Source: an uncultured bacterium
GTDB taxonomy: Bacteria; Planctomycetota; UBA8108; UBA1146
Assembly: GCA_913056395.1 (NCBI GenBank)
Contig: CAJXMG010000006.1
Coordinates: 34,408-98,407 of the forward strand
Direction: 5' to 3'
DNA: 64,000 bases
Shown here: one piece after another, positions 1-64,000 of the stretch
How the letters are laid out: every line of letters begins with the position of its first letter
Numbering within the stretch: the stretch's first letter is position 1
Notes under the pieces: generated by a model
Told to the model about the DNA's origin: nothing
The model's input: the letters and a program-made list of their open reading frames with translations, nothing else
Database searches by the model: none
Program-made: the position numbers and the translations under genes

Positions 1-13
1 ACGAGACCCGATA

Positions 14-967
14 TCAGGGGGTTCCGGGAAAATTCTGGCGAATCCGCCATCTCAGGACCTGAAAGTCCTGGTCGCATTCTTGCCAGAGTTCTTGCCAGGG
101 CCATGCCCCCGCATCGTAGACCTGCCACATCAGTATCGTGGGAAGGGTCCACTTTCGGACAGAATTTTGTTGCCCCATTTGGGACATCCATGACTCTTGC
201 TCAAGTGTTAGGGAGAGTGCTGCCAACTCTTCTGTAACAGTTTGCGGACTCCAACTTTTCTGCAGCTGATACAAGTGCTCCCGCAGGGTCTCTTCATCCT
301 GAATCTCCCGATCCAGCAACAGCAGGTGACTTCCCTTCTTTCCCTCTGCTTCCTCAAACCAGCGCCGGGCGAGCAAGTTTCCAAAGTAATTGGCAAGACT
401 CTCATTCAGGTCTGCTCTTCCATTGAAAAAAATCGTCCGATGCACCAACTCATGAAAAATAAGTCGAACTCTCTGGGTAGCGGGAAGTGACAGCACACCA
501 CCTGGCAACGTCTCCGGAAACCAACCCAGACTGCTGAATGCTGAAACTGGATAGACTTCGGCGATCATATCTTCAGCCAACAGCCTGTTTTTTTCCTCTT
601 CCGCGTGCTCCAGAAATCGGTACCCCTTGTAGGGGGCCATCCCCACAACGGGAAAGTCCCAATGGTGAAGCTCAAGATTCCGGGGATTGGCGGCAACCAC
701 GATGTAACTGACCGGATCACGATCCACGTCGATCCTCTGGTATGCGCCCCCCACATTGAGCCCCGCCTCTTTTGCGAAGTTGAGCAGAAGCGGCAACTCT
801 TCCAATGCAGAACGCCACCCGACGGGAAGTTCATCTTCCGACAGTAACTCGCTGGGCGTCCTCGATCCCGCCATACGGGAGACCACCCCACTGGCATTGG
901 AAGCGATCCATGAGGTTTGGCACCCCAGCATCACCAATAGAAGAAGAACTCCGAGGCAATTCCTCAA
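14..967 (-). CDS. Putative zinc-metallopeptidase lipoprotein (HExxH motif HELVH; lipobox LGC). Its start overlaps the stop of the upstream acylase gene (ATGA), so the two are probably co-transcribed.
   Basis: 317-aa ORF with an N-terminal signal peptide and lipobox (LLLLVMLGC). HELVHR motif seen in the translation. Family assignment is by motif only. Confidence 0.45.
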   Translation of the reverse strand: MRNCLGVLLLLVMLGCQTSWIASNASGVVSRMAGSRTPSELLSEDELPVGWRSALEELPLLLNFAKEAGLNVGGAYQRIDVDRDPVSYIVVAANPRNLELHHWDFPVVGMAPYKGYRFLEHAEEEKNRLLAEDMIAEVYPVSAFSSLGWFPETLPGGVLSLPATQRVRLIFHELVHRTIFFNGRADLNESLANYFGNLLARRWFEEAEGKKGSHLLLLDREIQDEETLREHLYQLQKSWSPQTVTEELAALSLTLEQESWMSQMGQQNSVRKWTLPTILMWQVYDAGAWPWQELWQECDQDFQVLRWRIRQNFPGTP

Positions 968-3657
968 TCGGATGTTTCGCCGGTAAAGAGTGGGAAAGGA
1001 CGGTGAAGGAATCCGTCAAAAACTTCGGTAAACCCAAAGTACTGATCATCGAAAACAGGCTCACCGGATGGTCCAACGCGAACATCGCCGGATTGACCGA
1101 GTGGAATCATCGATTCAATTCTCACTGGTCCCTCCGAACCCATTTCAACAACCTGGGCATAGGTGGACCTGTTCAGCCAGGGAGCACTCCAGACCAAACC
1201 CAGACTGCTTTCAGCCACATAGTCGATGGTCGCTCGGGGTTGATTCCAGGGTCTCGGCCCCAACTCTGTCAACGTGAGATCCAAAGCAAGAACGACCAAC
1301 TCAGCGGGATCTGTCGGCTTGAACCCTGCACCACGATCTTCGAACCAATTGATCTGATTGGCCAACTGCGGCTGATTTCCCGGCAAGGCTCGCAGCAGAA
1401 CATTGAACAGCAAATTCCTGTCCTGATTATTCCAACCGAGGGTCTCGGTATTGAGTTCATCTTCAAACACCAGTTCGATCATCCTGTTGATCCAGTTTTC
1501 CTGGAGAACCCAAGCGTCTGCATTGACGGTGTTTCCAACCCAACCCTCTGGGCCACCCTCGACAAAATAGCCATCCCAACTTTCCAGGAGTTCCAGAGCA
1601 GCCAATCGATCCGGATTGAGATCCGCCTCGACCGAATTGGTAAAAAATTGATCGACAAAGAACCAGCGATTTCCGCCCTTGTTCCCCAAATTGCAACAAT
1701 CGGTGGCACTGATCTCCAAAGCCAGATCGCGTACAAACTCAAAACTCACGGGTCCGTCTTCTACAGCGACGGCCATTCTGTCTTGCATTGCGTGAGCCCT
1801 GTGGAATCGACCGTAAGCGTGACCGGGACTGGCGCCACCCGCATCGCCTTCAGCAGCTTTGTTATTCCAACCTGCAATCCAACCGCGTTCAGGGTTTTCA
1901 ACGGTGATCCGCTCCTTGTAGGTGACCGGATCGGTCCACTCCATCGATCCATCCGAGAGCTGAGGCAGGCGCGGATCAGCCCCCTCCACCCTTACCGGAT
2001 CAAGACCGGCCATCCAGTAGCCCACGTTTCCGCGGCGATCGGCATAGCAGACATGAAGACTTACGCAAAAGCGGTCCATTGCGTCAGCAAAATCTTCCAT
2101 ATTGCGGGCAAGGACGTAATCGAGATTGACGTCCACTGTCGCCAGTTCCTTCTTCCAGTGGGAATACTTCCAGGCGGCCACCGGCCCCTCCAGGTTTTCA
2201 GTGCTGAGAATGATGGGCGATACGATGGGGCCATGGACGCTGCGGTAAATCGGCAAGTTCAGAAATTGGTCATTCCCCAGAGGAATCATCTCAGTGCGAT
2301 GGAGAAAAATATCCTCTACTTCCTCAAGGTAGATATCCACGGTATGCGCATGAGCAACCTGACCGGACCACGCATGACGGGGGGTCCGGCCGATGATGAT
2401 TCCCGGCAAACCCGCCAGAGCCATTCCGGAAACATCGATTCCAGCCCCTCTCAAAGAGCCCTCTATCACCAGACCGGGAGCCGTGAATCCCATCTGTGGT
2501 CCTGCGTAGATCATCGGTAATCCGGTATCGGTCAAATCGCCACTGACGACCCATGCGTAACTGCCCATTCTCGGAGGTGTACCAATATTCGAGATACGCT
2601 CGCGCGTCCCCTCAAAAATGTCGTGAACGCCATCTCGCAAGGCTCGAAGATTGTCCAACTGGTACTGCCCTGCCTGAGGCACAGGGAGAGAAGTTGTCTG
2701 GGGAAGGAAACCGGAGGTTCCACCAGAAGGTGGAATCATCGTCGGGGCATCCGGGTCATCCAACCAACGAAGATCGTTGAACATCGCAAGACCATCCTCC
2801 GGATGACTTTCCAGAAGTTCTGCCAACAGTACTGCGTTATTCAATTGGTGAGTTGAAAGCGCTTCCGAATCGAAGTTTCTCAGCAGGGTCACCTGGAGTG
2901 CCATCATGTCAATGACGGTCCATGGAGCAGGAGAAAAACCGAATTCGACGAACTCATAGGGAAGGAGTGAGGAGTCCTGGTCGATTTCAGAGATGCGACG
3001 ATTGATTCCTGCGAGATATCCCTGCACCAATTCCTGAGCTCTCTCTGAGATTCCCTGATAACCCTCCATGTACTCATCATCTGAGTAACCCAGAATGCGA
3101 ATACTGATGTCAGTTGAGATTTGATCAGGCCCATAAATTTCAGAGAGGGTTCCTGTACAAAGTCGGCGGTAATATTCCATCTGCCACAATCGATCGACGG
3201 CGACTTCATAACCAAAGGCCTCATACATTTCGAAAAGTGTTCCACCCTCGATATGCCAGACTCCAAATTCGTCACGGTTAACCGTTACCTCAGAAACATC
3301 CGGGCATACGGAATAGCTTTGGCAATCTCCGATGGCGGAGTCTCCGCAATGGGGATAGGGATGCTTGGGCGCCGCTCCATCCAATAATTGGAATTGGATA
3401 ATCGACAAGGCATCCGCAAGGTCCACGGTGCCGTCCGCATTGAAGTCTCTTGCTGCAAAGCAGTCTCCACCTGGCCCTGATTGAAACAGATGCTGAAGGA
3501 GCCAGATTCCATCGGAGAGATTGACGGAGCCATCGACGTTGGCGTCTCCCCTGACGAAGGGAATATCAGCAGATTGAGCCACTGGCCCCCTCAGTCCGAT
3601 CAGCGAGAACAGGATCAGAGTCAAAAGAAGTCGGATAAGTGAACGTGGTTCTGTCAC
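964..3657 (-). CDS. Penicillin acylase/amidase family Ntn-hydrolase, secreted, with an N-terminal dockerin-like Ca-binding module.
   Basis: The long ORF runs 964..4269, but a hydrophobic signal peptide (LIRLLLTLILFSLIGLRGPVAQSA) follows an in-frame GTG at 3657. The segment upstream of it is Arg/Gly-rich and not protein-like. Acylase-family body (~870 aa; SGDLTDTGLPMIYAGPQMGF, YVLARNMEDF). A dockerin-like FVRGDANVDGSVNLSD...NADGTVDLADALSII...PYPHCGD sits directly after the signal peptide. Confidence 0.65.
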   Translation of the reverse strand: MTEPRSLIRLLLTLILFSLIGLRGPVAQSADIPFVRGDANVDGSVNLSDGIWLLQHLFQSGPGGDCFAARDFNADGTVDLADALSIIQFQLLDGAAPKHPYPHCGDSAIGDCQSYSVCPDVSEVTVNRDEFGVWHIEGGTLFEMYEAFGYEVAVDRLWQMEYYRRLCTGTLSEIYGPDQISTDISIRILGYSDDEYMEGYQGISERAQELVQGYLAGINRRISEIDQDSSLLPYEFVEFGFSPAPWTVIDMMALQVTLLRNFDSEALSTHQLNNAVLLAELLESHPEDGLAMFNDLRWLDDPDAPTMIPPSGGTSGFLPQTTSLPVPQAGQYQLDNLRALRDGVHDIFEGTRERISNIGTPPRMGSYAWVVSGDLTDTGLPMIYAGPQMGFTAPGLVIEGSLRGAGIDVSGMALAGLPGIIIGRTPRHAWSGQVAHAHTVDIYLEEVEDIFLHRTEMIPLGNDQFLNLPIYRSVHGPIVSPIILSTENLEGPVAAWKYSHWKKELATVDVNLDYVLARNMEDFADAMDRFCVSLHVCYADRRGNVGYWMAGLDPVRVEGADPRLPQLSDGSMEWTDPVTYKERITVENPERGWIAGWNNKAAEGDAGGASPGHAYGRFHRAHAMQDRMAVAVEDGPVSFEFVRDLALEISATDCCNLGNKGGNRWFFVDQFFTNSVEADLNPDRLAALELLESWDGYFVEGGPEGWVGNTVNADAWVLQENWINRMIELVFEDELNTETLGWNNQDRNLLFNVLLRALPGNQPQLANQINWFEDRGAGFKPTDPAELVVLALDLTLTELGPRPWNQPRATIDYVAESSLGLVWSAPWLNRSTYAQVVEMGSEGPVRIESMIPLGQSGDVRVGPSGEPVFDDQYFGFTEVFDGFLHRPFPLFTGETSD

Positions 3658-3822
3658 AGGATTCTCCTCCCGGAAAAAACTTCCGCTGTCTTCCCTATCA
3701 TATCCGCTGATATCGCCAACTCGACCCCGGGGGTATCCCCTGCCCCCGCCCAACGCTATTCTGGTAGTTGGTCTGTAAGTCCTTGTTTCACGACATTTGG
3801 GTACTTTGCCAGATCTCCGAAA

Positions 3823-4845
3823 TTGAAGATTGGAAACCCCGTGCGCAACAAACTGCCCTCTGCATTTTCTTGCCTTCTCCTGCTCCTCTGTTTCTTTCCG
3901 GTGGCTCATTCCGGTGAGCCGATCGAGGACGCGTTTGTGAACTCGGGAATCAGTATCACAGGGGGAGCACTGGAGCCCGCCTCCGCACTGCTTGACCCCA
4001 TACTCCAGAGCCAGATTGGGGCCAGCCCCCAGTTCAATCTCCTTGAGATCCGCGAGCTGGATGACCCTCAGATGCAGAATGATGACTCCATCTCTGTGGC
4101 TTCCGTTCTCGGAGTGGACGTCGACGGAGATGAAACCAACAACTTCAGTGGCAACAATCTTTTTGAAGTCACTCCCGAAAGTGTCGATGACAATGGACAG
4201 CCACTGGTCCTCTTTGAATCCGGCTCCATCGTCAGTGGAGAACTGAGCGCAGGTCCTGCAGATCTTCAAGGACCCGGTGGAATCTCCCTTCCGGGAGTCA
4301 CTCTGGAACTGACCATCGAACCGGGTGGATCTGCGGCGGTCACACCAGGGATTCCCACTGCGATTCCCGCAGAACTGTTCGATGCCATCCCCGCTCCATT
4401 TCCTTTTGACGGTTTTCCTTTCAACTACGACACCATGACCCAGGTACTCGAGTTTGTGGGAATCGTGGTCGACACGGATCTCGATGGAGACGGTGTACTC
4501 GATGCATTCAGTGTTGAGTTTTCACTGTCCTTTGTTTCCTGTGAACTGGTATATCCAGACCTGTCAGGAACTCCGTTCAGACGCGGAGACGTCGGTGGTG
4601 ACGGCACCATCGATCTCAGCGATTCCATCAACATGCTGGGATATCTGTTTACCGGTGGCGCAGAGCCCGGCTGCATGGACAGCAGTGATATTGACGACAA
4701 TGGAGTGGTCGATATTGCGGATGCGGTTCTGTTACTGGGATATCTGTTTACAGGAGGAGCTCCTCCTGCCGATCCTCACAGCACCTGTGGAGAAGACATC
4801 ACCACGGACCCACTGGAGTGCCTGATCCCTCACCAGGGCTGCTAA
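3823..4845 (+). CDS. Secreted hypothetical protein with a C-terminal dockerin-like module.
   Basis: Signal peptide (CLLLLLCFFPVAHS). C-terminus reads FRRGDVGGDGTIDLSDSINMLGYLFTGG...DDNGVVDIADAVLLLGYLFTGGAPP...CGED...C. No recognisable catalytic domain. Confidence 0.55.
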   Translation: MKIGNPVRNKLPSAFSCLLLLLCFFPVAHSGEPIEDAFVNSGISITGGALEPASALLDPILQSQIGASPQFNLLEIRELDDPQMQNDDSISVASVLGVDVDGDETNNFSGNNLFEVTPESVDDNGQPLVLFESGSIVSGELSAGPADLQGPGGISLPGVTLELTIEPGGSAAVTPGIPTAIPAELFDAIPAPFPFDGFPFNYDTMTQVLEFVGIVVDTDLDGDGVLDAFSVEFSLSFVSCELVYPDLSGTPFRRGDVGGDGTIDLSDSINMLGYLFTGGAEPGCMDSSDIDDNGVVDIADAVLLLGYLFTGGAPPADPHSTCGEDITTDPLECLIPHQGC

Positions 4846-5327
4846 TCGCGAAGCAAGGGCTGCAAGACCCGATCCATCGCCTGAAGAAAACTGGAACGAT
4901 CCCGCGGAGTAAATGGGGCCGGCCCTTTTGTTGGTAATCCCAGATCCCGGAGGTGGGTCGAGAGATCCCTTCGGGCCAACGCTTCCCCCACCGATTCCTC
5001 ATCCAGAATTCGCCCCCGTGGATCAACGACGTTTGCTCCTGCCGCAACACAACGGGAGGCAAGGGGAATATCGCCGCAAACAACCACTGTTCGGGCATCG
5101 CAGTTTTCAGCGATCCAGTCGTCTGCTGCGTCAAACAACTCAGGAACCACTTCCAATCGAAATCCCTTCCCTTGAGGGATGCGCATCGCTCGATTGGCAA
5201 CAAAAATCACCGGCAGATCCAGCCTCTTGGCCACTTTCGCAACTTCGTCCTTCACGGGACAACCGTCCGCATCGACGACAATGCGGACACTCCCCTTGTG
5301 TCGTCCTTGACCCTGAGCCTCACTCAT
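4842..5327 (-). CDS. YaiI/UPF0178 (DUF188) family protein.
   Basis: 161 aa. VRIVVDADGCPVKDEV...VIFVAN...VVVCGDIPLA is typical of the YaiI family. Convergent 4-nt overlap with the preceding gene. Confidence 0.55.
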   Translation of the reverse strand: MSEAQGQGRHKGSVRIVVDADGCPVKDEVAKVAKRLDLPVIFVANRAMRIPQGKGFRLEVVPELFDAADDWIAENCDARTVVVCGDIPLASRCVAAGANVVDPRGRILDEESVGEALARRDLSTHLRDLGLPTKGPAPFTPRDRSSFLQAMDRVLQPLLRD

Positions 5328-7537
5328 TCGCCAGACTCTTTCCCGCTGGATTGTGCCGACTGGGACCCTGAGCGTTTTTCCAATTCGGAGAGTCGCAGGG
5401 TCAATTCCCCCACATTTTCAAAAGGTACTTCGCAGACCTGATCGATGCACAAATATGCCAGCGGTTTGCCTTCCTTCGAATTTCTCCCCTTCAACACCGG
5501 AACAACTCCGCTATCCGAATCGCCATTCATGTCGGATCGGAAGGCGATCACCACTTGGGATAATCGACAATTGCGGGCAGCCCGGATCATCTCCCGGGTT
5601 TCGGACAAGTCGGGATCGCCAACGATGGCGACCACCGGTATCCCCCTGGAAACAGACTGAACGGCCAGCAACAACTCTGCAGCACCCATTGGGTAGGGAC
5701 CCACTCGCGCTAAAGAGGCTGTCACCAAATGAAGGGCCGATTCTTCATGGTCCGCATTTCCGGTAAGTTGATACATACGCAAAAGATTGCGCGCCATCGT
5801 CGCATTCCCGGAGGGCAATGCCCCATCAAAGTAGTCACGACGTCGATCGACCACGAGTTGGATCCTGTTGGGAGCCTCATAGAATCCATGACCTTCTTCG
5901 AGGGGACCAAACTCTTGTTGAACAAGATTCACCGCCTCCTCTGCTGATTGAAGGAATCGGGAATCGAAGGTCGCTTCGTACAAATCAAGGCAGCATTTCA
6001 CCCAGAGCGCAGCATCCTGAAGGGTGGCCGCGTTTCCTGCGATTCTGCTATGGCTTCCATCTGAGTCGACAAAGTGATCGACTCGCCGGAGGAAGCCGTC
6101 TTTTGTGACCATTGCTGCGGCCACCGCGGAGTGGGCTCTCCTGGCCTCATCCGCAAACCGGGTTTCTCCCAGAATCGCTGCGCCTCGGGCAAGCCCTGAA
6201 ATAGAAAGAGCATTCCAGCCAAGAATAACCTTGTCATCCCGTTTTGGTGCGACCCGTGATTCTCTTGCTTCAAGGAGTTGGGCAATTCCACTCTCGACTT
6301 GTTTCCGCAACTCACTCACCGATAGACCAGAGGACTGTGAGAGGGCTTCATAGGTCACCGCCTGCCGGGGAACACTGGCCTCCAGTTCTTCAAAATTTCC
6401 GTCTTCAGAAATCCCCAGATATTCGCAGACGTTCCTTGCAACACCCTCAGGCAACAACTCATTCACCTGATCAGGGGTCCAGACGTAATAGGATCCTTCC
6501 ACCCCACCGGAGTCGGCATCCCAGGAACTGGCAAAGCTGCCATCTTCCAGTTGGAATTGTTTCAGCATTGCATCGAGTACATTTTTTCCCATCTCCAGCA
6601 AGTCGCTTTCACCGGTCATGCGACCCACTTCAAGATAACTTTCTGCCAAAGAGCCCTGGTTGTAGAGCATCTTTTCGAAGTGAGGGACCTGCCATGCAGC
6701 ATCCACACTGTATCGATGGAATCCGCCTCCTACCTGATCAAGAATTCCTCCACGCGCCATTTCCCGAAGCACTGCCAGAGAGCGATTGACGGTGGGTATG
6801 TCCTGCGTGGACAAACCCTCACCTGCAAGAAACTCCAGAAATCTCGGTGCAGGAAACCTCGGAGCCTGTCCGAAACCTGCGGGGTTGGCGGTGTAGGTAG
6901 CTGAGGCGGTCTGGACCCCTCCTGAGAGGAATAGGTCCAGGGTCTGACCTTCATGGACCCTGTTTTCTCGGCCCTCCAGGTGTTCGATCAGTCCCTCTGC
7001 ACTCTCCTGCATGCGGGCGCGGTCTTCCCGCCAGGCTTTCTCAATCGAAGAGATCAGCTCCAGAAAACCGGGCCGGTTAAAGCGCTGACGCGGTGGAAAA
7101 TAGGTTCCTCCATAAAATGGCTTTCCATCCGGCAACAGGAATGCAGAGAGTGGCCACCCCCCTCCACCCGTCATCGCTCTCACCGCGTCCATGTAAACCT
7201 CGTCCACATGGGGCTGATCTTCACGATCCACCTTGATGGAAATGAAATGAGCATTCAGAAAAGCGGCAATCGCAGGATCGGAAAAAGACTCTCGGCGCAT
7301 CACATGACACCAGTGGCAGCTGGAATAACCGATGGACAAAAACACCGGGCGATCGAGATTGCGGGCGGCCTCAAAGGCCTCATCGCCCCAAGTCCACCAC
7401 TCCACCGGATTTTCGGCATGCTCTCTCAAATAGGCACTCGGACTGTCCCTCAATCTCCAACCACCGGTTTGGGGATCGCCACCCGCTTCGCCATCGAGTC
7501 CCATTGCATACAGTGTCGTCATCATGATCAGGACCAT
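5324..7537 (-). CDS. Thioredoxin-domain protein of the DUF255/YyaL family (N-terminal thioredoxin-like domain plus six-hairpin epimerase-like domain).
   Basis: 737 aa. N-terminal DRPVFLSIGYSSCHWCHVMRRESF is a thioredoxin-like CxxC in the DUF255 context. The long alpha-rich C-terminal domain is typical of YyaL/SPATA20-like proteins. Confidence 0.75.
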   Translation of the reverse strand: MVLIMMTTLYAMGLDGEAGGDPQTGGWRLRDSPSAYLREHAENPVEWWTWGDEAFEAARNLDRPVFLSIGYSSCHWCHVMRRESFSDPAIAAFLNAHFISIKVDREDQPHVDEVYMDAVRAMTGGGGWPLSAFLLPDGKPFYGGTYFPPRQRFNRPGFLELISSIEKAWREDRARMQESAEGLIEHLEGRENRVHEGQTLDLFLSGGVQTASATYTANPAGFGQAPRFPAPRFLEFLAGEGLSTQDIPTVNRSLAVLREMARGGILDQVGGGFHRYSVDAAWQVPHFEKMLYNQGSLAESYLEVGRMTGESDLLEMGKNVLDAMLKQFQLEDGSFASSWDADSGGVEGSYYVWTPDQVNELLPEGVARNVCEYLGISEDGNFEELEASVPRQAVTYEALSQSSGLSVSELRKQVESGIAQLLEARESRVAPKRDDKVILGWNALSISGLARGAAILGETRFADEARRAHSAVAAAMVTKDGFLRRVDHFVDSDGSHSRIAGNAATLQDAALWVKCCLDLYEATFDSRFLQSAEEAVNLVQQEFGPLEEGHGFYEAPNRIQLVVDRRRDYFDGALPSGNATMARNLLRMYQLTGNADHEESALHLVTASLARVGPYPMGAAELLLAVQSVSRGIPVVAIVGDPDLSETREMIRAARNCRLSQVVIAFRSDMNGDSDSGVVPVLKGRNSKEGKPLAYLCIDQVCEVPFENVGELTLRLSELEKRSGSQSAQSSGKESGE

Positions 7538-7654
7538 CTTTCATCCCGCCCGAGTCAGCAGTTATCCGAGGTCGTATCGGTAAAGGAGCAGTTTATCCCT
7601 CGCACTGATTGAGGGACACTCACGGGGCTGATTCATCTGCGAATCTTTGACTGG

Positions 7655-7689
7655 CCAACAAAAAAGCCCCCCCGGATTTCCGGAGGGGC
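7655..7689 (-). terminator. Rho-independent terminator for the minus-strand gene 7716..7928.
   Basis: GC hairpin agcccccccgg-atttc-cggaggggct, followed on the minus strand by TTTTTTGTTGG. Confidence 0.55.
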
Positions 7690-7715
7690 TTCCAACTTCA
7701 ACAGATCCAACCTGA

Positions 7716-7928
7716 TCAGGCGGGAATCTGCTCCTTGTTGGCAGTGAAGACGTTCGAGAAGAACGCTCCAAAGAAGGAGGCGATTCCGACCGCAGTGAAC
7801 AGATCCATGTCTGCCACCACTTTGTTGACCAGGAAGTAGGCCACACATCCCACCACTGCACCGATGAGTCCGCAGATTACGGAGTTCGTCCAGTTCCCCA
7901 TGATTCCCTCGATCCCTGCCCGGGACAC
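7716..7928 (-). CDS. GlsB/YeaQ/YmgE-family transglycosylase-associated small membrane protein.
   Basis: 70 aa with two hydrophobic helices and Gly-rich motifs (GLIGAVVGCVAYFL...GIASFFGAFF) characteristic of PF04226. Confidence 0.7.
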   Translation of the reverse strand: MSRAGIEGIMGNWTNSVICGLIGAVVGCVAYFLVNKVVADMDLFTAVGIASFFGAFFSNVFTANKEQIPA

Positions 7929-8136
7929 CGCGGCGACCGTGCCCGAACGCCCATACGGTAATCAAATCATGAATTTCTTGTCAAATGGAAGCGTCAATTG
8001 GCCAATAAACCGCATTTATGAGGGGTTCAGGAATTTCTGTCCTTCCCACCCTGATCCCCGGATTGAACCCTCCTGAGGATTTTTCAGGCGGTAGTCGGGC
8101 CGAGTTAACCCGAAGTCATTTTCGGAAAGAGGTCCC

Positions 8137-9960
8137 ATGTCCTCCAGCACCCCCAAACCCAAAGTGCTCGCCGCACACCTGATCAGCCTCATGCTTCTGG
8201 GTCTGTTCACCTTCAGTCCTGTCAACGCCCAAGAACATATGGCCAATTTTGGAACGAACAACTTTGAGTTGTCGATGGAAATGATCCCCACCACCGACGG
8301 CAACTACGTCACGGTTTCTCCCATCATGAACTTCAATGTCACCAATGCAGGACTCGGGATCAAAATCTATCTGTCCAAAGTCGACGAGAACAGCAACGTC
8401 ATCTGGTCTCGAAAAATCGGTCAGTTTCCATCCATCAATCAGTTTCCGATTTCTGTTACCGAGGTGGTGGATGACGCCGGAGGCTCGATCGGCTATGCCA
8501 TCACAGGAATCAACATTCAGGCAGCCACTCCTGATCCCATTTTTGTGATCACCACAGATACCAACGGCCATGTCCTCGCAAGCAGGACCTATGGCGGAAA
8601 CCTGCCGATCGCAGGGGCGAACCTCACCCCCGTATCCGGAGTCGGAAACAAGATTATTCAGGACCACCAGGGGAATCTGGTTGTCGTCGGATCACTCCGG
8701 TTTGCTGGAAACATTGGAGTCGTACCCTTCATCCTGAATACCCAGCCCAACCTGAATCTCAACTACATGCGTCTCTATCACGACGTCCGTTATCTCACTA
8801 ACGGCTTCGGGATCGGGTCCATGGCCGGCTTTGACGATATCGTTGCGATTCCTGCCATGGAGGACCCCCAAACCGGGGAGTTTGTCCCCGACGGATACCT
8901 GATCACAGGTGGAACCCGTCAGGTTGGCGTCCCCGGTTCCGCAGAAACTCTCGTCGTCCGCACAGACCCCGGTGGCCATGTCCTCAAAAGTGGAATCTAC
9001 GGCCCCACCTTCGCCGACTCCAAGGGTCGCGGAATCGAGCTGGCCTCAAATGGCCTGGTGAAAGTGGTCAGCCACGTCAAGGAAGCGACCGGTGCCCCGC
9101 TCTCAACGCAGATCTTCACTCTGACTCCCGCTTCACTGATTCTCCTTCAGCAGGATCGCTACCACGGATTCATTTCCCATGGGGACATCCGGGAAACCAA
9201 TAATGGCGAGTTCATTCTTGCAGGTCGCGGCGCCTTTGATCGCGATGGTGCGGTCCTGCGTGTCGAACCCAATGGCAACATTGTCTTCTTCTACGGATAC
9301 GGTTCGAACCACGTTGAGATCCTCACGGATGTTCATGAGTTGTACGACGGTACCCTTTACGCCAGCGGAGTTACGACGACGTGGTGCCAGGGTCCGGCGG
9401 ACGAATATCTGGTCAGAACCAAAGATGACGGAACCCTTCCCGGTTGCCCTGTTCTTTCACTGAACATCGACCGCTCAACTCCTCAGGAGCCGATGAGAGA
9501 TACGGACTGGGAGAGTGTGAATGTCACTCTGGTCAACGCCCACGAAATCGTGGACGTCACCCCCGATACGGTCAAAAGGCAGATTTGTCCCGGGCTCGTT
9601 CCGGTTCCCTTCCCCTGGGACTGGTTCCGCAGGGGTGATTTCACCCGTGATCAGGAGATCAATGTCGCTGACGCCATCGCCAGCCTGTCCAAACTCTTCA
9701 GCAGCGGACCCGAATCGGTTCCCGCAAATGCTGCGGACGCCAACGCAGACGGCAATCATGACATTGGAGACGTGATCTACACCCTGAGTTACCTCTTCAG
9801 TGGAGGCGCAGCTCCGGTAGCCCCCTTCACCCAGGTCGGTCCGGACCCGGAGCAGGACCAGCCGAACATTTTCAGCGTGGAAGAGTTCTTCCAGTACTAC
9901 AACCAGAACTTCCGCATGGACGAAGCGGGGTTCCACCTGAACTTTGATCTCGAAATCTAG
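8137..9960 (+). CDS. Secreted hypothetical protein with a dockerin-like module near the C-terminus.
   Basis: Signal peptide (LISLMLLGLFTFSPVNAQ). The body has no recognisable catalytic motif. FRRGDFTRDQEINVADAIASLSKLF...ADGNHDIGDVIYTLSYLFSGGAAPVAPF lies at nt ~9625-9850, followed by a ~35-aa tail. RBS AAGAGG upstream. Confidence 0.55.
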   Translation: MSSSTPKPKVLAAHLISLMLLGLFTFSPVNAQEHMANFGTNNFELSMEMIPTTDGNYVTVSPIMNFNVTNAGLGIKIYLSKVDENSNVIWSRKIGQFPSINQFPISVTEVVDDAGGSIGYAITGINIQAATPDPIFVITTDTNGHVLASRTYGGNLPIAGANLTPVSGVGNKIIQDHQGNLVVVGSLRFAGNIGVVPFILNTQPNLNLNYMRLYHDVRYLTNGFGIGSMAGFDDIVAIPAMEDPQTGEFVPDGYLITGGTRQVGVPGSAETLVVRTDPGGHVLKSGIYGPTFADSKGRGIELASNGLVKVVSHVKEATGAPLSTQIFTLTPASLILLQQDRYHGFISHGDIRETNNGEFILAGRGAFDRDGAVLRVEPNGNIVFFYGYGSNHVEILTDVHELYDGTLYASGVTTTWCQGPADEYLVRTKDDGTLPGCPVLSLNIDRSTPQEPMRDTDWESVNVTLVNAHEIVDVTPDTVKRQICPGLVPVPFPWDWFRRGDFTRDQEINVADAIASLSKLFSSGPESVPANAADANADGNHDIGDVIYTLSYLFSGGAAPVAPFTQVGPDPEQDQPNIFSVEEFFQYYNQNFRMDEAGFHLNFDLEI

Positions 9961-9977
9961 AGGCGCCCCCACACGAA

Positions 9978-10017
9978 AAAAGGCCCCGCCGGTGTTCACC
10001 GACGGGGCCTTTTTTTA
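9978..10017. terminator. Bidirectional rho-independent terminator between convergent genes.
   Basis: AAAAAA-ggccccgccgg-tgttca-ccgacggggcc-TTTTTTT. The perfect GC stem is flanked by an A-run and a T-run, so it can serve both strands. Confidence 0.7.
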
Positions 10018-10024
10018 TTAGCGA

Positions 10025-10558
10025 TCATGAGCCGGAAGAACCGGACTCCTGAACCGCCTCCGCAGAGACTCCGCTTTTCATCGAATCTTCGGAGAAGATC
10101 CTGGTCATCGCTTCTTTCCTGTAATCAAAGATCCTTGCCAACTCTGATTTGACGTAAATGGCATGGGCCAAAGATCCGAGAGGGCCGAAAGGCAGGGTAT
10201 AAGTCACCCTGTCGAAGAAATGGACTCCCCCCTCAACCTCTTTGATTTCATGGTAGTGATACCAAAGGCTGTAAGGACCAATCCTTTGCTCGTCCACAAA
10301 GGAATGTCGATCCTTGATGTGCTTGATCTCCGTCAACCATCTTTGGGATCCGATCAGTGGAATTCCGACCCGATACTCAATCAACAGACCGTCGTACATC
10401 ACCTCCGGGACATCGGTCAGAATCGAAAACGACATGTCATCCGGTGTGATGGCATCGAGGTTTCTTGGAGTACTGATGAACTCCCAGGCTGTATCGAGAT
10501 CAGTCGGCAAAGTGAGGGATCTCTCAAGATTATGGATCTTTGGCATGTCGTCCTCCAA
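10025..10558 (-). CDS. SRPBCC superfamily protein (Bet v1/START-like, polyketide cyclase/dehydrase-like).
   Basis: 177 aa. Sequence character matches SRPBCC ligand-binding proteins (WEFISTPRNLDAITPD...YRVGIPLIG...). Family-level call only. Confidence 0.5.
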   Translation of the reverse strand: MEDDMPKIHNLERSLTLPTDLDTAWEFISTPRNLDAITPDDMSFSILTDVPEVMYDGLLIEYRVGIPLIGSQRWLTEIKHIKDRHSFVDEQRIGPYSLWYHYHEIKEVEGGVHFFDRVTYTLPFGPLGSLAHAIYVKSELARIFDYRKEAMTRIFSEDSMKSGVSAEAVQESGSSGS

Positions 10559-10716
10559 CTTGTGGCACTGTCATGTCTTCTTCAGGATACCTGTGTCCAT
10601 TATCTGTCGCTGTCGACAAATTGCCTGATCTTCGGGGTCGTGAATCCGCGAATTCGCCCTTAAATTACGTCCTTCAGGTCTACTTTTCCGTTTCAAAGAC
10701 AATCCGGGAGTCATTC

Positions 10717-11550
10717 ATGAGATTTTTCTGCCATTCACAGAATCAGGCTGTAGAAACCCCAATGCGGCTCGCAACCCTCCTCTTCCTGATGATGATCCTC
10801 GGCTCATGTACCGCTGCTGTTGCCCAAGTGGAAAAGAATCCACCCCAAAAACCGGAAGCGACTCCCGCCCCGGAAAAGGTAAAGACCCAAAAAGTGCTCT
10901 TCATCGGCAACAGCTTCACCTTCTGGCGTGGAGGTCTCGATCAACATCTGAAAATCCTCTCCCAATCGATGTCCCCTGAACTGGGATACGAAACCAAAGC
11001 CGTCACCCGGGGTGGAGCGTCGCTGGAAGTGATGTGGAAGCGGACTTCTGCCGCCGAGGAGATCCGTAACGGTAAGTACGATGTGGTGATCTTGCAGGAA
11101 GACATCCCGGAGACGACCGTCGAATCTTTTCAGACCTACTCAAAAAAGTTTGTCGAATTGGTCCGGGAATCCGGTGCCCGTCCCATTCTCTTCATGGCGT
11201 GGGATTACCAGAGATTGAACTGGATCTCGATGAAGGAAATCGCAGAGGCACACTTTCGCGTGGGTAAATCCCTGAAGGTGGAGGTCGCTCCGGTCGGATT
11301 TGCCTGGGCCCTCTGCAAGGAGCGGCAGCCTGCACTGAATCTCTACACCCGGGATGCGGAACACCCCAGCGTGGCGGGGATGTATCTGTCCCTGCTCGTC
11401 ATTGAATCGACGATCTCCGGAAAAAGCCCCCTCACCCGTGCTCCCAAAAAACTGGAGATACCAGGATTGCAGCAACTCAATGAAAAGGGCCGAAACTTCC
11501 TTCGCGAAGTGGCGCGGGATGCCCTTGCAGAGTGGAAGAAGAAGAACTGA
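10717..11550 (+). CDS. Secreted SGNH/GDSL-like hydrolase family protein.
   Basis: Signal peptide (MRLATLLFLMMILGSCTAAVAQ). VLFIGNSFTF resembles block I and DAEHPS resembles block V (DxxH) of the SGNH fold. The start was chosen at ATG 10717 (alternative 10762) rather than the ORF-track 10540. Confidence 0.5.
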   Translation: MRFFCHSQNQAVETPMRLATLLFLMMILGSCTAAVAQVEKNPPQKPEATPAPEKVKTQKVLFIGNSFTFWRGGLDQHLKILSQSMSPELGYETKAVTRGGASLEVMWKRTSAAEEIRNGKYDVVILQEDIPETTVESFQTYSKKFVELVRESGARPILFMAWDYQRLNWISMKEIAEAHFRVGKSLKVEVAPVGFAWALCKERQPALNLYTRDAEHPSVAGMYLSLLVIESTISGKSPLTRAPKKLEIPGLQQLNEKGRNFLREVARDALAEWKKKN

Positions 11551-11559
11551 AGACCCCGG

Positions 11560-12675
11560 TCAGTCGATTTCGTAAATCAGGAGATCGCAGGAAAGATCCC
11601 CATTCGGGATCGGGATCCTGTTCGCTGGCTTCACCTTCATGGCTTCTTCAATCGCGCGACTGCCTGCCAGCAGGGCAATTCGCCAACCGTGCAGTTTCCG
11701 AAACACGGCTCCCATCCGATCGAGGAAATCAGGGGTTGCTGCCAAACGCTTGCCATACGGTGGATTGCTGACGAGGGTCATCACCGGACCATCCGCCTGC
11801 AGATCAAAGACTGACTGCTCCTTGAAAGAGAGCCGAACCCCGGCCTTGCGGGCATTCCCCCTGGCAATATCGAGCACCTCTCCGTCCACATCCCGCGCAA
11901 TCACCGAAGGCCTCTGCCCCCTTGCTGCCCCTCTGAGTTCGCCCTTCATCAACCGGAGCTGATTCTCAGAGTCCTCATCGAAACTGGCCCAACGCTGAAA
12001 TCCGAATGTGGGGCGGGCCAGTCCGGGAGCCAGCTCCTGAGCCCATTGAGCCGCTTCGATGGCGATGGTTCCGGAGCCACACATGGGATCGATCAGGGGA
12101 GACTGGCGATCCCAGCCCGACATTCGCAACATGGCGGCCGCGAGGTTTTCCCTCAGGGGAGCTTCCCCCGATTCCGCCCGATAGCCGCGCAGATGTAACG
12201 GCTGACCGGAGAGGTCGAGGTAGATTTTCAACTTGTCATTGGCGAGATACACGAAGACACGAACATCGGCATCATCCCGATCGATGGAGGGACGATCCCC
12301 CCAACGCTCACGGATCTGATCGACGATGGCATCCTTGGCACGAAGTGCCACAAATCCGCTGTGATTCAATTGGCTGCCCACCGTCACACATTGGACGGAC
12401 AGGGTTTTCTCCGCGGTCAAATACAGATCCCAGTCAACCGCCTGGACCTCGCGGTACAACTCGTCTGCATTGGTCGCCATGCCTCGCCCCATCAGCACCA
12501 TGATTCTCTGGGCAATCCGACTTTCGAGGCAGGCACGCCAACCCTCACTCCAGTCCCCCCGAAAGGGGATCCCGCCCCGATTCAGACGAACACTTTGGAA
12601 GCCCAGCTCCCGCAGTTCATCGCAGAGTGCGCTCTCCGTGTTTTTACTGGCGGAGGCAAAGAATTCGAGGGTCAA
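11560..12675 (-). CDS. THUMP-domain class I SAM-dependent RNA methyltransferase (RlmL/RlmK-like rRNA m2G methyltransferase family).
   Basis: N-terminal THUMP-like region, SAM motif I DPMCGSGTIAIEAA and catalytic NPPYG motif. 4-nt overlap with the downstream OYE gene. Confidence 0.7.
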   Translation of the reverse strand: MTLEFFASASKNTESALCDELRELGFQSVRLNRGGIPFRGDWSEGWRACLESRIAQRIMVLMGRGMATNADELYREVQAVDWDLYLTAEKTLSVQCVTVGSQLNHSGFVALRAKDAIVDQIRERWGDRPSIDRDDADVRVFVYLANDKLKIYLDLSGQPLHLRGYRAESGEAPLRENLAAAMLRMSGWDRQSPLIDPMCGSGTIAIEAAQWAQELAPGLARPTFGFQRWASFDEDSENQLRLMKGELRGAARGQRPSVIARDVDGEVLDIARGNARKAGVRLSFKEQSVFDLQADGPVMTLVSNPPYGKRLAATPDFLDRMGAVFRKLHGWRIALLAGSRAIEEAMKVKPANRIPIPNGDLSCDLLIYEID

Positions 12676-13787
12676 CGCTTCTCTTCCTTCTCTTCCGCAA
12701 GGGGCCAGTCTGTCAGGCCTTCCGCCCCTCCAAGATAAAACGACTTTCGATCCCAGGGGGTCAACGGCAAGTCTTCACGAAGACGCCTGCGCAGATCCGG
12801 GTTGGAGATGAAATCGCGGCCAAACATGACCGCATCACATTTTCCAGAATCGAGGGCTTCCCTTGCGGTTTCCCGGGTGTAGCCTCCCCCGGCCACATAG
12901 AGCCCCCGCTCCTGGCCATCAAACGCCTCTCGAATGCGGGCGCAGATCCGGTCGAGGCCCTCTTCACGAACCCCGACGGAAAAACTCTCCACCACGTCGA
13001 TGAAAGCGATCTTCATTTCGGCCAGGTGATCCGCCAGAGTTCCGTAGGTCTCCAGCATGTTGTGATCATGCCGCTGCCCGTCCGCCTCTCCTCCAATCGG
13101 GGAGATCCGGTAGCCGGTTCTGTCAGAACCCACTTCACGGACCACCGCTTCGGCGACTTCCAGGGAGAATCTCATTCTCCCTTCGAGTGATCCGCCATAC
13201 CCATCGGTTCGATCGTTGATGCCTGAACGTAAAAACTGCTCCAGCAGATATCCGTTGGCCCCATGAATTTCGACGCCATCAAAACCCGCCTCCATGCAAC
13301 GCGCCGCTGCCAATCGGAACTCCTCGACGACAGCAGGAATTTCTGACTCCAGCAAAGCACGTGGATCTGAAACCGCCTTTCGTGTTCCATCCGCATCGAT
13401 GTAGGTTTTTCCCCCACCATTCACGGCGGTTGCCGAGACGGGGGGTTGACTTTCCGGTTGCAGGCTGACATGGCTGACTCTGCCCACATGCCACAGTTGG
13501 CAAAAAATCTTCCCACCCACAGCGTGCACGGCCTGGGTCACTTTTTTCCAACCGTTCACCTGCTCCGGAGTGTGAATACCGGGGGTGGCAAAATAACCAT
13601 GCCCAGCGGGCGTGACCGGAGTGGCCTCGGAGAGAATCACCACCGCACCATTTTCGGGGTGAGCCCTCTGGGCGTAGTACTCCGCATGGAGTTCAGTCGG
13701 AAGATTGCCCGGCTGGGAAGCCCTCGAACGGGTCAGCGGAGCCATCCAGATCGGCCAGAAATCTTCATGGATTGCAGATTTGAACAA
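12672..13787 (-). CDS. Old Yellow Enzyme family NADH:flavin oxidoreductase (alkene/N-ethylmaleimide reductase-like).
   Basis: CQLWHVGRVSH, GFDGVEIHGANGYLLEQFL and the overall TIM-barrel OYE signature seen in the translation. Confidence 0.8.
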   Translation of the reverse strand: MFKSAIHEDFWPIWMAPLTRSRASQPGNLPTELHAEYYAQRAHPENGAVVILSEATPVTPAGHGYFATPGIHTPEQVNGWKKVTQAVHAVGGKIFCQLWHVGRVSHVSLQPESQPPVSATAVNGGGKTYIDADGTRKAVSDPRALLESEIPAVVEEFRLAAARCMEAGFDGVEIHGANGYLLEQFLRSGINDRTDGYGGSLEGRMRFSLEVAEAVVREVGSDRTGYRISPIGGEADGQRHDHNMLETYGTLADHLAEMKIAFIDVVESFSVGVREEGLDRICARIREAFDGQERGLYVAGGGYTRETAREALDSGKCDAVMFGRDFISNPDLRRRLREDLPLTPWDRKSFYLGGAEGLTDWPLAEEKEEKR

Positions 13788-13825
13788 GATTCTTTCCCTT
13801 CAAGGCTCTCAGATTACCTCAAAAT

Positions 13826-13854
13826 GGGCCTCAATGGCCCTCAATGGCCCACCC
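13826..13854 (+). promoter_or_regulatory. Tandem direct repeat (tcaatggccc x2 plus a partial copy) upstream of the phosphate porin and pst operon. Candidate PhoB-type box.
   Basis: gggccTCAATGGCCCTCAATGGCCCaccc lies about 150 bp upstream of the porin start. It has a 10-bp period like Pho boxes but does not match the E. coli consensus. Confidence 0.3.
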
Positions 13855-14005
13855 ACCCTCTTTGCAAAACCTTTACACAAAACTATTCGCAACCCTTATA
13901 TCGCTTACCTACCCTCCAAACCATCTTCGCAAACGTCAATTTATTAGACGCTTTTCGAAGACAGTTTTAAAGCAAACCACCAAATAGGGGGAAATCGACA
14001 TTCCG

Positions 14006-15202
14006 TGTCAACTTCGATCGCTTTTTGTTTTCGTTCTCATTGTTTCTTCAACTCTGCTGTTCACTCAGCAGCCTGTCTCCGCCCAGGACGCCATGTCCCC
14101 CATTTGGAAAAATGGACTCGGCTTCTCTACCGCAGACGGCAAAAACAAGATCAGCCTTGGAGGTCGTTTGCAGATCGATACCGGTTTCTTTTCTGAAGAG
14201 GACGGAGTCGATGTGGAAGAGGATGGCGTACGGATGCGCCGCGCCCGAATTGCCCTCTCCGGCCTGATCAATGGCAACATCGAATTCAAGACCCAGTACG
14301 ATTTTTCGGGTGGAGACGCGGACTTCAAAGATTTCTACATGGGCTTCCTCAACAAGGGTTCCATGCCTGGCGTGATCAGCAAAATCCGTGTGGGTCAGCA
14401 GTACGAGCCGTTCGGTCTGGAAACACTCACCAGCAGTAAATACATCACTTTTGCCGAACGCAGTTTCACCGACGTCTTCTCCCCAAGCCGGAACACCGGA
14501 ATCCTGGCCTTCATGGACCCCTTCGAAAACATGGACAGCTCCTTTGCCCTCGGTGTTTTCAAGGACGACAACGGCTATGAAAATGCACAGGGAGACAATG
14601 AGCAGGCAGTCACCGGTCGACTGACCCTGGCCCCCATCAATGAAAAAGACGGGTCCCTCCTTCATCTGGGAGTCGCCTTCAGCTCGAGGAAAAACCCGGG
14701 AGCGACGATCTCCTACGACGCCAACGCCCTTTCCAGCCTCGGTGAGGACATCGTCGATGGAAGCCTCGCCAGCGAGCAGGTCGATCTGCTGGGATTCGAA
14801 GCCGCCTACAGTCAAGGCCCTCTCTGCCTGCAGGCCGAAATGGTTCAGTCCTCCCTCGACACTGCAGATGCCACGGCGTGGTACCTGATGGCCAGTTACT
14901 TCCTCACCGGTGAAAGTCGCCCCTACAAGGCTTCGTCGGGAGTCTTCAGCCGCGTCAAGCCGGCCAACAATCAGGATGACGCTGGATCGGGAGCTCTCGA
15001 ACTGGCAGTGCGCATCACTGAAATCGACCTGGAAGAGATGACCGCCGGCGAAGAGGCGGAAGCGGTCACCGTCGGTCTCAACTGGTACCTGAATCCGAAC
15101 TCCCGAATCATGTTCAACCTGACCAATGCATCGCCGGGCGAAGCCTCTGCCTATGGCAATGAAGTCACCAGTTTCGTCACCCGTTTCGCTGTGAAGTTCT
15201 GA
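14006..15202 (+). CDS. Phosphate-selective porin O/P (OprO/OprP family) outer-membrane beta-barrel.
   Basis: The ORF track starts at 14093, but an in-frame GTG at 14006 adds a signal peptide (LFVFVLIVSSTLLFTQQPVSAQDA). C-terminal ...TRFAVKF (terminal Phe) is typical of OM barrels. Located immediately upstream of pstSCAB-phoU. Confidence 0.65.
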   Translation, partial: CQLRSLFVFVLIVSSTLLFTQQPVSAQDAMSPIWKNGLGFSTADGKNKISLGGRLQIDTGFFSEEDGVDVEEDGVRMRRARIALSGLINGNIEFKTQYDFSGGDADFKDFYMGFLNKGSMPGVISKIRVGQQYEPFGLETLTSSKYITFAERSFTDVFSPSRNTGILAFMDPFENMDSSFALGVFKDDNGYENAQGDNEQAVTGRLTLAPINEKDGSLLHLGVAFSSRKNPGATISYDANALSSLGEDIVDGSLASEQVDLLGFEAAYSQGPLCLQAEMVQSSLDTADATAWYLMASYFLTGESRPYKASSGVFSRVKPANNQDDAGSGALELAVRITEIDLEEMTAGEEAEAVTVGLNWYLNPNSRIMFNLTNASPGEASAYGNEVTSFVTRFAVKF

Positions 15203-15288
15203 TTAAGATTGTTGTTTCTGGGAGGTTTCAGTTTGCAACTGCATCTAAATGTTGGCAGTTTGCCGAAAACCTAGAAAAGGGTTTACAA

Positions 15289-16251
15289 ATGAATAACAAA
15301 GGAATTGCGTCGCTTCTCGTAGCAGTTTTCATTCTTGCTGGTTGCACCAGTGAAGGCACTAACTCCAAAGAGGGTTTGTCGGGAACCGTCAGGGTCGACG
15401 GATCCAGCACTGTCTTCCCCATTACCATGGCGATTGCCGAGGAGTTTCAGAACCTGCACCCCAACATGAATGTACCCGTGGGTGTCTCGGGAACCGGTGG
15501 AGGATTCAAAAAGTTCACTATCGGTGAAATCGACATCAATGACGCCTCCCGTCCGATCAAGGACAAGGAAAAAGCCAAGTGTGCGGAGTACGGGATCGAT
15601 TACATCGAGATTGCGGTTGCTTACGACGGTCTTTCGGTAGTCACCCACCCCGACAATGACTTTGTCGATGCCATTACCGTCGAAGAATTGAACAAGATCT
15701 GGCACCCGGAATCCGCCGTCAGCAACTGGAGTCAGGTTCGTGCTGGATGGCCCGATCGTGACATTGAGCTGTTTGGACCAGGTTCTGACAGCGGAACCTT
15801 TGACTACTTCACCAAAGTCGTCAACGGTGAAGAGCAGCTTTGCAGATCCGATTACATGCAGAGTGAGGATGACAATGTTCTTATCAAAGGAGTTTCCGGT
15901 GACAAGGATTCTCTGGCCTTCTTCGGATACGTTTACTACAAGGAAAATGCCGAAAAACTGAAGATTGTTCCTGTCAGCTACAAGGGCGAGAGCGCCGTCA
16001 CTCCTGATGAGACGACGATCAATAACGGCACTTACAAGCCCCTTTCCAGACCGATCTTCATTTACGTCAGCAGTGCTGCAGCAGTCCGCAAGGAAGTTCA
16101 GGAATTTGTAAAATTCTACCTGAAGAATGCTCCCCAACTCGTTTCTGAGGTAGGATATGTGCCTCTTCCAGATTCTGACTACTCGCAGAGCCTGAAAGAC
16201 TTTGACGCCTTTGTTGCCAAGTCGAGCGCAAACAGCGGAGCGGCCCAATAA
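15289..16251 (+). CDS. pstS: Phosphate ABC transporter substrate-binding lipoprotein PstS.
   Basis: Lipoprotein signal ([13 protein letters not shown]). [20 protein letters not shown] and GTGGGFKKF are characteristic of PstS. First gene of the pst operon. Confidence 0.85.
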
Positions 16252-16258
16252 GGATCTG

Positions 16259-17179
16259 ATGCCCGAAATAGCGACTTTTTCATTAGGGAATTCGAAAAAG
16301 AGATCCCGTTGGATTGAAGAGGCAACGCGCAGTGGATTTTTCCTCTGCGCGTTGGCCTCTGTTTTGACGACTTTTGGAATCGTTTTTGTTTTGATCCGTG
16401 AGGCGATCCCCTTCTTTCAAGTGGTGCCCTTTTGGGACTTCCTCTTCGGAACCCGCTGGAACGCCCTGATCGAACCGCGTTCCTTTGGTGTGATCCCACT
16501 TTTCATGGGCACGATGATCATCGTCATCGGCTCCGGATTGATTGCGATCCCCATCGGACTGGCCAGCGCCATCTACCTCAGTGAATTTGCCAGCGACAGA
16601 ACCCGAAAGATCGTCAAGCCTGTTCTCGAGATTCTCGCAGGGATTCCCACCGTCGTTTACGGCTACTTTGCCCTTACCGGAATCACCCCCCTGCTGAAGC
16701 TCGTCAATGACGACATCTCCGTCTTCAATGCCCTTTCCGCCTCCATCGTCGTCGCCGTCATGATCCTGCCGATGGTGGCTTCTCTGTGTGACGACGCACT
16801 GAAGGCCGTTCCCAGGGCACTGCGGGAGGGCGGATTCGCTCTCGGCAGCACCAAAACCGAGGTCTCCCTCAAGATCGTCGTCCCGGCAGCCCTGTCGGGG
16901 ATCGTCGCCTCTTTTGTGCTCGCCTTCTCGAGGGCCATCGGTGAGACGATGGCAGTGACTCTCGCTGCCGGAGCCACGCCCAAACTGACCATGAATCCTC
17001 TGGAGAGCATCCAGACGATGACGGCCTACATCGTTCAGGTCGCTACCGGTGACATCGAACATGGATCCGTTTCCTACTACTCGCTTTATGCGGTCGGCGG
17101 GATGCTGTTCCTGATCACTCTGGGAGCCAACCTGCTGAGTCACCGGATTCTGAAGAAGTACCGGGAGCAATACGAATGA
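16259..17179 (+). CDS. pstC: Phosphate ABC transporter permease PstC.
   Basis: Multi-TM permease with an ABC-TM1 fold in the pstS-C-A-B order. The start was moved to ATG 16259 just after the pstS stop (ORF-track start 16202 overlaps pstS). Confidence 0.8.
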
Positions 17180-18066
17180 GCACCTCACAGGCCACTCCCC
17201 CCTCTGAATTCAACTCTGCTCTGGAGAGAAGAAAATTCACTTCCAGTCTCTTCAAGAACTGCTGTGCTTTTCTCTCATGGCTGTGCATTGGAATTCTCGG
17301 ATTTCTTCTGGTTCACATCTTCAGCGCCGGCTGGGAATGGGTCAGTTTCGATTTCCTGAAAAATCCACCGTCGCGAATGCCTCACAAGGCGGGTCTTTTC
17401 TCGGCCTTCATGGGCACCATCTGGATCATCGTGACGACCGCCTGCATCGCCATCCCGGTGGGTGTCTGCTCAGCTCTTTACCTTGAAGAGTACGCACGAA
17501 AAAACCGACTCAACACCTTCATTGAGGTCAATATCGCCAACCTGGCTGGAGTCCCCTCCATCGTTTACGGGATTCTGGGCCTGACCCTGTTTGTGCGGTT
17601 TCTCAAGTTTGGACCGAGTGTGCTCGCAGGGGCCCTGACCCTGACACTACTGATACTGCCCGTCATCATCATTGCCTCGAGAGAAGCGATCAAAGCGGTG
17701 CCGCCTTCGATCCGGCTCTCCGCCTACGCTCTGGGGGCGACACAGTTTCAAACGGTCTTTCACCACGTGTTGCCCGCTGCTTTGCCGGGAATCATGACAG
17801 GGGTGATTCTCGCCCTCTCACGGGCCATTGGCGAAACGGCGCCCATCCTGATGGTGGGTGCTGTGGCCTACGTCCGCAAAGCCCCCTCCGGGATTCTCGA
17901 TGGTTTCACCGCGCTCCCGATCCAGATCTACAATTGGGCTCGGGAAGCCAAGCCTGAGTTTGAGGGATTGGCTGCGGGTGGTATTATCGTGCTTCTGGTT
18001 CTGTTGTTCACGATGAACAGCATTGCGATCCTCATTCGTAACAAAACCCAAAAGGCGCAATCATGA
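17176..18066 (+). CDS. pstA: Phosphate ABC transporter permease PstA.
   Basis: Second permease; 4-nt overlap with pstC; EAA-like loop region ([16 protein letters not shown]). Confidence 0.85.
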
Positions 18067-18929
18067 GTTCCGCTGAAAAAACTCACACTGTTTCTGAGGA
18101 AGAGTTTATGAACAAGCGTCCGGCAACCCCCGAACCCAAAAAGAATTCATCGGAAGCCTCTGATAAAGAGTCGGACATGAAAAATGCTCACCTCAAGGGT
18201 GACAACGTGACCATCAGTTACGGTTCGGAGCAGGCCGTCAAAAACGTCGATATCCGTTTTCCGACCAACAAGATCACTGCGGTCATCGGCCCCTCCGGTT
18301 GCGGAAAGAGCACACTGCTGAGGGCCTTTAACAGAATGAATGACTTCATTCCCAGTGCCTCGGTCGAAGGAAGCCTGACCTACCGGGACATGGATCTCTA
18401 CGGCAAGGACATCGATCCTGTCGAGGTTCGGTTGCGCATCGGCATGGTCTTCCAAAAGCCCAACCCTTTTCCCAAGACCATCTACAAAAACATTGCCTGG
18501 GCACCCCAGATCAATGGCTACAAGGGAGACATCGACGAGCTGGTCGAATCGTCCCTGAGAAGTGCTGCACTTTGGGATGAGGTCTCCGACAGGCTCCATG
18601 ATTCAGCCCTCGGCCTCTCCGGAGGACAACAGCAGAGACTCTGCATCGCCAGAGCCCTCGCCATGAAGCCGGAAGTTTTGCTCATGGATGAGCCGTGTTC
18701 CGCCCTCGATCCGGTCTCGACCAGTCACATTGAAGACCTGATGCTGGAACTCAAAAAGCAGTACACGATCGTGATCGTCACGCACAACATGCAACAGGCA
18801 GCCCGGGTTTCAGATTACACCGCATTCATGGAATCCGGTGTGCTGATCGAGTTTGACGACACCGGGACCATCTTCACCAAACCGTCGGTTCAACGAACCG
18901 AAGACTACGTTTCGGGAAGATTCGGTTAA
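18063..18929 (+). CDS. pstB: Phosphate ABC transporter ATP-binding protein PstB.
   Basis: Walker [13 protein letters not shown] signature [16 protein letters not shown], Walker [12 protein letters not shown]. Confidence 0.9.
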
Positions 18930-18998
18930 TCGGAACGATCAGTTTGAGTCCGAAACTTGAAACCGTGATGTCACTTCTCCTCATAATGGAGTCCGCGG

Positions 18999-19670
18999 AT
19001 GACCTTACACCTACAAAGAGACCTTGAAGCCGTCAAAAGCCAGTTGCTCGATATGGGCAGTCTGGTGGAAAAAGTCTCCAACCAGGCGATCACCGCACTT
19101 CAGGAGAGAGATACAGAACTTTCTGCCGGTGTCCATGAACTGGACCTCACCATTGATCAGCAGGAAGTGAAGATCGAAGAAGAGTGCCTGAAGATTCTCG
19201 CCCTGCACCAGCCCGTGGCCACGGATCTCCGTTTTGTGGTTTGTGTCATGAAGGTCAACAACGATCTCGAGCGAATGGGCGATCTCGCCATTAACATCGC
19301 CGAGAGAGCCAGTTACCTCTCCAGCCATGAACCCCTGGGGGTCCCCCTCGATTTCCATCGCATGGCAGAGCTGACCCGTGAAATGGTCAAGGAAAGCCTC
19401 AACGCACTTTTGAACCTGGATACGGATTTGGCTCGAAAAGTACTCGCAAAGGACGACGAGGTCGATGAGATCAATCGTCAGATGTTTGAGATCCTGGAAG
19501 AGATCATGCTGAAAGATCCGACGACGATCCGTCGTGCCATCCACCTGCTCTCTGCTTCAAGGCACCTGGAACGCATCGCCGACCTCGCCACCAACATCGC
19601 CGAGGATGTCGTCTTCCTGGTTGAGGGCGAAGTAATTCGCCATCTTCCTGAGGATTACAACCGGGCCTGA
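18999..19670 (+). CDS. phoU: Phosphate signalling complex protein PhoU.
   Basis: 223 aa with two PhoU repeats (DxxxD motifs, e.g. VNNDLERMGDLAINIAE and HLERIADLATNIAED). Immediately downstream of pstB. Confidence 0.85.
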   Translation: MTLHLQRDLEAVKSQLLDMGSLVEKVSNQAITALQERDTELSAGVHELDLTIDQQEVKIEEECLKILALHQPVATDLRFVVCVMKVNNDLERMGDLAINIAERASYLSSHEPLGVPLDFHRMAELTREMVKESLNALLNLDTDLARKVLAKDDEVDEINRQMFEILEEIMLKDPTTIRRAIHLLSASRHLERIADLATNIAEDVVFLVEGEVIRHLPEDYNRA

Positions 19671-19683
19671 TCCCCCATTCGGG

Positions 19684-20985
19684 TCAGCGTGAGGGTGCTT
19701 CCTTCTGGCGGTACAGCCAAACCCAGCCATGGGTGCTGGATTTCTCCCGGTCGAATTTCCCCATCTCTTTTGCCAGTGGCCGAAACTCTTCCAGCAGCTT
19801 TTCGAGCCGCTCTTCAAGTTCTTTGGGGATGCCGCCCTCCTTGCCTACAAAGGAATTCCGCTCCTCAAAAACGGCATCCAGAGCCTCGTTCACCCGAGTG
19901 TATTCAGGCATGATCCGGGCTTTTTCAGCTTCCTGCTCAGGTGTGAGGGGTGGAAGCGTTGTATACAACCACTGGACGTCCCCCACCAACAGGTCATTCA
20001 GCCCGTCTCCGTCATGATCCACCACAAAGACTTTTGTCCTTGAACCGGCCCCCTCCGGGCCTTCTTCAAGTTTGCGTCTTTTGAATTCTTCCTTAGCGAT
20101 CAAGACCTGTTTTTCGCCGAACTCAGGCTGCTCAGTCGTCCCCAGATTGGGGTACCAATGGATCCCTCCGTATTCACTCCCCAGGACCAGATCAAGAGCA
20201 CCGTTTCCATCCCAATCCGCCATATGGGCATTGCTTCCCTTTACCGGATTGCCATTTCGGGTTTTCAGGGGCTTGGACTCCCCACTGTAGACAGGCTTTT
20301 TCCGGGTCCCCGTGTTCTCAAAGATCTCCACCGATGAGCTACGGGTTCCAAGAACCAGGTCCAGATCGCCATCCTGATCCATATCCCATGCTTCAACAGT
20401 GATGGAGTATGACTTGGATTTGAGGTCTTCCCCTTCTTGATCAGTCAGCCTGCGACCCTGAATAAAATTCCGTTCACCTTTGCACTCGAAGTAATAAATC
20501 TCCCCTGTGTACGATCCACTGAGAATATCCAGATCACCGTCGCCGTCGTAATCCACAAACTGTGGAGAAAAGCTGATACATCACGTGGACGGGATCGAAG
20601 CGAATTCCGCTCCTGCTTTCAGATACTCAAACCCCCTGTACTCCGGGGACGAAGCGGAGCCATGATTTTTGTAAATTCTCAATCTTCCCTGGGAGTAGCC
20701 ACTCGGCTCCCCGGGTTCGCTTCGATATTTGGATGGCAATCTATCCTGAGGAAATGGTTCATTTCCAAACTCGCCCACCAAAAGGTCCAACAGGCCGTCT
20801 CCATCAAAATCATGCAGATACGGAGCGGCATGCCCCACCGTGACATCGATCGGTTCTCCCGACGAGACCAGTCTCTCAGGTGATTCGAATTGGAACTGGG
20901 GTTTCTCCGCATCAGAAACCGGCCCGGAGATTAGCAGGAGAGTCAGAGTTGTATTCAACAGGGACATACACTTCTCACATTCCAC
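19684..20985 (-). pseudogene. FG-GAP/VCBS-repeat (CRTAC1-like) secreted protein gene interrupted by one in-frame TGA. Candidate pseudogene, sequencing error or recoding site.
   Basis: ORFs 20581..20985 (signal peptide plus first FG-GAP, ending ...FASIPST*) and 19684..20556 (multiple DxDGDGxxD FG-GAP repeats) are in the same frame. They are separated only by TGA at 20583..20581, after which the frame continues CISFSPQF-VDYDGDGDLD. Confidence 0.5.
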
Positions 20986-21096
20986 TCATAGAGGTTTAAC
21001 TGCACTACGAGGCATAGTAGCACTCCGAAGTGCAAAGCCACTACAGGGTACGATGGGTGAAGTTGGCAGAATTAGGAAACAAGGAAAGAAAAAGGT

Positions 21097-21173
21097 GGCA
21101 CGCCCGCCAGGACTCGAACCTGGAACCTTCGGATTAGAAATCCGATGCTCTATCCAGTTGAGCTACAGGCGCA
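21097..21173 (-). tRNA. tRNA-Arg (anticodon TCT).
   Basis: Reverse complement folds as a 77-nt cloverleaf: acceptor GCGCCTG/CGGGCGT, D-arm GCTC..GAGC, anticodon stem TCGGA/TCCGA with loop TTTCTAA, T-arm CCAGG-TTCGAGT-CCTGG, encoded CCA. Confidence 0.85.
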
Positions 21174-21299
21174 CCGAATGATCTCTTGTCTGGACTTTTG
21201 GAAGTATGCCCTGATCAGCCGGTCTTGGAAAGTGAAGTTGAACGTTTCCAAAAGAAGTCCGGAATACTGGCAAAGTCCTGCCTCACCGCCCTATGACCG

Positions 21300-21938
21300 T
21301 TATGGCTGTAGCTCGCTCAGCGACCACTGGTCACCCTCGACATCATATTGGACTCTGTCGTGAACCCGCCCGGGTTGGCCCTGCCAAAACTCGAATCGTG
21401 TCGGTACAACCCGGTAGCCTCCCCATGTTTCAGGGCATTCGATGGGGTTCTCTCCAGCGGCAAGAGATTGGAGCTGGGCCTCAAAAGAATCCCTCGAATC
21501 CATGACTGAACTCTGATGGGAAACAGCTGCTGCGGCTCTGGACAGACGAGGCCTGCTGTTGAAATAATTTTCGGTGACCTCGCGACTCGATTTTTCAACC
21601 CGCCCCTCGATGCGAACTTGTCTTTGCAGTCTGGGCCAATGAGACAAAATCGCCACATGAGGATTGGCTTCCATTTCCACCGCTTTTCTCGAAGTGTAGT
21701 CCGAGAAAAAGAAGAACCCCTCTGGCCCAAAGATTTTCAACAGCACCATTCTCAATGAGGGGGCTCCTGATTTCGTGGTGGTGGCGAGGGCAATTCTGTT
21801 GGGTTCTCCATGCCCGGCAGCCTCTTCTTCTTCATACCAGAGACGAAACTGCTCGACAGGATCGGAATGAACATTTTCTGCCCTGATAGAAGAACTTGCG
21901 AAATTGTAGTCTTGGCGGGGTGGGTAGTTTTGATTCAT
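21300..21938 (-). CDS. pdxH: Pyridoxamine/pyridoxine 5'-phosphate oxidase.
   Basis: RMVLLK, FFFFSDYTSRK, RQVRIEGRVE, YFNSRPRLSR and the C-terminal WGGYRVVPTRFEFWQGQPGRVHDR all match the PNPOx signature. Start placed at internal Met (MNQNYPP) rather than the ORF-track 22007. Confidence 0.8.
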   Translation of the reverse strand: MNQNYPPRQDYNFASSSIRAENVHSDPVEQFRLWYEEEEAAGHGEPNRIALATTTKSGAPSLRMVLLKIFGPEGFFFFSDYTSRKAVEMEANPHVAILSHWPRLQRQVRIEGRVEKSSREVTENYFNSRPRLSRAAAAVSHQSSVMDSRDSFEAQLQSLAAGENPIECPETWGGYRVVPTRFEFWQGQPGRVHDRVQYDVEGDQWSLSELQP

Positions 21939-22094
21939 GGTGCCACTTCCACTGATCAGAGCTGAAGTTGTGTCGTTCTGACTATAAATCCCCAGAATCG
22001 GAAACATCCAAGAAGTTCACAGATATACTTCACCTATGAACGGATTCCATGTGGAAGCCCCTCTTAAAAGAGGTGATTCACACTTTGCCCACTC

Positions 22095-23537
22095 TTGAAA
22101 GCCCTTGTCCACATGAATGCAGCTGCCGACAGCCTTCTGGAGAGATTTTCAGACCTTGACCTCAAGCCGTCTCTGGCACAGGCGATCGAGAGCGCGGGGT
22201 ATTCGGATCCACGACCGATTCAAGCCCAGTCCATCCCTCAGGCTCTGGAGGGTCAGGATATCCTGGGGCTTGCTCAGACAGGAACAGGCAAAACAGCTGC
22301 TTTTGCGATCCCTGCGATTGAATCCCTTCTCCGAAAGAGGGGCAAGAGCCCAAGAGTGCTGGTGATCGCCCCCACACGTGAGTTGGTTTCGCAAATCGAT
22401 GACGAATTCCGCAAACTCACGAAGGGCTCCCGCCTCAGGTCCATGACCATTTACGGTGGTGTCTCTGAAAAGCCCCAAATCGAAAAATTGCGTAAACACC
22501 CGGACATCATCTGCGCATGCCCAGGCCGATTGCTCGACCTGATGAATCAGGGGCATGTCGATCTGCAGTACATTCGCCATTTGGTTCTCGATGAAGCGGA
22601 CCACATGTTCGATATGGGATTTCTTCCGGACATCCGACGAATTCTCTCAGAGCTTCCGGCGGAACGACAAAATCTTCTTTTTGCAGCAACCATGCCACCG
22701 GAGATCCGCAAACTTGCTCAACAAATCCTGAAGAATCCGTTCGTTGCTGAAATCAATCACACTGCCCCTGCGAACACTATCGAGCATGCCCTCTACCCCG
22801 TTCCAGAAAAGCGGAAGATTGAACTGCTGAGGAAAATGCTCAAGGAGAAATCCTTCTCTTCAGCCATCGTCTTCACGCGAACCAAAAGACGAGCCCGTCA
22901 ACTGGCGGAAAAGTTGGGCAAAGATGGACACAAGGCAGTCGCTCTTCAGGGAAACATGTCCCAGAACCAGCGCGATCGGGCGATGAACGGTTTCCGAAAG
23001 GGCCAGTTCAATATTCTCGTGGCCACCGACATTGCGGCCCGTGGAATCGATGTGGCCAGTGTTTCCCATGTCGTCAATCTGGATATCCCCAATACTGCTG
23101 AAGCCTACACTCACCGAATCGGCAGAACAGGCCGATCAGAGCGGGATGGAAAAGCATTCACTTTTGTCTCTGAGGCCGATATGGACATGGTCCTGGAGAT
23201 TGAGAAAGTGATTGGACAACAAATTGAGACGATCTTTACTCCAGGCTTCGACTCTGTTGATTTTACGCGCCCGGAAAAAGGACGCAGAAGAACGGCAAAG
23301 AAAAAGACCAGCTCTGGTCCGTCGAACAGAGGTCAGGGATCAAGATCCAACCGCCAACGACGCTCCGGATCTGGTGCGAAAAGCCGCCCGAGACAGGGAA
23401 GAAACCGGAGCAGACAAAACACCGATCAGGAAAGTGGCGGTTCTGGCGCTAAAAAACGCAGAAGACCGTCAGGCAGCGGCAAGCCTGTTCGAAGAAAACG
23501 ATCTTCACGATCGTCCTCCAATACTTCTTCGCGCTGA
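22095..23537 (+). CDS. DEAD-box ATP-dependent RNA helicase (RhlE/CshA-like) with an Arg/Ser/Gly-rich basic C-terminal tail.
   Basis: Motifs AQTGTGKTAAF (I), PTRELV, TPGRLLDL, DEAD, AAT, HRIGRTGRS. C-terminal ~100 aa of low-complexity RS/RG basic tail. A hairpin-containing 5' leader lies upstream. Confidence 0.85.
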   Translation: MKALVHMNAAADSLLERFSDLDLKPSLAQAIESAGYSDPRPIQAQSIPQALEGQDILGLAQTGTGKTAAFAIPAIESLLRKRGKSPRVLVIAPTRELVSQIDDEFRKLTKGSRLRSMTIYGGVSEKPQIEKLRKHPDIICACPGRLLDLMNQGHVDLQYIRHLVLDEADHMFDMGFLPDIRRILSELPAERQNLLFAATMPPEIRKLAQQILKNPFVAEINHTAPANTIEHALYPVPEKRKIELLRKMLKEKSFSSAIVFTRTKRRARQLAEKLGKDGHKAVALQGNMSQNQRDRAMNGFRKGQFNILVATDIAARGIDVASVSHVVNLDIPNTAEAYTHRIGRTGRSERDGKAFTFVSEADMDMVLEIEKVIGQQIETIFTPGFDSVDFTRPEKGRRRTAKKKTSSGPSNRGQGSRSNRQRRSGSGAKSRPRQGRNRSRQNTDQESGGSGAKKRRRPSGSGKPVRRKRSSRSSSNTSSR

Positions 23538-23600
23538 GCAGATTACAGCCACTACCAAAGAAGAAGCCTGCCTGTTACATTTCAGCATACTCCAACAGAA

Positions 23601-24620
23601 GTGAGTCTTCTTTTGCGAATCTGTCTGTTGACCACACAGGACCTCGACGAAGATCCATTCCCGGATGACGATTGGCCCTGTGATCCCAGGCCTTTCATTC
23701 CCGAAGCGGAGTGGCATGTTGCCGTTCTCGAAGGCAAACATGATTGCCTCCCTCATGTCGAAGAATTGATCTCCCAGGATTTTGATCTTTACTTCAACTT
23801 GTGTGATGGAACCGAAGACGAAGATTCCCCTGGTATCGAGGTTATTCATGCCCTCGAGGCAGCAAAAGTACCGTTCGCTGGAGCCAGTTCTGAAAGCTAT
23901 GAACCGACACGCTCTGAAATGAAAAAAGCGTGCAAAAAATTGGGGATTGCCACACCCAAGCATGTTTTCGCAAAGAATGACGCTGATATAGAAAAAGCGG
24001 CGAAACGGCTGAGGTTTCCCCTCTTTGTCAAACACCACAACAGTTACGCCTCTGTCGATATCAGTCGCAGATCCAAGGTCATGACACCGGAGGGACTGAG
24101 GATTCAGGCGCAAAAAATCATTTCGCGTCATGGCCAGGCATTGATCGAAGAATTCATCGAAGGCAAAGAGTGCACTGTTCTGGTTGCCGAAAATCCAAGG
24201 AACCCCAATAAGCCGATTACCTATCCACCTGCACAGTACAACTTTCCTGAAGGAGACAGCTTCAAGCACTCTGATCTGAAGTGGGTTGACTACAGCGGTC
24301 TCTCCGCTGTGAAAGTGGATGACCCTGTTTTATCGAAAAGACTTCAGGACGAATCAGCCCTATTTTTCCTTGAACTCAAGGGGACCAGCTTCGGACGCTG
24401 TGATATCCGTGTCGCAGATGATGGAACGACCTACATGCTGGAGATTAATTCCAACTGCGGCATTTATTATCCAAAGGAAGACTGGAGCAGTGCGGATGTC
24501 TGTCTCTCTTTTGACCCAGACGGTCATGAGGGATTTACTCGCCTGTTGGTGAAAGCGGCTCTTGCCCGCCATCGAAGGCTCCACCGAGGCAAGGCCTCGA
24601 AAAAGCGGCAGAAGGCTTAA
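23601..24620 (+). CDS. ATP-grasp domain protein (D-Ala-D-Ala ligase-like fold).
   Basis: 339 aa. The central region resembles an ATP-grasp fold (KKLGIATPKHVF...FPLFVKHHNSYASVDIS...LIEEFIEGKECTVLV...YMLEINSNCGI). Substrate unknown. Confidence 0.5.
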   Translation: MSLLLRICLLTTQDLDEDPFPDDDWPCDPRPFIPEAEWHVAVLEGKHDCLPHVEELISQDFDLYFNLCDGTEDEDSPGIEVIHALEAAKVPFAGASSESYEPTRSEMKKACKKLGIATPKHVFAKNDADIEKAAKRLRFPLFVKHHNSYASVDISRRSKVMTPEGLRIQAQKIISRHGQALIEEFIEGKECTVLVAENPRNPNKPITYPPAQYNFPEGDSFKHSDLKWVDYSGLSAVKVDDPVLSKRLQDESALFFLELKGTSFGRCDIRVADDGTTYMLEINSNCGIYYPKEDWSSADVCLSFDPDGHEGFTRLLVKAALARHRRLHRGKASKKRQKA

Positions 24621-24659
24621 ACCAAATGGTCTCTGCTCGACAGTCGTGAGGAGTAAACC

Positions 24660-26321
24660 TCAGGGGCAGGTCGCTCCATAACTGTCGCAGCCATTCTCAA
24701 CACCTGCAGGATCTTGTCCACATTGGGGGAAAGGTGCGAGAGGCATTGCCCCACCACTGAAAAGTGATCCCAGCTTGTAAACGGCATCGGCAATATTGAT
24801 CACTTCATCATCGTTGACGTCACAGGCATCCTGACAGGTGACCGTCGCTTGGCCAAACAGATAATTCAGCGAAACGATCGCATCGGCGATGTTGAATTCA
24901 CCATTCGCATTACAGTCCCCCCGCATGAAATCGGCGTTTTCACAGTCATCGGGAATCCCATTCAGATTGCCGTCGGTACTGGTCCCATTTCCGAGATCAC
25001 AACTGTCGAGGACACCATTGAGATTACAATCCTCTGCCGCTCCGGTTGCTATCTGACAAGAATCCAGAGCCCCATCCAGATCGCAGTCCAAAGAAGAATC
25101 AACTGCGATAGAACATTCATCAAGCACACCGTTCAAATCGCAATCGGTTGATGTCCCCGAAGCCAACTCACAATCATCAGGAAGACCATCCAGATCACAA
25201 TCACTGGATACACCTGAACTGATTTCACATTCATCGAGCACGCCGTCGAGGTCACAGTCAAATGCGACACCCAAATCGATCGCACAACTGTCCAGCAATC
25301 CATCCGAATTGCAATCAGACGCAGTGCCATTGACAATTTGACAGGTATCCAGAGTGCCATTCAGATCACAATCAGAAGCCCCCGCTAAAATTTGACAACT
25401 ATCGGGGATACCATTGAGATCACAATCCTGAACGGCTCCGGAGACGATCGAACAGCTATCGGGAATCCCATCGAGATCACAATCCTGAGCTTGAGCCTGG
25501 GCGATCTCACAATCGTCAGGAAGACCATCCAGATCACAATCAGGACTGAGGCCGTCCGCGATGGCGCAGGAGTCCAGTACGCCGTCCCCATCGCAGTCCA
25601 GTGACGGCTGGCAAGGGTCTGCGATCAAATCACCATTACAGTCCACTTCGCAGATGTCCGGGATTCCATCGAGATTGCAATCCGGTAGTGCGGGGTCAAA
25701 CCCACACTCGTCGGGGACACCATCTCCATCGCAATCGACGCTGTTTCCGCCAGAAATGTCGTCACCGTCGGGAACACCGTTCAGGTTACAGTCTGTGATA
25801 AACTCAATCGTGCCGGAAACCGTTGTAGGAGTAATCTCCAGTCCCTGCATGACCACTAACAGCTCCACAGGAGGAACGTGAAGGGCAGCAGTAAATTCAA
25901 GTTGAGTCGATCCTGTCGCTGCGGGATCGACCGCATAAGTTGCTAAAATCAGTTCACGGTCTTCCCCGGCTACGAGGTCTGTGATCGGTGCAGTCAAATC
26001 AAACAGGCAACCCACAATGTAGCCTCCGCCTCCAATCGGATTCATTTCCAACATCAGATAGTCCGGGGATACACCACCCAGTGTGGCATCTTCAAGGTGC
26101 ATGCCTCTGTTCAGATCCATCAATGTCAACTGTGAGGAATCGTGGGTCACTCCAAATGAGAAAGCTTCACAATCCAGGGTGTGGTTGAGAAAGACTCTGG
26201 AGACGACGGGTAATCCGGGACTCGCCTGCACATTGGTCAACCTCAATTCTGCGCTCGGAGTTTGAGCAACAGATACTGAAGGACAGAGCAGCACCACAAT
26301 GAGAATCAGAAAGCGAAACAT
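24660..26321 (-). CDS. Secreted thrombospondin-type-3-like Ca-binding repeat protein with a C-terminal dockerin-like module.
   Basis: Signal peptide (MFRFLILIVVLLCPSVSVAQ). About 14 tandem ~19-aa units (DCDLDGxPDxCxIxxGxxx). C-terminus FMRGDCNANGEFNIADAIVSLNYLF...NDDEVINIADAVYKLGSLFSGGAMPLAPFPQCGQDP...C. Confidence 0.65.
   Translation of the reverse strand: MFRFLILIVVLLCPSVSVAQTPSAELRLTNVQASPGLPVVSRVFLNHTLDCEAFSFGVTHDSSQLTLMDLNRGMHLEDATLGGVSPDYLMLEMNPIGGGGYIVGCLFDLTAPITDLVAGEDRELILATYAVDPAATGSTQLEFTAALHVPPVELLVVMQGLEITPTTVSGTIEFITDCNLNGVPDGDDISGGNSVDCDGDGVPDECGFDPALPDCNLDGIPDICEVDCNGDLIADPCQPSLDCDGDGVLDSCAIADGLSPDCDLDGLPDDCEIAQAQAQDCDLDGIPDSCSIVSGAVQDCDLNGIPDSCQILAGASDCDLNGTLDTCQIVNGTASDCNSDGLLDSCAIDLGVAFDCDLDGVLDECEISSGVSSDCDLDGLPDDCELASGTSTDCDLNGVLDECSIAVDSSLDCDLDGALDSCQIATGAAEDCNLNGVLDSCDLGNGTSTDGNLNGIPDDCENADFMRGDCNANGEFNIADAIVSLNYLFGQATVTCQDACDVNDDEVINIADAVYKLGSLFSGGAMPLAPFPQCGQDPAGVENGCDSYGATCP
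24956..25784. repeat. Intragenic tandem repeat array (~57-nt units encoding DCDLDG-type Ca-binding repeats).
   Basis: Repeated aa unit DCDLDG(I/L/V)PD(S/D/E)C.I..G... seen about 14 times. An antisense ORF (24849..25151) is generated by the repeats. Confidence 0.6.
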
Positions 26322-26465
26322 GGGTTATAACTCCTGAAATCCACTCTCCACGCTGAGACGGATTCAACTTCGAATAACACCCGAATCCTACAACAGGGCC
26401 ATGTTTGATAATATTTGGATTTTTTCCTGATCAATGAATGTCAGGAATTTCATGTGATTCATCGA

Positions 26466-26501
26466 TGAAAAATGGGTGAGGGGCAATCAAGCCCCTCACC
26501 C
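26466..26501 (-). terminator. Probable rho-independent terminator downstream of the cytochrome c peroxidase gene (minus strand).
   Basis: Hairpin gggtgaggggc-aatcaa-gcccctcaccc, followed on the minus strand by ATTTTTCAT. Confidence 0.4.
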
Positions 26502-26525
26502 ACTTTCCATGGTCTGTGGTATTTC

Positions 26526-28094
26526 CTAATCGAGACACTCCAATAGGTCGATGGTTAGGTCAGGACCCTCGGAAAGCTCGGACGGGGCAGGAAGAGGTTC
26601 AGCCCCGTTAAACAATCGAGCAAGTAGGCGGACAGCATCAGCAACATTCAACTGACCGTCGTCGTTGGTATCGGCAGCATCCTCACAGGTAATCGGTAGA
26701 TTGTCGAAAAGGTGCTGCAATCCTGTGATGGCATCGCTGATATCCACACTTCCATCCCGGTTCACGTCTCCCCTGCGGAAGAACTTGGGCATCGACGGGT
26801 GATCGAAGGGAGGCAATGCCGCTTCAACCCTCGGGTCAGTGAGTGCCTCAAGAAACTCTACAAGGTCCAGCCTGGCACCCAGGGAAAGATTCAAAGGCGG
26901 TGTACCCGGTCCCTGCTCGGGATTCTGGAAGTCTCCACCCGCATTGTAGAAATTGACGACCTCCAAAAGTGTGTCTTTGCCCCCGTTATGGAAGTAGGGA
27001 GCCCGGAGAGCGACGTTTCGAAGGGGCGGAGTCTTGAACCTTCCCCTGTCGATTTCATTACCCGTGACCTGAAACCGCCCTGTATCCTCATTTTCGGGTC
27101 TGACACCGATATCGTGAAAAACATTGTCACTCAGAAACGGTCCTCCATGACATGGTAGGCAATTGTTGAGGAAGACGTTCATCCCCTGTTGCTGATCCGG
27201 AGTCAAAGCGTTGGGGTTGCCGTTGATGAACTGGTCGAGGGGGGTCTGGTTTGGCAGAAGCGTTCTTTCATAGGCTGCGATGGCAAATGCGATTCTCTCG
27301 GCTGTAATCTCACTGTTTCCAAATGCCATCTGAAACAGGGACGGATAGTCGGGAAACTGTGACAACGCTGTGACCATCGGTTGCGGCAGGTTGGTGGCGT
27401 ATTGCAAGGGAACCGCAGCAATCAAACGTGCACGGATGTCATTCCATGTCCGAGTCTCGCAACCCATTTCCACTTCTGAGAGCAAGGGTTCAATTGCCTG
27501 AGCCTCCAGTGCGCCCCCAGCAGGTGTCGAATTTCCTGGAATGCTGACGGTCCCCGTTTCCGGGTTGACGAACTGGGGACCAGAACGCCCATCCCAAAAG
27601 AGTGTTGGGGAATACATGGCACCGACAGTCGATTGGGACTTCCGTGAAGTCACCTGACGCTCGGTTCCAAAAATGCCCCCTCCCAAAATTTCGCCAGAAC
27701 AATCCTGATGCTGAATTCCGATGGAACCCATGACGTCGTCGGCGTTACCAAAGACACCGTCAGAACCCGGATGTCGGGTGACCTCTGCCAGAGTTCGCGG
27801 GTCACTTCCACCCGCCTCAGGGAAATGGCAAGTACCGCAGGAAACGGCACTGTCTGTTGAGAGTTGGGTTTCCCAAAAAAGGAATTTCCCCAACAACTCT
27901 TTTTCCGGCGTCCCGGGATTTTGTGCAGGCTGGGGAACCGGGGGCAGCGGCGGAATACCTCCAGGTGGAGGCGGAGGTGGAGGTGGTGGCCCCTGAGCAA
28001 TGAGTGCACTGCAGAATCCAAAACATCCCAGCAGGACGCCCAATCGAACCCATTCGGTCACCATTAGTCGACTCTGGATCAGATTTGATCGCAT
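26526..28094 (-). CDS. Di-haem cytochrome c peroxidase (CCP/MauG family) fused to a C-terminal dockerin-like module, with an N-terminal polyproline linker.
   Basis: Two CxxCH haem motifs (SCGTCHFPEAGG and CLPCHGGPF). N-terminal signal peptide then PPPPPPPPGGIPPLPPVP. C-terminus FRRGDVNRDGSVDISDAITGLQHLF...NDDGQLNVADAVRLLARLFNGAEPLP...ECLD. Confidence 0.8.
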   Translation of the reverse strand: MRSNLIQSRLMVTEWVRLGVLLGCFGFCSALIAQGPPPPPPPPPGGIPPLPPVPQPAQNPGTPEKELLGKFLFWETQLSTDSAVSCGTCHFPEAGGSDPRTLAEVTRHPGSDGVFGNADDVMGSIGIQHQDCSGEILGGGIFGTERQVTSRKSQSTVGAMYSPTLFWDGRSGPQFVNPETGTVSIPGNSTPAGGALEAQAIEPLLSEVEMGCETRTWNDIRARLIAAVPLQYATNLPQPMVTALSQFPDYPSLFQMAFGNSEITAERIAFAIAAYERTLLPNQTPLDQFINGNPNALTPDQQQGMNVFLNNCLPCHGGPFLSDNVFHDIGVRPENEDTGRFQVTGNEIDRGRFKTPPLRNVALRAPYFHNGGKDTLLEVVNFYNAGGDFQNPEQGPGTPPLNLSLGARLDLVEFLEALTDPRVEAALPPFDHPSMPKFFRRGDVNRDGSVDISDAITGLQHLFDNLPITCEDAADTNDDGQLNVADAVRLLARLFNGAEPLPAPSELSEGPDLTIDLLECLD

Positions 28095-28350
28095 GGAACA
28101 GCTCCTTTTTCGGGTAACTCTATCCTAGGCGGTCTGAAGGGATCTGACGAGGTCTCGATCGTAAATTCCCCATTGAGAGCCCTCCACCACATAGAACCCC
28201 GCAGATTATTCCGGGTTTCCAACCTGTCCCTGCAGTTTCAATAACCAGTCTCCCGCAGCTCACAAGTCGATCGTTTTTTTTACGGAATGGAGAACGAGGC
28301 CCCCAGCGCAGTCTCATTTCCGTTATCCTGTTGCATATGGGGGAAATCAA

Positions 28351-30114
28351 ATGACTCAGCAACGCATCGAACTCTGGAATCAACCGAGCCGAAGGCTCCA
28401 GTCCACCCCCAGCCCATGTCTGTTCACGACCCTCTTCACCCTGATTCTTCTGGCAATGAGCGGCTGTACACGAACTTCCAACACCCCGACAACAGCACCC
28501 TTTTTATTTACTCAATTGGCCCCTTCCACCAAAGATGTCATCCAGCAACTGAACGGCTCAGATCCCCCTCAATGGATCGTGGACGTCAAGTCCACGGGCA
28601 TGGCTCTTCTGGACATGACTGGTGACGAAGATTTGGCTCTATTGCTGACCTGCGGGTCCAACCTAGAGCGCTGGAATCAGAATGAGCAAGGTTTCTCCCC
28701 ATTGCTCTATCGCATCGATGATCGATTGGATTTGGATCCCATCGCTGACAGCGCAGGTATTCCTGCTCTGAAGTGGACTTCCGGATGTGCTGCCACAGAT
28801 CTGGACGGCGACGGTGACGACGATCTATTGCTGACTGGTATCGAAGGATCATTGTTGCTCAGAAATGACAATGGAACCTTTGTCCCTATCCACGATTCTG
28901 GAATCGTCACGAATTCCTGGTGCACCAGCGCCGCATTTGGGGACCTCGATCTGGACGGGGATCTCGATCTGTTTATCTGCCGCTATCTGGATTTCCCATT
29001 CGACTCCCCTCCCGAAAATGGAGACGAATGGTCATGCCTGTGGGAAAACCAACCTGTGCTTTGCGGTCCAAGAGGCTTACCGGCCTCCCGTGATCTGGTA
29101 TTCGAGAATCTGGGAGATTGGAAATTTGTCGATCGCACCGAGGACTGGGGCTTTGGAAACTCCACTCCCGGATATGGTCTCGCAGTGACCATCATCGACC
29201 TCTATGGGGATCCACACCCTGAAATATTCGTGGCAAACGATTCTTGCCCCAACCACCTATGGTCCTGGCAAGCGGACGGAACTTGGCTTGAAGACGGCTT
29301 GCTTTCCGGACTCGGTGTCGATCAGGACGGACAGGAACAGGCGGGAATGGGAATCGCTGTCGCCGGGTTGGATTCCTCTGGCGGACTGGATCTCGCAGTC
29401 ACCAATTTTGAGAGAGAAAGCGTCAATCTCTATCAGAATCAGGGGGATGGAACCTTTCAGGACACCGCCTCCAGAAGCGGTCTTTCTGCTTTAACGAGGT
29501 CTTCACTGGGCTGGGGTCTGGGAATTGCGGACTTTGACCTGAATGGAACTCCTGATCTCTTTATCTGCAATGGACACGTTTACCCCCAGGCCGATCAGGC
29601 TGAAGTCTCCCCTGGATACCGCCAATTGGACCAGTTACTGATGGGAAGCACGACCAAAGAAGGAAATCTTCTATTCAAGGAGATGAGCCAACAGATCGAA
29701 AACCAAACCAGGCATGTGGGAAGATGTCTGATCCTCTCTGATCTGGACCGTGATGGAGACGTGGATGCGATCAGCTCTTCCCTGAATGGATCCCCACAAA
29801 TTTACCGAAACAACATCAATCCCAACAAGGTAAATGGGATTTTCAGCGCAACGGTAAAGCTCCGCCAAAAAGAGCCGAACCTTCATGCAATCGGTTCAAC
29901 GATCCGAATATTGGATACCGCAAACTCGGTCGAGTACCCGGTACTGAGAAACAGTTCCTTTCAATCCACAGGACTTTCAACAGTGACACTGCCATTGAGT
30001 GGTGAAAAGAAACCTCAACTCGTTGAGGTTAAATGGCCCGATGGCTCCAAGGAATTATTCCCTATCAACAAAGGCTATCAGGTACTCGATAAAGGTCGTG
30101 GACAAAAACCCTGA
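28351..30114 (+). CDS. CRTAC1-family secreted protein (FG-GAP/VCBS repeats plus C-terminal ASPIC/UnbV domain).
   Basis: Signal peptide. Repeated DLDGDGDDDLL and FGDLDLDGDLDLF FG-GAP motifs. The C-terminal VEVKWPDGSKELFPINKGYQVL resembles UnbV_ASPIC. Confidence 0.7.
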   Translation: MTQQRIELWNQPSRRLQSTPSPCLFTTLFTLILLAMSGCTRTSNTPTTAPFLFTQLAPSTKDVIQQLNGSDPPQWIVDVKSTGMALLDMTGDEDLALLLTCGSNLERWNQNEQGFSPLLYRIDDRLDLDPIADSAGIPALKWTSGCAATDLDGDGDDDLLLTGIEGSLLLRNDNGTFVPIHDSGIVTNSWCTSAAFGDLDLDGDLDLFICRYLDFPFDSPPENGDEWSCLWENQPVLCGPRGLPASRDLVFENLGDWKFVDRTEDWGFGNSTPGYGLAVTIIDLYGDPHPEIFVANDSCPNHLWSWQADGTWLEDGLLSGLGVDQDGQEQAGMGIAVAGLDSSGGLDLAVTNFERESVNLYQNQGDGTFQDTASRSGLSALTRSSLGWGLGIADFDLNGTPDLFICNGHVYPQADQAEVSPGYRQLDQLLMGSTTKEGNLLFKEMSQQIENQTRHVGRCLILSDLDRDGDVDAISSSLNGSPQIYRNNINPNKVNGIFSATVKLRQKEPNLHAIGSTIRILDTANSVEYPVLRNSSFQSTGLSTVTLPLSGEKKPQLVEVKWPDGSKELFPINKGYQVLDKGRGQKP

Positions 30115-30445
30115 CACGCAGGGCTCAAATTTCATTTACCCTGTTTCCCATACATGACTCACGTGACATTTGGCATAGTGAATATGTGCACTCAAGTGAC
30201 TTTCAACACCAACTTTTCCAATATCTAAATTACCCACTTCGCCCCTTGTCTCACGGAGTGAGTCAGGGATCATGAAGAGCGGTATATTTGTTGTTGGACC
30301 AATACACTTTCAGGACAAGCTTTAATCCCAAAAAGGCTTAAACGACGCCCTGAGAGCTTTGGCTCCTAGGAAATTCAAGTAAGGCAAACTGGGCGCATCG
30401 CCCTACTATCTCAGCGAGAAGAATAAACCCACATAAAGGTGTGAT

Positions 30446-33400
30446 ATGAAATATTACATACATTTTTTTGCAGCGTTCGTATTCATTTTTCAAACCAGCT
30501 CAACCCTTCTGGCGGAGAACCACAAGTGGTTGATCAATGAGATCTATTCGAATGCCGATGGAACCATCCAGTTTGTTGAACTGATCGATGACGGAGACGA
30601 TCAGGGTCACATTCTCTCAACAACCACATTGAGTACCTCCATCTCATCCTACAATTTCCCAAACAATCTGCCGACGAATATCAACACCCAAGGCAGAAGT
30701 GTTTTGATCGCTACTGCGGCGTTCGCAGCTCTCCCAGGCGCACCTGCACCCGATTACATCATTCCCGACAATTTCTTGCGGATTTTTGGATCTACATTGG
30801 TTTTCTCGGGATCTGGTGACGAGGTGACATACTCCACCCTGCCAACCGATGGCATCAACTCCATCAATCGCAATGGAGCCCAATCGACAAACAGTCCCAG
30901 AAATTTTTTCAACCAGACCGGCTCTATCACGCCTCCCACGAATGGTCCGGACTGCAATAACAATGGCGTCCCGGATGATTCTGATATCGCTTCCGGTGGG
31001 AGCACCGATTGCAATGGCGATGAAATCCCCGACGAATGTCAGTTGACCGACAATGACTGTGATCAAAACGGTCTCCTCGACGCATGCGAAGGAGACTCAG
31101 ACAATGACGGAGTCTTTGATCCTTGCGACGGTTGCCCGCTGGATCCCCTGGGAAGCGTCGACAGCGATGGAGACTTGATTTGTGATTATGCTGACATCTG
31201 CCCCCAGGGCGATGACCGCATAGACTCCGATGAGGACGGATTCCCTGACGCCTGTGACGTATGCCCTTTCGACCCCCACAATCTTGCCAACCAAAGCACT
31301 CCCTGCTGGGACGGAACTAATGACGAATGTTGGGGTGCTACCGTTGTCGGCCTTGGTCTGACTCCGGTAGACAATACTGCTTCGACCAGTAGTTTCACCG
31401 GAACCTACCCTGTTGACCCATTGATGTGTGCGCAATCCGGCCTCGATACCCTGCGCAATGATATTTGGTTCACCTACACCCCTCCCAGCCATGGCATCGC
31501 CATCTTCACCACTTGCAGTTTGACCACGTACGATACGGAAATGGTCCTCTACACTGGAGATTGCAACAACCTGACTCAGGTTGCCTGCAATGGAGATTCC
31601 GCTGCGAACTGCGATAACTTTACAGCCGAGATTCAATATCCGGTTTCAGGAATGACTCGTTATATGATTCGTCTCGGTGGTTGGAATGGTGAGCTCGGAA
31701 CCGGAAACCTGGAGGTCATCTTCACCAGCTCCAGTGGCGGCTGTGCTCTCACAGGAGACATCGATAATGACGGTGTTTGCGATCCAGATGACATCTGTAA
31801 TGGCTTCAGCGATGCGCTCGATGCTGATGGCGATGGAATCCCCGACGGCTGTGATGCCTGCCCGCTTGATTTCCAGAATGACATCGACGGAGACGGACTT
31901 TGCTCCGATCAGGACCCCTGTCCCATCGACCCCCTTAATGACGGTGACCAGGACGGACTTTGTGCCGATGAAGATCCCTGCCCGTCTTTCCCCTTGAATG
32001 ACGGCCCCGATTTCGACGCCGATGGCCTCTGTGATGAAGCAGACCCGGATGACGACAATGATGGTGTCAGTGACGCTGAGGATCTTGATCCCCTGAACCC
32101 TCTGAGCTGCAGGGATGCAGATCTCGATGGCTGCGATGACTGTGCCAACGGTACTGACGATCCGCTCAATGACGGTACAGACACCGATGCCGATGGGGTT
32201 TGTAATCTTCAGGACGATGATGATGACAATGACGGCATCGCTGACCTCAACGACAGCCATCCTCTGGATCCATTCCTTTGTGGAGATGTCGACATGGATG
32301 GTTGTGATGACTGCACTTCGGGTGTTTCAGATACAACCACCGACGGCACCGATACAGACGGAGACGGAATCTGTGACCTTGCTGATCCGGACCTCGATGG
32401 CGATGGAATTGAAAATACCTGTGATCTGGACCAGACTCCCGGTCAAGATTGTAACGGAGACCTGATCCTTGACGATTGCCAACTGGAGGCAAACGACTGT
32501 GACGGAAACCTGATTCCCGACGATTGCCAGACAGACACGGACGGTGATACCAATCCGGACACCTGTGATTTGGACGACGACGGTGACGGTGTTGAAGACA
32601 CTGCAGACTCTTTCCCGCTCGATCCGCTTCAATGCAGAGACGCGGATGGGGATGGTTGTGACGACTGCACCTCGGGAACCGACAACCCCGCCGCTGACGG
32701 GGCTGACAATGACGCCGATGGCCTCTGCGATCTTGGCGACTCAGACGACGACAATGACGGCGTTGAGGACACTGCTGACTCTGCCCCTCTGGACTCCAGT
32801 CTGTGCAGGGATGCAGACGCGGACGGGTGTGACGACTGCTCCTCCGGTTCAGACAACCCGGCAAATGACGGACTGGACACCGACGGAGATGGGACTTGCG
32901 ACCTCGGTGACGGTGACGACGACAACGATGGCATACCAGACAGTGAAGATATCGACAGCACGAATCCTTTCGTCTGCGGCGATTCGGACGCAGATGGTTG
33001 TGACGACTGCACCTCAGGAACCTTTAACCCTCAAACAGATGGATCGGATACCGACGGTGACGGAGTTTGTGACGCTGCAGACCCCGACCTGGATGGTGAC
33101 GGAATCCCCAATGAGTGTGACCTGGATCAGACGGGCGGAATCGACTGTAACGCAGATCTTCTCGACGACAGTTGCCAACTCGAGGGCAATGACTGCAACG
33201 GAGATGGTATTCCCGACGAGTGCACACTCGCTTCCGACGACTGTAACGGAGACCTGATTCTTGACAGCTGCCAGTTGGATACCGACTCTGACGGCACCAT
33301 CGACAGTTGTGATAACGATGACGACGGTGATGGCCTGGAAGATACTCTCGACAGCCATCCTCTCGATCCCTTCCAGTGTCAAGACTTAGACATGGATGGA

Positions 33401-34999
33401 TGCGACGATTGCAGCAGTGGATCCTTGAATGCGGCAGCGGACGGAGATGACTTCGACGGTGACGGTCTTTGTAATCTTGGAGATTCCGATGATGACAATG
33501 ACGGAGTTGAAGATCAGGCGGATCTTTCACCGCTGAACCCCTTCTCCTGTCGCGATACCGATGGAGATGGCTGTGACGACTGCTCTTCAGGATCGGACTC
33601 ACCCTCTGGTGATGGAGCCGACTTTGACGGTGACGGGCTCTGCGATAGCGGAGACTCTGACGATGACAATGATGGAGTATCCGATTCTCTGGACTCCTCT
33701 CCCTTCGATCCCTTCCTCTGCAGAGACACTGACGCCGATGGTTGTGACGACTGCACCAGTGGAACAGATAACCCCTCAGAAGATGGAACCGATTCGGATG
33801 GTGATGGTCTTTGCGATATCGGAGACAGTGATCTCGACGGAGATGGTATCGACAATGACTGCGATACAGATCTGACCGGTGGAGCTGATTGCCAGTCAGA
33901 CAACATTGACGACAACTGCCAGCTGCAGGCCAATGATTGCAACAGCGACGGCATTCCCGACGATTGTCAACTTGATACGGATCTTGACGGAACCATCGAT
34001 GATTGTGACCTTGACGACGACGGTGACGGAGTGAATGACAGCGAAGATTCATCCAGTCTCGACCCCTTCGCCTGCAGGGATGCAGATGCCGACGGATGCG
34101 ACGATTGCTCCAGCGGAACCGACAATCCTGCGAGTGACGGAGCGGATCTGGACGGTGACGGGCTCTGTGACCTGGGTGACCCGGATGACGACAATGACGG
34201 CGTCATCGATTCCGAAGACGAATTCCCCAATGACAACACCCTTTGCAGAGACGTGGATGCCGACGGTTGTGACGATTGCTCGAGTGGATTTGACAACCCC
34301 GCGAATGATGGACAAGACAGTGATGGTGACGGAAACTGTGACCTCAACGACGAAGACATCGACGGAGATGGCGTCTTGAATTCATGTGATCCAGATCACT
34401 CTGCCGGATCTGATTGTAACTCAAACGGAGTTCTCGATGTTTGTGACATCAACACCGGCACAAGTGATGATTGTGATCTTGACGGAGTTCCCGATTCCTG
34501 TCAGATCAGTTCATCCGCTTCTGCAGACTGCGACAACGATGGTCAACTCGACAGTTGTGAGATTCTCGATGGACTCGATAACGATTGCGACGGAGATGGA
34601 GTCCTCGACTCGTGCGCCCTTTCACAGGGAAGTCCCGATTGCGACCTCAATGGGATCCCCGATTCCTGTGACATCGCTAACGGAGCCCTCGACACCAACT
34701 CAAATCAGATACCGGATACTTGTGAAGGAACCTTCTTCATTCGCGGGGACTCCAACAGTGATGGCCAAGTAGACGTTACCGATGGCATCGTCATCATCTA
34801 CACTGTGTTTGGAATGATGGCACCGCCATGTGGAATGGCGATGGATGTGAATGCGGACAATCTGCTTAATCTTGCAGATCCGATGTTCCTCTTCCAGGCG
34901 ATCTTCAGTGGTGAAACGCAGATCTCTGCCCCATACCCGAACTGCGGGCCAGATCTGAATTCACTGTTGCCTTGCTCAGTGACGACCAACTGTCCCTGA
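30446..34999 (+). CDS. Giant (1517 aa) secreted protein: N-terminal lamin-tail domain (LTD), PPC-like beta-sandwich, about 20 thrombospondin-type-3 Ca-binding repeat units in a higher-order A-A-B pattern, and a C-terminal dockerin-like module.
   Basis: Signal peptide (FAAFVFIFQTSSTLLAEN). LTD signature WLINEIYSNADGTIQFVELID. Long DxDxDGxxDxxD repeat arrays. C-terminus FIRGDSNSDGQVDVTDGIVIIYTVF...NADNLLNLADPMFLFQAIFSGETQISAPYPNCGPD...NCP. Confidence 0.7.
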   Translation: MKYYIHFFAAFVFIFQTSSTLLAENHKWLINEIYSNADGTIQFVELIDDGDDQGHILSTTTLSTSISSYNFPNNLPTNINTQGRSVLIATAAFAALPGAPAPDYIIPDNFLRIFGSTLVFSGSGDEVTYSTLPTDGINSINRNGAQSTNSPRNFFNQTGSITPPTNGPDCNNNGVPDDSDIASGGSTDCNGDEIPDECQLTDNDCDQNGLLDACEGDSDNDGVFDPCDGCPLDPLGSVDSDGDLICDYADICPQGDDRIDSDEDGFPDACDVCPFDPHNLANQSTPCWDGTNDECWGATVVGLGLTPVDNTASTSSFTGTYPVDPLMCAQSGLDTLRNDIWFTYTPPSHGIAIFTTCSLTTYDTEMVLYTGDCNNLTQVACNGDSAANCDNFTAEIQYPVSGMTRYMIRLGGWNGELGTGNLEVIFTSSSGGCALTGDIDNDGVCDPDDICNGFSDALDADGDGIPDGCDACPLDFQNDIDGDGLCSDQDPCPIDPLNDGDQDGLCADEDPCPSFPLNDGPDFDADGLCDEADPDDDNDGVSDAEDLDPLNPLSCRDADLDGCDDCANGTDDPLNDGTDTDADGVCNLQDDDDDNDGIADLNDSHPLDPFLCGDVDMDGCDDCTSGVSDTTTDGTDTDGDGICDLADPDLDGDGIENTCDLDQTPGQDCNGDLILDDCQLEANDCDGNLIPDDCQTDTDGDTNPDTCDLDDDGDGVEDTADSFPLDPLQCRDADGDGCDDCTSGTDNPAADGADNDADGLCDLGDSDDDNDGVEDTADSAPLDSSLCRDADADGCDDCSSGSDNPANDGLDTDGDGTCDLGDGDDDNDGIPDSEDIDSTNPFVCGDSDADGCDDCTSGTFNPQTDGSDTDGDGVCDAADPDLDGDGIPNECDLDQTGGIDCNADLLDDSCQLEGNDCNGDGIPDECTLASDDCNGDLILDSCQLDTDSDGTIDSCDNDDDGDGLEDTLDSHPLDPFQCQDLDMDGCDDCSSGSLNAAADGDDFDGDGLCNLGDSDDDNDGVEDQADLSPLNPFSCRDTDGDGCDDCSSGSDSPSGDGADFDGDGLCDSGDSDDDNDGVSDSLDSSPFDPFLCRDTDADGCDDCTSGTDNPSEDGTDSDGDGLCDIGDSDLDGDGIDNDCDTDLTGGADCQSDNIDDNCQLQANDCNSDGIPDDCQLDTDLDGTIDDCDLDDDGDGVNDSEDSSSLDPFACRDADADGCDDCSSGTDNPASDGADLDGDGLCDLGDPDDDNDGVIDSEDEFPNDNTLCRDVDADGCDDCSSGFDNPANDGQDSDGDGNCDLNDEDIDGDGVLNSCDPDHSAGSDCNSNGVLDVCDINTGTSDDCDLDGVPDSCQISSSASADCDNDGQLDSCEILDGLDNDCDGDGVLDSCALSQGSPDCDLNGIPDSCDIANGALDTNSNQIPDTCEGTFFIRGDSNSDGQVDVTDGIVIIYTVFGMMAPPCGMAMDVNADNLLNLADPMFLFQAIFSGETQISAPYPNCGPDLNSLLPCSVTTNCP
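32078..34440. repeat. Intragenic tandem repeats of ~57-aa unit A and ~115-aa unit B (pattern A-B-A-A-B-A-A-B-A-B) encoding TSP3-like Ca-binding repeats. GAC/GAT-rich DNA.
   Basis: Units such as CRDADADGCDDCSSGTDNPA.DG.D.DGDGLCDLGDSDDDNDGV.D..D recur about 10 times with high DNA similarity. They spawn long antisense ORFs (e.g. 33024..34052, 32247..32864). Confidence 0.65.
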
Positions 35000-35097
35000 T
35001 TGAAGGGAGCAACTGGTCAAACGGGTTTCCGGTGCAATTAGGCATCGGGAACCCGTTTTTTGTACCCAATTCCAGAGAGGCTTCCATAAAACGAAAA

Positions 35098-35130
35098 ACG
35101 CCCGGTGTTTCCACCGGGCGTCCAAACATC
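35098..35130 (-). terminator. Rho-independent terminator downstream of tRNA-Pro (minus strand).
   Basis: Hairpin acgcccggtg-gaaa-caccgggcgt, followed on the minus strand by TTTTCGTTTT. Confidence 0.55.
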
Positions 35131-35133
35131 AAA

Positions 35134-35210
<77 letters not shown>

Positions 35211-36042
35211 AATGGTGGATTTTATCGTCTCTACCAAAGAGTGTGGGTGAAAATGCAGGATTAATCCCTGCATTCCCAATTGGGCTGCGAAATCCACAAT
35301 AGGATTCCGTCAGGAAACGTCCCACATGCTGCCTGACTCGAAGTTGTCAAACCCCAAGTCGATCCGACGGCGGGGTTCAGACGACCTCGACGGGTGCCAT
35401 TTCCCTCATCAGTTCTGCAGTCTCAACAAAGATGGTTTGGTTTTCCCTGTCCCGGAAGAGCCAGCCTTCAACACCATCCTCGCGCCAACTCTCAACCGGA
35501 ACGATTTCATGAACTCTGGCATATTGCAACAGTTGCTCTGACACGTTGATTCCCCCCAAACACTGGACGCAAGCTTGATGGAATCGCCCTCGAAAAAAGG
35601 GCTCCAGAGGCTTGCCATTCCGGTTCTACTCAAACGCACACGCCTTGCGGCACCACAACTTCGGTTTTGATATCCATCCCACCTAAGGCTCAGAAGTCAC
35701 CGTCTGACAACTGTCCCATGGATGAAGTGATCCCCCGACCACCTCTGGAATTCAAAAAGAAGTAGAGACACCCAACTATCTGGTCTTTGAACTTCGGATC
35801 CGTGCATTTCCCGAATCTTCTACACCCAGCCTGCAAACACATATCCTAAAAGGAACCGTGGAACTGCAGGCCTGAAGATTCCGTCCACTTCTTCATGTAG
35901 CGATCACGAAGGCAAGACCCGGCTTCTCTTCCACCGGAGATACTCCAATCTGTAGGCGGGGCTGTCAAGTACTGCTGAGAACTGCATTTCCGATCCCCAA
36001 TTCCGTGGTGCCCCAGCACCCCGGGGAGGATATCCTGTAGGC

Positions 36043-37170
36043 ATGAAAAGCCCTTTGCAGCCCTCTGGTCATCCGGGACCCAAATGTCCCCAACCTCAGC
36101 GAATTCACCCTCGCCTGCAGGCTGGGCGGAGGCGGATTCTTGGTTTTCTCCTTCTGCAAGGGGTTGCCGAAGGATTGCTGATCGCTGTGCCAATTCTCGC
36201 CCTGATCTCATTGGTGGCATTCCAGACCTCTCCCTTACAGTTTCCAGAGCCTATTTCGGGAGTCATCGCTGTCTCTCTCAGTGTTTTTCTGGGGATGGCT
36301 CAGCGCTGGTTTACGAGAGGTGGTCAATGGGCCCGGATCTGGGACCGTTGCCAGAGCAATGACAATCTGGTCGAAACCCTGTGTTTTCTCGGCCAACAAC
36401 CTCCTCTCGCTGACGACTGGCAAACCGCGCTCCTTGATCAGGCCGACTCTCTCGAGCCCCCCTCTTTGAAGGAACTTCGGCGGGTTCTGACCCCGGCCGG
36501 CATCTCCCCTTCCCGGGGGCCCGCCCTGACTGCTCTGATCCTGATCGTCTCCTGGTTCTTTTTTCTGACATCACAAGCCCCGGGCAGACTTCCTGTGGAG
36601 CCTGCAGAGATTCCCCTGGCGAGCAGTTCCGGCCAAACCGGGAAAACCAGCGATACTCCCGAGCAGGTTGGGGATGCTCCCACATCTGAAAATCCACCCA
36701 CGGAGCCACTGTCCAACCCCTCTCCCCTGAGTGATACGGACTCCACCACCGGCGAATCAGACTCCGGCAGTCCACTTGAGGCAGTTCCTTCCGATTCCCC
36801 GACAATCGCCATTCCTCTGGAAGCCGCCCTCTCGGAATTTGCCTCAGAGAATTCACTACCCGGCAATCCTTCCGAAGCCACCCTTCGAAATGATCTCGCG
36901 GCGTCGGGGGGAGAAGACGAGGGCTCGATTGAAAACACAGTTCCAGCACAAAGAAGCACGGCAAGTCTGGAATCACTGACTGTCAATTCCGGAACAGGTT
37001 CCGGAGTACAAGTCCCTGCTGAGGAGTCCGACTCCCGTGAAGCAACCCTCGAAATTCCGACGGCAGAGCCCCGTACAGGGCCTGCGAACCTGCCTCCCCA
37101 TTGGCAGAAGCTGGTCGATCGGTACATGGAACTCCGTGATCGCACCCCCTCCGGTGCTGGAAGGCGATGA
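36043..37170 (+). CDS. Hypothetical membrane protein: N-terminal transmembrane segments plus an acidic Pro/Ser/Thr/Glu-rich low-complexity C-terminal half. First gene of the MoxR operon.
   Basis: 375-aa ORF with hydrophobic helices (LLIAVPILALISLVAF, ALILIVSWFFFLTS). Its stop overlaps the moxR start (ATGAGATGA). The low-complexity tail reduces confidence. Confidence 0.4.
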   Translation: MKSPLQPSGHPGPKCPQPQRIHPRLQAGRRRILGFLLLQGVAEGLLIAVPILALISLVAFQTSPLQFPEPISGVIAVSLSVFLGMAQRWFTRGGQWARIWDRCQSNDNLVETLCFLGQQPPLADDWQTALLDQADSLEPPSLKELRRVLTPAGISPSRGPALTALILIVSWFFFLTSQAPGRLPVEPAEIPLASSSGQTGKTSDTPEQVGDAPTSENPPTEPLSNPSPLSDTDSTTGESDSGSPLEAVPSDSPTIAIPLEAALSEFASENSLPGNPSEATLRNDLAASGGEDEGSIENTVPAQRSTASLESLTVNSGTGSGVQVPAEESDSREATLEIPTAEPRTGPANLPPHWQKLVDRYMELRDRTPSGAGRR

Positions 37171-37171
37171 G

Positions 37172-38146
37172 ATGAGCGTGGAAGCGGAGATCGATACTTT
37201 TCGGCAGTGGGATGAAAAACTGCAAATTGCCATCCGTGAACAGATCCTTGGACAGGATGCCGCCATCGAGGCAAGCCTCTGCACTCTTCTCGCAGGCGGA
37301 CACCTCCTTCTCGTCGGCGTTCCCGGTACGGGAAAAACCCGACTGGCAGAATGTCTTTCACAGGGATTGGGATTGCCGAAGGGGCGCATCCAGTTCACTC
37401 CGGATCTCCTTCCTGCAGATATTCTGGGAGCAGAGACGCTGATCAGTGGTCCCCAGGGAGATCGGGTCGAGTTCCGCAAAGGTCCGATTTTTCATCCGCT
37501 GATCGTTGCCGACGAAATCAACCGGGGAACACCTCGAACACAGTCCGCACTGCTCGAAGCAATGCAGGAAGGTCAAGTCACCCTTGCCGGGGAGAGATAT
37601 CCGCTCGATCCAAACTTCAGTGTGATCGCCACCCGAAACCCGATCGAAATGGAGGGAACCTATCCCCTCCCGGAAGCGCAAAGAGATCGATTCATGATGG
37701 AAGTCCTGCTGCCTCCTCCGGAAGCAAGTGTTCTGGGCAAAATCGCCAGATTGACCACCGGTTCCTCTGACACGGAAATCCTGAGTGGCTTCGAGTCGAA
37801 TACCTTCGAGGAATTGCGGGCTACTGTACGCAAAGTCATCGCTGCAGATGCCATCGTCGATCGAGCGGCACGCTGGGTTGCTGCCAGCCGCCCGGAAGAC
37901 CCAACAGCACCCCCATCGATTCGTGAGTGCCTGCGACTCGGTGGTGGAGCGAGGGCTTTGCAGGCCCTGATTCTGTGTGGAAAAGTTGAAGCCTTGCGAT
38001 CGGGTCGCAGTCATCTGGCTGACAGCGATTGGCAGAAATGGCGAGAGCCGATTTTGCGCCACCGACTCGTCTACAGCCTGGAGGGTGAACTCAGAGGCTG
38101 GAACAGCACCGATGTCGTCGCCGCCCTGGATGAAGCGGTGAGCTGA
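37172..38146 (+). CDS. MoxR-family AAA+ ATPase.
   Basis: Walker A GVPGTGKT, ADEINR and RNPIEMEGTYPLPEAQRDRF match the MoxR signature. The start was moved to ATG 37172; the ORF-track start 37037 is embedded in the upstream gene. Confidence 0.85.
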   Translation: MSVEAEIDTFRQWDEKLQIAIREQILGQDAAIEASLCTLLAGGHLLLVGVPGTGKTRLAECLSQGLGLPKGRIQFTPDLLPADILGAETLISGPQGDRVEFRKGPIFHPLIVADEINRGTPRTQSALLEAMQEGQVTLAGERYPLDPNFSVIATRNPIEMEGTYPLPEAQRDRFMMEVLLPPPEASVLGKIARLTTGSSDTEILSGFESNTFEELRATVRKVIAADAIVDRAARWVAASRPEDPTAPPSIRECLRLGGGARALQALILCGKVEALRSGRSHLADSDWQKWREPILRHRLVYSLEGELRGWNSTDVVAALDEAVS

Positions 38147-38149
38147 AAG

Positions 38150-41002
38150 ATGGGCCTTGCTGTTGTTTCTCGCCTGCAGAGATGGAGCCTGCTGCTGGGA
38201 ATCGTACTGATCCCCCTGCTCTCTTTTCCTGCGTGGAGTCAATCTCCTGCAGGAGGGCAAACAGACACTCTCGATCCCGCACTCCGAAGCATTGTTCGAC
38301 TGATTCTTGAAAAGCCCGATGATGAGAAAGTGGTCATCAGTGCTGGCCAATGGTCCCGGTCAAAGAATCGATCCCGCGAACTTTTCGAAGCCGTTCTTTG
38401 GCAAGCTCGTCAGCAACAAAGCGATGCGCTGTATCACTTCTGTGCCCGATTCCTGTTACAGGAGGGGGACCCTCTCAGGGCCATTTCCGTTCTGGAAGAG
38501 GGTTGCGACATTCCTGAGTCGAGTCGCTGCCCCCATGCTCTCGGTCGAATCTTGCTTCAGGGTGGCTGGGTTGAGGCAGTCCAATCGATCCGCAGCACCC
38601 ACGGTGTCGACGCCTGGACCGGGATACTCCTTCAATTGTTTTCCGGTATCGAAATCAGCAACGATACAGTTCCGGAAGTCACTGCCAGTGATCGGGATTA
38701 CCTGATCCGGACCTTCCCCAGACTGAACCTCTGCCGTGAAGGTGCGCGACTCCTCGAATTACAGGAAGATCCTCAGGCCGCACTTTCGATCCTGATTCGG
38801 GGAGGTGATCTTCCCGGCATTGAAAAATTGCTCTCACGGGAACCCGGCCTTCTTCAAGAAATCTCACCAGAGGAAATCCTGCCCATCGCCCGACTTCGGG
38901 GTCAATTGCCCAACGATCTGTTCATACCAAGATCCGTGGCGACGAAATGGAAATCATCCATGGGTTTCGAAGAAGCCCGGTCCGGCTCCATCATGCAAAA
39001 CGCTCCGGAGTCCCGGCTGTTTCAATCCCTGAATGTTGCTTGCCAGAATGGGGACGCCACTCTGGCACGCAAGATCTGGATCAGTCTCGAACTGCTGCTC
39101 CCACCGTTACAAGCCTATCCGGCTCTCAATCCACGCTGGGAAGAGATGCTCGGCCCGACTCTGGCACCGTGGACCAATCCAGTGGCGATTGCTGTAACAA
39201 TGGGAGACGTGAGCGATCCAATCGCTGCAACTCTCTGTAGACGAGCAATGCTTTACTCCGAGCCTGGCAGTGAGACGGAAGCTCGCCTGTGGTTTCATGC
39301 CGGGCGATTGTCCTCCATAGTTTCGGAAGTTGAGCGAGCACGGAGGATCCTCCCGACCGGACGCTTTCGCAGGCCGACCTCCTTCAGCGGAATCAGTCTC
39401 ACTGCTCCTCTTGGAGCAACAGAGCTTCCCCTCTCCTGGCCACCGCCGATCGCCCTTCGTCCTTCGACCGATTCGGTAGTGGGTGAACTCGATGGCGCAC
39501 CTCTTCGTGCCCCTGAATTGGATTTCTCAACTGAACAGTGGGTTCTCTCAGACTGGCAGATGACACCCGCCTCATCCCTGCACCCCCCGAGACAAACCGG
39601 GAAGGGTGAAATGGAACTGGGTTTGACAGACAGCAGTGGACGCCCGGTCATCATTCGTGGTGATAAAAACCACTGGTCCATACTGATGGACGGAGTTGAA
39701 ACACAACGTCTTCAAGCTTCAGATGATCACTCCCTCTTTGATCAGAACGGAATACCTCGCATCGAGTTGTTGCAACGGATCATCAATCCGTGCCCCCCTC
39801 AGCTGAGCACCGATATCAATTGGGAAAAATGGCCGACTTCCTTGCGCCAATTTGTCCACGCATGTGGAAAATACCTGCGTAACGGTGAGTGGGTCCGCCA
39901 TGTAAAACTGCAAAAAACGGCCACTGAACTTATCGTCCAGGTGGGACCGATAATCGGGACCTTCGTCTCCCCCTCTTCTGCCCCACTCGCAAGCAACAGG
40001 AACTCGATTCAGCACTCTCAACCCCTGCTGCTGCCAGTTTCGAAGGCGACACCTGATTCCCCCATTGGAATCGCTCCACTCGGCCCCAGTGCCACTCTGA
40101 TTGAGCAGATTCACCGAAGTTCAGGTGTCACTTCCACCGCTCTCACTCAACCCTGCCTGATCCCACCCGGTGAAGAGCTGCTATCCGTAACGGGGACTGA
40201 TGACCAGCTGGCGATCACTCGCTCCGGCAAGATAGCCTGGATCTCCGACCGATCCGTACTGCCCTCGGTCTGGTGGCCTTTGCTCAATACCCCTTTACCG
40301 GGAAACGTCGGTCTTCCTCCTCTTCCCAGGGACGTACATCCTCCGATTTATCCGTGGGCGGATGCGGTGACTCCCCGGGTCAGGGAAACCCGTTGCGCGG
40401 ACGGCAGTGTTTTTCTGGTGATCGCCCAGCCTCTTCTTCGAGTTGACCGCCAAGGGCCCCAACTGCTGACATGGCCGTCCTCTCTCGATGAAAAATGCAC
40501 CAGTGCCCAATTGCTCGACAACGAGGGCAAGGTTCCGGCTTCCGCCTCCGAGCCACTCGCCCCATGGTTCATCGATTCAGAAAGCCGATTTCTTTATGGC
40601 CCTTCTTTTCAACAGGCCCTGCCCGCCGAGGGGGCCTATTCCCTTCACGGTCACCCGCAGGGCCCCCTCGTCCTCGGTCAGCACCGGGGTGAAACCTGGC
40701 TCGCCCTGTGGAAAGAGGGTGATTGGATTTTCCTCGACCTGCCACCCCTGCCCGGCGAAAGGGATCGTCCCTTCCTGCGAGCAGCCGCCATCGAGGTGAT
40801 CGGTGATCAGATTCTGTTGGTTGCGGATCGGCTCTGGCGATTAACTCCTCAACAGTCTCCCGAACCTCTGATTCCCTCCCCCGATCCCGGAGCCTATCGG
40901 GCGGTCCACTGGGTCCAGCCTTCACCTCAGGTCAGTGGTGATCGGGTCCTCATCCAGCGCCCCTGGGGAGTGGAGCAGGTTTGGAGTTTCAGCGATGAAT
41001 AG
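38150..41002 (+). CDS. Large (950 aa) secreted hypothetical protein within the MoxR-DUF58-VWA operon.
   Basis: Signal peptide (LLLGIVLIPLLSFPAWSQSP). No motif I can assign. Tightly packed between moxR (4-nt gap) and the DUF58 gene (overlap ATGAATAG). Confidence 0.5.
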   Translation: MGLAVVSRLQRWSLLLGIVLIPLLSFPAWSQSPAGGQTDTLDPALRSIVRLILEKPDDEKVVISAGQWSRSKNRSRELFEAVLWQARQQQSDALYHFCARFLLQEGDPLRAISVLEEGCDIPESSRCPHALGRILLQGGWVEAVQSIRSTHGVDAWTGILLQLFSGIEISNDTVPEVTASDRDYLIRTFPRLNLCREGARLLELQEDPQAALSILIRGGDLPGIEKLLSREPGLLQEISPEEILPIARLRGQLPNDLFIPRSVATKWKSSMGFEEARSGSIMQNAPESRLFQSLNVACQNGDATLARKIWISLELLLPPLQAYPALNPRWEEMLGPTLAPWTNPVAIAVTMGDVSDPIAATLCRRAMLYSEPGSETEARLWFHAGRLSSIVSEVERARRILPTGRFRRPTSFSGISLTAPLGATELPLSWPPPIALRPSTDSVVGELDGAPLRAPELDFSTEQWVLSDWQMTPASSLHPPRQTGKGEMELGLTDSSGRPVIIRGDKNHWSILMDGVETQRLQASDDHSLFDQNGIPRIELLQRIINPCPPQLSTDINWEKWPTSLRQFVHACGKYLRNGEWVRHVKLQKTATELIVQVGPIIGTFVSPSSAPLASNRNSIQHSQPLLLPVSKATPDSPIGIAPLGPSATLIEQIHRSSGVTSTALTQPCLIPPGEELLSVTGTDDQLAITRSGKIAWISDRSVLPSVWWPLLNTPLPGNVGLPPLPRDVHPPIYPWADAVTPRVRETRCADGSVFLVIAQPLLRVDRQGPQLLTWPSSLDEKCTSAQLLDNEGKVPASASEPLAPWFIDSESRFLYGPSFQQALPAEGAYSLHGHPQGPLVLGQHRGETWLALWKEGDWIFLDLPPLPGERDRPFLRAAAIEVIGDQILLVADRLWRLTPQQSPEPLIPSPDPGAYRAVHWVQPSPQVSGDRVLIQRPWGVEQVWSFSDE

Positions 41003-41822
41003 TCGGCAGCAAGACTTTCCCGAATCACTTCTCTCCAGACTTCGCTGGCGTCAACGCTGGGGAAACCAGGTGCCCGGTGACCACCCTTCACTCCGAACTG
41101 GAGAAGGGGGCGACTTTGCCGGGCATCGCCGTTGGCAAAGTGGTGAAGATCTTCAGCATTTGGATCTTCATGTTTGGCAAAGACTTCGCCAAAGATGGAT
41201 TCGGGAATACCGGCAGGAAGCGGATGAACCCCTGCATGTCATCCTCGATTCCGCACCTTCTCTTGTCTTCGGCGAACGGGCCACAGCCTTGCAAATCTTG
41301 AGAACTCTCTTGAAAGGTGTTGCCAAAAAATCCCGGGTTCCCCACAGGGAATGGATCATCCGCGGAAAGAGTCTCGAGACGCTCAATCCATCAACCCTGC
41401 AAGACCCACCGGAAAGGGTTTCACTGAGTGAGATTTTGCCCTATTTCCCCCGGAGTCTGTCTCAGGGGCGAGTGATCATCATCAGTGATCGTTTGACCTT
41501 CGACGAGTTGTCCGACTGGTCCGGCTCAATACCCATCCGTTACCTGCAGTGGTGGTCCCTGTTACTCGAGGAGGAATCAAACCCGGAATGGACCGGTGAT
41601 CTCCAGTTGACCGAACCGGGAGGGAAGTTCTGGAAAAGTTATTTTAATCCGTCACTCCTCCAGCAATATCAACAACTCTATCGATACCAGTTTCGGATAC
41701 TGCAGGATTGGCTCCAATCGAGGGGTGGTTTTCATCTGAAAGTTACCGCTGTCTCATCTGCAGCCCATATTCTAGGTGAACTGACCGGATCCCGCGGCCC
41801 CATGGAGGTGGTCTCCGGATGA
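40995..41822 (+). CDS. DUF58-family protein (MoxR partner).
   Basis: Matches the DUF58 motif G.G.DF...R.Y..GDD.R.IDW: here GEGGDFAGHRRWQSGEDLQHLDLHVWQRL. Start at ATG 40995 overlaps the upstream stop. Confidence 0.7.
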   Translation: MNSRQQDFPESLLSRLRWRQRWGNQVPGDHPSLRTGEGGDFAGHRRWQSGEDLQHLDLHVWQRLRQRWIREYRQEADEPLHVILDSAPSLVFGERATALQILRTLLKGVAKKSRVPHREWIIRGKSLETLNPSTLQDPPERVSLSEILPYFPRSLSQGRVIIISDRLTFDELSDWSGSIPIRYLQWWSLLLEEESNPEWTGDLQLTEPGGKFWKSYFNPSLLQQYQQLYRYQFRILQDWLQSRGGFHLKVTAVSSAAHILGELTGSRGPMEVVSG

Positions 41823-44791
41823 CCATCGAATGGGTAACCCCCTCCTGGATCTGGGCCTTGATTCCATTGCTCTCCATCGGGTGGTGGTTTCTCCGTCGTG
41901 GAGAAGGTTCCTCCTCAATCAGAAACGTTGCCTCTCTCCAACTCTGGGACCGTCTCAAGGTGGTCGCCCCGCCGAACAATCACTGGTTCACTCTTCTCCC
42001 AGTGTTACTCCTCGGCCTCTTGGCAGGTGGCCCACGACTGTTGGAATCTTCAAATCAAATTGAGGTCGGGTGGACCCGATCCCTGACCGGGGACATCCGT
42101 CTCGATATACACAGCAGTGATGATCTTGAAGAAATTCAGCTGCAATCCCCAAACAACCCGCCAGTCTCTTTGGCATTTGAGAGCACTCTGGGCAGAACAT
42201 CGATTTGGCTCCCTGAAACTCCTTCTGATAGCACCCTCAGGATTCGCAGTAGCAACGGTGAACGCACCATCCCTCTTCCAGCCATGCCCCAGAAGACTCG
42301 CGTTTCCTATCAGGGTGATTCCCCTGCCATGATCTCACTGCTGAGCGCCCTCGAGATGGAGGGTTGGATCGAAAGGGTGCAGGTCGATGATCCCAAGGCG
42401 GCCAGCGTCATCATCGGCCCATACCCTGTAGAGGTCAGTGACTCTTCCAATCTTCCCCACATTGCATTTAGTGAAGAGGGGCAAGAGATTTTTCTCCCCC
42501 TGATCGCTCCCCCCCTCCCTGGAGAGACTCTCTTTGAAGGGATCGATCCGGGTTCATGGACGGTGACCACAGCTTTCGTGGTACCTGAAGGCAGGCCTCT
42601 TCTCAAAACTGCCACGGGTCTTCCGCTGATCAGCCGTACCGCCCGTGGATTTGCATGGGGATTTCATCCGGGCTCGGGAGATCTGGCTGATCGATCCGAT
42701 TGGCCCATCCTGATGATCAGGATGCTGATCGAGTTATCGAACTCGGAGGTTACAGCGGTTTCCAACCCCCAATGGGGATTCCTGCACTTCACCCTGACCG
42801 GAACCGTTTTGCTCACCCTGATTCTCTGGGCCCTGAATGGAATCTCTCTGTGGCCATTCATATTGTTGATTGCCTGCTCCATTCTCATCGGCAACCGAAC
42901 GACTGACGTGGCCTGGTCCGATCTTTCAAAGCGGTCCACTCAACAAACAGACTCCGGTTCCTTTCCCCTGGGAACCCGAATTGTTTTTCAGGAATTAGAC
43001 CCCATCCCCCATCCCAAATGGTTGCACTCCCTTGCACAAAAAGGCCTCGGCTGGACTGTCGAGAGATCGAATCCCACTCCTCGCCAACCGTGGTCGCTTA
43101 CTAATAGCATTACCCCCCCTGGAACGCCGATCACTGTTTATGGAGATATTCCTGAGGGCGAGTGGAAACTGACTTCCCCTTCAGGGGTAGAGGAATCTCT
43201 GGAGTGGCCTGTACAAAAAAGTGAACCGGGACTCTGGAGTGTGGTCGGTCCTGATGGGAGTCAGGACTCGTTTCTCATCCTCAACCCCATACCAGTCACA
43301 TTGGCCCTCTCAGAATACTCCTCAATGGAGTCACTTTTTCAGGATCCCCGTTTCAAGACTACGTTTCTGAAATCCGGTGAATCCCTTCCTGATCCCGGTG
43401 CGGGCAGAGTTCTTGCATGGCATGGTCAGGCTCTGCCAGAAACGATTTTGGCAGAGCTTCCGTCATGGATCGAATCTGGCGGAGTTCTGTTGGCAGCCGC
43501 GGGCGATCATGATTGCGACGACAAGAGAACCCTTGAGGTTCTCGAAGAGATTCTCTCAGCTCCTCTGCCCCCCATGGAGGAGCAGGAACTGGACATGGGT
43601 GTCATACTCCTCGACCTTTCCGGAAGTCTCATCGGTAAATCGGCAACGACTCTTCTGGAGTCGACTGTCGCCATTCTTGACACTTCCCATACCGGATTGC
43701 GTTGGGGTGTCGCTGGATTCCGAACCGACGTGGAATGGCTTCTGGAACCGGGAACCCCGGTCGATTCAGGGACCGCCGGATTGCTGGAGGGGGAAATTCG
43801 TTCCGGCGGAGGAACTCGCCTGGGTCATGCACTCCAACAGATCACCCCAGAATTGAAACAGCATGATGGTTCGAAGCGCCTGCTCGTGTTGACGGACGGA
43901 CGCACTGTTCCAGCAAACTGGTCAGAGATCGGAAAAGCACTGTCTAAAGCGGGGATTCAACTGGAGATTCTTCTGATCGGTGAATCTGTCGACCGCAACG
44001 CCGCCGAGGAATTGATCCGCACTTCCGGAGGCTCTCTGGAATGGGCTGCGACAACCACGGAGGCTTTGGAAAAAATTTCAGCATGGATCCCCGAAGATCT
44101 TCCCGGTTGGAAGAAAACAGCCCCTCCCCTGATTCAGAATGAAGCCTCTCCATTGGTCAGTGGATTGTCAGCCCCCCTGTCACTCCCCAGGCAAATCCTT
44201 GACCCCGGTGAATTGGACTCCCATCTACATACCTCGACTGAGGTCTGGACAGATCGTGAAGACAACAGGATTCTTTCCAGTCGCTCCACGGGGCTGGGAC
44301 AGGCCCTATTGTGGTGGTCCAGTTTCGAAGCTTCCAGATTGGGAGAATCGGCGTCTCCTCTCATCCAGGGACTTCGGGATGTACTGGCCACCGCTGCGGG
44401 CAGAAAAGCCCAGCGAGAGATTGCCAGTGGTCTCGTTCAAAACCCGGATGGAATGACAACTCTGGTTCTCAAACGGGAATTTGGGGAAGGCGCCATTTTG
44501 GATCCCGTGAGTATCTCCAGTACAAACTTGTCCGCTGCAAGACTGGCACTGGTCGCCGATCCGGGTATGAGTTACTTCAACACGGAATCCTTTGTCGACC
44601 GAAAGGCCGCCCATTGGACTTCAGGATCTCTCAGTGGAATTGCCACAGGGTTGAAATGGCGGCAGACCGAGAGCAACCCCTGGCTGGGGATCTCAGCTGA
44701 GTGCAAGCCCAGCCCCGGAGGCCAACCCTGGCCCCCCTTGCTCATTGCCGCCGCACTGGCATGGATCAGCAGCCGAGGCCGTCAGCGGTAG
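41819..44791 (+). CDS. BatA-like N-terminal transmembrane domain plus von Willebrand factor A (VWA) domain protein, 990 aa.
   Basis: N-terminus WIWALIPLLSIGWWFLRRG...HWFTLLPVLLLGLLAG resembles aerotolerance-regulator BatA_N. VWA-like region DLSGSLIGKS...LLVLTDGRTV...GIQLEILLIGESVD. Additional TM helices mid-protein and at the C-terminus. Confidence 0.7.
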   Translation: MTIEWVTPSWIWALIPLLSIGWWFLRRGEGSSSIRNVASLQLWDRLKVVAPPNNHWFTLLPVLLLGLLAGGPRLLESSNQIEVGWTRSLTGDIRLDIHSSDDLEEIQLQSPNNPPVSLAFESTLGRTSIWLPETPSDSTLRIRSSNGERTIPLPAMPQKTRVSYQGDSPAMISLLSALEMEGWIERVQVDDPKAASVIIGPYPVEVSDSSNLPHIAFSEEGQEIFLPLIAPPLPGETLFEGIDPGSWTVTTAFVVPEGRPLLKTATGLPLISRTARGFAWGFHPGSGDLADRSDWPILMIRMLIELSNSEVTAVSNPQWGFLHFTLTGTVLLTLILWALNGISLWPFILLIACSILIGNRTTDVAWSDLSKRSTQQTDSGSFPLGTRIVFQELDPIPHPKWLHSLAQKGLGWTVERSNPTPRQPWSLTNSITPPGTPITVYGDIPEGEWKLTSPSGVEESLEWPVQKSEPGLWSVVGPDGSQDSFLILNPIPVTLALSEYSSMESLFQDPRFKTTFLKSGESLPDPGAGRVLAWHGQALPETILAELPSWIESGGVLLAAAGDHDCDDKRTLEVLEEILSAPLPPMEEQELDMGVILLDLSGSLIGKSATTLLESTVAILDTSHTGLRWGVAGFRTDVEWLLEPGTPVDSGTAGLLEGEIRSGGGTRLGHALQQITPELKQHDGSKRLLVLTDGRTVPANWSEIGKALSKAGIQLEILLIGESVDRNAAEELIRTSGGSLEWAATTTEALEKISAWIPEDLPGWKKTAPPLIQNEASPLVSGLSAPLSLPRQILDPGELDSHLHTSTEVWTDREDNRILSSRSTGLGQALLWWSSFEASRLGESASPLIQGLRDVLATAAGRKAQREIASGLVQNPDGMTTLVLKREFGEGAILDPVSISSTNLSAARLALVADPGMSYFNTESFVDRKAAHWTSGSLSGIATGLKWRQTESNPWLGISAECKPSPGGQPWPPLLIAAALAWISSRGRQR

Positions 44792-46721
44792 GATCTGGAC
44801 CCGGGGTACCCACCGGCGGTGGGATGACCACGGTCCCCTCAAACAGGTACTGCAGGAGAAACACGGCGTCGGAGATGTCCAGAGCGCCATCATCATTGGC
44901 GTCACCGGAATCAGGGCAGACCAGAGAAGTCACCGACCCAAAGAGGAACTCGAGCATCATGATGGGATCCGAGATGTCGGTGGTTCCATCGCCATTCGGA
45001 TCTCCGCGCAGGAAATCGTTATTGGAGGTCGGCGGTGGCAAAGTGGCACCGCCTTCATTCCCCGGACTTCCCAAATCACCTGATCCAAACGCTTGTTGAG
45101 ATGCACTCCAGGAGGAAGCGGCACCGGGCGCCGTCGTCAATAGATCCGACAACTCGCACGACTGTCCTGCAGCGTAAGGGAAAGTTCCCGAAGTGTAATT
45201 CACACGGGTATGTTCCAACCCCTGATCATCCAGGAGTACCACTTCATCGACACTGTTGGCCAGAATGAAGGAACTGTAGATATAGTCCGCATTCACCCCG
45301 CCATTGACAGTCACGTCACCGGATCGGGCAAAAACCAGAAAACCCAGTGGCGGAATAACCAAACCTCCGGGCGCAGAGATCAGATGAAAATCGGTGTCGT
45401 CATCTCTCAGGGTCCAGCCATTGAGGTCAACAGCGTCCGCTCCCCTGTTGAAGATTTCGAGCCACTCCCCTGTGGAATCACCCACAGCCTGCGGATTGGC
45501 CATCACTTCTGATATCACCAGATTTACATCCCCCGGATTGGGTGGATTGCCCCCGCAAGCAGTCCCGGTGATGGCCGTTCCTGAAGCAGAAGCACTGGCA
45601 GAACTTTGATTTCCTGAGAGGTCGGTCGCTGTCACCTGGTAATGATAGGCCACGCCACCTGTCACAGTGGTATCGGAGAAGGCACTGAGAGAGGTACTTC
45701 CAACAGCACTAAAGGGACCTGCAGCAGAAGTCGAACGAAAGACGGTGTAACTTGCCAGATCTGCTTCAGTATTGTCGGCCCAATCGAGAATCAACTCACA
45801 GGTAGCGGCTGTGACCAGAGGCGTCGCCGGAGCCGCTGGAGGAGTGGTGTCAGTGGTAGGACAAGTCCAAATTTGACACACAAATTCGGGGTGATCGATA
45901 AAAGGATTTCGATTCCCCTGGTAGTCAAAGATCACATCGTTGCGATTTTGCTCAGCCACACTGACAGGATCTTCCAAATGCCACTCCAAAAGCACTGAAA
46001 GGAGCCCCATATAAGCTACAGACTGATTTTGATTCGTATTGGAAACGATCAGGCTGCGGTTATCCGTGATTCGCAAGTCTGGCTCGCTGCAACCGGTGAT
46101 CGAGTGATTACCACCTTCATAGCGCATGTCCATGTAGAAGATGTTGCGGGCAACATCCCCGCGTCTGTCTTCCCATGTCTCCCATGATCCTGTGCTGCCG
46201 AATCCACTGGAGAAGTTGGAAAAAGCGGTTCCCTCAGCAACAAAGGATTCACAGTTGGCGGAAGTGCACCAATCGTAGGGTCTGTTGCCTCTGGCAGAAT
46301 TGTAACTTGGACTGGCAGCCCTTAACTGGTGCAAATCGGTGTAGGGGTAATTACAACCGTTGTCATTGGTGTAGCCGAAGGAAGAAGGCCAGGTGTGCTC
46401 CCGATTCCAACCGATACTGGTGTTTTGTTCTGTCCGTAAAACAGAAGTGTTTCGGTAGATAGTGATCAGTCTGGAAGGATCGTTCGGGTCCTGCTCACTG
46501 ATCCCCAAAACATCCCAGGTATCGGTAGCGGAGCTGGTGTAAGGCAGTCGCTGATGGTCATCCACGATCTCGTGAAGAGCGAGCCTGAGAGACTCTCCGG
46601 TCAATCCGGTGGCGGACGAGTAATACCCGGGAGGAGGATCCGCAAAGGCGACATTCCACCCCAGAAGCCCGATGATTCCCACCATTAACGAGAGTCTGCA
46701 TGTCTTGAAAATAAAGCGCAT
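44766..46721 (-). CDS. Secreted endonuclease I family DNase fused to a fibronectin-III-like domain, a lamin-tail domain (LTD) and a C-terminal dockerin-like module.
   Basis: Signal peptide. Endonuclease_1-like WNREHTWPSSFGY...DLHQLRAASPSYNSARGNRPYDW. FN3-like segment. LTD NLVISEVMANPQAVGDSTGEWLEIFNRGADAVDLNGWTLRDDD. C-terminus FLRGDPNGDGTTDISDPIMMLEFLF...NDDGALDISDAVFLLQYLFEG...PGPDP...GC. Confidence 0.75.
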   Translation of the reverse strand: MRFIFKTCRLSLMVGIIGLLGWNVAFADPPPGYYSSATGLTGESLRLALHEIVDDHQRLPYTSSATDTWDVLGISEQDPNDPSRLITIYRNTSVLRTEQNTSIGWNREHTWPSSFGYTNDNGCNYPYTDLHQLRAASPSYNSARGNRPYDWCTSANCESFVAEGTAFSNFSSGFGSTGSWETWEDRRGDVARNIFYMDMRYEGGNHSITGCSEPDLRITDNRSLIVSNTNQNQSVAYMGLLSVLLEWHLEDPVSVAEQNRNDVIFDYQGNRNPFIDHPEFVCQIWTCPTTDTTPPAAPATPLVTAATCELILDWADNTEADLASYTVFRSTSAAGPFSAVGSTSLSAFSDTTVTGGVAYHYQVTATDLSGNQSSASASASGTAITGTACGGNPPNPGDVNLVISEVMANPQAVGDSTGEWLEIFNRGADAVDLNGWTLRDDDTDFHLISAPGGLVIPPLGFLVFARSGDVTVNGGVNADYIYSSFILANSVDEVVLLDDQGLEHTRVNYTSGTFPYAAGQSCELSDLLTTAPGAASSWSASQQAFGSGDLGSPGNEGGATLPPPTSNNDFLRGDPNGDGTTDISDPIMMLEFLFGSVTSLVCPDSGDANDDGALDISDAVFLLQYLFEGTVVIPPPVGTPGPDPTADGLGC

Positions 46722-47055
46722 GCTTGCGATCCCTTCGTCCTTTGTTTCCGGAACAATCTTCTGCCTGGCGGGAATATCTACGGGAGGTCAAAGTTGGCAG
46801 AATTTCGCCAACAAACCGTCTAGGAGTATTTTACACAACAAAGAGCCCCCATCGACCAGATCAGGACTCCCTAAACTGACCAAACTAACAAAAGTCCATT
46901 GTATCCATTTTGTAAGGTTTACAAAGCCTGCTAGTAAAGTTATCATTAAACGGAAATACGGGATCTATCCAGAGGACGCCCACCAGAGGGCGCCCATGAG
47001 GTTTTTGGAGCCCGTCTCCTTGTTGATACACCTGTTGTCCGCACAAGAAGAGGAT

Positions 47056-49263
47056 ATGAAGATGGTCCCCCACCTCCTCAGAATCGTCTATCTCTCTGTC
47101 ATCACCTGGTTGTGTCTGATGACCGGAAATCTGTACGCCCAAAACTGGACAATCAGTGGCACTGTGGTCGATGCGGTGGGAAACCCCATTTCCGGAGTCG
47201 ACCTCGATTTGATTGATCCACTCTCGCCTACCACCGTGATCCCCATCACAGGTGACACCTCTGCCGTCGACGGTAGCTTCCTGATTTCCATCAACACCAC
47301 CATTGCTGCAGGAAACTACTTACTTCAGTTTGAACCCAGCACCGCCCACCTTCCGGACGAAATCGACATCAACCTTAACGGCAATCTGAACATAGGGTCT
47401 CATGCATTGGCTTCAGGCTGGTTGATCTCCGGTACCGTAGTCAATACTGCCGGTACTCCCGCCTCAGGAGTGGATATCGATATTCGCGGTGATCAGGCGG
47501 GCTGGCTAGATCTCGTTGGCGATAACACCAACACTCTCGGTGAATTTTCCGTCGCTATTCCTGCGATCATCGATGAATACAGGATTACTTTTGCGGATAC
47601 TGCTTTAGACGCTGCCGTGTTTCCCATTGAAATAGATTTAGGCCTGCTTTTCGGAAATACGAACCTTGGAATCGTCGAAATGCCCATCGCTCATACCCTG
47701 ACAGGCTTGGTTGTCGATGAAGATGGGGTGCCGCTGCCAGGTATCGACATGAATCTTTATGACTCCGCAGGGGTAACCGTTGAACTTTTCAATGATGATA
47801 CCGACCTCCAAGGGGCCTTCAGTGTCGTTGTTCCTGAAGGAATCTTTACTGTCCGCCACAGGGATGTGAGTCCAACGCCCGGGATTGAAAGGGTGAACCA
47901 CGAAATCGCAGACCTGTCGATCTTCTCCAACCTCGACCTTGGAACCATCGTCATGCCGATTGGTTATCATGTTCAAGGGACCGTAGCCGGTTCTGCAGGA
48001 GAGTTGATCGCCGGAGCAGATTTTGACGCCAAGTACGCGGCGACGGGTCTGCCCATCTCTATTTCTTCAGATACCACGGATGTCACGGGTTCGTTCGATC
48101 TTCTTCTTCCAGAAGGAAATATCATTCTTGAAGTGGACCCTCCCCTGACGGGACAGGTCAGGGTCTCCAAGCAGATTCAGGTATCGATTGCCCCTGTCAG
48201 CCCTGTCAGCATTGGTCAGATCATTCTTGATGACGGAGTCACCGTCAGTGGTTCATTCACCGACTCCTCAGGGAATCCAGTTCCCTCAGTGGATGTCGAG
48301 TTCTACCTGTTCAGCACCGGACAGGTCTACGAGACTCTCCATGAAAATGGTAATCAAGCAGGAACCTTCAGTGCAAATGTACACACCAATGACTACAACT
48401 TGACCTTTACCCCCCCTGTTGCCAGCGGCCTCGGCCCCTTCTTTCTGATGAATGTCGAGTGTTATTCTGCGAGGGATCTGGGAACACTTGTACTCAGTCC
48501 TGCCGCAACCTTGTCAGGCAGTGTCACCAGCTCTGGTGTGGGACTGGAAGGCATTCAGATTACTGCGGTCGATATGGCCAGCGGCGCTACTCCGCCATGG
48601 GGCTCAACCACCACTCAGGCTGGTGGCGGTTACTCCCTCACTTTGACTGAGGGGATTTGGTCGGTGACGGCTACTGCTCCCCCTGGAACCGGGTTGACCG
48701 ATCTTTCGGAACTCAACCTTGCGGTTTCACAGGGAACAATGCTGAACTTTGAATTCCCCAACCTTGCTCCTTCCATCACCAACCTGACCTGCACCTTCGA
48801 CGATCCTGTGGTGAATCTGAGTTGGAGTAATGGAACAGTTTACGACTGGATCAGCATCACCAGGAACGGAATTCCTTTGACAACGATTACAGGTGATCAG
48901 GTGAGTTTTACAGACTCAATGCCCGGTTCAGGAGCAATGCAATACTCCGTGACCGGGAATGTATTGGGAGTAGATTCGCCTGAGGCATTTTGCGATCTCA
49001 CGATTCCAAGACCGTTTATCCGTTGCGATTCAGATCTGGGTGGAAACATCACCATATCGGATGCCATCAATGTGCTGAGTTACCTTTTTGCGTCCTATGG
49101 GACCACTTGCACAGATGCGATGGATTGCAATGATTCGGGAGCCATCAATATTGCTGACCCGGTGATGTTGCTGAACTTCCTTTTCGGCACAGGTCCCCTG
49201 CCTTCGGCTCCCTATCCCAATGCCGGGCAAGACCCCACCCCCGACAACCTCGACTGCAATTAA
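47056..49263 (+). CDS. Secreted protein with about 8 tandem carboxypeptidase-regulatory-like (CarboxypepD_reg / transthyretin-like) domains, an FN3-like domain and a C-terminal dockerin-like module.
   Basis: Start at ATG 47056 gives the signal peptide MKMVPHLLRIVYLSVITWLCLMTGNLYAQN; the ORF-track 46672 start lacks one. Repeated ISGTVVDAVGNPISGVDLDL / LTGLVVDEDGVPLPGIDMNL units. C-terminus FIRCDSDLGGNITISDAINVLSYLF...NDSGAINIADPVMLLNFLFGTGPLPSAPYPNAGQDPTPDNLDCN. Confidence 0.6.
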   Translation: MKMVPHLLRIVYLSVITWLCLMTGNLYAQNWTISGTVVDAVGNPISGVDLDLIDPLSPTTVIPITGDTSAVDGSFLISINTTIAAGNYLLQFEPSTAHLPDEIDINLNGNLNIGSHALASGWLISGTVVNTAGTPASGVDIDIRGDQAGWLDLVGDNTNTLGEFSVAIPAIIDEYRITFADTALDAAVFPIEIDLGLLFGNTNLGIVEMPIAHTLTGLVVDEDGVPLPGIDMNLYDSAGVTVELFNDDTDLQGAFSVVVPEGIFTVRHRDVSPTPGIERVNHEIADLSIFSNLDLGTIVMPIGYHVQGTVAGSAGELIAGADFDAKYAATGLPISISSDTTDVTGSFDLLLPEGNIILEVDPPLTGQVRVSKQIQVSIAPVSPVSIGQIILDDGVTVSGSFTDSSGNPVPSVDVEFYLFSTGQVYETLHENGNQAGTFSANVHTNDYNLTFTPPVASGLGPFFLMNVECYSARDLGTLVLSPAATLSGSVTSSGVGLEGIQITAVDMASGATPPWGSTTTQAGGGYSLTLTEGIWSVTATAPPGTGLTDLSELNLAVSQGTMLNFEFPNLAPSITNLTCTFDDPVVNLSWSNGTVYDWISITRNGIPLTTITGDQVSFTDSMPGSGAMQYSVTGNVLGVDSPEAFCDLTIPRPFIRCDSDLGGNITISDAINVLSYLFASYGTTCTDAMDCNDSGAINIADPVMLLNFLFGTGPLPSAPYPNAGQDPTPDNLDCN

Positions 49264-49308
49264 CCACTGCTGTGAACAACGATAGTGATCAGCTAGCCGC
49301 AAGGTTGA

Positions 49309-52300
49309 TCAGGGACAGTTCACCTGACTGGTGCAATTCAGTGAGTCAGCAGTAGTGTCAGTCCCACAATCAGGATATGGGGATGCGGGAACAGTTGTAC
49401 CTTCAAAGACAAAGGACAATGCCCCAACCACGTCAGCAAGATCAACGACACCATTGTCATTGAAATCAGTCGCAGATTCACAAGCGACCAATCCACTGCC
49501 AAAGAGGAAATCGAGGGTCTGAATCGGATCTGAGATATCAAAACTCCCATCCCCATTCGAGTCTCCCCTGCGGAAGATCGGCAAACTGACCGTCACCGAC
49601 ACTTCCACCGGGTTACTGGTCCCACCTGCACCTGTGGCTGTGACACTCGCGGTGAATACACCTGCTGCCGAATATAGGTGTGTCGGGTTTTGTTCAGTGG
49701 AACCCTGCCCATCTCCGAAAGACCAGTTCCAGGTCACACCGGCAACATTCGAGGTTGCAGAGAACTGGACCGGAGATCCCAACTCTACCGCTGAGAGATT
49801 GACGAATGCTTCCACTACAGGAATAGGGGCTGCCTGAACATCGACTAGGCAGGAAGATGGACTACTGGGCACGCCTGAAGACTCGACCGTCACTTCATAA
49901 GTGACGATTCCCGACGGAGCATTGGTGTCGGTGTAGGCCGTGATTCCACTGGGCAAAGTAGCAATTAAAACTCCATTCCGACTGACGGTCAGAGCCGAAC
50001 TCCCCGGTAAAACACTCCAGCTCAAATTAGCTGTCAAAGGTTGAGGACTGACACAGGTCAACCCCGAGACAGGGGCAGGAGGAACAGAAAGAGTGCATTC
50101 AGTTGCAGGAGCGATCAGACTTCCTGCTACTGCCACTACTGAATAATCCCTGAGGCCACCTGGTGGAGAAGTCTCCTGATAGAAGTTCGAACTTCCGGGC
50201 AGGGTTGCCAACAGAAGTCCATCTCGACTCACTTCCACCGCACTCAGTCCGTTTTCCACGGACCAGACCAGAGTCGCCGTTCCACCAGAAAACTGACAGT
50301 CCAGATTACTCACCGGCAGAGGATTGCGCGTCAATTGACAAACCTGTTCGTCACTCTGAACGGAAGAAACCACTCCCCTGATCGAGTAGGAGTAAGAGCC
50401 GGGATCGACCGCTTCAGTGTGGGTGGTCGAATTTCCGGGCAATGTGGCCACTTCGACGCCGTCCCGTCGAATCACGATGGATCCGTATGCCTCGCCATTG
50501 CTCCAGTTCAGGACGGCATTGCCTGCGGATGAGCCGCAACTGAACCCTGATGGAGCCAGAGGTTGAATCGTCTGATTACAAAGCACTGCTGAAGAGCTGA
50601 ACGATTGTAAAACAGAGATGACAGACCACTCATGGTTACCTGCTCCAGGATCATCCTGATATGAGGTGGAACTCCCCGGAAGTGTGGCAACAAGAATTCC
50701 ATTTCGGCGAATTTCCAGAGCGTCATAGGTGTGAGAATTAGTCCAGGACAAATTGACAAGGTTCTGGTCCGACACGCAGGTCAGTGAACCCACCGGACTC
50801 GGTGGAATAAAGACACCACAACTGGCAGAAGGACTGTCTGCACCAGCGGTCACCCCTCTGACAAAATAGGATTGGGCGCCCGCGCCCGGATTGACATCGG
50901 TCAGGCTGGTACTGTTCCCAGGCAAGGAGGCGATCACCACCGAGTTACGCAATACCTCCACACTGTCGTAAACCGCAGCGTTGGACCATGACAGCAGCAC
51001 ATCGGTTCCCTGAGGGGTGCACGAAAGATTCTCGGGTGCGGGAGGAGAAATCCCGATGGTACAAGCCACCGGCAGTGAGACCTGACTTCCCAAGACCGAG
51101 GAAACCTCAATTGTATGAGATCCCACGGTCAGCCCACCAATCGTGGTCGACGTTGCTGAACCTGCCAAAACCTGTGGAGCTCCGCCGTCTACCACCAGTT
51201 GAATCGAGTCCCAGGTTCCGGTCACCGTCCATGAAACAGCGACAGAGGCACCACTCACGGTACAGATCAGATCCTGCGGAGCGGTGAGAGCACCACCCAT
51301 GCATTCGATCAGAGCATCCACCAGTTGCTGACGTGTACTGACGCCGTTCACCAGTCCCCCGTTTTCATAGGAGACTCCCAACGTCAACTGGCCGCCGTTA
51401 TCCCGGAAGACCCCAACGTCGTATGCCGGAGACTGATTGGACTGAACCACAGTTGCTCCGGGATCCGCCTGGAGACGATCAACCCAGGAATTTTCTCCAG
51501 TGTAGGTCAGCGTCAGACCAGACAAGTCGCAGCCGGTTGCGAATGCTCCGGTCACCTCTCCGAGGTTGTCGGTGGTGCTTCCGTCCGAAAGGGCGGTGAT
51601 TCCAAACTCGGCGTGAATCGGTCGCTGGGGATCGAAGAACCAGGTGTCCCCTCCCTCGATGTAGAGAGCCTGACCACCTACACCGTTGGTCAGATAACTC
51701 ACCAGGGCGGCGGACTCCTCCACCGTAATCTGATGATTGTTGGGAAACATTCCAAGCATGACCCAGATCCGGTCAAAAACATCGAGATCATTAAATGCGA
51801 GCAGATTGGAAGTGAGGATGGCACTGCGGCCGGTCTGCACCAGGTCCGTCCCAAAGACGTTTCCGGAATCCACCGTTCCTGTTCCCGGGGACCAGATCAG
51901 ATCACGGGCATCGCCGATGAGAAACAGGGAACATTGGCGGGCAATACTGGGAGTCGCTCCCACAAACCCCTGAACTTCCCAGGAGTGCTGACCCGCCGGA
52001 ACGGAAAGATCCAGATATCCGGTGGCATTCCCCGCAAGTGTGGAGATCAGAACCCCATCCCTGCGAATCGTCACCGAGTCATAAACCTCTCCCGGTACCC
52101 AACTGAGCTGCACCCCCACACCAGATTCGGTGCAGGTGAAGTTCACCGGCCCAGCAGGGCCTCCCATGAGAGCCAACATATTGGAAAGGTTGACGCGGCC
52201 GTGTCCAAAGTTGTTGTCGAAGCCCGCCGGATCTTCACCCGCTGGGCCAACCTGATCATCAGCCCCGGCCTGAAGAATTTCCTGGGCCTGAGCGGCAGTC

Positions 52301-53763
52301 AAAGCAGGATCGTGCGACAGGATGACAGCCAGTGCTCCCGCCACCACGGGTGTGGCGGAAGAGGTTCCGTTGAATCCCCCGGTGTAATCGCCATTGACCA
52401 TACCGCCAGGACCGGCGATATCGGTGGTGGCCATCAGGACGCCCGGTGCCACGACTGTTTGCTGGGGCCCGGTGTTCGAGCCCCAGAAATTCTCCCCGTC
52501 ACAGGAAGTGGTGGATTTGATCTCGTCACAGGGGCTGGTCGCACCGACTGCAATCGTCTGGGCATAGGCAGCAGGGAAGGAAACCCCCGCACTCTCGTTG
52601 CCACTGGCAAAAACCAGCAAGCATCCAAGTCCCCCGCGTCCCGTTTGCAGGGCATAGTCCATCGTGTTCGATTCTGCGGTACTGGGTGCTCCACCCCCCC
52701 ATGAATTGGAGAGAATGTCCGCACCATTGTCCACAGCCCAGGTCAGTGAATCGATGATCCAGTCATTCTGGGTCCAGTGATTGCCAAAGCCCATTCGCAC
52801 CGGCTGGATTTGGGCATTCCACGCAACTCCGGCCACTCCGAGGTTGTTATTTCCTCTGGCGGCAGCAATGCCAGCACAGCCGGTTCCATGGGAATCATTG
52901 GTATCGCAGTTTCCAGGTATTCCCTCAGGGGAAGCCTGTATTGAGACGGAATCATGACCCGCCACCATATTCGGAGCGAGATCTTCATGGTCGACATCGA
53001 CACCCTCATCGAGGATGGCGATGGTCACATTGGCTCCCCCGGTTTGAATGCTCCAGGCGGTTTCTGCGGAAATGTCGACACCCGGTGTTCCCTGCTGGCC
53101 AGTGTTGTTCAGATACCATTGATTGGGATAGAAGGTGTCATTCGGGGCGACCATTTCTCCCAACCTCATGATGAAATTGGGACTGGCAGATTCGACTCCC
53201 GGGAAATTTTCGAAATCCAGAATCGCACTTTCGAAATCAACCGGATTTCCGTGGCGAACGAGAAACAGAGGTTTGGTTGACGGAAATTCGCGAACGATTT
53301 TGGCCCGGTATGCATCACGGAAGCGTTGATAAACTGCGGTTTCGTAACTGGTCAGGGTCACGAGTAATTCAGGACGTGGAATATGCAAACGGCCATTAAA
53401 CTCCAGGCATGGAGCAACCCAGCCCCCTGAAATCTCTCCCAGAGATTTCAACGAATCCATCGCCACACCTCTCTCGAGGGAAACAAGATGCAGACCATCA
53501 TATGGCATTGAATCGATGGATTTCACCAGTACACCTGTTGTGCCGGCAGTCAGCAATTCATGTATCGTTGTCGGTGCGTCGGTGTCAGTCGGCAGGTAGA
53601 ACGCGATGCGATCGGAGTCAGCAGGAAGCTTGACCTTGAGATCTCCAAATGTGAAGGACATGACCTTTCGCTTGGAGTCCTGAGCTCCGACAGAAACAGG
53701 AATCGATGCGGACAGCAACACGCCCAGCATGATCAATAGGATTCTGGATGTAATCTGAATCAT
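49309..53763 (-). CDS. Subtilisin-like S8 serine peptidase (1484 aa): propeptide, catalytic domain, about 8 Ig/FN3-like repeats, a PKD domain and a C-terminal dockerin-like module.
   Basis: Catalytic triad context ILDEGVDVDHEDL (Asp), HGTGCAGIAAA (His), GTSSATPVVAGALAVIL (Ser). PKD signature WNWSFGDGQGSTEQNPTHLYSAAGVFTASVTA. C-terminus FRRGDSNGDGSFDISDPIQTLDFLF...NDNGVVDLADVVGALSFVFEGTTVPASPYPDCGTD...NCP. Confidence 0.85.
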   Translation of the reverse strand: MIQITSRILLIMLGVLLSASIPVSVGAQDSKRKVMSFTFGDLKVKLPADSDRIAFYLPTDTDAPTTIHELLTAGTTGVLVKSIDSMPYDGLHLVSLERGVAMDSLKSLGEISGGWVAPCLEFNGRLHIPRPELLVTLTSYETAVYQRFRDAYRAKIVREFPSTKPLFLVRHGNPVDFESAILDFENFPGVESASPNFIMRLGEMVAPNDTFYPNQWYLNNTGQQGTPGVDISAETAWSIQTGGANVTIAILDEGVDVDHEDLAPNMVAGHDSVSIQASPEGIPGNCDTNDSHGTGCAGIAAARGNNNLGVAGVAWNAQIQPVRMGFGNHWTQNDWIIDSLTWAVDNGADILSNSWGGGAPSTAESNTMDYALQTGRGGLGCLLVFASGNESAGVSFPAAYAQTIAVGATSPCDEIKSTTSCDGENFWGSNTGPQQTVVAPGVLMATTDIAGPGGMVNGDYTGGFNGTSSATPVVAGALAVILSHDPALTAAQAQEILQAGADDQVGPAGEDPAGFDNNFGHGRVNLSNMLALMGGPAGPVNFTCTESGVGVQLSWVPGEVYDSVTIRRDGVLISTLAGNATGYLDLSVPAGQHSWEVQGFVGATPSIARQCSLFLIGDARDLIWSPGTGTVDSGNVFGTDLVQTGRSAILTSNLLAFNDLDVFDRIWVMLGMFPNNHQITVEESAALVSYLTNGVGGQALYIEGGDTWFFDPQRPIHAEFGITALSDGSTTDNLGEVTGAFATGCDLSGLTLTYTGENSWVDRLQADPGATVVQSNQSPAYDVGVFRDNGGQLTLGVSYENGGLVNGVSTRQQLVDALIECMGGALTAPQDLICTVSGASVAVSWTVTGTWDSIQLVVDGGAPQVLAGSATSTTIGGLTVGSHTIEVSSVLGSQVSLPVACTIGISPPAPENLSCTPQGTDVLLSWSNAAVYDSVEVLRNSVVIASLPGNSTSLTDVNPGAGAQSYFVRGVTAGADSPSASCGVFIPPSPVGSLTCVSDQNLVNLSWTNSHTYDALEIRRNGILVATLPGSSTSYQDDPGAGNHEWSVISVLQSFSSSAVLCNQTIQPLAPSGFSCGSSAGNAVLNWSNGEAYGSIVIRRDGVEVATLPGNSTTHTEAVDPGSYSYSIRGVVSSVQSDEQVCQLTRNPLPVSNLDCQFSGGTATLVWSVENGLSAVEVSRDGLLLATLPGSSNFYQETSPPGGLRDYSVVAVAGSLIAPATECTLSVPPAPVSGLTCVSPQPLTANLSWSVLPGSSALTVSRNGVLIATLPSGITAYTDTNAPSGIVTYEVTVESSGVPSSPSSCLVDVQAAPIPVVEAFVNLSAVELGSPVQFSATSNVAGVTWNWSFGDGQGSTEQNPTHLYSAAGVFTASVTATGAGGTSNPVEVSVTVSLPIFRRGDSNGDGSFDISDPIQTLDFLFGSGLVACESATDFNDNGVVDLADVVGALSFVFEGTTVPASPYPDCGTDTTADSLNCTSQVNCP
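49713..51393. repeat. Intragenic repeats encoding about 8 Ig/FN3-like ~95-aa domains within the S8 peptidase gene.
   Basis: Recurrent units of the form C(T/S).SG..V.LSW....YD..E..RNG.L.ATLPG.ST.Y. They generate the antisense ORF 51325..52704. Confidence 0.5.
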
Positions 53764-54191
53764 GCGATCTCCACCTATCTTCCCAAATCAACAGGGCATC
53801 AATACATGCCCCTGCGACCGACACACAAACCTTCAGCCGCGTATTTTTTGAATAAACGAGGTGAACCCGCAAATGCACCTGGAAAGGTGTGCCCTTTATC
53901 AAAAAAGGTCAGACTTCTCGGGAACCTTCGTCAGACTGAATTTTACGCCCTATAACACGCCTGTACACATTTGATCATCTGGCATTGCAAAGTGACTCAT
54001 GCCTTACATGGCTTACCTGTCATTAATGCACTCAATTTGAGTCTCAGGGATCCCATTTTCCCGATGAATCTGTTAACAAGTAATACAGCACCATGGAATG
54101 AACGATTCTCCATCGATTAGAAGTGGTGCTCGACGACGAATCCAATAGGTCAAGGATCGACTGCTCGAGTTTCCAAAGTTGAAGGGAAGCT

Positions 54192-55499
54192 ATGATTTTC
54201 GAAGAACAAGTTGAACGTCAATTCCACTGTGAAACGTGGACTCCTTTCAAATCTTCCCGTCTGGTCGCAGCCTCAAGAGTCGGGATACTCTCTGTCCTTC
54301 TCGCGGTTGGTAGCCTGCTTTCCGGTTGTGGAGGAGGTGGTGGTACAGCAGGTGGTCCGGCACCCATCATCGACTTCTCCAAGAAACGGGATGTCCTCAA
54401 TCCTGCTATTGTCGTGCCCCTCTTCCAGGACCGAAATACTGCAGGCTCTACCAATCCTGTCGATTTCGATTACCTGGAAGTCGACAGTCCCAGCTTCGTG
54501 GATGATGCTGGAAGACCTTCTGACCGTGGCATGCTTTTTTATGAAGCGACGGATGGGAACGGAACCAACTCTATCGGTCTTGTCACGTCAGCGGATTACG
54601 ACGATTTCAGCGTCCCAGTGATCAATCGGGCTCAGGTGCTGGTGGCCGGCGACCTTCCTCAAGTGGAGTTTACGCAAACAGGTCTTTTTGAAGACGCAAT
54701 TGCGGTATCCGATCCTAGTGTCATCGTCGACAAAGGTGTCCCCCTTGGTGCTGCAGGCAGATATCGAATGTGGATCGAAGGGGTTTACTCTTCCGCGGGC
54801 AACCTCAGCGCAATCCTCACCACCTCTTCCGCAGATGGGCAAAACTGGGAACCACCTCAACTTTGTGTCGGTTTGGAACTCGGCCCCGAATTTGGAGATG
54901 TGATCCGGATCGTCGATGCAGACGTGGTCAAAGTCGACGAACTCGGCGAGGCATACCGCATGATCTTTGAAGTGATTCGATCAGACCTCTCGTCAGTATT
55001 CGGCATGGCAACCACGTCTGATATCAATGGAGTCAATTGGACCGTCACGGATGGGGTCTTGACCGGAACCTCAGCTGGTCCTGTCTTCAGCGGTGGCCCG
55101 GGAGGCTTTGACGACGGTTCTGTTCAGTCTCCGGGACTGGGAATCGAGCGTAACGACAATGGCGACATCGTCGAATGGCATCTCTTTTACGAAGGAAAAC
55201 CCAGCGATTTTCTGGCGAACAACGACTCCCTGATCGGTTACTCTAACAGTGTTGACGGGTTTTCCTGGAGTGGTTACGCGGTGCCGGTCATCACGGCGAC
55301 CAGTGACCTGATTCAACCCACGGCCTTCGACTCCGATGATGTCAAACATCCCGATGTTTTCATCCGTATCCCCGACCCCCCTTCAACGGACCCCCTCAAC
55401 CCCGCCGACCTCCATCGATTCATTCTTTATTACAGTGGAGATTCGGTGTTTGAAGACCCCAATGAGGTCAACAGAATCGGTCTGGGGACCGCAGAATAG
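54192..55499 (+). CDS. Hypothetical secreted lipoprotein, possibly beta-propeller glycoside-hydrolase-like.
   Basis: Lipobox LLAVGSLLSGCGGGGG. Recurring (W/Y)hh(Y/F)EG motifs (YRMWIEGVY, YRMIFEV, WHLFYEGKP) resemble 5-bladed propeller hydrolases. Weak assignment. Confidence 0.4.
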   Translation: MIFEEQVERQFHCETWTPFKSSRLVAASRVGILSVLLAVGSLLSGCGGGGGTAGGPAPIIDFSKKRDVLNPAIVVPLFQDRNTAGSTNPVDFDYLEVDSPSFVDDAGRPSDRGMLFYEATDGNGTNSIGLVTSADYDDFSVPVINRAQVLVAGDLPQVEFTQTGLFEDAIAVSDPSVIVDKGVPLGAAGRYRMWIEGVYSSAGNLSAILTTSSADGQNWEPPQLCVGLELGPEFGDVIRIVDADVVKVDELGEAYRMIFEVIRSDLSSVFGMATTSDINGVNWTVTDGVLTGTSAGPVFSGGPGGFDDGSVQSPGLGIERNDNGDIVEWHLFYEGKPSDFLANNDSLIGYSNSVDGFSWSGYAVPVITATSDLIQPTAFDSDDVKHPDVFIRIPDPPSTDPLNPADLHRFILYYSGDSVFEDPNEVNRIGLGTAE

Positions 55500-55542
55500 G
55501 CGGCCGGACGGACTTGCGAAAATGTTGTAAACTTACACGACA

Positions 55543-57693
55543 TTGGGAGTTGTCTCAGTTGGGGAGATTGTCGTGAGTTTCCAAAATCCGGTCCATCCCG
55601 AAAAATCGATTACCGAAGGCCGCAGCCCAAGGCGTGGGGCCTCCGGTTCCAGAGCCGCTTTCCCGGTTGCCGTGCTTTTTGGAATCTGGATTTTGACTCT
55701 CAACTCCGGTTGTGACAGCAACCGGGAATCGGCAACCCCTGTTAAAGGTTCCGTCTCCATCATCGATGACGTTGCCTCAAATTCCTCTCCCCATCAAATC
55801 CAACTGCCATCACCGACAACGATCATTGGAAATCTCGCACCTGCAGAGGAAGACCTTCATGCACCCAGATTCATGGGATTGAAACATCTCGTCGCCGGAG
55901 ACAAAGAGCTGATGCTGACCTGGGAGTCAGCTATCGATGATGTCTCTCCTGATAGCGCCATCTCCTATCATGTATTTCTCTCTGAGCGATCTGGAAAACA
56001 ACAGTTTGATGCTCCCCCCCAAATGATTGTGCCGGCGGGTTCACAGTCCTGTCGCCTCACTGGACTCGAAAATGGGGTCACTCTTCACGTCGTCGTTCGT
56101 GCAGTGGATGCCTCGGGCAAGGCTGATTCCAACGAGGCAGAATGGGCCGCAACCCCTAATCCGGTTCTGTTCGTGGACGCATCGGTCAATGAATCCGCAG
56201 ATGGAGAAACTCCTCTAGCCGCTCTGAAATCCATCGACGAAGCCATCGGCGCGGCAATTGGATTGGCTGGAGTCAATGTCTACATCGCCGAAGGAGAGTA
56301 TCAGGAACAGATCCTCCTCTTCGATGGGATGAGCCTTTACGGCGGATTTCAAAGTGGATTCGACGCCTTTCCTGATCCCGTGATCCGGCAAACTCGGCTT
56401 CAGGGAACATCAGGGAAAGACACCCTGATTCTGCCCCCTGGAAACCACCTGACTGTGATCGATGGACTGAACTTTACCGGTGAAAACAGCGCTCGCCGGG
56501 CTATCGTCGCCGACGATTGTGTCCTGCAGATTTCCCATTGCCAGATTTCCGGTTTTGCCGACAAAGGCATACAGATCGAAACCGATACGGACGACGGCGG
56601 AGAAGCGAGCGGATCACTCCTTTTTTGTGACGTCCGGAACAATCGTGGCGATGGATTACGGATCGAAGGATTTGTCGACTTGGTCCTCCGTGAATGCAGA
56701 TTCACCGGAAACGGGCAGAGCGGCATCTCTTCCCCCTCTCTCCAACCTCGGCACGGCGAGAAAACCAGACTTGATCTGAACCGGGTACTCGTCGCAGACA
56801 ATGGAGACATCGGCATCAACATCCGCATTTCCGAACCAGATGCAGGAGATCCTGAGGATCCACCCAGAGTTCGGCTGGGACTCTTCGGGGTGGAGTCCTC
56901 CGGAAATGACGATCACGGGATGGGCTTCGACCTCCGATACTCTGAAGATCAGAACGTGGACATGCGAATTCGTATCGAGTACTGCCTATTGTCAGACAAT
57001 CGAAAATCTGGCGTGTACCTCGATGCGGATGCGATCGGAGATTACTCCATCAGCCATTCCAACTTTGAGGGCAACCGTGGAGACAGTGCACTGAAACTTT
57101 CCGGTGATGCCACCGGGGCCATCATTCATGTTCGTGATTGCCTTTTCCCTGCAGGACAGGGTTACAGCTTGCTTTACCGCGGCTCGGGTCTCGTCAATGT
57201 GATGGAAAGTGAACTCGCCTCGGTCGGGCCTGACAACAAACCACTCCAACGGGAGGCCACAGGGATCGTCACTGTTCAGGGGCAGTCAGTCATGGAATCG
57301 ATAGATCCTTCCATGAAACATTGGGAGAAGATTCTGGAATCTCCCGGAAAGCAGCAGCCATCCCATGCGTTGGATTCCCTTCCTGCCCCCCCCAAGCAGA
57401 GAAGCGCAGGTATCGTCGGAATCGTTCCCGGACCGGGAAAGCTGTCGCAGAACAACCCTCTTCAGTGGAAGGTGCTCCTGAGTGACGATTCCATCACCCC
57501 GGAAATCAGCGCAGCCGCCGATGGTAATGCCTTTCCACTGGTCAACTCCAAAAGTGGTGAGATCTTGACGATTGAACCCTCCCAGGACATTGGAGAATTC
57601 CGCAAACTGATCCTTCGGGTGACCGTTCCCGAACAATCGGGATCAACCGAGCAGAGCCACCGTTTCGAATACGAACCTGCGGGAGATCGGTGA
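55543..57693 (+). CDS. Right-handed parallel beta-helix repeat protein (pectate-lyase fold) with an N-terminal FN3-like domain; lipoprotein.
   Basis: Signal/lipobox ...ILTLNSGC. Tandem PbH1-like repeats (GFADKGIQIE, NNRGDGLRIEG, GNGQSGISS, DNGDIGINIR, DNRKSGVYLD, GNRGDSALKLSG). Confidence 0.6.
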   Translation: MGVVSVGEIVVSFQNPVHPEKSITEGRSPRRGASGSRAAFPVAVLFGIWILTLNSGCDSNRESATPVKGSVSIIDDVASNSSPHQIQLPSPTTIIGNLAPAEEDLHAPRFMGLKHLVAGDKELMLTWESAIDDVSPDSAISYHVFLSERSGKQQFDAPPQMIVPAGSQSCRLTGLENGVTLHVVVRAVDASGKADSNEAEWAATPNPVLFVDASVNESADGETPLAALKSIDEAIGAAIGLAGVNVYIAEGEYQEQILLFDGMSLYGGFQSGFDAFPDPVIRQTRLQGTSGKDTLILPPGNHLTVIDGLNFTGENSARRAIVADDCVLQISHCQISGFADKGIQIETDTDDGGEASGSLLFCDVRNNRGDGLRIEGFVDLVLRECRFTGNGQSGISSPSLQPRHGEKTRLDLNRVLVADNGDIGINIRISEPDAGDPEDPPRVRLGLFGVESSGNDDHGMGFDLRYSEDQNVDMRIRIEYCLLSDNRKSGVYLDADAIGDYSISHSNFEGNRGDSALKLSGDATGAIIHVRDCLFPAGQGYSLLYRGSGLVNVMESELASVGPDNKPLQREATGIVTVQGQSVMESIDPSMKHWEKILESPGKQQPSHALDSLPAPPKQRSAGIVGIVPGPGKLSQNNPLQWKVLLSDDSITPEISAAADGNAFPLVNSKSGEILTIEPSQDIGEFRKLILRVTVPEQSGSTEQSHRFEYEPAGDR

Positions 57694-57697
57694 AAAG

Positions 57698-59194
57698 ATG
57701 CTGATCAAAACCCGCCTCCAACTCCTGTTCGCATTTCTGATCATCGTCTTTCTGTCCACTGGTGGATTGATGATTGGAGCGTTGCAGGATCTGGAAAAAG
57801 CGGTGACGGAAGGCTCTTCGGGAAGATTGCGTTTGATCCAATCGGGACAGATCCGTGACCAGGTTCTTTCTGCGAGTGCAGAGGTGGAAGATCTCGCCAA
57901 CTGGAACGCTGAAGACCGAAATCGATTTTTTGGGCTGCTCGATTCGTGCAAAGAGACGATCCAGCAGATGCGTCTCGGACTGACTGGAGATAATGATCCC
58001 CTGAAAGGAACGATTGAGTCCCTTTCCAGACCTGTAACCGATTTCGGTCGAGCTGTGACCCGTGCACTGAGGTATCTGGATGAAGAAGGGCCGGGTTCCC
58101 GTCGACTGAACCTCCCCAGAAATTGGCTGAAGACCCGATTGATACCGGAGATAACCGAATCACTTCAGGAACTCGAGCAACAACTCCAGTCCCGGTTGGC
58201 AATTTTGGACAAACTCGCTGTCGTCAATTATCAGCGAATCAAGCTCGTCTTTTTGGGTACAGGGGTGGCCCTGATTCTTTTGGGAATTATCTTTTTCTAC
58301 CTGGTTCGCAGATGGATCGTGACACCACTCGAGCTCCTCTCTGCTGCAACACGAGAGATCTCTTCTGGAAAATACGGTGAAACCATTTCCATCACTTCGA
58401 ATAGTGAGATCGGTCAATTGGCCAGAGATGTGGAATCGATGTCGGAAGAAATTTCCAGGGCCCAATCTCAACTGGTTGACCGGGAAAGACTCGCCGCAGT
58501 CGGAGAGATGACCGCCACCATCGCCCACAACATCAGGAATCCACTCGGCAGTATTCGGGCACTGGCCCAGGGTCGATTAAGATCAGACGGAGGCTCTGAT
58601 CCTGATATGTCGATGAAGACGATCCTCGAAACGGTGGATCGTGCAGACAGGTGGCTGAAAGACCTTCTGAAGGGGTTGAAGCCGATTCAGCTGACCTACG
58701 CCGAAGCGCAACTGCACTCACGGCTTCCCGCATTATGCGAAGCGGTCTCAGGATATGCCGATAAAAGGCAGGTGAGCGTAAATTGCCAAATCACCGGAAC
58801 CCTTCCCGCTGCCAGAATTGATGAACGAAAAATCGAGCAATCGATTCTTGTACTCCTGAATAATGCGATTGAGTCCTGTAATCCCGGCGGTGTGGTATCA
58901 TTGACCGGAGGAAGTAGCGGTAATGAAATTTTCATCGAAGTGCAAGACGATGGCCACGGAATGTCGGCAGAGGTTCTTGCCCAACTTTTCAAACCCTACT
59001 TCACCACCAAGAAATCCGGCCTTGGTTTGGGGCTCTCCCTAACCCAAAGGATTGTCGTTGGGCACGGTGGGAAAATCGAAGTGGAGTCGGAATCCGGAAA
59101 AGGCAGTCGCTTCCTGGTAACGATTCCCACCGATTCACAAAATGCCTCCGAACCGAAAGGAACAGAACATGGCACAAATTCTGATCCTCGATGA
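57698..59194 (+). CDS. Sensor histidine kinase (2 TM, HAMP, HisKA, HATPase_c).
   Basis: H-box MTATIAHNIRNPLGSI, N-box LLNNAIESCNPGG, G-boxes DDGHGM and GLGLGLSLTQRIVVGHGGKIEV. TM helix LFAFLIIVFLSTGGLMIGAL and a second at ~aa 190. Confidence 0.8.
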   Translation: MLIKTRLQLLFAFLIIVFLSTGGLMIGALQDLEKAVTEGSSGRLRLIQSGQIRDQVLSASAEVEDLANWNAEDRNRFFGLLDSCKETIQQMRLGLTGDNDPLKGTIESLSRPVTDFGRAVTRALRYLDEEGPGSRRLNLPRNWLKTRLIPEITESLQELEQQLQSRLAILDKLAVVNYQRIKLVFLGTGVALILLGIIFFYLVRRWIVTPLELLSAATREISSGKYGETISITSNSEIGQLARDVESMSEEISRAQSQLVDRERLAAVGEMTATIAHNIRNPLGSIRALAQGRLRSDGGSDPDMSMKTILETVDRADRWLKDLLKGLKPIQLTYAEAQLHSRLPALCEAVSGYADKRQVSVNCQITGTLPAARIDERKIEQSILVLLNNAIESCNPGGVVSLTGGSSGNEIFIEVQDDGHGMSAEVLAQLFKPYFTTKKSGLGLGLSLTQRIVVGHGGKIEVESESGKGSRFLVTIPTDSQNASEPKGTEHGTNSDPR

Positions 59195-60554
59195 TGAGAT
59201 TCCACTTCTTCAATCCCTCACCCTGGAATTGGGCAGAGGAGGCCATCGATGCCTTCCTGCAGAAACAGGAGCAGAGGCACTGAGGATCATCAAATCCGAA
59301 TCCATCGATATGGCCATCCTTGACGTTCAGTTGCCTGACATCGACGGATTGGAAGTCCTTCGAAGTCTTCGTCAGGAGCTCCCTGAAGTGCCCGTTCTCA
59401 TGGTCACTGCTTTCGCTTCTGTAGACAGTGCTGTTGAGGCGATGAAAGAAGGTGCCCTCGACTATCTGGAAAAGCCTCTGGATCTCGAAGAACTGAATCT
59501 GGTTGTCGAAAGAGAGCTTGAAAACGCTGAAATGAGAAGGCTTGTTGGAGCTCACGAGAGGGTCTCAGCACTCAGTGAACGCAAGACCATCGTCGGTGAA
59601 TGCGCCCCCATTCAACAGGTTCTTGAGGTCGTCGAGCAACTTTCCCAGATCCCCATCGACAAAGCGGCAGAGTTACCCACCGTGTTGATCGGTGGAGAAA
59701 CCGGTGTCGGCAAAGACCTTCTTGCCCGATACATTCATGAAAAAGGCAGTCTGTCCAGATTCCCTTTCCTGCAGGTGAACTGCAGCGGACTCCCCAAGGA
59801 CTTGATTGAAAGTGAACTTTTCGGACACGAGAAGGGCTCATTTACCGGTGCATCCCAACAAAAACAGGGACTCTTTGAAGTAGCTGCTGGTGGCACCATA
59901 TTTCTCGACGAGATCGGTGACATGCCCCTTGAGATGCAGACCAAACTCTTGAATGTCCTCGAAACGAAAAAGGTTCGCAGGGTCGGCGGCACCCGTGAAT
60001 ATTCCGCTGACGTCAGAATCATTGCCGCGACAAACCAGAATCTGGAACAGGCCTCCAGAGATGGCTCCTTCAGGTCAGACCTCTACTATCGCTTGAAGGT
60101 CGTCTCTATCACACTCCCGGCCCTGCGAGACCGGGGTGCTGACCTCGACCTGCTGGTTGATCACTTTGTGGATATTCACGCGAAAAGATACCGCAAGGAT
60201 CACCTCCAGATTCCAGACTCTGTCCGTGAGGAGCTCAGAAGTTACAGTTGGCCAGGAAATGTTCGGGAGTTGGCTCACACCATCGAGAGGATGGTCCTGA
60301 TCTCATCCGGGGACACCTTGGCTTCACCCGCTCTCAATCTCCAGGGTGAAGGGGCTGTGGTCGTCAGAGGTCCCATGGCTCTCGAAGACATTCAATTCGA
60401 CTTCGAAAAGGATTCGTGCACTCTTGCAGAGGTGGAGACTCACCTGATTCAACAAGCTCTCGATTTTAAGGATGGAAATGTATCGGAAGTCGCCAGGTTG
60501 CTGGGCCTGACCCGAGGGGCACTCCGTCACCGGCTCGACAAGCGCGGTTTATAG
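59169..60554 (+). CDS. Sigma-54-dependent response regulator (NtrC family: REC, AAA+ sigma-54 activator, Fis-type HTH).
   Basis: REC ILILDDE...DMAILDVQLPDIDG. Walker A GETGVGKDLLARYIH. GAFTGA-like ESELFGHEKGSFTGA. C-terminal HTH EVARLLGLTRGALRHRL. Start at ATG 59169 overlaps the kinase end. Confidence 0.85.
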   Translation: MAQILILDDEIPLLQSLTLELGRGGHRCLPAETGAEALRIIKSESIDMAILDVQLPDIDGLEVLRSLRQELPEVPVLMVTAFASVDSAVEAMKEGALDYLEKPLDLEELNLVVERELENAEMRRLVGAHERVSALSERKTIVGECAPIQQVLEVVEQLSQIPIDKAAELPTVLIGGETGVGKDLLARYIHEKGSLSRFPFLQVNCSGLPKDLIESELFGHEKGSFTGASQQKQGLFEVAAGGTIFLDEIGDMPLEMQTKLLNVLETKKVRRVGGTREYSADVRIIAATNQNLEQASRDGSFRSDLYYRLKVVSITLPALRDRGADLDLLVDHFVDIHAKRYRKDHLQIPDSVREELRSYSWPGNVRELAHTIERMVLISSGDTLASPALNLQGEGAVVVRGPMALEDIQFDFEKDSCTLAEVETHLIQQALDFKDGNVSEVARLLGLTRGALRHRLDKRGL

Positions 60555-60563
60555 TCAGGAGAT

Positions 60564-60593
60564 TGGCCAAATATCGCCCCTGATGGCCAAATA
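60564..60593 (+). promoter_or_regulatory. Direct repeats (T/A)TGGCCAAATA x2, with a related GGCTATAAATGGCCAGG at 60623..60639. Candidate upstream activator sequence for the adjacent NtrC-like regulator.
   Basis: ttggccaaata (60564) and atggccaaata (60583) lie about 170-190 bp upstream of the candidate sigma-54 promoter. Confidence 0.3.
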
Positions 60594-60757
60594 CAACCAA
60601 CCCTGAACCTGCATTTCCCCGATGGCTATAAATGGCCAGGCGGGAGAGCCCATACACCTCTTCGAACGCCCTCCCAACAAATCCTAAGCCTCACCATATT
60701 AGGGCTTTAGGACATCCCAACCAGTCTCCAATGATTTACAATCCATACCAAGTGTTT

Positions 60758-60773
60758 ATGGACTCATATTTGC
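60758..60773 (+). promoter_or_regulatory. Candidate sigma-54 (-24/-12) promoter for the glycosyltransferase cluster.
   Basis: TGGactcatatTTGCg has GG and GC elements with the canonical TGG-N8-TTGC spacing. It lies about 20-45 bp upstream of the possible starts of the 60795 gene and directly downstream of a sigma-54 activator gene. Confidence 0.4.
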
Positions 60774-60794
60774 GACGTATTCATTTACATTCAT

Positions 60795-62102
60795 TTGAAT
60801 ACCTCGATTGGAAGATCCATGACCTCGGCGAAGAGTGATTCCCCTGCTTTAAGGGACTCCCCCTCCAAACCCCTGCGAAGAGTGGCTTTTTATAGCCATG
60901 ATGGGTTTGGACTGGGTCATTTTCGCCGTTGCCTTCTCCTCGCCTCCCGTATCCAGGAACATCTCGAAGCGGTCGAAATATTGCTGATCACCGGCTCTGC
61001 CAAGGCCACATTTTTCAAACTGCCCCCCCGTTGCCGTGTTGCAGTGATGGAACCCATGACCAAGGATTCCTCCGGTGAATACATCCCTCGAAATCCGCAG
61101 ATCGACACACTTACCGCATTCCGTCGCCGCCGAGACAAACTTCGCAAAGAGATCCTCGAGTTCGACCCTGACCTGCTCATCGTCGATCACGTTCCTACAG
61201 GGTTGAGTGGAGAGCTGATCCCACTCCTGCCTGATCTGAAAGTACGTGGCACCCAACTCGCAATAGGATTGCGGGACATCATCGACGAAAGTGAGACCGT
61301 ACAACAGTCTTGGAAAAAATCCGGGGCCAATCTCCTCGTCGAATCTCTCTATGACCATATTTGGGTCTACGGAAGTAAAGCCGTCTTTGATTTGGGCAAG
61401 CTTTACAACTTGAGCGAAACCACGAATCAACGAATCGATTATCTCGGCTATCTGAAAAGAATCAGTCTGTCAAAACTGCATACGGACTTCATCGACTCCC
61501 TCCCGTTAAGAAGAAATTCCCAAAAGAAAATCGTATGTGTTGCGGGAGGTGGCGAAGATGGAAATCCACTTGGAGAAACCTTTCTCCAAACACTGAGTAA
61601 TTTTCCAAACAAGTATGTGGGAACTCTGGTAACTGGCCCACACCTTGACAGAGTCGATGCCAGAAATCTGATCGACCGATTCCATCAGTACAACAACCTT
61701 GAGATAATGCGATTCACAACCCACCTTGAAGATCATCTGAGAGCCGCTGACGTTATCGTCTCCATGGGTGGCTACAATGCGACTCTCGAAGCGATCGCTG
61801 TCCGCAAGCCGACTATCATCATTCCCAGGGTTTCTCCCAGAAAAGAACAGTGGATCAGAGCCCAGAAGTTTTCGCAGAAGGGCCTGATCAACATGATCCA
61901 CCCCGATGAATTGACCACTGAAAAGCTGCTGGAAGCGATTGAAACAGGTCTTGAATCCCCCCATTTGAAAACCGTGGAAGAATTGGGACTCAACATGGAC
62001 GGAATCGGCAACTTTTTATCCAGAGTTGACGAAATCCTTTCAACCACGATCCGCAAAAGGAAAGAAGAAGACGATGTCAATGACACCCTCCTCAGAGCAT
62101 GA
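60795..62102 (+). CDS. Glycosyltransferase (GT-B fold, COG4671/UDP-glycosyltransferase-like).
   Basis: VAFYSHDGFGLGHFRRCLLLASRI is a Gly-rich N-terminal motif typical of this predicted glycosyltransferase group. C-terminal GGYNATLEAIAVRKPTIIIP is a GT-B C-domain motif. Confidence 0.55.
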   Translation: MNTSIGRSMTSAKSDSPALRDSPSKPLRRVAFYSHDGFGLGHFRRCLLLASRIQEHLEAVEILLITGSAKATFFKLPPRCRVAVMEPMTKDSSGEYIPRNPQIDTLTAFRRRRDKLRKEILEFDPDLLIVDHVPTGLSGELIPLLPDLKVRGTQLAIGLRDIIDESETVQQSWKKSGANLLVESLYDHIWVYGSKAVFDLGKLYNLSETTNQRIDYLGYLKRISLSKLHTDFIDSLPLRRNSQKKIVCVAGGGEDGNPLGETFLQTLSNFPNKYVGTLVTGPHLDRVDARNLIDRFHQYNNLEIMRFTTHLEDHLRAADVIVSMGGYNATLEAIAVRKPTIIIPRVSPRKEQWIRAQKFSQKGLINMIHPDELTTEKLLEAIETGLESPHLKTVEELGLNMDGIGNFLSRVDEILSTTIRKRKEEDDVNDTLLRA

Positions 62103-63336
62103 CCAGCCTCTCAAGGTCGGATACATCCTTAAGATGTTTCCCAGACTCTCTGAGACCTTCATTCTCAATGAAATTCTCGAACTTGAGAGACAGGGCGTTG
62201 AAGTTGAAGTCTTCAGCCTGATGGCTCCTGGTGATGGCAGGTTCCATGGCAGTCTCAGTGAACTGAAATTGACCATTGAGTACGTTCTCAGAGAAAAGCC
62301 TGAGAGCTATTGGGACAAGGTGTCCAAGTTTCCTCCTGGCGTCGTCCCGAGCATGGATCGCTGGCAACGTGCAGTCGACTTTCTTCGTGAACACGCCATT
62401 CCCAAAGAACTCGATATGCTTCTGAGAGCCGTATACATCGGTGCAGAAGCGCGCATGCGCGGCGTGCAACATTTCCACGCACATTTCGCCACCATTTCGA
62501 CTCGAATGGCAGCGTTGGTGAACATCCTCTACGACATTCCCTTCTCCTTCACATGTCATGCCAAGGACATCTTCCGTGAAACGGTCAACAGAAACCTGTT
62601 CAGAGAGCTCACGGATCTTTCCGCATTCTCTATCACGGTGAGTGACTTCAATCGTCAATACATCCTTGACCACACTCCGGGAATTGATGCAGACAAAGTG
62701 AAGCGGCTCTACAACGGTATCAATATGGATTTCTTTGAAGTTCCAGCAGACCGTAGTCCTCTTAATTCCAAGCCCACAAAGATCATCAGCGTTGGTCGCC
62801 TTGTGCCAAAAAAGGGTTTCGACATTCTTCTGCAATCCATCAAGCTCCTCTCGGAGGAAGGAATGGACCTGCAAGTCGACATTATTGGCGATGGTGATGA
62901 TCAGGAAAAACTGCATCAAATGAATCAAAGACTTGGGTTGAGTGACAAGGTGCGATTCCTTGGTGCACTCCCCATTGAGGAAGTTCGACGTCATTGCTCA
63001 GAAGCAACAATGATGGCTTTGGCATGCATTCCTGATGCAGATGGAAACATGGATGCACTGCCCACTGTTCTTCTGGAGGCTCTCGCATTGGATTTGCCTG
63101 CGGTGTCAACAACCTTGACCGGTTGCCCCGAGATTCTTGCAGAAGGAACAGGAGAATTGGTCGAGCCCGGTGACGCCAGAGCTCTTGCAGATGGGATCAA
63201 GTCACTGAAAAGCCGTGTGGATTCTAAAGAATGGAAAATTGGATCTGCGAGGAGCAGGGCAGAAAACCTCTTCAATCTGTCAACCAACGTTGCAACCCTC
63301 AAATCCCACTTTGAAAACAGTGCACGTCGGGGGTAA
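62074..63336 (+). CDS. GT4-family glycosyltransferase (WcaL-like).
   Basis: N-terminus LKVGYILKMFPRLSETFILNEI is typical of this GT4 subgroup. C-terminal GRLVPKKGFDILLQSI and ...LEALALDLPAVST (E-x7-E-like). Start at ATG 62074 or 62080, overlapping the upstream gene. Confidence 0.75.
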   Translation: MSMTPSSEHDQPLKVGYILKMFPRLSETFILNEILELERQGVEVEVFSLMAPGDGRFHGSLSELKLTIEYVLREKPESYWDKVSKFPPGVVPSMDRWQRAVDFLREHAIPKELDMLLRAVYIGAEARMRGVQHFHAHFATISTRMAALVNILYDIPFSFTCHAKDIFRETVNRNLFRELTDLSAFSITVSDFNRQYILDHTPGIDADKVKRLYNGINMDFFEVPADRSPLNSKPTKIISVGRLVPKKGFDILLQSIKLLSEEGMDLQVDIIGDGDDQEKLHQMNQRLGLSDKVRFLGALPIEEVRRHCSEATMMALACIPDADGNMDALPTVLLEALALDLPAVSTTLTGCPEILAEGTGELVEPGDARALADGIKSLKSRVDSKEWKIGSARSRAENLFNLSTNVATLKSHFENSARRG

Positions 63337-63341
63337 TCAGG

Positions 63342-64000
63342 TATGAATCTGAAGAACTTCTCCTATATATGCGCCGACCCGGGGATTCCTGTCCCCGGTC
63401 AAAAGGGAGCCAGCATTCATGTGGCTTCCATTTGCAAGGCGTTCAGCCAACTTGGCTTGGGAGGAGATCTCTACACAATTCGACCTGAAGGAGAAAAACT
63501 TGGCACGATTCCAATTCATGCCATGGAACTCCCCCCCCGCAAAAAACACAAATCGGTCGAAGAAAGAGAAAGCCGTCTTTTTCTCTCCAGGCTCGACAAC
63601 ATCGATGAAATTCACGATTTCGTATACGAGCGATACAGCCTCTGGCACCCGGGTGGTCTTTATCTGGCAAGGAAACATCAGGTTCCCTTCGTATTGGAGG
63701 TGAACAGCCCACTCGCACTGGAGTCCAAAAAATACAGGCAGCTCGCCAATGAGAATCTGGCCACAGGCCTCTCTCGTCTGCTTCTCAGGGAAGCAGACGT
63801 GGTCGTCTGTGTTTCAAAAGAAATTCAGGACTGGGTGGTGTCAGAAAGAGGCCACCACGAGGGTGTGCTTTTGGTCCCCAATGGTGTCGATCAGGACGTC
63901 TTCAAACCTTCGACAACACAACGTCCCGATTCACTGCCCCCTGAAAACGTTCCCCTGATTGGGTTCACCGGCACCTTCAGGCCATGGCATGGAATCCAGG
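63342..64000 (+). CDS. GT4-family glycosyltransferase, 3'-truncated by the window end.
   Basis: ATG at 63342 gives MNLKNFSYICADPGIPVPGQKGASIHVASICKAFSQLGLGGDLY..., a Glyco_trans_4-like N-domain. Open to the window end. Not in the ORF track because there is no stop. Confidence 0.6.

Follow-up and report, generated by a model that had tools for sequence, protein, structure and literature searches.

Cellulosomes are classically built from cohesin-dockerin pairs, which have also found wide use in synthetic biology; to our knowledge, the function of such pairs outside Firmicutes is essentially untested. The type I dockerins of cellulosomal Firmicutes (PF00404; Clostridium thermocellum Xyn10B and Cel48S, PDB 1ohz, 2ccl, 2mte) contain a duplicated ~22-residue segment with a DxNxDGxxDxxD calcium loop and a helix, and are usually C-terminal on secreted enzymes. 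In adaptor scaffoldins, such as ScaB of Acetivibrio cellulolyticus and ScaA/ScaB of Ruminococcus flavefaciens (PDB 4uyp, 5m2s), one or more cohesins and a dockerin of a distinct subtype are carried on one polypeptide. For planctomycetes, Andrei et al. put forward in 2019 a hypothetical cohesin/dockerin complex that is not cellulosomal, the "planctosome", on purely computational grounds in freshwater Nemodlikiaceae (ISME J, PMC6461901). Their description includes M12B/M14 peptidases, P domains of proprotein convertases and a HYR domain, an anchoring protein that combines LTD and TSP3 repeats with a cohesin, and an adaptor that combines dockerin, HYR and cohesin (PMC6461901).

We analyzed a 64-kb stretch of DNA (64,000 nucleotides, hereafter the window) from an uncultured marine planctomycete (a Planctomycetia/Planctomycetota MAG, of the same species as MAG SW42618_bin_2). 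An HMM built from the copies of a shared module and run against the six-frame translation of the window revealed exactly nine copies of 85-92 aa, which scored 107-126 bits while the next best match scored 8 bits; chance or low complexity as the source of the module was rejected on these scores. The original prediction, made from the sequence alone, had placed the module in these nine genes and in roughly one gene in five, and both statements held (~9 of ~48 genes). All nine proteins have signal-peptide-like N-termini, and their Pfam domains are unrelated, as had also been proposed. The nine copies are as follows (position, strand, description, score of our own HMM and of PF00404 where matched or of the accompanying domains):

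3295..3567, minus strand: tailed dockerin with 4 Cys, located right behind the signal peptide at the N-terminus (aa 31-121 of 897) of a penicillin-amidase-family acylase (gene 964-3657); own HMM 107.2 bits, PF00404 34.0 bits.
4567..4842, plus strand: tailed dockerin with 4 Cys, C-terminal on a 340-aa unknown protein (gene 3823-4845); own HMM 118 bits, PF00404 20.0 bits.
9616..9879, plus strand: variant of the module without Cys, close to the C-terminal end of a 607-aa unknown protein (gene 8137-9960); own HMM 110.1 bits, PF00404 19.8 bits.
24663..24938, minus strand: tailed dockerin with 6 Cys, of a scaffold-like protein (gene 24660-26321); own HMM 125.9 bits, PF00404 26.7 bits.
26529..26789, minus strand: tailed dockerin with 2 Cys, C-terminal on a di-haem cytochrome c peroxidase, CCP (gene 26526-28094), with a CCP_MauG domain; own HMM 109.6 bits, PF00404 32.7 bits.
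34727..34996, plus strand: tailed dockerin with 4 Cys, C-terminal on a 1517-aa Asp/Cys-rich repeat protein (gene 30446-34999); own HMM 115.6 bits.
44769..45023, minus strand: tailed dockerin with 2 Cys, C-terminal on an endonuclease I/LTD protein (gene 44766-46721), with Endonuclease_1 and LTD domains; own HMM 108.2 bits, PF00404 25.4 bits.
49006..49260, plus strand: tailed dockerin with 2 Cys and a degenerate first calcium loop, C-terminal on a CarboxypepD_reg protein (gene 47056-49263); own HMM 116.9 bits, PF00404 18.9 bits, below threshold.
49312..49584, minus strand: tailed dockerin with 4 Cys, C-terminal on an S8 subtilase/PKD protein (gene 49309-53763), with S8 and PKD domains; own HMM 121.8 bits; this copy was modelled with AF2.

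The module had been described as ending all nine proteins. Eight copies are C-terminal, although ~25 further residues follow the one in the 607-aa protein, while the acylase copy is N-terminal and precedes the Penicil_amidase domain (aa 123-858). The signal peptide of the CarboxypepD_reg protein starts at M129 of a long ORF. The 1517-aa repeat protein contains 24% Asp and 104 Cys; the LTD once assigned to it was supported neither by Pfam nor by BLASTP against the LTD of the endonuclease protein.

Residues 1-60 of the module are a genuine type I dockerin. Each copy has two tandem EF-hand-like calcium loops of 12 residues (D/N at positions 1, 3, 5, 9 and 12) with a helix after each (alignment of the nine copies and a consensus of 125 sequences), and the helix faces are strongly conserved over 120+ sequences; loop 1 is degenerate in the CarboxypepD_reg, 340-aa and 607-aa proteins. 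When the isolated modules were compared with PF00404 (gathering threshold 22.9 bits), eight of nine matched at E < 0.01, with four above the gathering score (34.0, 32.7, 26.7 and 25.4 bits); the five below it are four modules at 18.7-20 bits (E < 0.01) and the S8 copy, which was unmatched. Among the full-length proteins, the CCP alone passes the threshold. The AF2 model of the S8-protein module (pLDDT 95.5, 77-95 in the tail) has helices at residues 18-28 and 49-61, and its top 29 PDB matches by Foldseek are all dockerins from cohesin-dockerin complexes (probability 0.87-1.00, rmsd 1.4-2.6 Å, 57-72 residues aligned, target-normalised TM 0.68-0.85 with the exception of longer double-dockerin chains), those of adaptor scaffoldins being among the best. 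What had been called dockerin-like is in this way a bona fide dockerin fold by both Pfam and structure prediction. NCBIfam has no model specific to the module, with only weak matches to the dockerin end of CelK, and in NCBI records proteins of this kind carry the name "dockerin type I domain-containing protein". Because of this name and because the planctosome hypothesis is already in print (PMC6461901), the term "undescribed" was overstated.

The module differs from classic type I dockerins in a conserved F-x-R-G-D start, in a conserved cysteine of the inter-repeat linker (two to four covarying Cys overall), and in a tail that runs past the Pfam profile and every solved dockerin. Furthermore, its cargo is not carbohydrate-active (DNase, acylase, peroxidase and S8 protease), it is sometimes N-terminal or in tandem, and the host is a planctomycete rather than a Firmicute. 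The tail comprises module residues 62-90, is Pro-rich and ~28 residues long (GGxxPPxPxPxCGxDPTxDxLxCxxxxxC), and is without counterpart in solved dockerins, all of which align only up to profile position 61; the tail had rightly been considered foreign to classic dockerins. It is conserved in the best 120 matches outside the window, mostly from marine Planctomycetota MAGs, and so occurs well beyond this locus, which passes the check that the original prediction had set on the tail; in 110 of the 120 the module stops no more than 10 residues short of the C-terminus. The family appears to be large, because at E <= 1e-10 the module profile matches 24,575 cluster representatives, a count of profile matches whether tail-bearing or not.

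Terminal cysteines were originally taken as part of the conserved tail, and here only the tail itself stood: at the four conserved positions, five of the window copies have four Cys, three have two and the 607-aa protein has none. The same variation was found among 483 unique modules (pattern C-C- in 233, CCCC in 112 and ---- in 19), where C84 without C35 and C90 without C73 occur once each. In the model, residues 35 and 84 are precisely those that DSSP marks as isolated beta-bridges. Since the cysteines co-occur and the model shows these bridges, a C35-C84 disulfide probably staples the tail to the domain, and a second one, C73-C90, is probably present in about one quarter of the 483 modules, the latter from Cys co-occurrence; both are read from these patterns and not from coordinates. 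The module is best explained as a lineage-expanded variant type I dockerin with two calcium loops, two helices and a ~28-residue extension packing back onto the domain.

Outside the window, the best 150 of the 24,575 representatives have the architecture Doc-X-Doc or (Doc-X)n-Doc. The segments between dockerins belong to one family (136 of 177 X segments in one BLAST cluster), and about 100 other proteins show X domains in alternation with tailed dockerins. Fifteen of 18 members of the X family match Pfam Cohesin (PF00963), the best with 34.5 bits (E = 7.2e-9), above the gathering score of 24.1 bits; similarly, the X profile matches the solved cohesins 3ul4_A (1.3e-5) and 5lxv_A (3.1e-5), and also 6kg8_A, 1aoh_A and 1anu_A. 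We know of no characterised scaffoldin in which dockerins and cohesins alternate with a dockerin at both ends, and the outside homologues differ from adaptor scaffoldins in this respect. Outside proteins carry 2-7 copies of the module in N-terminal, internal and C-terminal positions, including tandem arrays. A calcium-loaded, disulfide-locked module might instead serve as a passive stabiliser or solubility domain that protects exported proteins in seawater and has no specific partner. The predicted disulfides and calcium loops fit an oxidising, calcium-rich marine exterior, and the degenerate loops or missing cysteines of some copies (CarboxypepD_reg and 607-aa proteins) suggest a relaxed binding constraint. 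However, a stabiliser explains neither the systematic fusion to cohesins nor the arrays of up to seven modules, and the strong conservation of the helix faces in 120+ sequences also stands against it; we regard this explanation as quite improbable.

A cohesin is also encoded within the window, on the scaffold-like protein, whose remaining parts are:

25797..26264, minus strand: divergent cohesin-like domain, aa ~20-175, after the signal peptide; detected with an HMM of inter-dockerin domains from other proteins.
24975..25793, minus strand: stalk of 14 tandem 19-aa DC[DN]x[DN]Gx[PL]DxC units, aa 177-449, linking the cohesin to the dockerin; read from the sequence.

The inter-dockerin HMM had this N-terminal domain as its sole match in the window (72.6 bits, E = 2.4e-21). 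The maximum over 500 shuffles was 8.4 bits, and chance as the source of the match was rejected. Comparison of the window domain with the inter-dockerin family by hhalign gave a probability of 96.8% (E = 2.7e-10). By way of this intermediate profile, the domain is a divergent cohesin, and the original statement that the window shows no cohesin-like partner proved wrong. The divergence is large: a search of the window domain against Pfam returned no family, PF00963 included, at E <= 5, and PF00963 matched none of nine orthologues at E <= 10; neither phmmer nor the orthologue profile found a PDB match for it, and a homologue search with the cohesin profile gave no significant hit among 8000 candidates. 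For the nine-stranded jelly-roll beta-sandwich expected of a cohesin, AF2 with a five-sequence alignment produced an all-beta model that is unreliable (pLDDT 40.8), so the fold rests on profile transitivity. The stalk has no Pfam match at E < 0.01. Like the adaptor scaffoldins, the protein joins a cohesin and a dockerin of a distinct subtype, but its cohesin is single, very divergent and without a direct PF00963 match, its spacer is a Ca-loop/Cys repeat stalk instead of a Thr/Pro linker, and neither an SLH nor a sortase anchor is known for the window system. The dockerin of this protein has, besides the usual four cysteines, two more at profile positions 9 and 39. The pair covaries (both present in 32 modules, one in 12, neither in 439) and is found in all orthologues of this protein, while the enzyme-borne copies of the window are without it. 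The ratio of cohesins to dockerins in the window is lopsided (one to nine), which counts against an assembly model.

The dockerin fold could also have been recruited to a target other than cohesin. Glycans on the surface of the cell itself, its outer membrane, or particles and polysaccharides in the sea could be such targets; the enzymes would then be tethered without a protein scaffold, with the tail making or covering the binding surface. Consistent with this are the nine dockerins of the 64 kb, for which a single, very divergent cohesin was detected, the novel surface formed by a tail that every solved cohesin-binding dockerin lacks, and the five of nine modules that fall under the Pfam threshold; dockerins without matching cohesins reportedly occur in many genomes. 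Yet tailed dockerins and cohesins are fused alternately in about 100 representative proteins, an arrangement which is hard to account for unless the two act jointly. Additionally, the cohesin gene adjoins the CCP-dockerin gene in all relatives with 61-71% helicase identity, that is, it is kept beside a dockerin-bearing enzyme gene. A non-cohesin target is unlikely on this evidence.

Taken with the cohesin, the nine dockerins most likely belong to an extracellular multi-enzyme assembly that is not cellulosomal but of the cohesin-dockerin, "planctosome" type, a reading to which we give a probability of about 60% and in which binding is predicted from sequence. At least nine proteins, among them the acylase, DNase, S8 protease, peroxidase and several unknowns, would be exported by Sec signal peptides, and each dockerin would most likely plug its host protein into divergent cohesins in a calcium-dependent manner. 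The protein composed of signal peptide, cohesin, Ca/Cys stalk and dockerin could act as an adaptor or chain-forming scaffold. The specificity of binding and attachment to the cell surface are likewise presumed; no cell-anchoring module was identified in the window, and the assembly may be displayed on the surface or form a free complex. More tentatively, and with the odds somewhat against it, the stapled-tail dockerins could form a large and structurally distinct subfamily that, together with very divergent cohesins, makes up a widespread extracellular assembly of non-carbohydrate enzymes in marine Planctomycetota, in which Doc-Coh-Doc and Coh-stalk-Doc proteins self-polymerise into chains or networks and the C9/C39 pair separates scaffold-borne from enzyme-borne dockerins in roles resembling those of type II and type I, respectively, in cellulosomes.

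The presence of a divergent cohesin in the same window is the reason why we favour such an assembly over a new sorting system. The original prediction had offered two possibilities, anchoring independent of cohesins or a signal for sorting at the C-terminus. Such a signal would be recognised by an export or attachment machinery, comparable with the T9SS CTD, PEP-CTERM/exosortase or LPXTG/sortase, and then be cleaved or covalently anchored. These sorting domains resemble the module in that a wide range of unrelated secreted proteins share a terminal unit, which is locally frequent, and the C-terminal placement in eight of nine window copies, the outside matches ending near the C-terminus and the unrelated cargo all agree with a signal. 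In contrast to a beta-sandwich CTD, however, the module is a compact calcium-binding dockerin fold, and its sequence has no hydrophobic span, transmembrane helix or basic tail. A sorting signal is also unlikely because copies sit N-terminally (aa 31-121 of 897 in the acylase), internally and in tandem (up to seven). Moreover, a Pfam scan of the ~37 other proteins of the window revealed no sortase, exosortase or T9SS genes, and other secreted proteins of the window (FG-GAP proteins, PstS, a porin and a beta-helix protein) are without the module. Together with the window cohesin and the dockerin-cohesin alternation, these observations speak against both original proposals, and a sorting signal in particular appears highly improbable.

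The cohesin-dockerin assembly proposed here and the planctosome have a Planctomycetota host in common, cohesin and dockerin on secreted non-cellulolytic proteins including peptidases, LTD and TSP3-type repeats within the protein set, and a cohesin-plus-dockerin adaptor (PMC6461901). On the other hand, the window lineage is marine, its cargo consists of an S8 protease, endonuclease I, CCP and Ntn acylase, and its LTD lies on the endonuclease I protein rather than on the cohesin protein, which carries Ca/Cys repeats and a dockerin. No matches to HYR, P-domain, M12B or M14 were found among the window proteins by Pfam. The Cys-bearing tail, the Doc-Coh-Doc alternation and the 19-aa Ca/Cys stalk are not mentioned in the compared parts of the planctosome description (PMC6461901). 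The two systems share a concept and differ in architecture.

The window presents a compact case, with one cohesin, nine dockerins and enzymes against DNA, protein, acyl-amides and peroxide in a seawater lineage. If binding holds, the planctosome idea would be validated, it would be seen by what means planctomycetes of the plankton or on particles hold exo-enzymes together or near the cell, and protein engineering would gain a disulfide-locked, seawater-adapted cohesin-dockerin pair.

With regard to the genomic setting, GC content is even across the window (0.50-0.57) and housekeeping genes are scattered between the module-bearing genes, because of which the reading of the locus as a mobile island was rejected.

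The six-frame translation of the window, in which EF-hand-type loops were sought, and the translations of the nine named ORFs both displayed the module claimed in the original prediction. The nine copies, aligned with MAFFT, show 36–45% pairwise identity to the first copy, and an HMM built from them recovered exactly these nine among all stop-to-stop segments of the window (107–126 bits, with the next segment at 8 bits), so the repeat is real and far beyond chance. Signal-peptide-like N-termini are present in 9/9 of the proteins, and the host domains are unrelated, as had been proposed (penicillin amidase, di-haem cytochrome c peroxidase (CCP), endonuclease I with LTD, CarboxypepD_reg, and S8 with PKD); the LTD assigned to the giant 1517-aa protein found no support. 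The module had been described as ending all nine proteins, which holds except for the acylase (964–3657, minus strand), where it occupies aa 31–121 of 897 between the signal peptide and Penicil_amidase (aa 123–858), and for the 607-aa protein, where about 25 residues follow it. Its terminal cysteines are less uniform than stated: four conserved Cys occur in five copies, two in three and none in the 607-aa protein. The earlier observation of a shared module was largely correct.

Pfam Dockerin_1 matches the first 57–60 residues of the module. With isolated modules, 8/9 matched at E < 0.01 and 4/9 exceeded the gathering score of 22.9 bits; no specific model was found in NCBIfam. The AlphaFold2 model of the S8 copy (125-sequence alignment) has a mean pLDDT of 95.5 (tail, 77–95), and its top 29 Foldseek matches in the PDB are all dockerins of cohesin–dockerin complexes (4uyq_B, 8x39, 5nrk, 6kgf, 2ccl and 4fl4 among them; target-normalised TM about 0.7–0.85, rmsd 1.4–2.6 Å over 57–72 residues). 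We are highly confident that the module is a dockerin bearing a conserved tail. Type I dockerins are the closest family and share its fold and Ca loops, whereas the tail, the Cys and the cargo differ: the tailed dockerin is a known type of module in a new structural form. Furthermore, the Arg of F-x-R-G-D (e.g. 49570–49578, minus strand), which classical dockerins lack, is at least 90% conserved in 125 sequences, so nearly every module opens Ca loop 1 with an RGD tripeptide.

In a PDB-wide profile search, every solved dockerin aligned to profile positions up to 61 only, so the tail (about 28 residues, GGxxPPxPxPxCGxDPTxDxLxCxxxxxC) is an addition without a solved counterpart, in agreement with the original prediction; the literature searched, with incomplete coverage, yielded no description of such a Cys-bearing tail. 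The model predicts it to be packed onto the domain and not to form a separate unit. Among 483 unique modules, the Cys patterns (C35, C73, C84, C90) were C-C- in 233, CCCC in 112, CCC- in 58, C--- in 36 and ---- in 19; C84 occurred without C35 in one module, and C90 without C73 in one. DSSP analysis of the S8-copy model placed isolated beta-bridges exactly at residues 35 and 84. From this co-occurrence and these bridges we infer probable disulfides C35–C84, connecting linker to tail, and C73–C90.

When 5.8 billion proteins were searched with the profile, a limited candidate set yielded at least 342 matches at E ≤ 1e-5. Those with names are nearly all Planctomycetota MAG proteins, and several are already annotated as dockerin type I domain- or repeat-containing proteins. 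The tail is conserved beyond the window in the best 120 outside matches, with the module no more than 10 residues from the C-terminus in 110/120. HMMER against all 1.84 billion cluster representatives returned 46,902 matches at E ≤ 1e-3, 24,575 at E ≤ 1e-10 and 608 at E ≤ 1e-30, the weaker of which must include tail-less dockerins. The variant appears to be abundant in marine Planctomycetota. Called as a "92-aa stand-alone dockerin", one short gene (locus L086, 7760–10276, plus strand) forms the last part of an open frame of 839 codons that overlaps two minus-strand calls; the true product is probably a long dockerin protein, and some short database dockerins may be artefacts of the same sort.

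The best 150 representatives are multi-module proteins, including signal peptide–Doc–X–Doc (about 360–400 aa), Doc–X–Doc–X–Doc (about 620–660 aa), four-module versions and arrays with as many as seven tailed dockerins (Doc, tailed dockerin). Most inter-module segments (136/177) fell into one BLAST cluster of about 150–200 aa, the domain X. Profile comparison identifies X as a cohesin (Coh): P0215, one of the representatives, scored 33 bits against PF00963 (gathering score 24.1), with several others slightly under threshold; 15/18 diverse members matched PF00963 at E ≤ 0.1 (best 7.2e-9, 34.5 bits); and the X profile matched solved cohesins (3ul4_A, 1.3e-5; 5lxv_A, 3.1e-5; also 6kg8_A, 1aoh_A, 1anu_A and others). 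Many representatives from other metagenomes (P0125–P0274) consist of nothing but tailed dockerins and cohesins in turn, both ends being dockerins; others are arrays of 4–7 tailed dockerins. The alternating architecture, which we did not find described in the literature searched (coverage incomplete), could self-polymerise.

The cohesin-independent anchor or sorting system originally proposed is not supported, given these systematic Doc–Coh fusions and the copies that are not C-terminal. Binding of the module to a cohesin-independent ligand would suit the 9:1 dockerin-to-cohesin ratio and the novel surface of the tail, but the fusions make it unlikely; a purely stabilising role, which leaves them unexplained, is less probable again. 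A sorting signal is highly improbable: N-terminal, internal and tandem copies exist, the fold contradicts it, other secreted proteins do without the module, and the window showed no genes for a sortase, an exosortase or a T9SS.

The window had been thought to hold no cohesin; the X HMM finds one there. Its single match (72.6 bits, E = 2.4e-21, nearly the full model) is the N-terminal domain of the following protein:

24660–26321, minus strand: cohesin protein, signal peptide–cohesin–stalk–dockerin
24975–25793, minus strand: stalk, 14 units of 19 aa, DC[DN]x[DN]G[ILV][PL]D[SDE]C plus 8 residues
24663–24938, minus strand: its dockerin, in which profile positions 9 and 39 hold a further, covarying pair of Cys

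The alignment is convincing (for example, window LRLTNVQASPGLPVVSRVFLNHTLDCEAFSFGVTHD against lrigdveaapGgtvevpvfltnsepvegfqlvvryD), the best of 500 control shuffles reached 8.4 bits, and hhalign of the orthologue alignment against the X family gave a probability of 96.8% (E = 2.7e-10, 128 columns). Direct searches gave neither a Pfam nor a PDB match and AF2 modelled the domain poorly (pLDDT 41), so its assignment as a divergent cohesin is by transitive homology between profiles. No Pfam family matches the 19-aa repeat at E < 0.01; it resembles a stalk that would bind Ca and be linked by disulfides. The same DC[DN]x[DN]G unit recurs at 34400–34726 (plus strand), just upstream of the dockerin of the 1517-aa protein, in which 24% of residues are Asp and 104 are Cys. 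C9 and C39, one in each Ca loop region, occur together in 32 modules, singly in 12 and not at all in 439; the pair is kept in all orthologues (L004–L014) and in certain modules of Doc–Coh–Doc proteins, which suggests a scaffold-borne dockerin subtype and may mark a separate specificity class.

We give a probability of roughly 60% to a chain in which the module proteins would be exported through the Sec pathway, fold outside the cytoplasm with Ca and disulfides, and bind through their dockerins to divergent cohesins such as that of the window, forming a non-cellulosomal multi-enzyme complex. Binding, its specificity and any cell anchoring are putative steps. The Coh–stalk–Doc protein could be an adaptor for a further cohesin encoded elsewhere in the genome; alternatively, it could polymerise head to tail. 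Being compact, the window lends itself to experimental testing. The proposed assembly is conceptually nearest to the "planctosome", which Andrei et al. (2019, PMC6461901) hypothesised on computational grounds for freshwater Planctomycetes as a cohesin/dockerin complex with peptidases, LTD and TSP3 repeats; the window differs in lacking HYR, P-domains and M12B/M14 peptidases and in carrying LTD on the DNase protein.

The MAG Planctomycetia bacterium SW42618_bin_2 (JAAXJX010000005.1, 234-kb contig) has a DEAD-box helicase 100% identical to that of the window; for Planctomycetota MCMED-G47 the identity is 98%, and the next relatives, UBA1146 among them, stand at 61–71%. The CCP gene is 97% identical to its SW42618_bin_2 counterpart, so the window represents the same species in a different assembly; several metagenome contigs carry identical genes. 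In 83 loci (1.18 Mb) that surround helicase homologues, the module turned up solely in the syntenic loci of close relatives; about 70 loci from more distant genomes, belonging to other phyla or to remoter Planctomycetota, have none. Four tailed-dockerin proteins are encoded within one 20-kb stretch (834–15714) on an unrelated 457-kb metagenome contig (L087, JGI 3300044699), so clustering is not peculiar to the window and seems to be a general habit; the neighbouring genes there are mostly unannotated. The Coh–stalk–Doc gene adjoins the CCP–dockerin gene in all relatives (including L006, L008, L010 and L011). L010 has two tandem CCP–dockerin paralogues (13435–16923), both of which, like the window CCP (PPPPPPPPPGG), carry a poly-Pro/Gly stretch after the signal peptide.

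The window lies in ordinary chromosomal DNA, even in GC content, and also carries these genes:

pstSCAB-phoU, O/P porin, RlmL, OYE reductase, PNPOx
DUF58/VWA block, sigma-54 two-component pair, glycosyltransferases

A complete phosphate-uptake block (14093–19670, plus strand; O/P porin, PstS, PstC, PstA, PstB, PhoU) lies amid the dockerin genes, and the secreted endonuclease I–dockerin protein could scavenge phosphate from extracellular DNA. Large genes that weakly match DUF58 and VWA follow one another at 36043–44791 (plus strand), in the manner of a BatA/aerotolerance-type operon; for two of these genes (375 and 950 aa) Pfam gave no match. A 737-aa thioredoxin-like DUF255 (DsbH-type) protein is encoded near the dockerin genes (5324–7537, minus strand) and might, speculatively, handle the many extracytoplasmic cysteines.

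Follow-up and report, generated by a model that had tools for sequence, protein, structure and literature searches.

The window analysed here is a 64,000-nucleotide stretch of a contig from an uncultured bacterium of the phylum Planctomycetota. Positions 36043-44791 hold five genes on the forward strand, which encode, in this order, a membrane protein (g1), a MoxR ATPase, a protein of 950 residues (p950), a DUF58-like protein and a BatA_N/VWA protein (Table 1). A preliminary description of this DNA regarded the five genes as one tightly coupled unit, and the read-out of the junctions bears this out: every junction between neighbouring genes is either an overlap of stop and start codons or a gap of 1-3 nt. 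The TGA of g1 (37168-70) is separated by 1 nt from the ATG of MoxR (37172); the string ATGAGATGA given for this junction is indeed present, but the genes do not overlap there. The gap between MoxR and p950, previously put at 4 nt, is 3 nt long (TGA AAG ATG). The p950 and DUF58-like genes share an 8-nt overlap (ATGAATAG), and the DUF58-like and VWA genes overlap by ATGA. On the other side of g1, a tRNA-Pro gene occupies positions 35134-35210 of the reverse strand. The region between the two, presumably the promoter region of the operon, has only short ORFs on the reverse strand in the ORF list, none of them reaching 200 aa, and yielded neither an Rfam family nor a sigma-70-like consensus.

Table 1. 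Coordinates of the operon, its upstream region and the domains discussed in the text (positions within the window)
Feature	Coordinates	Strand	Basis or remark
Upstream intergenic region	35211..36042	+	between tRNA-Pro (- strand) and g1; presumed promoter region
g1, membrane protein, 375 aa	36043..37170	+	hydropathy; alignment to the lead genes of six related operons
MoxR AAA+ ATPase, 324 aa	37172..38146	+	AAA_3 (MRP) type; Walker A GVPGTGKT
p950, predicted exported TPR–beta-propeller protein, 950 aa	38150..41002	+	homologues; AlphaFold model; synteny
p950 residues 1-30, predicted signal peptide or N-terminal anchor	38150..38239	+	hydropathy; model helix 3-24
p950 residues 43-400, all-alpha TPR-like solenoid	38276..39349	+	two models; Foldseek; family profile
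p950 residues 405-947, beta-rich domain with beta-propeller similarity	39362..40990	+	DSSP; Foldseek
DUF58-like protein, 275 aa	40995..41822	+	start ATG 40995; no hydrophobic segment
VWA protein, multi-pass membrane, 990 aa	41819..44791	+	hydropathy; family matches
VWA domain, residues about 595-760 of the 990-aa protein	43601..44098	+	VWA_2; family profile; MIDAS

Hydropathy and sequence agree with the original view of the lead gene as encoding a membrane protein with a low-complexity acidic tail. g1 has three hydrophobic segments (about residues 33-58, 67-85 and 160-180), and its tail is a long stretch rich in Pro, Ser, Thr and acidic residues. Alignment with six related operons revealed a conserved loop motif, WPxxWDR (W96, W100, D101), and a conserved RWxxxIxRY-like motif at the C-terminus (Y361), while searches of Pfam and NCBIfam gave no match. 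The positive-inside rule suggests an N-in/C-out topology for g1; here, as elsewhere in the operon, membrane topologies were predicted by hand rather than with a dedicated tool. The MoxR assignment of the second gene is upheld by its match to AAA_3 (PF07726; 8e-53, 178 bits), and the nearest solved structure is 2r44 (3e-51). The ORF opens at GTG 37037; we place the start at ATG 37172 because all homologues are about 324 aa long.

The DUF58 identity proposed for the fourth gene is secured through its homologues. Taken alone, the protein scores below the Pfam cut-off of 23.4 for PF01882 (5.6e-4, 19.6 bits), but proteins at the same position in loci L012, L013, L015 and L016 match this family outright (E ≤ 1e-5), and the one from L013 is 27% identical to the protein in the window (E = 2e-10). 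Having no hydrophobic segment, the DUF58-like protein is predicted to be cytoplasmic. The product of the fifth gene begins with two TM segments (about 5-25 and 56-75) that resemble BatA_N, followed by a TM hairpin (320-360) and a C-terminal TM segment (about 965-985), and is 31% identical (E = 1e-38) to the VWA protein of L013. Its match to VWA_2 (3.5e-5, 24.8 bits) is below the cut-off of 27; the VWA identity is confirmed by the family profile, which matches 8s05, collagen VI VWA, NorD, BatB 3ibs and 4jdu, and by a complete MIDAS (D599-x-S601-x-S603, T666, D693) that is invariant in the family alignment. As for the BatA_N domain (PF07584) attributed to the same protein, it was found in three of seven family members but not in the protein of the window itself, and residues 760-960 matched no family. 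A BatA-type VWA domain was experimentally shown to face the periplasm (BB0173; PMC5700661), and this analogy, together with the TM count and charge, suggests a periplasmic VWA domain here as well.

The central gene of the operon had been described as encoding a protein with no assignable domain. This proved to be wrong, as the family profile, AlphaFold model and Foldseek searches resolve p950 into a TPR solenoid and a probable beta-propeller, even though no Pfam, NCBIfam or PADLOC entry matches it. That p950 is a real gene follows from the existence of full-length homologues at 46-94% identity; more distant homologues share about 20-30%. The AlphaFold model, built from 17 homologues, has a mean pLDDT of 82 and a pTM of 0.61. 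At the N-terminus, R8 and R11 precede a hydrophobic stretch (12-25) and the sequence AWS|Q, and a hydrophobic N-terminus is common to all distant homologues listed; the predicted signal peptide could also be an uncleaved anchor. The solenoid is modelled with a pLDDT of 80-94 in both models, and Foldseek matches it to TPR/PPR solenoids, including the TPR regions of OGT, APC/C and MalT. Consistent with this, the family profile matches consensus TPR proteins at 5e-13, TPR_19 or TPR_2 is detected in four of 17 family members, and some members carry the NCBI label "tetratricopeptide repeat protein". The best-conserved motif of the family, PGSxxEARLWFHAGRL (373-387), lies at the end of the solenoid.

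The beta-rich domain comprises about 36 strands according to DSSP on the model, with a helical insert (538-584), a disordered loop (610-647) and three conserved motifs, PLPG (715-718), ERDRP (870-874) and RPWG..E.W (937-945). Its best Foldseek matches are BamB, WD40 propellers and virginiamycin B lyase (E-values of 7e-5 to 1e-3, probability 1.0, TM (target) 0.26-0.48), so that the predicted structure of the C-terminal half clearly matches beta-propellers at the fold level. BamB chains are the best of these matches, at the level of fold only (8-15% identity), and Pfam scans of p950 and its homologues gave no WD40 or PQQ match. Most of the invariant residues of p950 are G, P, W or L; a small number of others are charged (E116, E377, D872, R873, Q923), and no catalytic motif can be recognised among them.

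The p950 family is rare, with 21 representatives among 1.84 billion proteins. Its named members belong to Planctomycetota in every case, and the carriers examined are all metagenomes or metagenome-assembled genomes. We compared 25 p950 loci, corresponding to about a dozen lineages and to p950 identities down to about 30%. The order g1–MoxR–p950–DUF58–VWA was found in all of them wherever flanks exist; thus, the synteny anticipated for relatives is conserved, every homologue with enough flanking DNA being located between MoxR and DUF58. The relatives also keep overlapping or abutting start and stop codons around p950. In the deepest comparison, p950, DUF58, VWA and g1 share about 28-35% identity and MoxR 51-53%; such in-step divergence of the first four is what would be expected of co-evolving partners. 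Inheritance of the operon looks vertical and its chromosomal neighbourhood is conserved. An Endonuclease_1/LTD gene located downstream of the operon is partly conserved across most loci, and an FG-GAP/ASPIC-type gene is present upstream in several. Because flanking genes are partly conserved, the synteny signal is due in part to common descent within one lineage and not to independent retention.

The operon most resembles the classical MoxR–DUF58–BatA/BatB clusters, exemplified by the Bacteroides Bat operon, the bat clusters of Leptospira and Borrelia, and Rhizobium RL3499-RL3502. Both share an AAA_3 MoxR, a DUF58 protein and a protein that combines a BatA_N double-TM anchor with a MIDAS VWA domain, which probably faces the periplasm. 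Bat clusters likewise carry TPR-containing and exported accessory proteins. In classical operons moxR and the DUF58 gene are as a rule adjacent, as they are in our one comparator, locus L017. Here, by contrast, the 2.85 kb p950 gene separates them in every related locus, in keeping with the preliminary claim that a large exported protein at this position departs from the canonical arrangement. In addition, a single 990-aa VWA protein takes the place of BatA plus BatB, and the lead gene, unlike in Bat clusters, encodes a 3-TM protein whose tail is disordered. The TPR region of p950 is fused to a predicted beta-propeller, unlike the small BatC/BatE, which are about one-third the size of the p950 TPR protein, and Pfam scans of p950 and its homologues listed no match to BatD (PF13584) or SH3. 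The possibility, raised at the outset, that p950 might decompose into known Bat-operon proteins is therefore realized in part: its N-terminal half is TPR, as in BatC/BatE, whereas Bat clusters offer no counterpart to the propeller half, to the fusion or to the size and position of the protein. Mutation of a Rhizobium MoxR–DUF58–BatA-type operon by Vanderlinde et al. in 2011 reportedly led to envelope defects. Bat clusters regularly include TPR proteins and exported BatD, and their products are thought to assemble into a single membrane complex with effects on the envelope or on tolerance of stress (PMC3557215, PMC5700661).

Taken together, these observations lead us to favor, by a modest degree, the view that the region encodes a Planctomycetota-specific variant of the MoxR(AAA_3)–DUF58–BatA/VWA envelope module, with p950 as its periplasmic scaffold or adaptor. 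The hexameric MoxR ATPase and the soluble DUF58 protein would reside in the cytoplasm. g1 would span the membrane three times, with its conserved loop in the cytoplasm and its long disordered tail facing the periplasm, and the 990-aa protein, with five TM segments, would expose its large loops, including the MIDAS-bearing VWA domain, to the periplasm. Exported by its N-terminal signal or anchor, p950 would be a stoichiometric subunit, both domains of which serve as protein-binding platforms, and would bind the VWA/MIDAS domain of the 990-aa protein, the tail of g1, or both. The effect of ATP-driven remodelling by MoxR–DUF58 would then be relayed through the membrane by short conserved loops on the cytoplasmic side, those of g1 and of the BatA_N hairpin, with p950 standing in for the small TPR proteins (BatC/BatE) and exported BatD. 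Observed directly are the order and coupling of the genes, their domains and the conservation of all five as a set. We infer the topology, physical interaction and direction of action of this operon, and the cellular process it serves may be envelope assembly or integrity.

A role for p950 as a scaffold or partner of the outward-facing VWA protein appears likelier than a role as client, for which there is nevertheless a precedent. In the mxaRSACKL cluster, which serves the maturation of PQQ methanol dehydrogenase, a set of MoxR, DUF58-type and VWA proteins acts on a periplasmic beta-propeller protein of the same cluster (PMC12276312). Since this founding MoxR system has a periplasmic propeller client, MxaF, a comparable role for p950 is a live alternative, if an unlikely one: MoxR, DUF58 and VWA proteins would mature p950 as in mxa, for example by metal insertion, in agreement with the intact metal-binding MIDAS of the VWA domain. 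However, MxaF is a PQQ/Ca2+ enzyme and is encoded upstream, not between MoxR and DUF58, whereas p950 lacks a PQQ signature and includes a TPR domain. Neither p950 nor 16 homologues matched PQQ or any other enzyme family, and methanol dehydrogenase is not among the best 50 structural matches of the beta-rich domain. No metal site is evident in p950, because D872 is the sole invariant acidic residue of the propeller half. Finally, stop/start codons overlapping with those of neighbouring genes fit stoichiometric subunits better than a client. It is very hard to believe, on the other hand, that p950 is functionally unrelated to the module, having been inserted by chance between MoxR and DUF58 and carried along. 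In favour of such an insertion, the family is confined to one phylum, and nothing in Pfam or NCBIfam connects it with MoxR systems. Against it, p950 keeps its position wherever a locus has flanks, even at about 30% identity, the overlapping or abutting codons persist in relatives, and its divergence rate matches that of the neighbouring genes.

The domain composition of p950 also brings to mind the beta-propeller MoxR–vWA ternary systems (Kaur, Burroughs, Iyer & Aravind 2020, PMC7159879). These systems are reported from planctomycetes among others and are proposed to be biological conflict (anti-invader) systems operating close to the membrane; their bpMoxR often has a GXXXTAKS P-loop, and their third component has a variable N-terminus, then a TM segment, and after it TPR and beta-propeller regions. 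The TM/signal, TPR and propeller of p950 resemble the third component as thus described, and there are weak matches to bpMoxR (PF20030). Still, it seems quite improbable that the operon is such a system, with p950 as its third component. The MoxR of the window scores 22 bits against bpMoxR, below the cut-off of 27, and its relatives 31-42 bits, compared to 172-188 bits on AAA_3; the canonical MoxR of locus L017 gives the same cross-match. The Walker A motif is GVPGTGKT in all eight operons checked, not GXXXTAKS, and the presence of a DUF58 gene and a BatA_N anchor links this operon with the classical envelope module. p950 lacks a variable globular domain at the N-terminus, the first half of the protein being well conserved and among the best-modelled parts. 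The vertical-looking inheritance and conserved neighbourhood speak against a conflict system too, as does PADLOC, which returned nothing but P-loop noise for the operon. Comparison of the p950 and VWA-protein profiles with hhalign found no similarity, which argues against homotypic propellers.

An extension of the scaffold interpretation, doubtful in our opinion, is that the operon encodes a previously undescribed, Planctomycetota-specific trans-envelope machine, with a cytoplasmic MoxR–DUF58 motor, two membrane adaptors, a VWA–p950 periplasmic head and TPR-recruited substrates. The head would join the MIDAS VWA domain and the p950 propeller in an integrin-like pairing, the TPR arm would bring in substrates from the envelope or the outer membrane, and p950 might act as an assembly factor, a BamB/BamD-like fusion, for the unusual envelope of planctomycetes. 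LbcA (7rqf) is among the structural matches of the p950 TPR region, and LbcA, BamB and the TPR lipoprotein BamD are all periplasmic scaffolds of envelope assembly machines; p950 has no lipobox, and the locus has no link to BamA.

Among bacterial AAA+ systems, MoxR–DUF58–VWA modules rank with the most widespread, and their targets are known in few cases. On the best reading, the module in the window is a lineage-specific variant of the known classical envelope module, and the new element is p950, a predicted exported TPR–propeller protein whose gene keeps its place between those for the ATPase and the DUF58 protein throughout a lineage. p950 thereby provides a defined candidate partner or client for the module, and the operon a concrete case in which a cytoplasmic ATPase may influence periplasmic VWA domains. 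p950 also defines an unannotated family, with no Pfam or NCBIfam model, which could be given a name and a model for annotating Planctomycetota genomes.

The five successive ORFs at 36043-44791 on the plus strand form an operon that belongs to the well-known classical MoxR–DUF58–VWA module; they encode a 375-aa membrane protein (g1), MoxR, a 950-aa protein predicted to be exported (p950), a DUF58-like protein and a 990-aa multi-pass VWA protein. The start of MoxR was set at the ATG rather than at the GTG that opens its ORF, because all homologues are of about 324 aa. The preliminary description of this operon holds except in two points: g1 and MoxR abut without overlap (stop TGA, 1 nt, ATG), and the gap between MoxR and p950 is 3 nt rather than 4. 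At the remaining junctions the genes overlap, p950 with DUF58 by 8 nt (ATGAATAG) and DUF58 with VWA by 4 nt (ATGA). The operon is bounded on both sides, since it is preceded, on the opposite strand, by a tRNA-Pro that has a strong terminator, and a gene for an Endonuclease_1/Lamin-tail-domain (LTD) protein converges on the VWA gene, overlapping its 3′ end by 26 nt. Terminator-like sites within the operon (15) are not above the shuffle expectation (10.9 +/- 3.6). A search for a sigma-70-like promoter found none, and Rfam at gathering thresholds returned two tRNAs and nothing else.

Features of the operon, its neighbourhood and p950 (nucleotide positions refer to the window, or to the named comparison locus in its own coordinates)
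Feature	Location	Strand	Remarks
g1	36043-37170	+	375 aa
MoxR	37172-38146	+	324 aa; ORF itself opens at GTG 37037
p950	38150-41002	+	950 aa
DUF58-like protein	40995-41822	+	275 aa
VWA protein	41819-44791	+	990 aa
tRNA-Pro (TGG) and 12-bp GC-rich hairpin, then T-run	35096-35210	-	sole convincing intrinsic terminator in 10-kb scan
Endonuclease_1 + LTD protein	44766-46721	-	predicted secreted; dockerin-like C-terminus
Phosphate uptake locus	14093-19670	+	complete, high-affinity
Di-haem cytochrome c peroxidase with dockerin domain	26526-28094	-	predicted secreted
FG-GAP (integrin-alpha-like) repeat gene	28351-30114	+	FG-GAP_3 match only
FG-GAP repeat gene, other loci	L001 110-1625; L010 3399-5120; L013 1-399; L014 498-5160
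1517-aa ORF	30446-34999	+	no Pfam match
1484-aa subtilase with PKD domains	49309-53763	-	predicted secreted
Transglut_core2 gene	L013 15529-16224; L015 11021-11725		after VWA gene
MoxR, split call	L001 9022-9997		two overlapping ORFs, 183 + 149 aa
VWA gene, split call	L010 11674-14668		145 + 861 aa
p950 helix	residues 3-24		17-sequence AlphaFold model
p950 all-alpha solenoid	residues 43-400		17-sequence AlphaFold model
p950 beta-rich domain	residues 405-950		17-sequence AlphaFold model; helical insert 538-584, disordered loop 610-647

MoxR is a classical AAA_3 ATPase (Pfam, 8e-53, 178 bits), with 2r44 as the nearest solved structure (3e-51). The DUF58-like protein scores below the Pfam cut-off for PF01882 (19.6 bits; cut-off 23.4); it is homologous to the same-position gene of a distant operon (27% identity, E 2e-10), and such genes of distant operons carry PF01882 as an unmarked precomputed match. 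Neither protein has a hydrophobic segment in hydropathy analysis, so both should be cytoplasmic. The 990-aa protein is likewise below the cut-off for VWA_2 (24.8 bits; cut-off 27), and the profile of its seven-member family matches VWA domains whose structures have been solved, among them BatB 3ibs, 4jdu and NorD. PF07584 (BatA_N) is detected in three of the seven members and VWA families in five, and the MIDAS residues (D599, S601, S603, T666, D693) are invariant. Hydropathy and the positive-inside rule predict five TM segments in an N-out/C-in arrangement; residues 76-319 and 361-960, VWA domain included, would be periplasmic. This topology presumably fits the TIGR02226 description of BatA_N as a double-TM anchor. 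The predicted orientation agrees with that of BatA-type BB0173, whose VWA domain is periplasmic by experiment (PMC5700661).

The first gene, g1, is kept at this position in related operons, with W96, W100, D101 and Y361 invariant. Three segments of its product are hydrophobic, and the tail consists largely of Pro, Ser, Thr and acidic residues; by the same two criteria the protein is probably N-in/C-out, which would leave the conserved WPxxWDR loop in the cytoplasm and the disordered tail outside. The C-terminal motif looks DUF4175-like at first sight; Pfam matched nothing there, so no such assignment is made.

The p950 family is rare and has no Pfam or NCBIfam model; p950 itself gave no match in Pfam, NCBIfam or PADLOC. 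A word-indexed protein search yielded seven clusters at 46-94% identity, and when 1.84 billion representative proteins were searched exhaustively by profile, 21 members emerged, some of them 1000-1150 aa long and about 20-30% identical. The distant family was recovered by the exhaustive search alone; word-indexed searches with profiles A2 and A4 (the latter of the VWA-protein family) returned close relatives and a single addition, comparator P0045. Members named by their sources are called "hypothetical protein" or "tetratricopeptide repeat protein", and all are from Planctomycetota. A 17-member p950 profile matches consensus TPR proteins in the PDB sequence set (5e-13). An AlphaFold model from eight close homologues was confident in residues 40-400 alone, left 400-800 unmodelled and retrieved only TPR/PPR solenoids with Foldseek. 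It was replaced by a model from 17 diverse sequences (mean pLDDT 82, pTM 0.61), for which Foldseek retrieved beta-propellers: BamB (7e-5), then WD40 proteins and virginiamycin B lyase, with prob 1.0 and target TM 0.26-0.48. A comparison of the p950 and VWA-protein profiles for homotypic propellers was not significant (hhalign, prob 0.7%). Invariant residues of p950 are chiefly structural (G, P, W, L), with few charged ones and no visible catalytic signature. With R8 and R11, hydrophobic residues over 12-25 and an AWS/Q boundary, its N-terminus resembles a signal peptide or an anchor, so most of p950 should be periplasmic.

Loci encoding p950 were drawn from gene-call tables, a genome scan and a metagenome scan, and cover about a dozen lineages; 27 fetched loci were surveyed by tblastn, 25 with a p950 homologue and two canonical comparators. 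Wherever the flank suffices, p950 is immediately preceded by MoxR and immediately followed by DUF58 and, after it, VWA, all on one strand; in every locus with sequence ahead of MoxR, g1 was detected or called there. Start and stop codons again overlap or closely abut in relatives. Identity of p950, DUF58, VWA and g1 to the window proteins declines in parallel, to about 28-35% at the deepest comparison, where MoxR holds at 51-53%. The synteny signal is partly common descent within one lineage, since most loci share flanking genes: Endonuclease_1/LTD downstream (at the equivalent place in L001-L004, L010 and L014) and FG-GAP/ASPIC-type genes upstream in several. The five-gene core is nevertheless kept in three distant loci (L013, L015, L016) despite other downstream neighbours. 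L017, found via a weak VWA match, is a canonical MoxR–DUF58–VWA locus with nothing between. MoxR in L001 and the VWA gene in L010 are each called in two pieces, which represent frameshifts, assembly errors or a genuine split between BatA_N anchor and body.

The neighbourhood is rich in predicted exported proteins. The ORF directly upstream of the operon, with the tRNA-Pro between, has a 1504-aa counterpart at the equivalent place in L001. An FG-GAP gene recurs a few kb upstream in distant relatives, there also with UnbV_ASPIC; this recurrence may reflect a functional link to the VWA system or a mere conserved backbone. In distant relatives of high GC content, the VWA gene is followed by one for Transglut_core2, recalling the bifidobacterial MoxR–DUF58–transglutaminase (PFNA) cluster (PMC8430577). 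A candidate second MoxR operon at 15289-18929 was rejected, being the Pst phosphate transporter; its locus encodes a phosphate-selective porin O/P, a PstS-like binding protein, two permeases, an ABC ATPase and PhoU.

From the observed parts list, gene order and conservation we infer the interactions and the process served, and we lean towards p950 being a periplasmic scaffold or partner in a Planctomycetota variant of the classical module. The predicted topologies of g1, the 990-aa protein, MoxR and DUF58 lead us to propose that the five products form an assembly across the membrane. In the cytoplasm, MoxR–DUF58 would contact the short conserved loops of g1 (residues 87-158) and of the BatA_N hairpin (residues 26-55). 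As a stoichiometric scaffold, p950 would use its TPR and propeller surfaces to attach to the VWA/MIDAS domain, which would face outward, to the g1 tail, or to both. Such a role would be analogous to that of the TPR proteins BatC/BatE and the exported BatD in Bat clusters (PMC3557215). Alternatively, p950 might be a periplasmic propeller matured by the MoxR–DUF58–VWA proteins. There is a real precedent for a client encoded in cis: MxaR/S/A/C/K/L (MoxR, DUF58-type, VWA) are all required for Ca2+ loading of the periplasmic PQQ beta-propeller MxaF (PMC12276312). However, p950 has neither a PQQ or enzyme signature nor a conserved metal site, and its translational coupling fits a subunit, so that we consider a client rather unlikely.

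The third component of the "beta-propeller-containing MoxR–vWA ternary system", also found in planctomycetes, combines a TM segment, TPR and propeller (PMC7159879, section 22), much as is predicted for p950. Searching the supplementary data of that paper by term gave no match and so no example sequences. Identity with it is improbable: MoxR of the window and relatives scores 172-188 bits with AAA_3 against 22-42 with bpMoxR (PF20030), a cross-match given equally by the canonical MoxR of L017, and its P-loop is GVPGTGKT, not GXXXTAKS. Moreover, the operon has DUF58 and BatA_N, p950 lacks the variable N-terminal domain, and the locus bears no sign of mobility or defence. A defence system was rejected because PADLOC returned solely P-loop cross-matches on MoxR. 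That p950 is an unrelated gene carried along is highly improbable, given its invariant position and co-divergence with its neighbours.

What is new is a previously undescribed protein, predicted to fuse TPR and a beta-propeller, that holds its place between MoxR and DUF58 lineage-wide; the second addition is a dedicated leader protein with three TM segments, g1. On present evidence the operon embodies no new principle; its use would be to provide a class of chaperones that is poorly understood with a defined partner or client.

Follow-up and report, generated by a model that had tools for sequence, protein, structure and literature searches.

The window, a 64-kb stretch of DNA (64,000 nt), contains two successive gene groups on the + strand that are separated by a gap of 264 nt (60555-60818). 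Orthologous loci were found at the species level in 17 marine Planctomycetota MAGs, with 58-97% identity between the activators, and as far as the contigs reach, the gene order is the same in all of them: a lipoprotein, a beta-helix protein, a histidine kinase and a sigma-54 activator precede the gap, and a GT28-like and two GT4 glycosyltransferases follow it.

The first gene of the upstream group, the sensor operon (54192-55499, + strand), encodes a lipoprotein (lipobox LLSGC) that matches no Pfam or NCBIfam family. A PDB sequence search with this protein retrieved nothing, and therefore, structure prediction followed by a fold search was used. The AlphaFold model (pLDDT 82, pTM 0.82) is a five-bladed beta-propeller, and its best Foldseek matches are the BT_4094 glycosidase, beta-1,2-mannobiose phosphorylase and GH43/GH62 enzymes (E-values from 1e-9 to 1e-7); the predicted fold is that of GH43/GH62/GH130 glycosidases or phosphorylases. 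Among the 32 homologs found, those with a named source all come from Planctomycetota or Planctomycetia, with a single exception, and the gene is syntenic in 15 of the 17 orthologous loci, the other two ending before it. This gene had been left undescribed in the earlier note. The second gene (55543-57693, + strand; the gene caller places the start at 55573 in the near-identical contig L083) occupies a syntenic position and encodes a secreted protein that combines a weakly matching Fn3 domain (fn3) with a right-handed beta-helix (Pfam Beta_helix, E = 1.2e-10), in agreement with the beta-helix protein noticed upstream of the kinase by the earlier reader; the motif LNSGC suggests that this protein, too, is possibly a lipoprotein.

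The third gene (57698-59194, + strand) encodes a membrane sensor histidine kinase with two transmembrane segments and the HAMP, HisKA and HATPase_c domains of Pfam; its best NCBIfam matches, AtoS and ZraS, are far under the cut-offs (181 versus 646 bits for AtoS). The kinase is followed by the activator (bEBP) gene (59169-60554, + strand), an ORF that opens at 59142 and has its called start at 59169, so that it overlaps the kinase stop. The protein consists of a receiver domain (Response_reg, E = 5e-26), an AAA+ domain (Sigma54_activat, E = 3.8e-64) and a Fis-type helix-turn-helix (HTH_8, E = 7e-11), and the nearest solved structures are Aquifex NtrC1 and NtrC4. This domain order, the Walker A motif (GETGVGK), the loop and the adjacent HAMP/HisKA/HATPase_c kinase are those of the two-component bEBPs of the NtrC family, although the scores stay below the NCBIfam equivalog cut-offs (AtoC, 390 versus 714 bits; NtrC, 386 versus 559; ZraR, 328 versus 760). 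The loop reads GSFTGA in the clade of the window and has the canonical form GAFTGA in half of the orthologs (L009-L017); GSFTGA is listed among the activity-compatible variants, with mapped targets, in Desulfovibrio (PMC4641369). No ORF with an RpoN box was detected in the six frames of the window or in 84 loci, which is uninformative about the whole genome. Sigma-54 is functional in Planctomycetes: rpoN is known from cultured members, and complementation of Salmonella by P. limnophilus rpoN is among the results cited in PMC3035269.

The gap ends at the start codon (ATG 60819) of the first gene of the target operon (60819-62102, + strand), which encodes a GT-B glycosyltransferase. Its C-terminal domain is GT28/GT1-like (Glyco_tran_28_C, E = 3.8e-14), and its relatives in the PDB are UDP-glycosyltransferases such as YjiC and OleD. 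It is followed by a GT4 glycosyltransferase that is recognized by Pfam and resembles EpsE and WcaL, below the NCBIfam cut-offs (62074-63336, + strand), and by another GT4 gene call that is cut by the window end (63343-64000, + strand). The earlier note took these three glycosyltransferase genes for the target; they are part of it, but the operon is larger. In the near-identical contig L083, it continues with an ABC exporter (ABC_membrane and ABC_tran, MsbA-like), two kinases of the APH fold, an AlgE-like porin (Alginate_exp) and a 911-aa beta-helix protein (Beta_helix/NosD), amounting to at least eight overlapping or tightly spaced genes in which glycosyltransferases are joined with both inner- and outer-membrane export components. 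No gene for a priming transferase, polymerase or PCP/OPX protein was seen in the operon. Judging from these domains, the operon resembles a pathway whose product is a glycan of the envelope or one that is secreted, and the exporter, the two kinases, the porin and the second beta-helix protein strengthen such a reading.

All sequence features listed in the earlier note are present at the positions given there, and those of the gap are conserved among the orthologs. The set of 17 ortholog gaps comprises 5,492 nt, and the mean column identity of the intergenic alignment is 48%. We consider it quite likely that a sigma-54-dependent operon is regulated from this gap through the adjacent kinase and activator. 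The motifs with their conservation and fixed geometry, the domain content and the synteny are observed; binding of the dyads by this activator, sigma-54 dependence, transcription start, signal and chemical nature of the product are what we infer.

The part of the gap that adjoins the activator gene contains the putative enhancer. The earlier note described direct repeats, and the sequences are indeed there: the window has two exact copies of TGGCCAAATA, which start 20 bp from each other at 60564 and 60584, and no third one, and the related repeat GGCTATAAATGGCCAGG lies at 60624-60640. These repeats are actually the left halves of 16-bp dyads of the form TGGC-N8-GCCA, three of which are found in the gap of the window. 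Dyad 1, TGGCCAAATATCGCCC (60564-60579, one mismatch), is centred 189 bp upstream of the GG of the -24 element described below (about -213 from the predicted transcription start), and a dyad with at most one mismatch is found at 189-190 bp in 11 of the 17 orthologs, the others carrying weaker copies at the aligned place. Dyad 2, TGGCCAAATACAACCA (60584-60599, one mismatch), is centred at 169 bp, 20 bp from dyad 1, and is kept at 167-169 bp in 15/17 orthologs; dyad 3, TGGCTATAAATGGCCA (60623-60638), is exact, with the centre at 130 bp (127-130 bp in 13/17). Four loci only (L013, L014, L016 and L017) have a fourth dyad at 108-109 bp. The spacings between the dyad centres are close to two, four and two helical turns, and the positions are kept despite divergent spacers. 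The three helically phased sites of dyad symmetry thus lie within the range of about 80-250 bp upstream of the promoter that is expected of a bEBP enhancer (UAS). A literature search on TGGC-N8-GCCA found no paper.

An additional exact dyad, TGGCTTTTTATAGCCA (60883-60898), lies inside the first glycosyltransferase gene, in the codons V-A-F-Y-S-H; the exact form is shared by the window clade and L005, whereas most of the others have one mismatch. This dyad is of uncertain status and probably arises from the coding sequence because its distance to the promoter varies among the orthologs (-115 to -153) and the conserved VAFYSH codons coincide with it. One more exact dyad, at 46795, is isolated, with no sigma-54 site nearby, and was therefore treated as a chance occurrence and not as a member of the regulon.

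The attribution of the gap dyads to the adjacent activator is a putative one, based on adjacency and on the co-conservation of the dyad and the HTH. Alternatively, the promoter could be real and the dyads could be bound by another regulator, be it a bEBP or a repressor, whose gene lies elsewhere, and the adjacent activator would then act mainly on distant targets. Assigning a bEBP to its target through adjacency is a heuristic, and the dyad motif is not unique to the gap given that 45 matches with at most one mismatch are found across the whole window compared with 27.7 expected. However, dyads, activator and promoter occur together in 17 of 17 genomes, with the first dyads 10-30 nt past the activator stop, and the recognition helix of the HTH is near-invariant across the ortholog activators in parallel with the dyad. 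Dyads of this size are typically read by the Fis-type HTH dimers of NtrC-family activators, and neither the window nor the 10 kb downstream of it has a further dyad cluster or sigma-54 site. Binding by a different regulator accordingly appears improbable compared with control by the adjacent activator.

The promoter element itself, TGGACTCATATTTGC (60759-60773, + strand), has the TGG-N8-TTGC register, its GG occupying 60760-60761 and its GC 60772-60773; the sigma-54 -24/-12 spacing claimed for TGGactcatatTTGC (60759-60773) is exact, and the element stands ahead of the three glycosyltransferase genes. The GC is separated from the ATG by 46 nt. Transcription is predicted to start about 12 nt past the GC, at about 60785, leaving a 5' UTR of about 34 nt. 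The bare TGG-N8-TTGC pattern is uninformative by itself: 11 matches are found in the window compared with 9.7 +/- 2.9 in shuffles. The probability of a chance match on the correct strand of a 264-nt gap is about 0.02. Both TGG-N8-TTGC and TGG-N6-ATTTGC were rejected as stand-alone evidence because they occur in the window at the chance rate, so that the weight rests on the conservation among orthologs. A TGG-N8-TTGC match is found upstream of the GT28-like gene in 17 of 17 ortholog gaps, with about 0.47 matches expected (Poisson P ~5e-21); the matches are 17 exact ones, since L018 has two, and a variant with GGG in place of TGG in L011. In the intergenic alignment, TGG and ATTTGC are invariant across 17 species, and nine of the 18 invariant columns fall inside the 15-mer that the earlier reader had specified in advance (hypergeometric P ~9e-9). 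The distance from the motif to the start codon of the glycosyltransferase is 43-84 nt in 16/17 gaps and 274 nt in L018. A weight-matrix scan yields this site as the only strong match in the window, with none further in the 10 kb of the downstream operon; a match at 55176 that lacks the GC was rejected as a regulon site. The invariance across orthologs indicates that the match is more than a chance one, and a real, conserved sigma-54 promoter at 60759-60773 is well supported by these comparisons.

The extended sigma-54 consensus is TGGCACG-N4-TTGCW. By our own count, the window copy (TGGACTC....TTGCG) agrees with it at about seven of 12 positions: the -24 sequence TGGACT departs from TGGCAC, and the -12 element is followed by G rather than A or T. 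The more distant orthologs are nearer to the canonical TGGCAC-N5-TTGCW, with about 10/12 positions in L010 and L012 (e.g. TGGCATTACATTTGCT). This weak agreement in the window, together with the chance rate of the pattern, could mean that TGG-N8-TTGC is not a working promoter, that the operon is transcribed by read-through or from a housekeeping-sigma promoter, and that the conserved blocks serve another purpose. Neither a sigma-70-like promoter nor a + strand terminator was detected around the gap; with no terminator between the activator and glycosyltransferase genes, read-through could occur, and a promoter scan could miss a sigma-70 site because these promoters are poorly defined in planctomycetes. 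Nevertheless, the GG, the GC and the T-tract are invariant at the exact spacing while the flanks diverge, every ortholog gap has a match, the upstream dyads keep a constant distance from it, and a sigma-54 activator is encoded directly upstream, which makes a non-promoter role of this element very improbable.

Between the dyads and the sigma-54 promoter, the alignment reveals a bipartite TAA-N19-TTA element (60685-60709); its centre precedes the GG of the -24 element by about 62 bp, which places it at around -88 relative to the predicted start. The columns T131, A132, A133, T153 and T154 are invariant or near-invariant, the spacing is fixed in 16 of the 16 orthologs examined, and the element is A/T-rich in most of them (47% A+T in the window). 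From its position, this box is a candidate DNA-bending or IHF/HU-type architectural site. The least plausible alternative, and only a slim one, is that the conserved blocks act instead as RNA, whether as a leader, as a small RNA, or as a structure or terminator in the 3' UTR of the activator transcript. A hairpin is possible at the box in some loci, for example the window (CCTAAGCC/GGCTTTAGG), L003 and L013, and in L018, about 80 nt that end in a hairpin and T9 come after a sigma-54-like site. However, only TAA and TTA are constant in the box, with no consistent complementarity of the inner bases across the 16 orthologs. Rfam has no match to 60300-61000 even at E<=1, and the fold predicted for the putative 5' UTR is no better than the folds of shuffled sequences (z = -0.21). 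The palindromic dyads, moreover, stand at a fixed distance from the promoter, which is a property of DNA geometry.

Control by the adjacent two-component pair would then operate as follows. The membrane kinase would phosphorylate the activator, dimers of which would bind the three phased dyads (60564, 60584 and 60623) and assemble the AAA+ ring; DNA looping, probably aided by the TAA-N19-TTA box, would bring the ring into contact with sigma-54 RNA polymerase in the closed complex at the TGG-N8-TTGC site; and ATP hydrolysis would open the promoter, so that the operon of at least eight genes would be transcribed from near 60785. The circuit of kinase, activator, enhancer, promoter and glycosyltransferases outlined in the earlier note is the reading that domains, synteny, invariant bases and rigid site positions support best, whereas the exopolysaccharide named there is a presumed product. 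The region upstream of the sensor operon (53764-54191) was considered for autoregulation, which was rejected given that it contains no dyad cluster or sigma-54 site.

This architecture is a textbook one and leaves the understanding of sigma-54 regulation unchanged. What it offers is a specific regulon prediction in an uncultured marine lineage of Planctomycetota that so far lacks a characterized sigma-54 regulon. The prediction consists of one kinase-activator pair, an operator motif whose geometry is defined, a single promoter and at least eight operon genes for a putative surface or secreted glycan; the operator and promoter are short enough for testing in a heterologous host. Because particle attachment and aggregation of marine bacteria are shaped by surface glycans, a switch of this kind is a plausible point of control in ecological terms. 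A more speculative possibility, which we regard as doubtful, is that the locus is a clade-specific glycan feedback circuit in which the lipoprotein and the Fn3/beta-helix protein pass a glycan signal to the kinase. In that case, these two proteins, co-transcribed with the kinase, would bind or process a glycan outside the cell, perhaps the product of the pathway itself, and a previously undescribed TGGC-N8-GCCA enhancer together with sigma-54 would switch on an unusual export route, with an MsbA-type ABC exporter, an AlgE-like porin and two APH-fold kinases as possible chain-modifying or chain-terminating enzymes.

The locus resembles the NtrB/NtrC-glnAp2, AtoS/AtoC and ZraS/ZraR systems in the pairing of a kinase with an activator composed of REC, AAA+ and Fis-HTH domains, in the multiple dyads that share one face of the helix and precede a -24/-12 promoter by ~100-200 bp, in the intervening A/T-rich element, where IHF usually acts, and in the best NCBIfam and PDB matches of its proteins, including Aquifex NtrC1 and NtrC4. 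It differs from them in the operator, which is TGGC-N8-GCCA rather than the TGCACC-N5-GGTGCA of NtrC, in the target, a glycan pathway rather than nitrogen, acetoacetate or zinc genes, and in the lack of visible autoregulatory dyads upstream of the sensor operon.

Among the systems that control surface glycans, the promoters of the SypF/SypG system carry a conserved enhancer. In the Vibrio fischeri syp locus, sigma-54 promoters ahead of glycosyltransferase and export genes are described as activated by SypF/SypG (PMC10162802, PMC12369376), an arrangement of promoter and enhancer similar to the present one. The syp locus, however, has four sigma-54 promoters and the additional regulators SypE and SypA, compared with a single promoter and one long operon here, belongs to an unrelated phylum, and differs in the enhancer sequence and the export machinery. 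It is a recurrent finding that operons for exopolysaccharide and biofilm are controlled by two-component bEBPs with enhancers close by (PMC4641369 on Desulfovibrio vulgaris; PMC12316311, a cross-phylum survey), and these in silico regulon surveys of sigma-54 and the cell exterior predict sigma-54 promoters in Planctomycetia, some of them before glycosyltransferases, although the clade, operator and operon of the present locus are not described there.

The PrsK/PrsR/PrsT system of PEP-CTERM/exosortase loci for exopolysaccharide groups the gene of an NtrC-like activator with those of a transmembrane kinase and a lipoprotein, in most cases beside glycosyltransferase genes, with a conserved upstream motif and a -24/-12 motif before the targets (Haft et al. 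2006, PMC1569441), and the locus described here shares all these elements. The window proteins score below the respective cut-offs (108 versus 300 bits for PrsK, TIGR02916; 329.5 versus 502.6 bits for PrsR, TIGR02915) and higher on the generic AtoC and NtrC models, and the genes examined include neither an exosortase nor a PEP-CTERM gene. In contrast to PrsT, a TPR protein, the lipoprotein encoded here is predicted to be a beta-propeller of glycoside hydrolase fold, and the targets form an enzyme and export operon rather than single genes for PEP-CTERM proteins.

The 264-nt intergenic gap between the activator stop at 60554 and the first glycosyltransferase ATG at 60819 lies in a row of plus-strand genes and shows the sequence features that the earlier note had described. 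According to the ORF listing and Pfam, a 435-aa lipoprotein without a family match (54192-55499), a protein with Fn3 and right-handed beta-helix domains (55543-57693), a kinase with HAMP, HisKA and HATPase_c domains (57698-59194) and an activator combining REC, Sigma54_activat and HTH_8 (an ORF open from 59142 to 60554, with its start called at 59169) precede the gap, and a GT28/GT1-like glycosyltransferase gene (60819-62102), a GT4 gene (62074-63336) and a second GT4 gene truncated by the window edge (63343 onward) follow it.

The gap contains the -24/-12 element TGGACTCATATTTGC (60759-60773, + strand), whose GG and GC are spaced as in sigma-54 promoters, as the earlier note had recognized. 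Taken alone, this pattern is no better than chance: the 11 TGG-N8-TTGC matches in the window compare with 9.7 +/- 2.9 in shuffles, and a correctly oriented match would fall in the gap by chance with a probability of ~0.02. The weight of the prediction comes from comparison with relatives. Scanning the activator protein against species-representative genomes yielded orthologous loci from 17 genomes, each labelled as a MAG and most named Planctomycetota, Planctomycetia or Planctomycetes, with activator identity of 58-97%; beneath these, identity falls steeply to ~40%, a step that separates off the paralogs. The gene order is common to all 17 loci as far as each contig extends, and every gap carries the motif on the coding strand (with GGG instead of TGG in locus L011), 43-84 nt upstream of the glycosyltransferase start codon in 16 cases; in L018, the gap spans 1,082 nt and has two motif copies, the nearer of which is 274 nt upstream of the start codon. 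The ortholog gaps total 5,492 nt, where ~0.47 matches are expected (P ~5e-21). Aligned with MAFFT, the gaps of the window and 16 orthologs (17 in all, L018 being left out) have a mean column identity of 48% and 18 invariant columns, nine of which are the TGG and ATTTGC of the promoter element, a concentration with P ~9e-9 for a 15-mer that was pre-specified, having been named beforehand by the earlier note. The more distant orthologs match the canonical consensus better than the window copy does (for example, TGGCATTACATTTGCT and TGGCCCCGCATTTGCA), and a position weight matrix derived from non-redundant sites detects no second strong sigma-54 site in the 64-kb window and none across 10 kb of the operon downstream. 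TGGACTCATATTTGC is assigned with high confidence as a predicted sigma-54 promoter element.

No sigma-70-like promoter or plus-strand terminator was detected around the gap, which matches no Rfam family, and the predicted 5' UTR has no unusual structure. The rpoN gene was found neither in the window nor in the 84 locus sequences examined; sigma-54 is established in cultured Planctomycetes, according to work cited in PMC3035269, and computational work has predicted sigma-54 regulons in this phylum (PMC12316311).

Upstream of the promoter, TGGCCAAATA occurs at 60564 and 60584, with no further exact copy in the window, and the related GGCTATAAATGGCCAGG at 60624-60640. What had been read as direct repeats turns out to be one half, the left, of each of three 16-bp TGGC-N8-GCCA dyads, namely, TGGCCAAATATCGCCC (60564-60579), TGGCCAAATACAACCA (60584-60599) and TGGCTATAAATGGCCA (60623-60638). 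Such dyads, mostly two to four at no more than one mismatch, are located just past the activator stop in every ortholog examined, with centres 189-190, 167-169 and 127-130 bp from the -24 GG, and additionally 108-109 bp in four species; these distances are nearly constant although the DNA between the dyads has diverged. With spacings of ~21, 40 and 20 bp, the sites all face the same side of the helix, which is the arrangement anticipated for an enhancer that would nucleate a ring of the sigma-54 activator. The C-terminal helix-turn-helix of the activator, NVSEVARLLGLTRGALRHRL, is almost invariant in the same orthologs, which fits a conserved operator, and we assign the activator to the dyads, its putative operator, with good confidence. 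A literature search turned up no paper containing the TGGC-N8-GCCA motif.

Exact dyads also occur elsewhere in the window. One, TGGCTTTTTATAGCCA (60883-60898), lies within the first glycosyltransferase gene; in the window clade, its distance downstream of the -24 GG is 130 bp, the mirror image of the third dyad at 130 bp upstream. Its distance from the promoter is not fixed and it overlaps the conserved codons VAFYSH, the serine codon being AGC in all orthologs found to have this dyad; most likely it reflects the coding sequence, a downstream activator site being conceivable. Another, the isolated TGGCAGAATTTCGCCA (46795-46810), falls in what is probably untranslated leader of the 46672-49263 ORF, has no sigma-54-like site or promoter nearby and was taken as a chance occurrence.

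The alignment also reveals a bipartite TAA-N19-TTA box between the dyads and the promoter (60685-60709), A/T-rich in most orthologs and fixed in length and position in 16 of 16, with inconsistent complementarity of the inner bases among orthologs; judged by position only, it is a candidate site for a DNA-bending or architectural protein. In the more distant orthologs (L009-L017), there is another conserved box between this one and the promoter, about 20-40 nt before the TGG, consisting of ATCGACAnnTCGTGAC and then (G/A)TACA (L013:8577-8600 is an example), with only a weak counterpart in the window clade (CCAGTC...TACA); an additional regulator may bind there. The long gap of L018 (CAZSDP010000015.1, 8500-9500; activator ~64% identical) holds two regulatory modules. 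The first comprises dyad-like sites, the sigma-54-like TGGTCCGTGACTTGCT (8730-8745) and an ~80-nt stretch ending in a GC-rich hairpin and T9 (~8800-8838), a candidate sigma-54-dependent small RNA with a logic like that of LuxO/Qrr; the second, with dyads at 9006, 9028 and 9171 and a promoter at 9205, stands in front of the glycosyltransferase gene.

Looking up the exact sequence of the first GT4 protein led to a 96.9-kb contig (L083), which has 14 differences from the window in 11,927 bases of overlap and continues it past 64000 (L083:12424-21202). Past the promoter, overlapping or tightly spaced genes encode a GT28-like glycosyltransferase (427 aa), two GT4 enzymes (420 and 385 aa) and, in the continuation, an MsbA-like ABC exporter (606 aa), two APH-fold kinases (440 and 363 aa), an AlgE-like Alginate_exp outer-membrane porin (600 aa, E=2e-28) and a Beta_helix/NosD protein (911 aa). 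With a single predicted promoter, no internal sigma-54 site and no excess of terminator-like sites over shuffle expectation, the predicted regulon is one operon of at least eight genes. From its gene content, this operon is predicted to serve a secreted or envelope glycan, plausibly an exopolysaccharide. Among the operon genes, no priming transferase, polymerase or PCP/OPX protein was recognized, and the continuation in L083 (12424-21202) showed no Wzx/Wzy, synthase or PCP/OPX genes; as a set of export parts, the mix of MsbA-type exporter, APH-fold kinases, AlgE-like porin and beta-helix protein is unusual for a glycan pathway.

On the sensor side, the lipoprotein that opens the operon has only 32 detectable homologs, none with a functional name and, where a source is named, all but one from Planctomycetota or Planctomycetia. 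Its AlphaFold model (54192-55499; 20 sequences, pLDDT 82, pTM 0.82) is a predicted five-bladed beta-propeller of the GH43/GH62/GH130 fold, for which Foldseek retrieves GH130 phosphorylases and GH43, GH62 and GH159 glycosidases (E 1e-9 to 1e-7). Together with the Fn3/beta-helix protein, this gives the kinase operon two exported proteins that look glycan-active, which hints that the kinase signal might be glycan-related. Upstream of the sensor operon (24660-53763) are genes whose products are large and secreted: on the minus strand, an S8 subtilase carrying PKD and numerous repeats (49309-53763), a protein with both endonuclease I and lamin-tail domains (44766-46721) and a dockerin-bearing di-haem peroxidase (26526-28094), as well as a CarboxypepD_reg repeat protein (46672-49263) and an FG-GAP protein (28351-30114); by eye, several end in dockerin-like D/N-rich repeats.

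The closest solved relatives of the activator are Aquifex NtrC1 and NtrC4, and it does not reach the NCBIfam equivalog cut-off for AtoC, NtrC, ZraR or the PEP-CTERM regulator PrsR. For contact with sigma-54, the window clade has the loop GSFTGA, and L009-L017 have the canonical GAFTGA; GSFTGA is listed among the activity-compatible variants, and Desulfovibrio activators with this loop have mapped targets (PMC4641369). Shared synteny, promoter conservation and fixed dyad distances support the proposed circuit of kinase, sigma-54 regulator, promoter and glycosyltransferase genes, which would work like classical NtrC-type enhancer-dependent activation, an ordinary mechanism. The system belongs to neither the SypF/SypG nor the PrsK/PrsR/PrsT family, nor to the AtoC, NtrC or ZraR equivalogs; in function, it comes closest to SypF/SypG, which control the syp polysaccharide locus of Vibrio fischeri, and to PrsK/PrsR/PrsT of the PEP-CTERM EPS loci.
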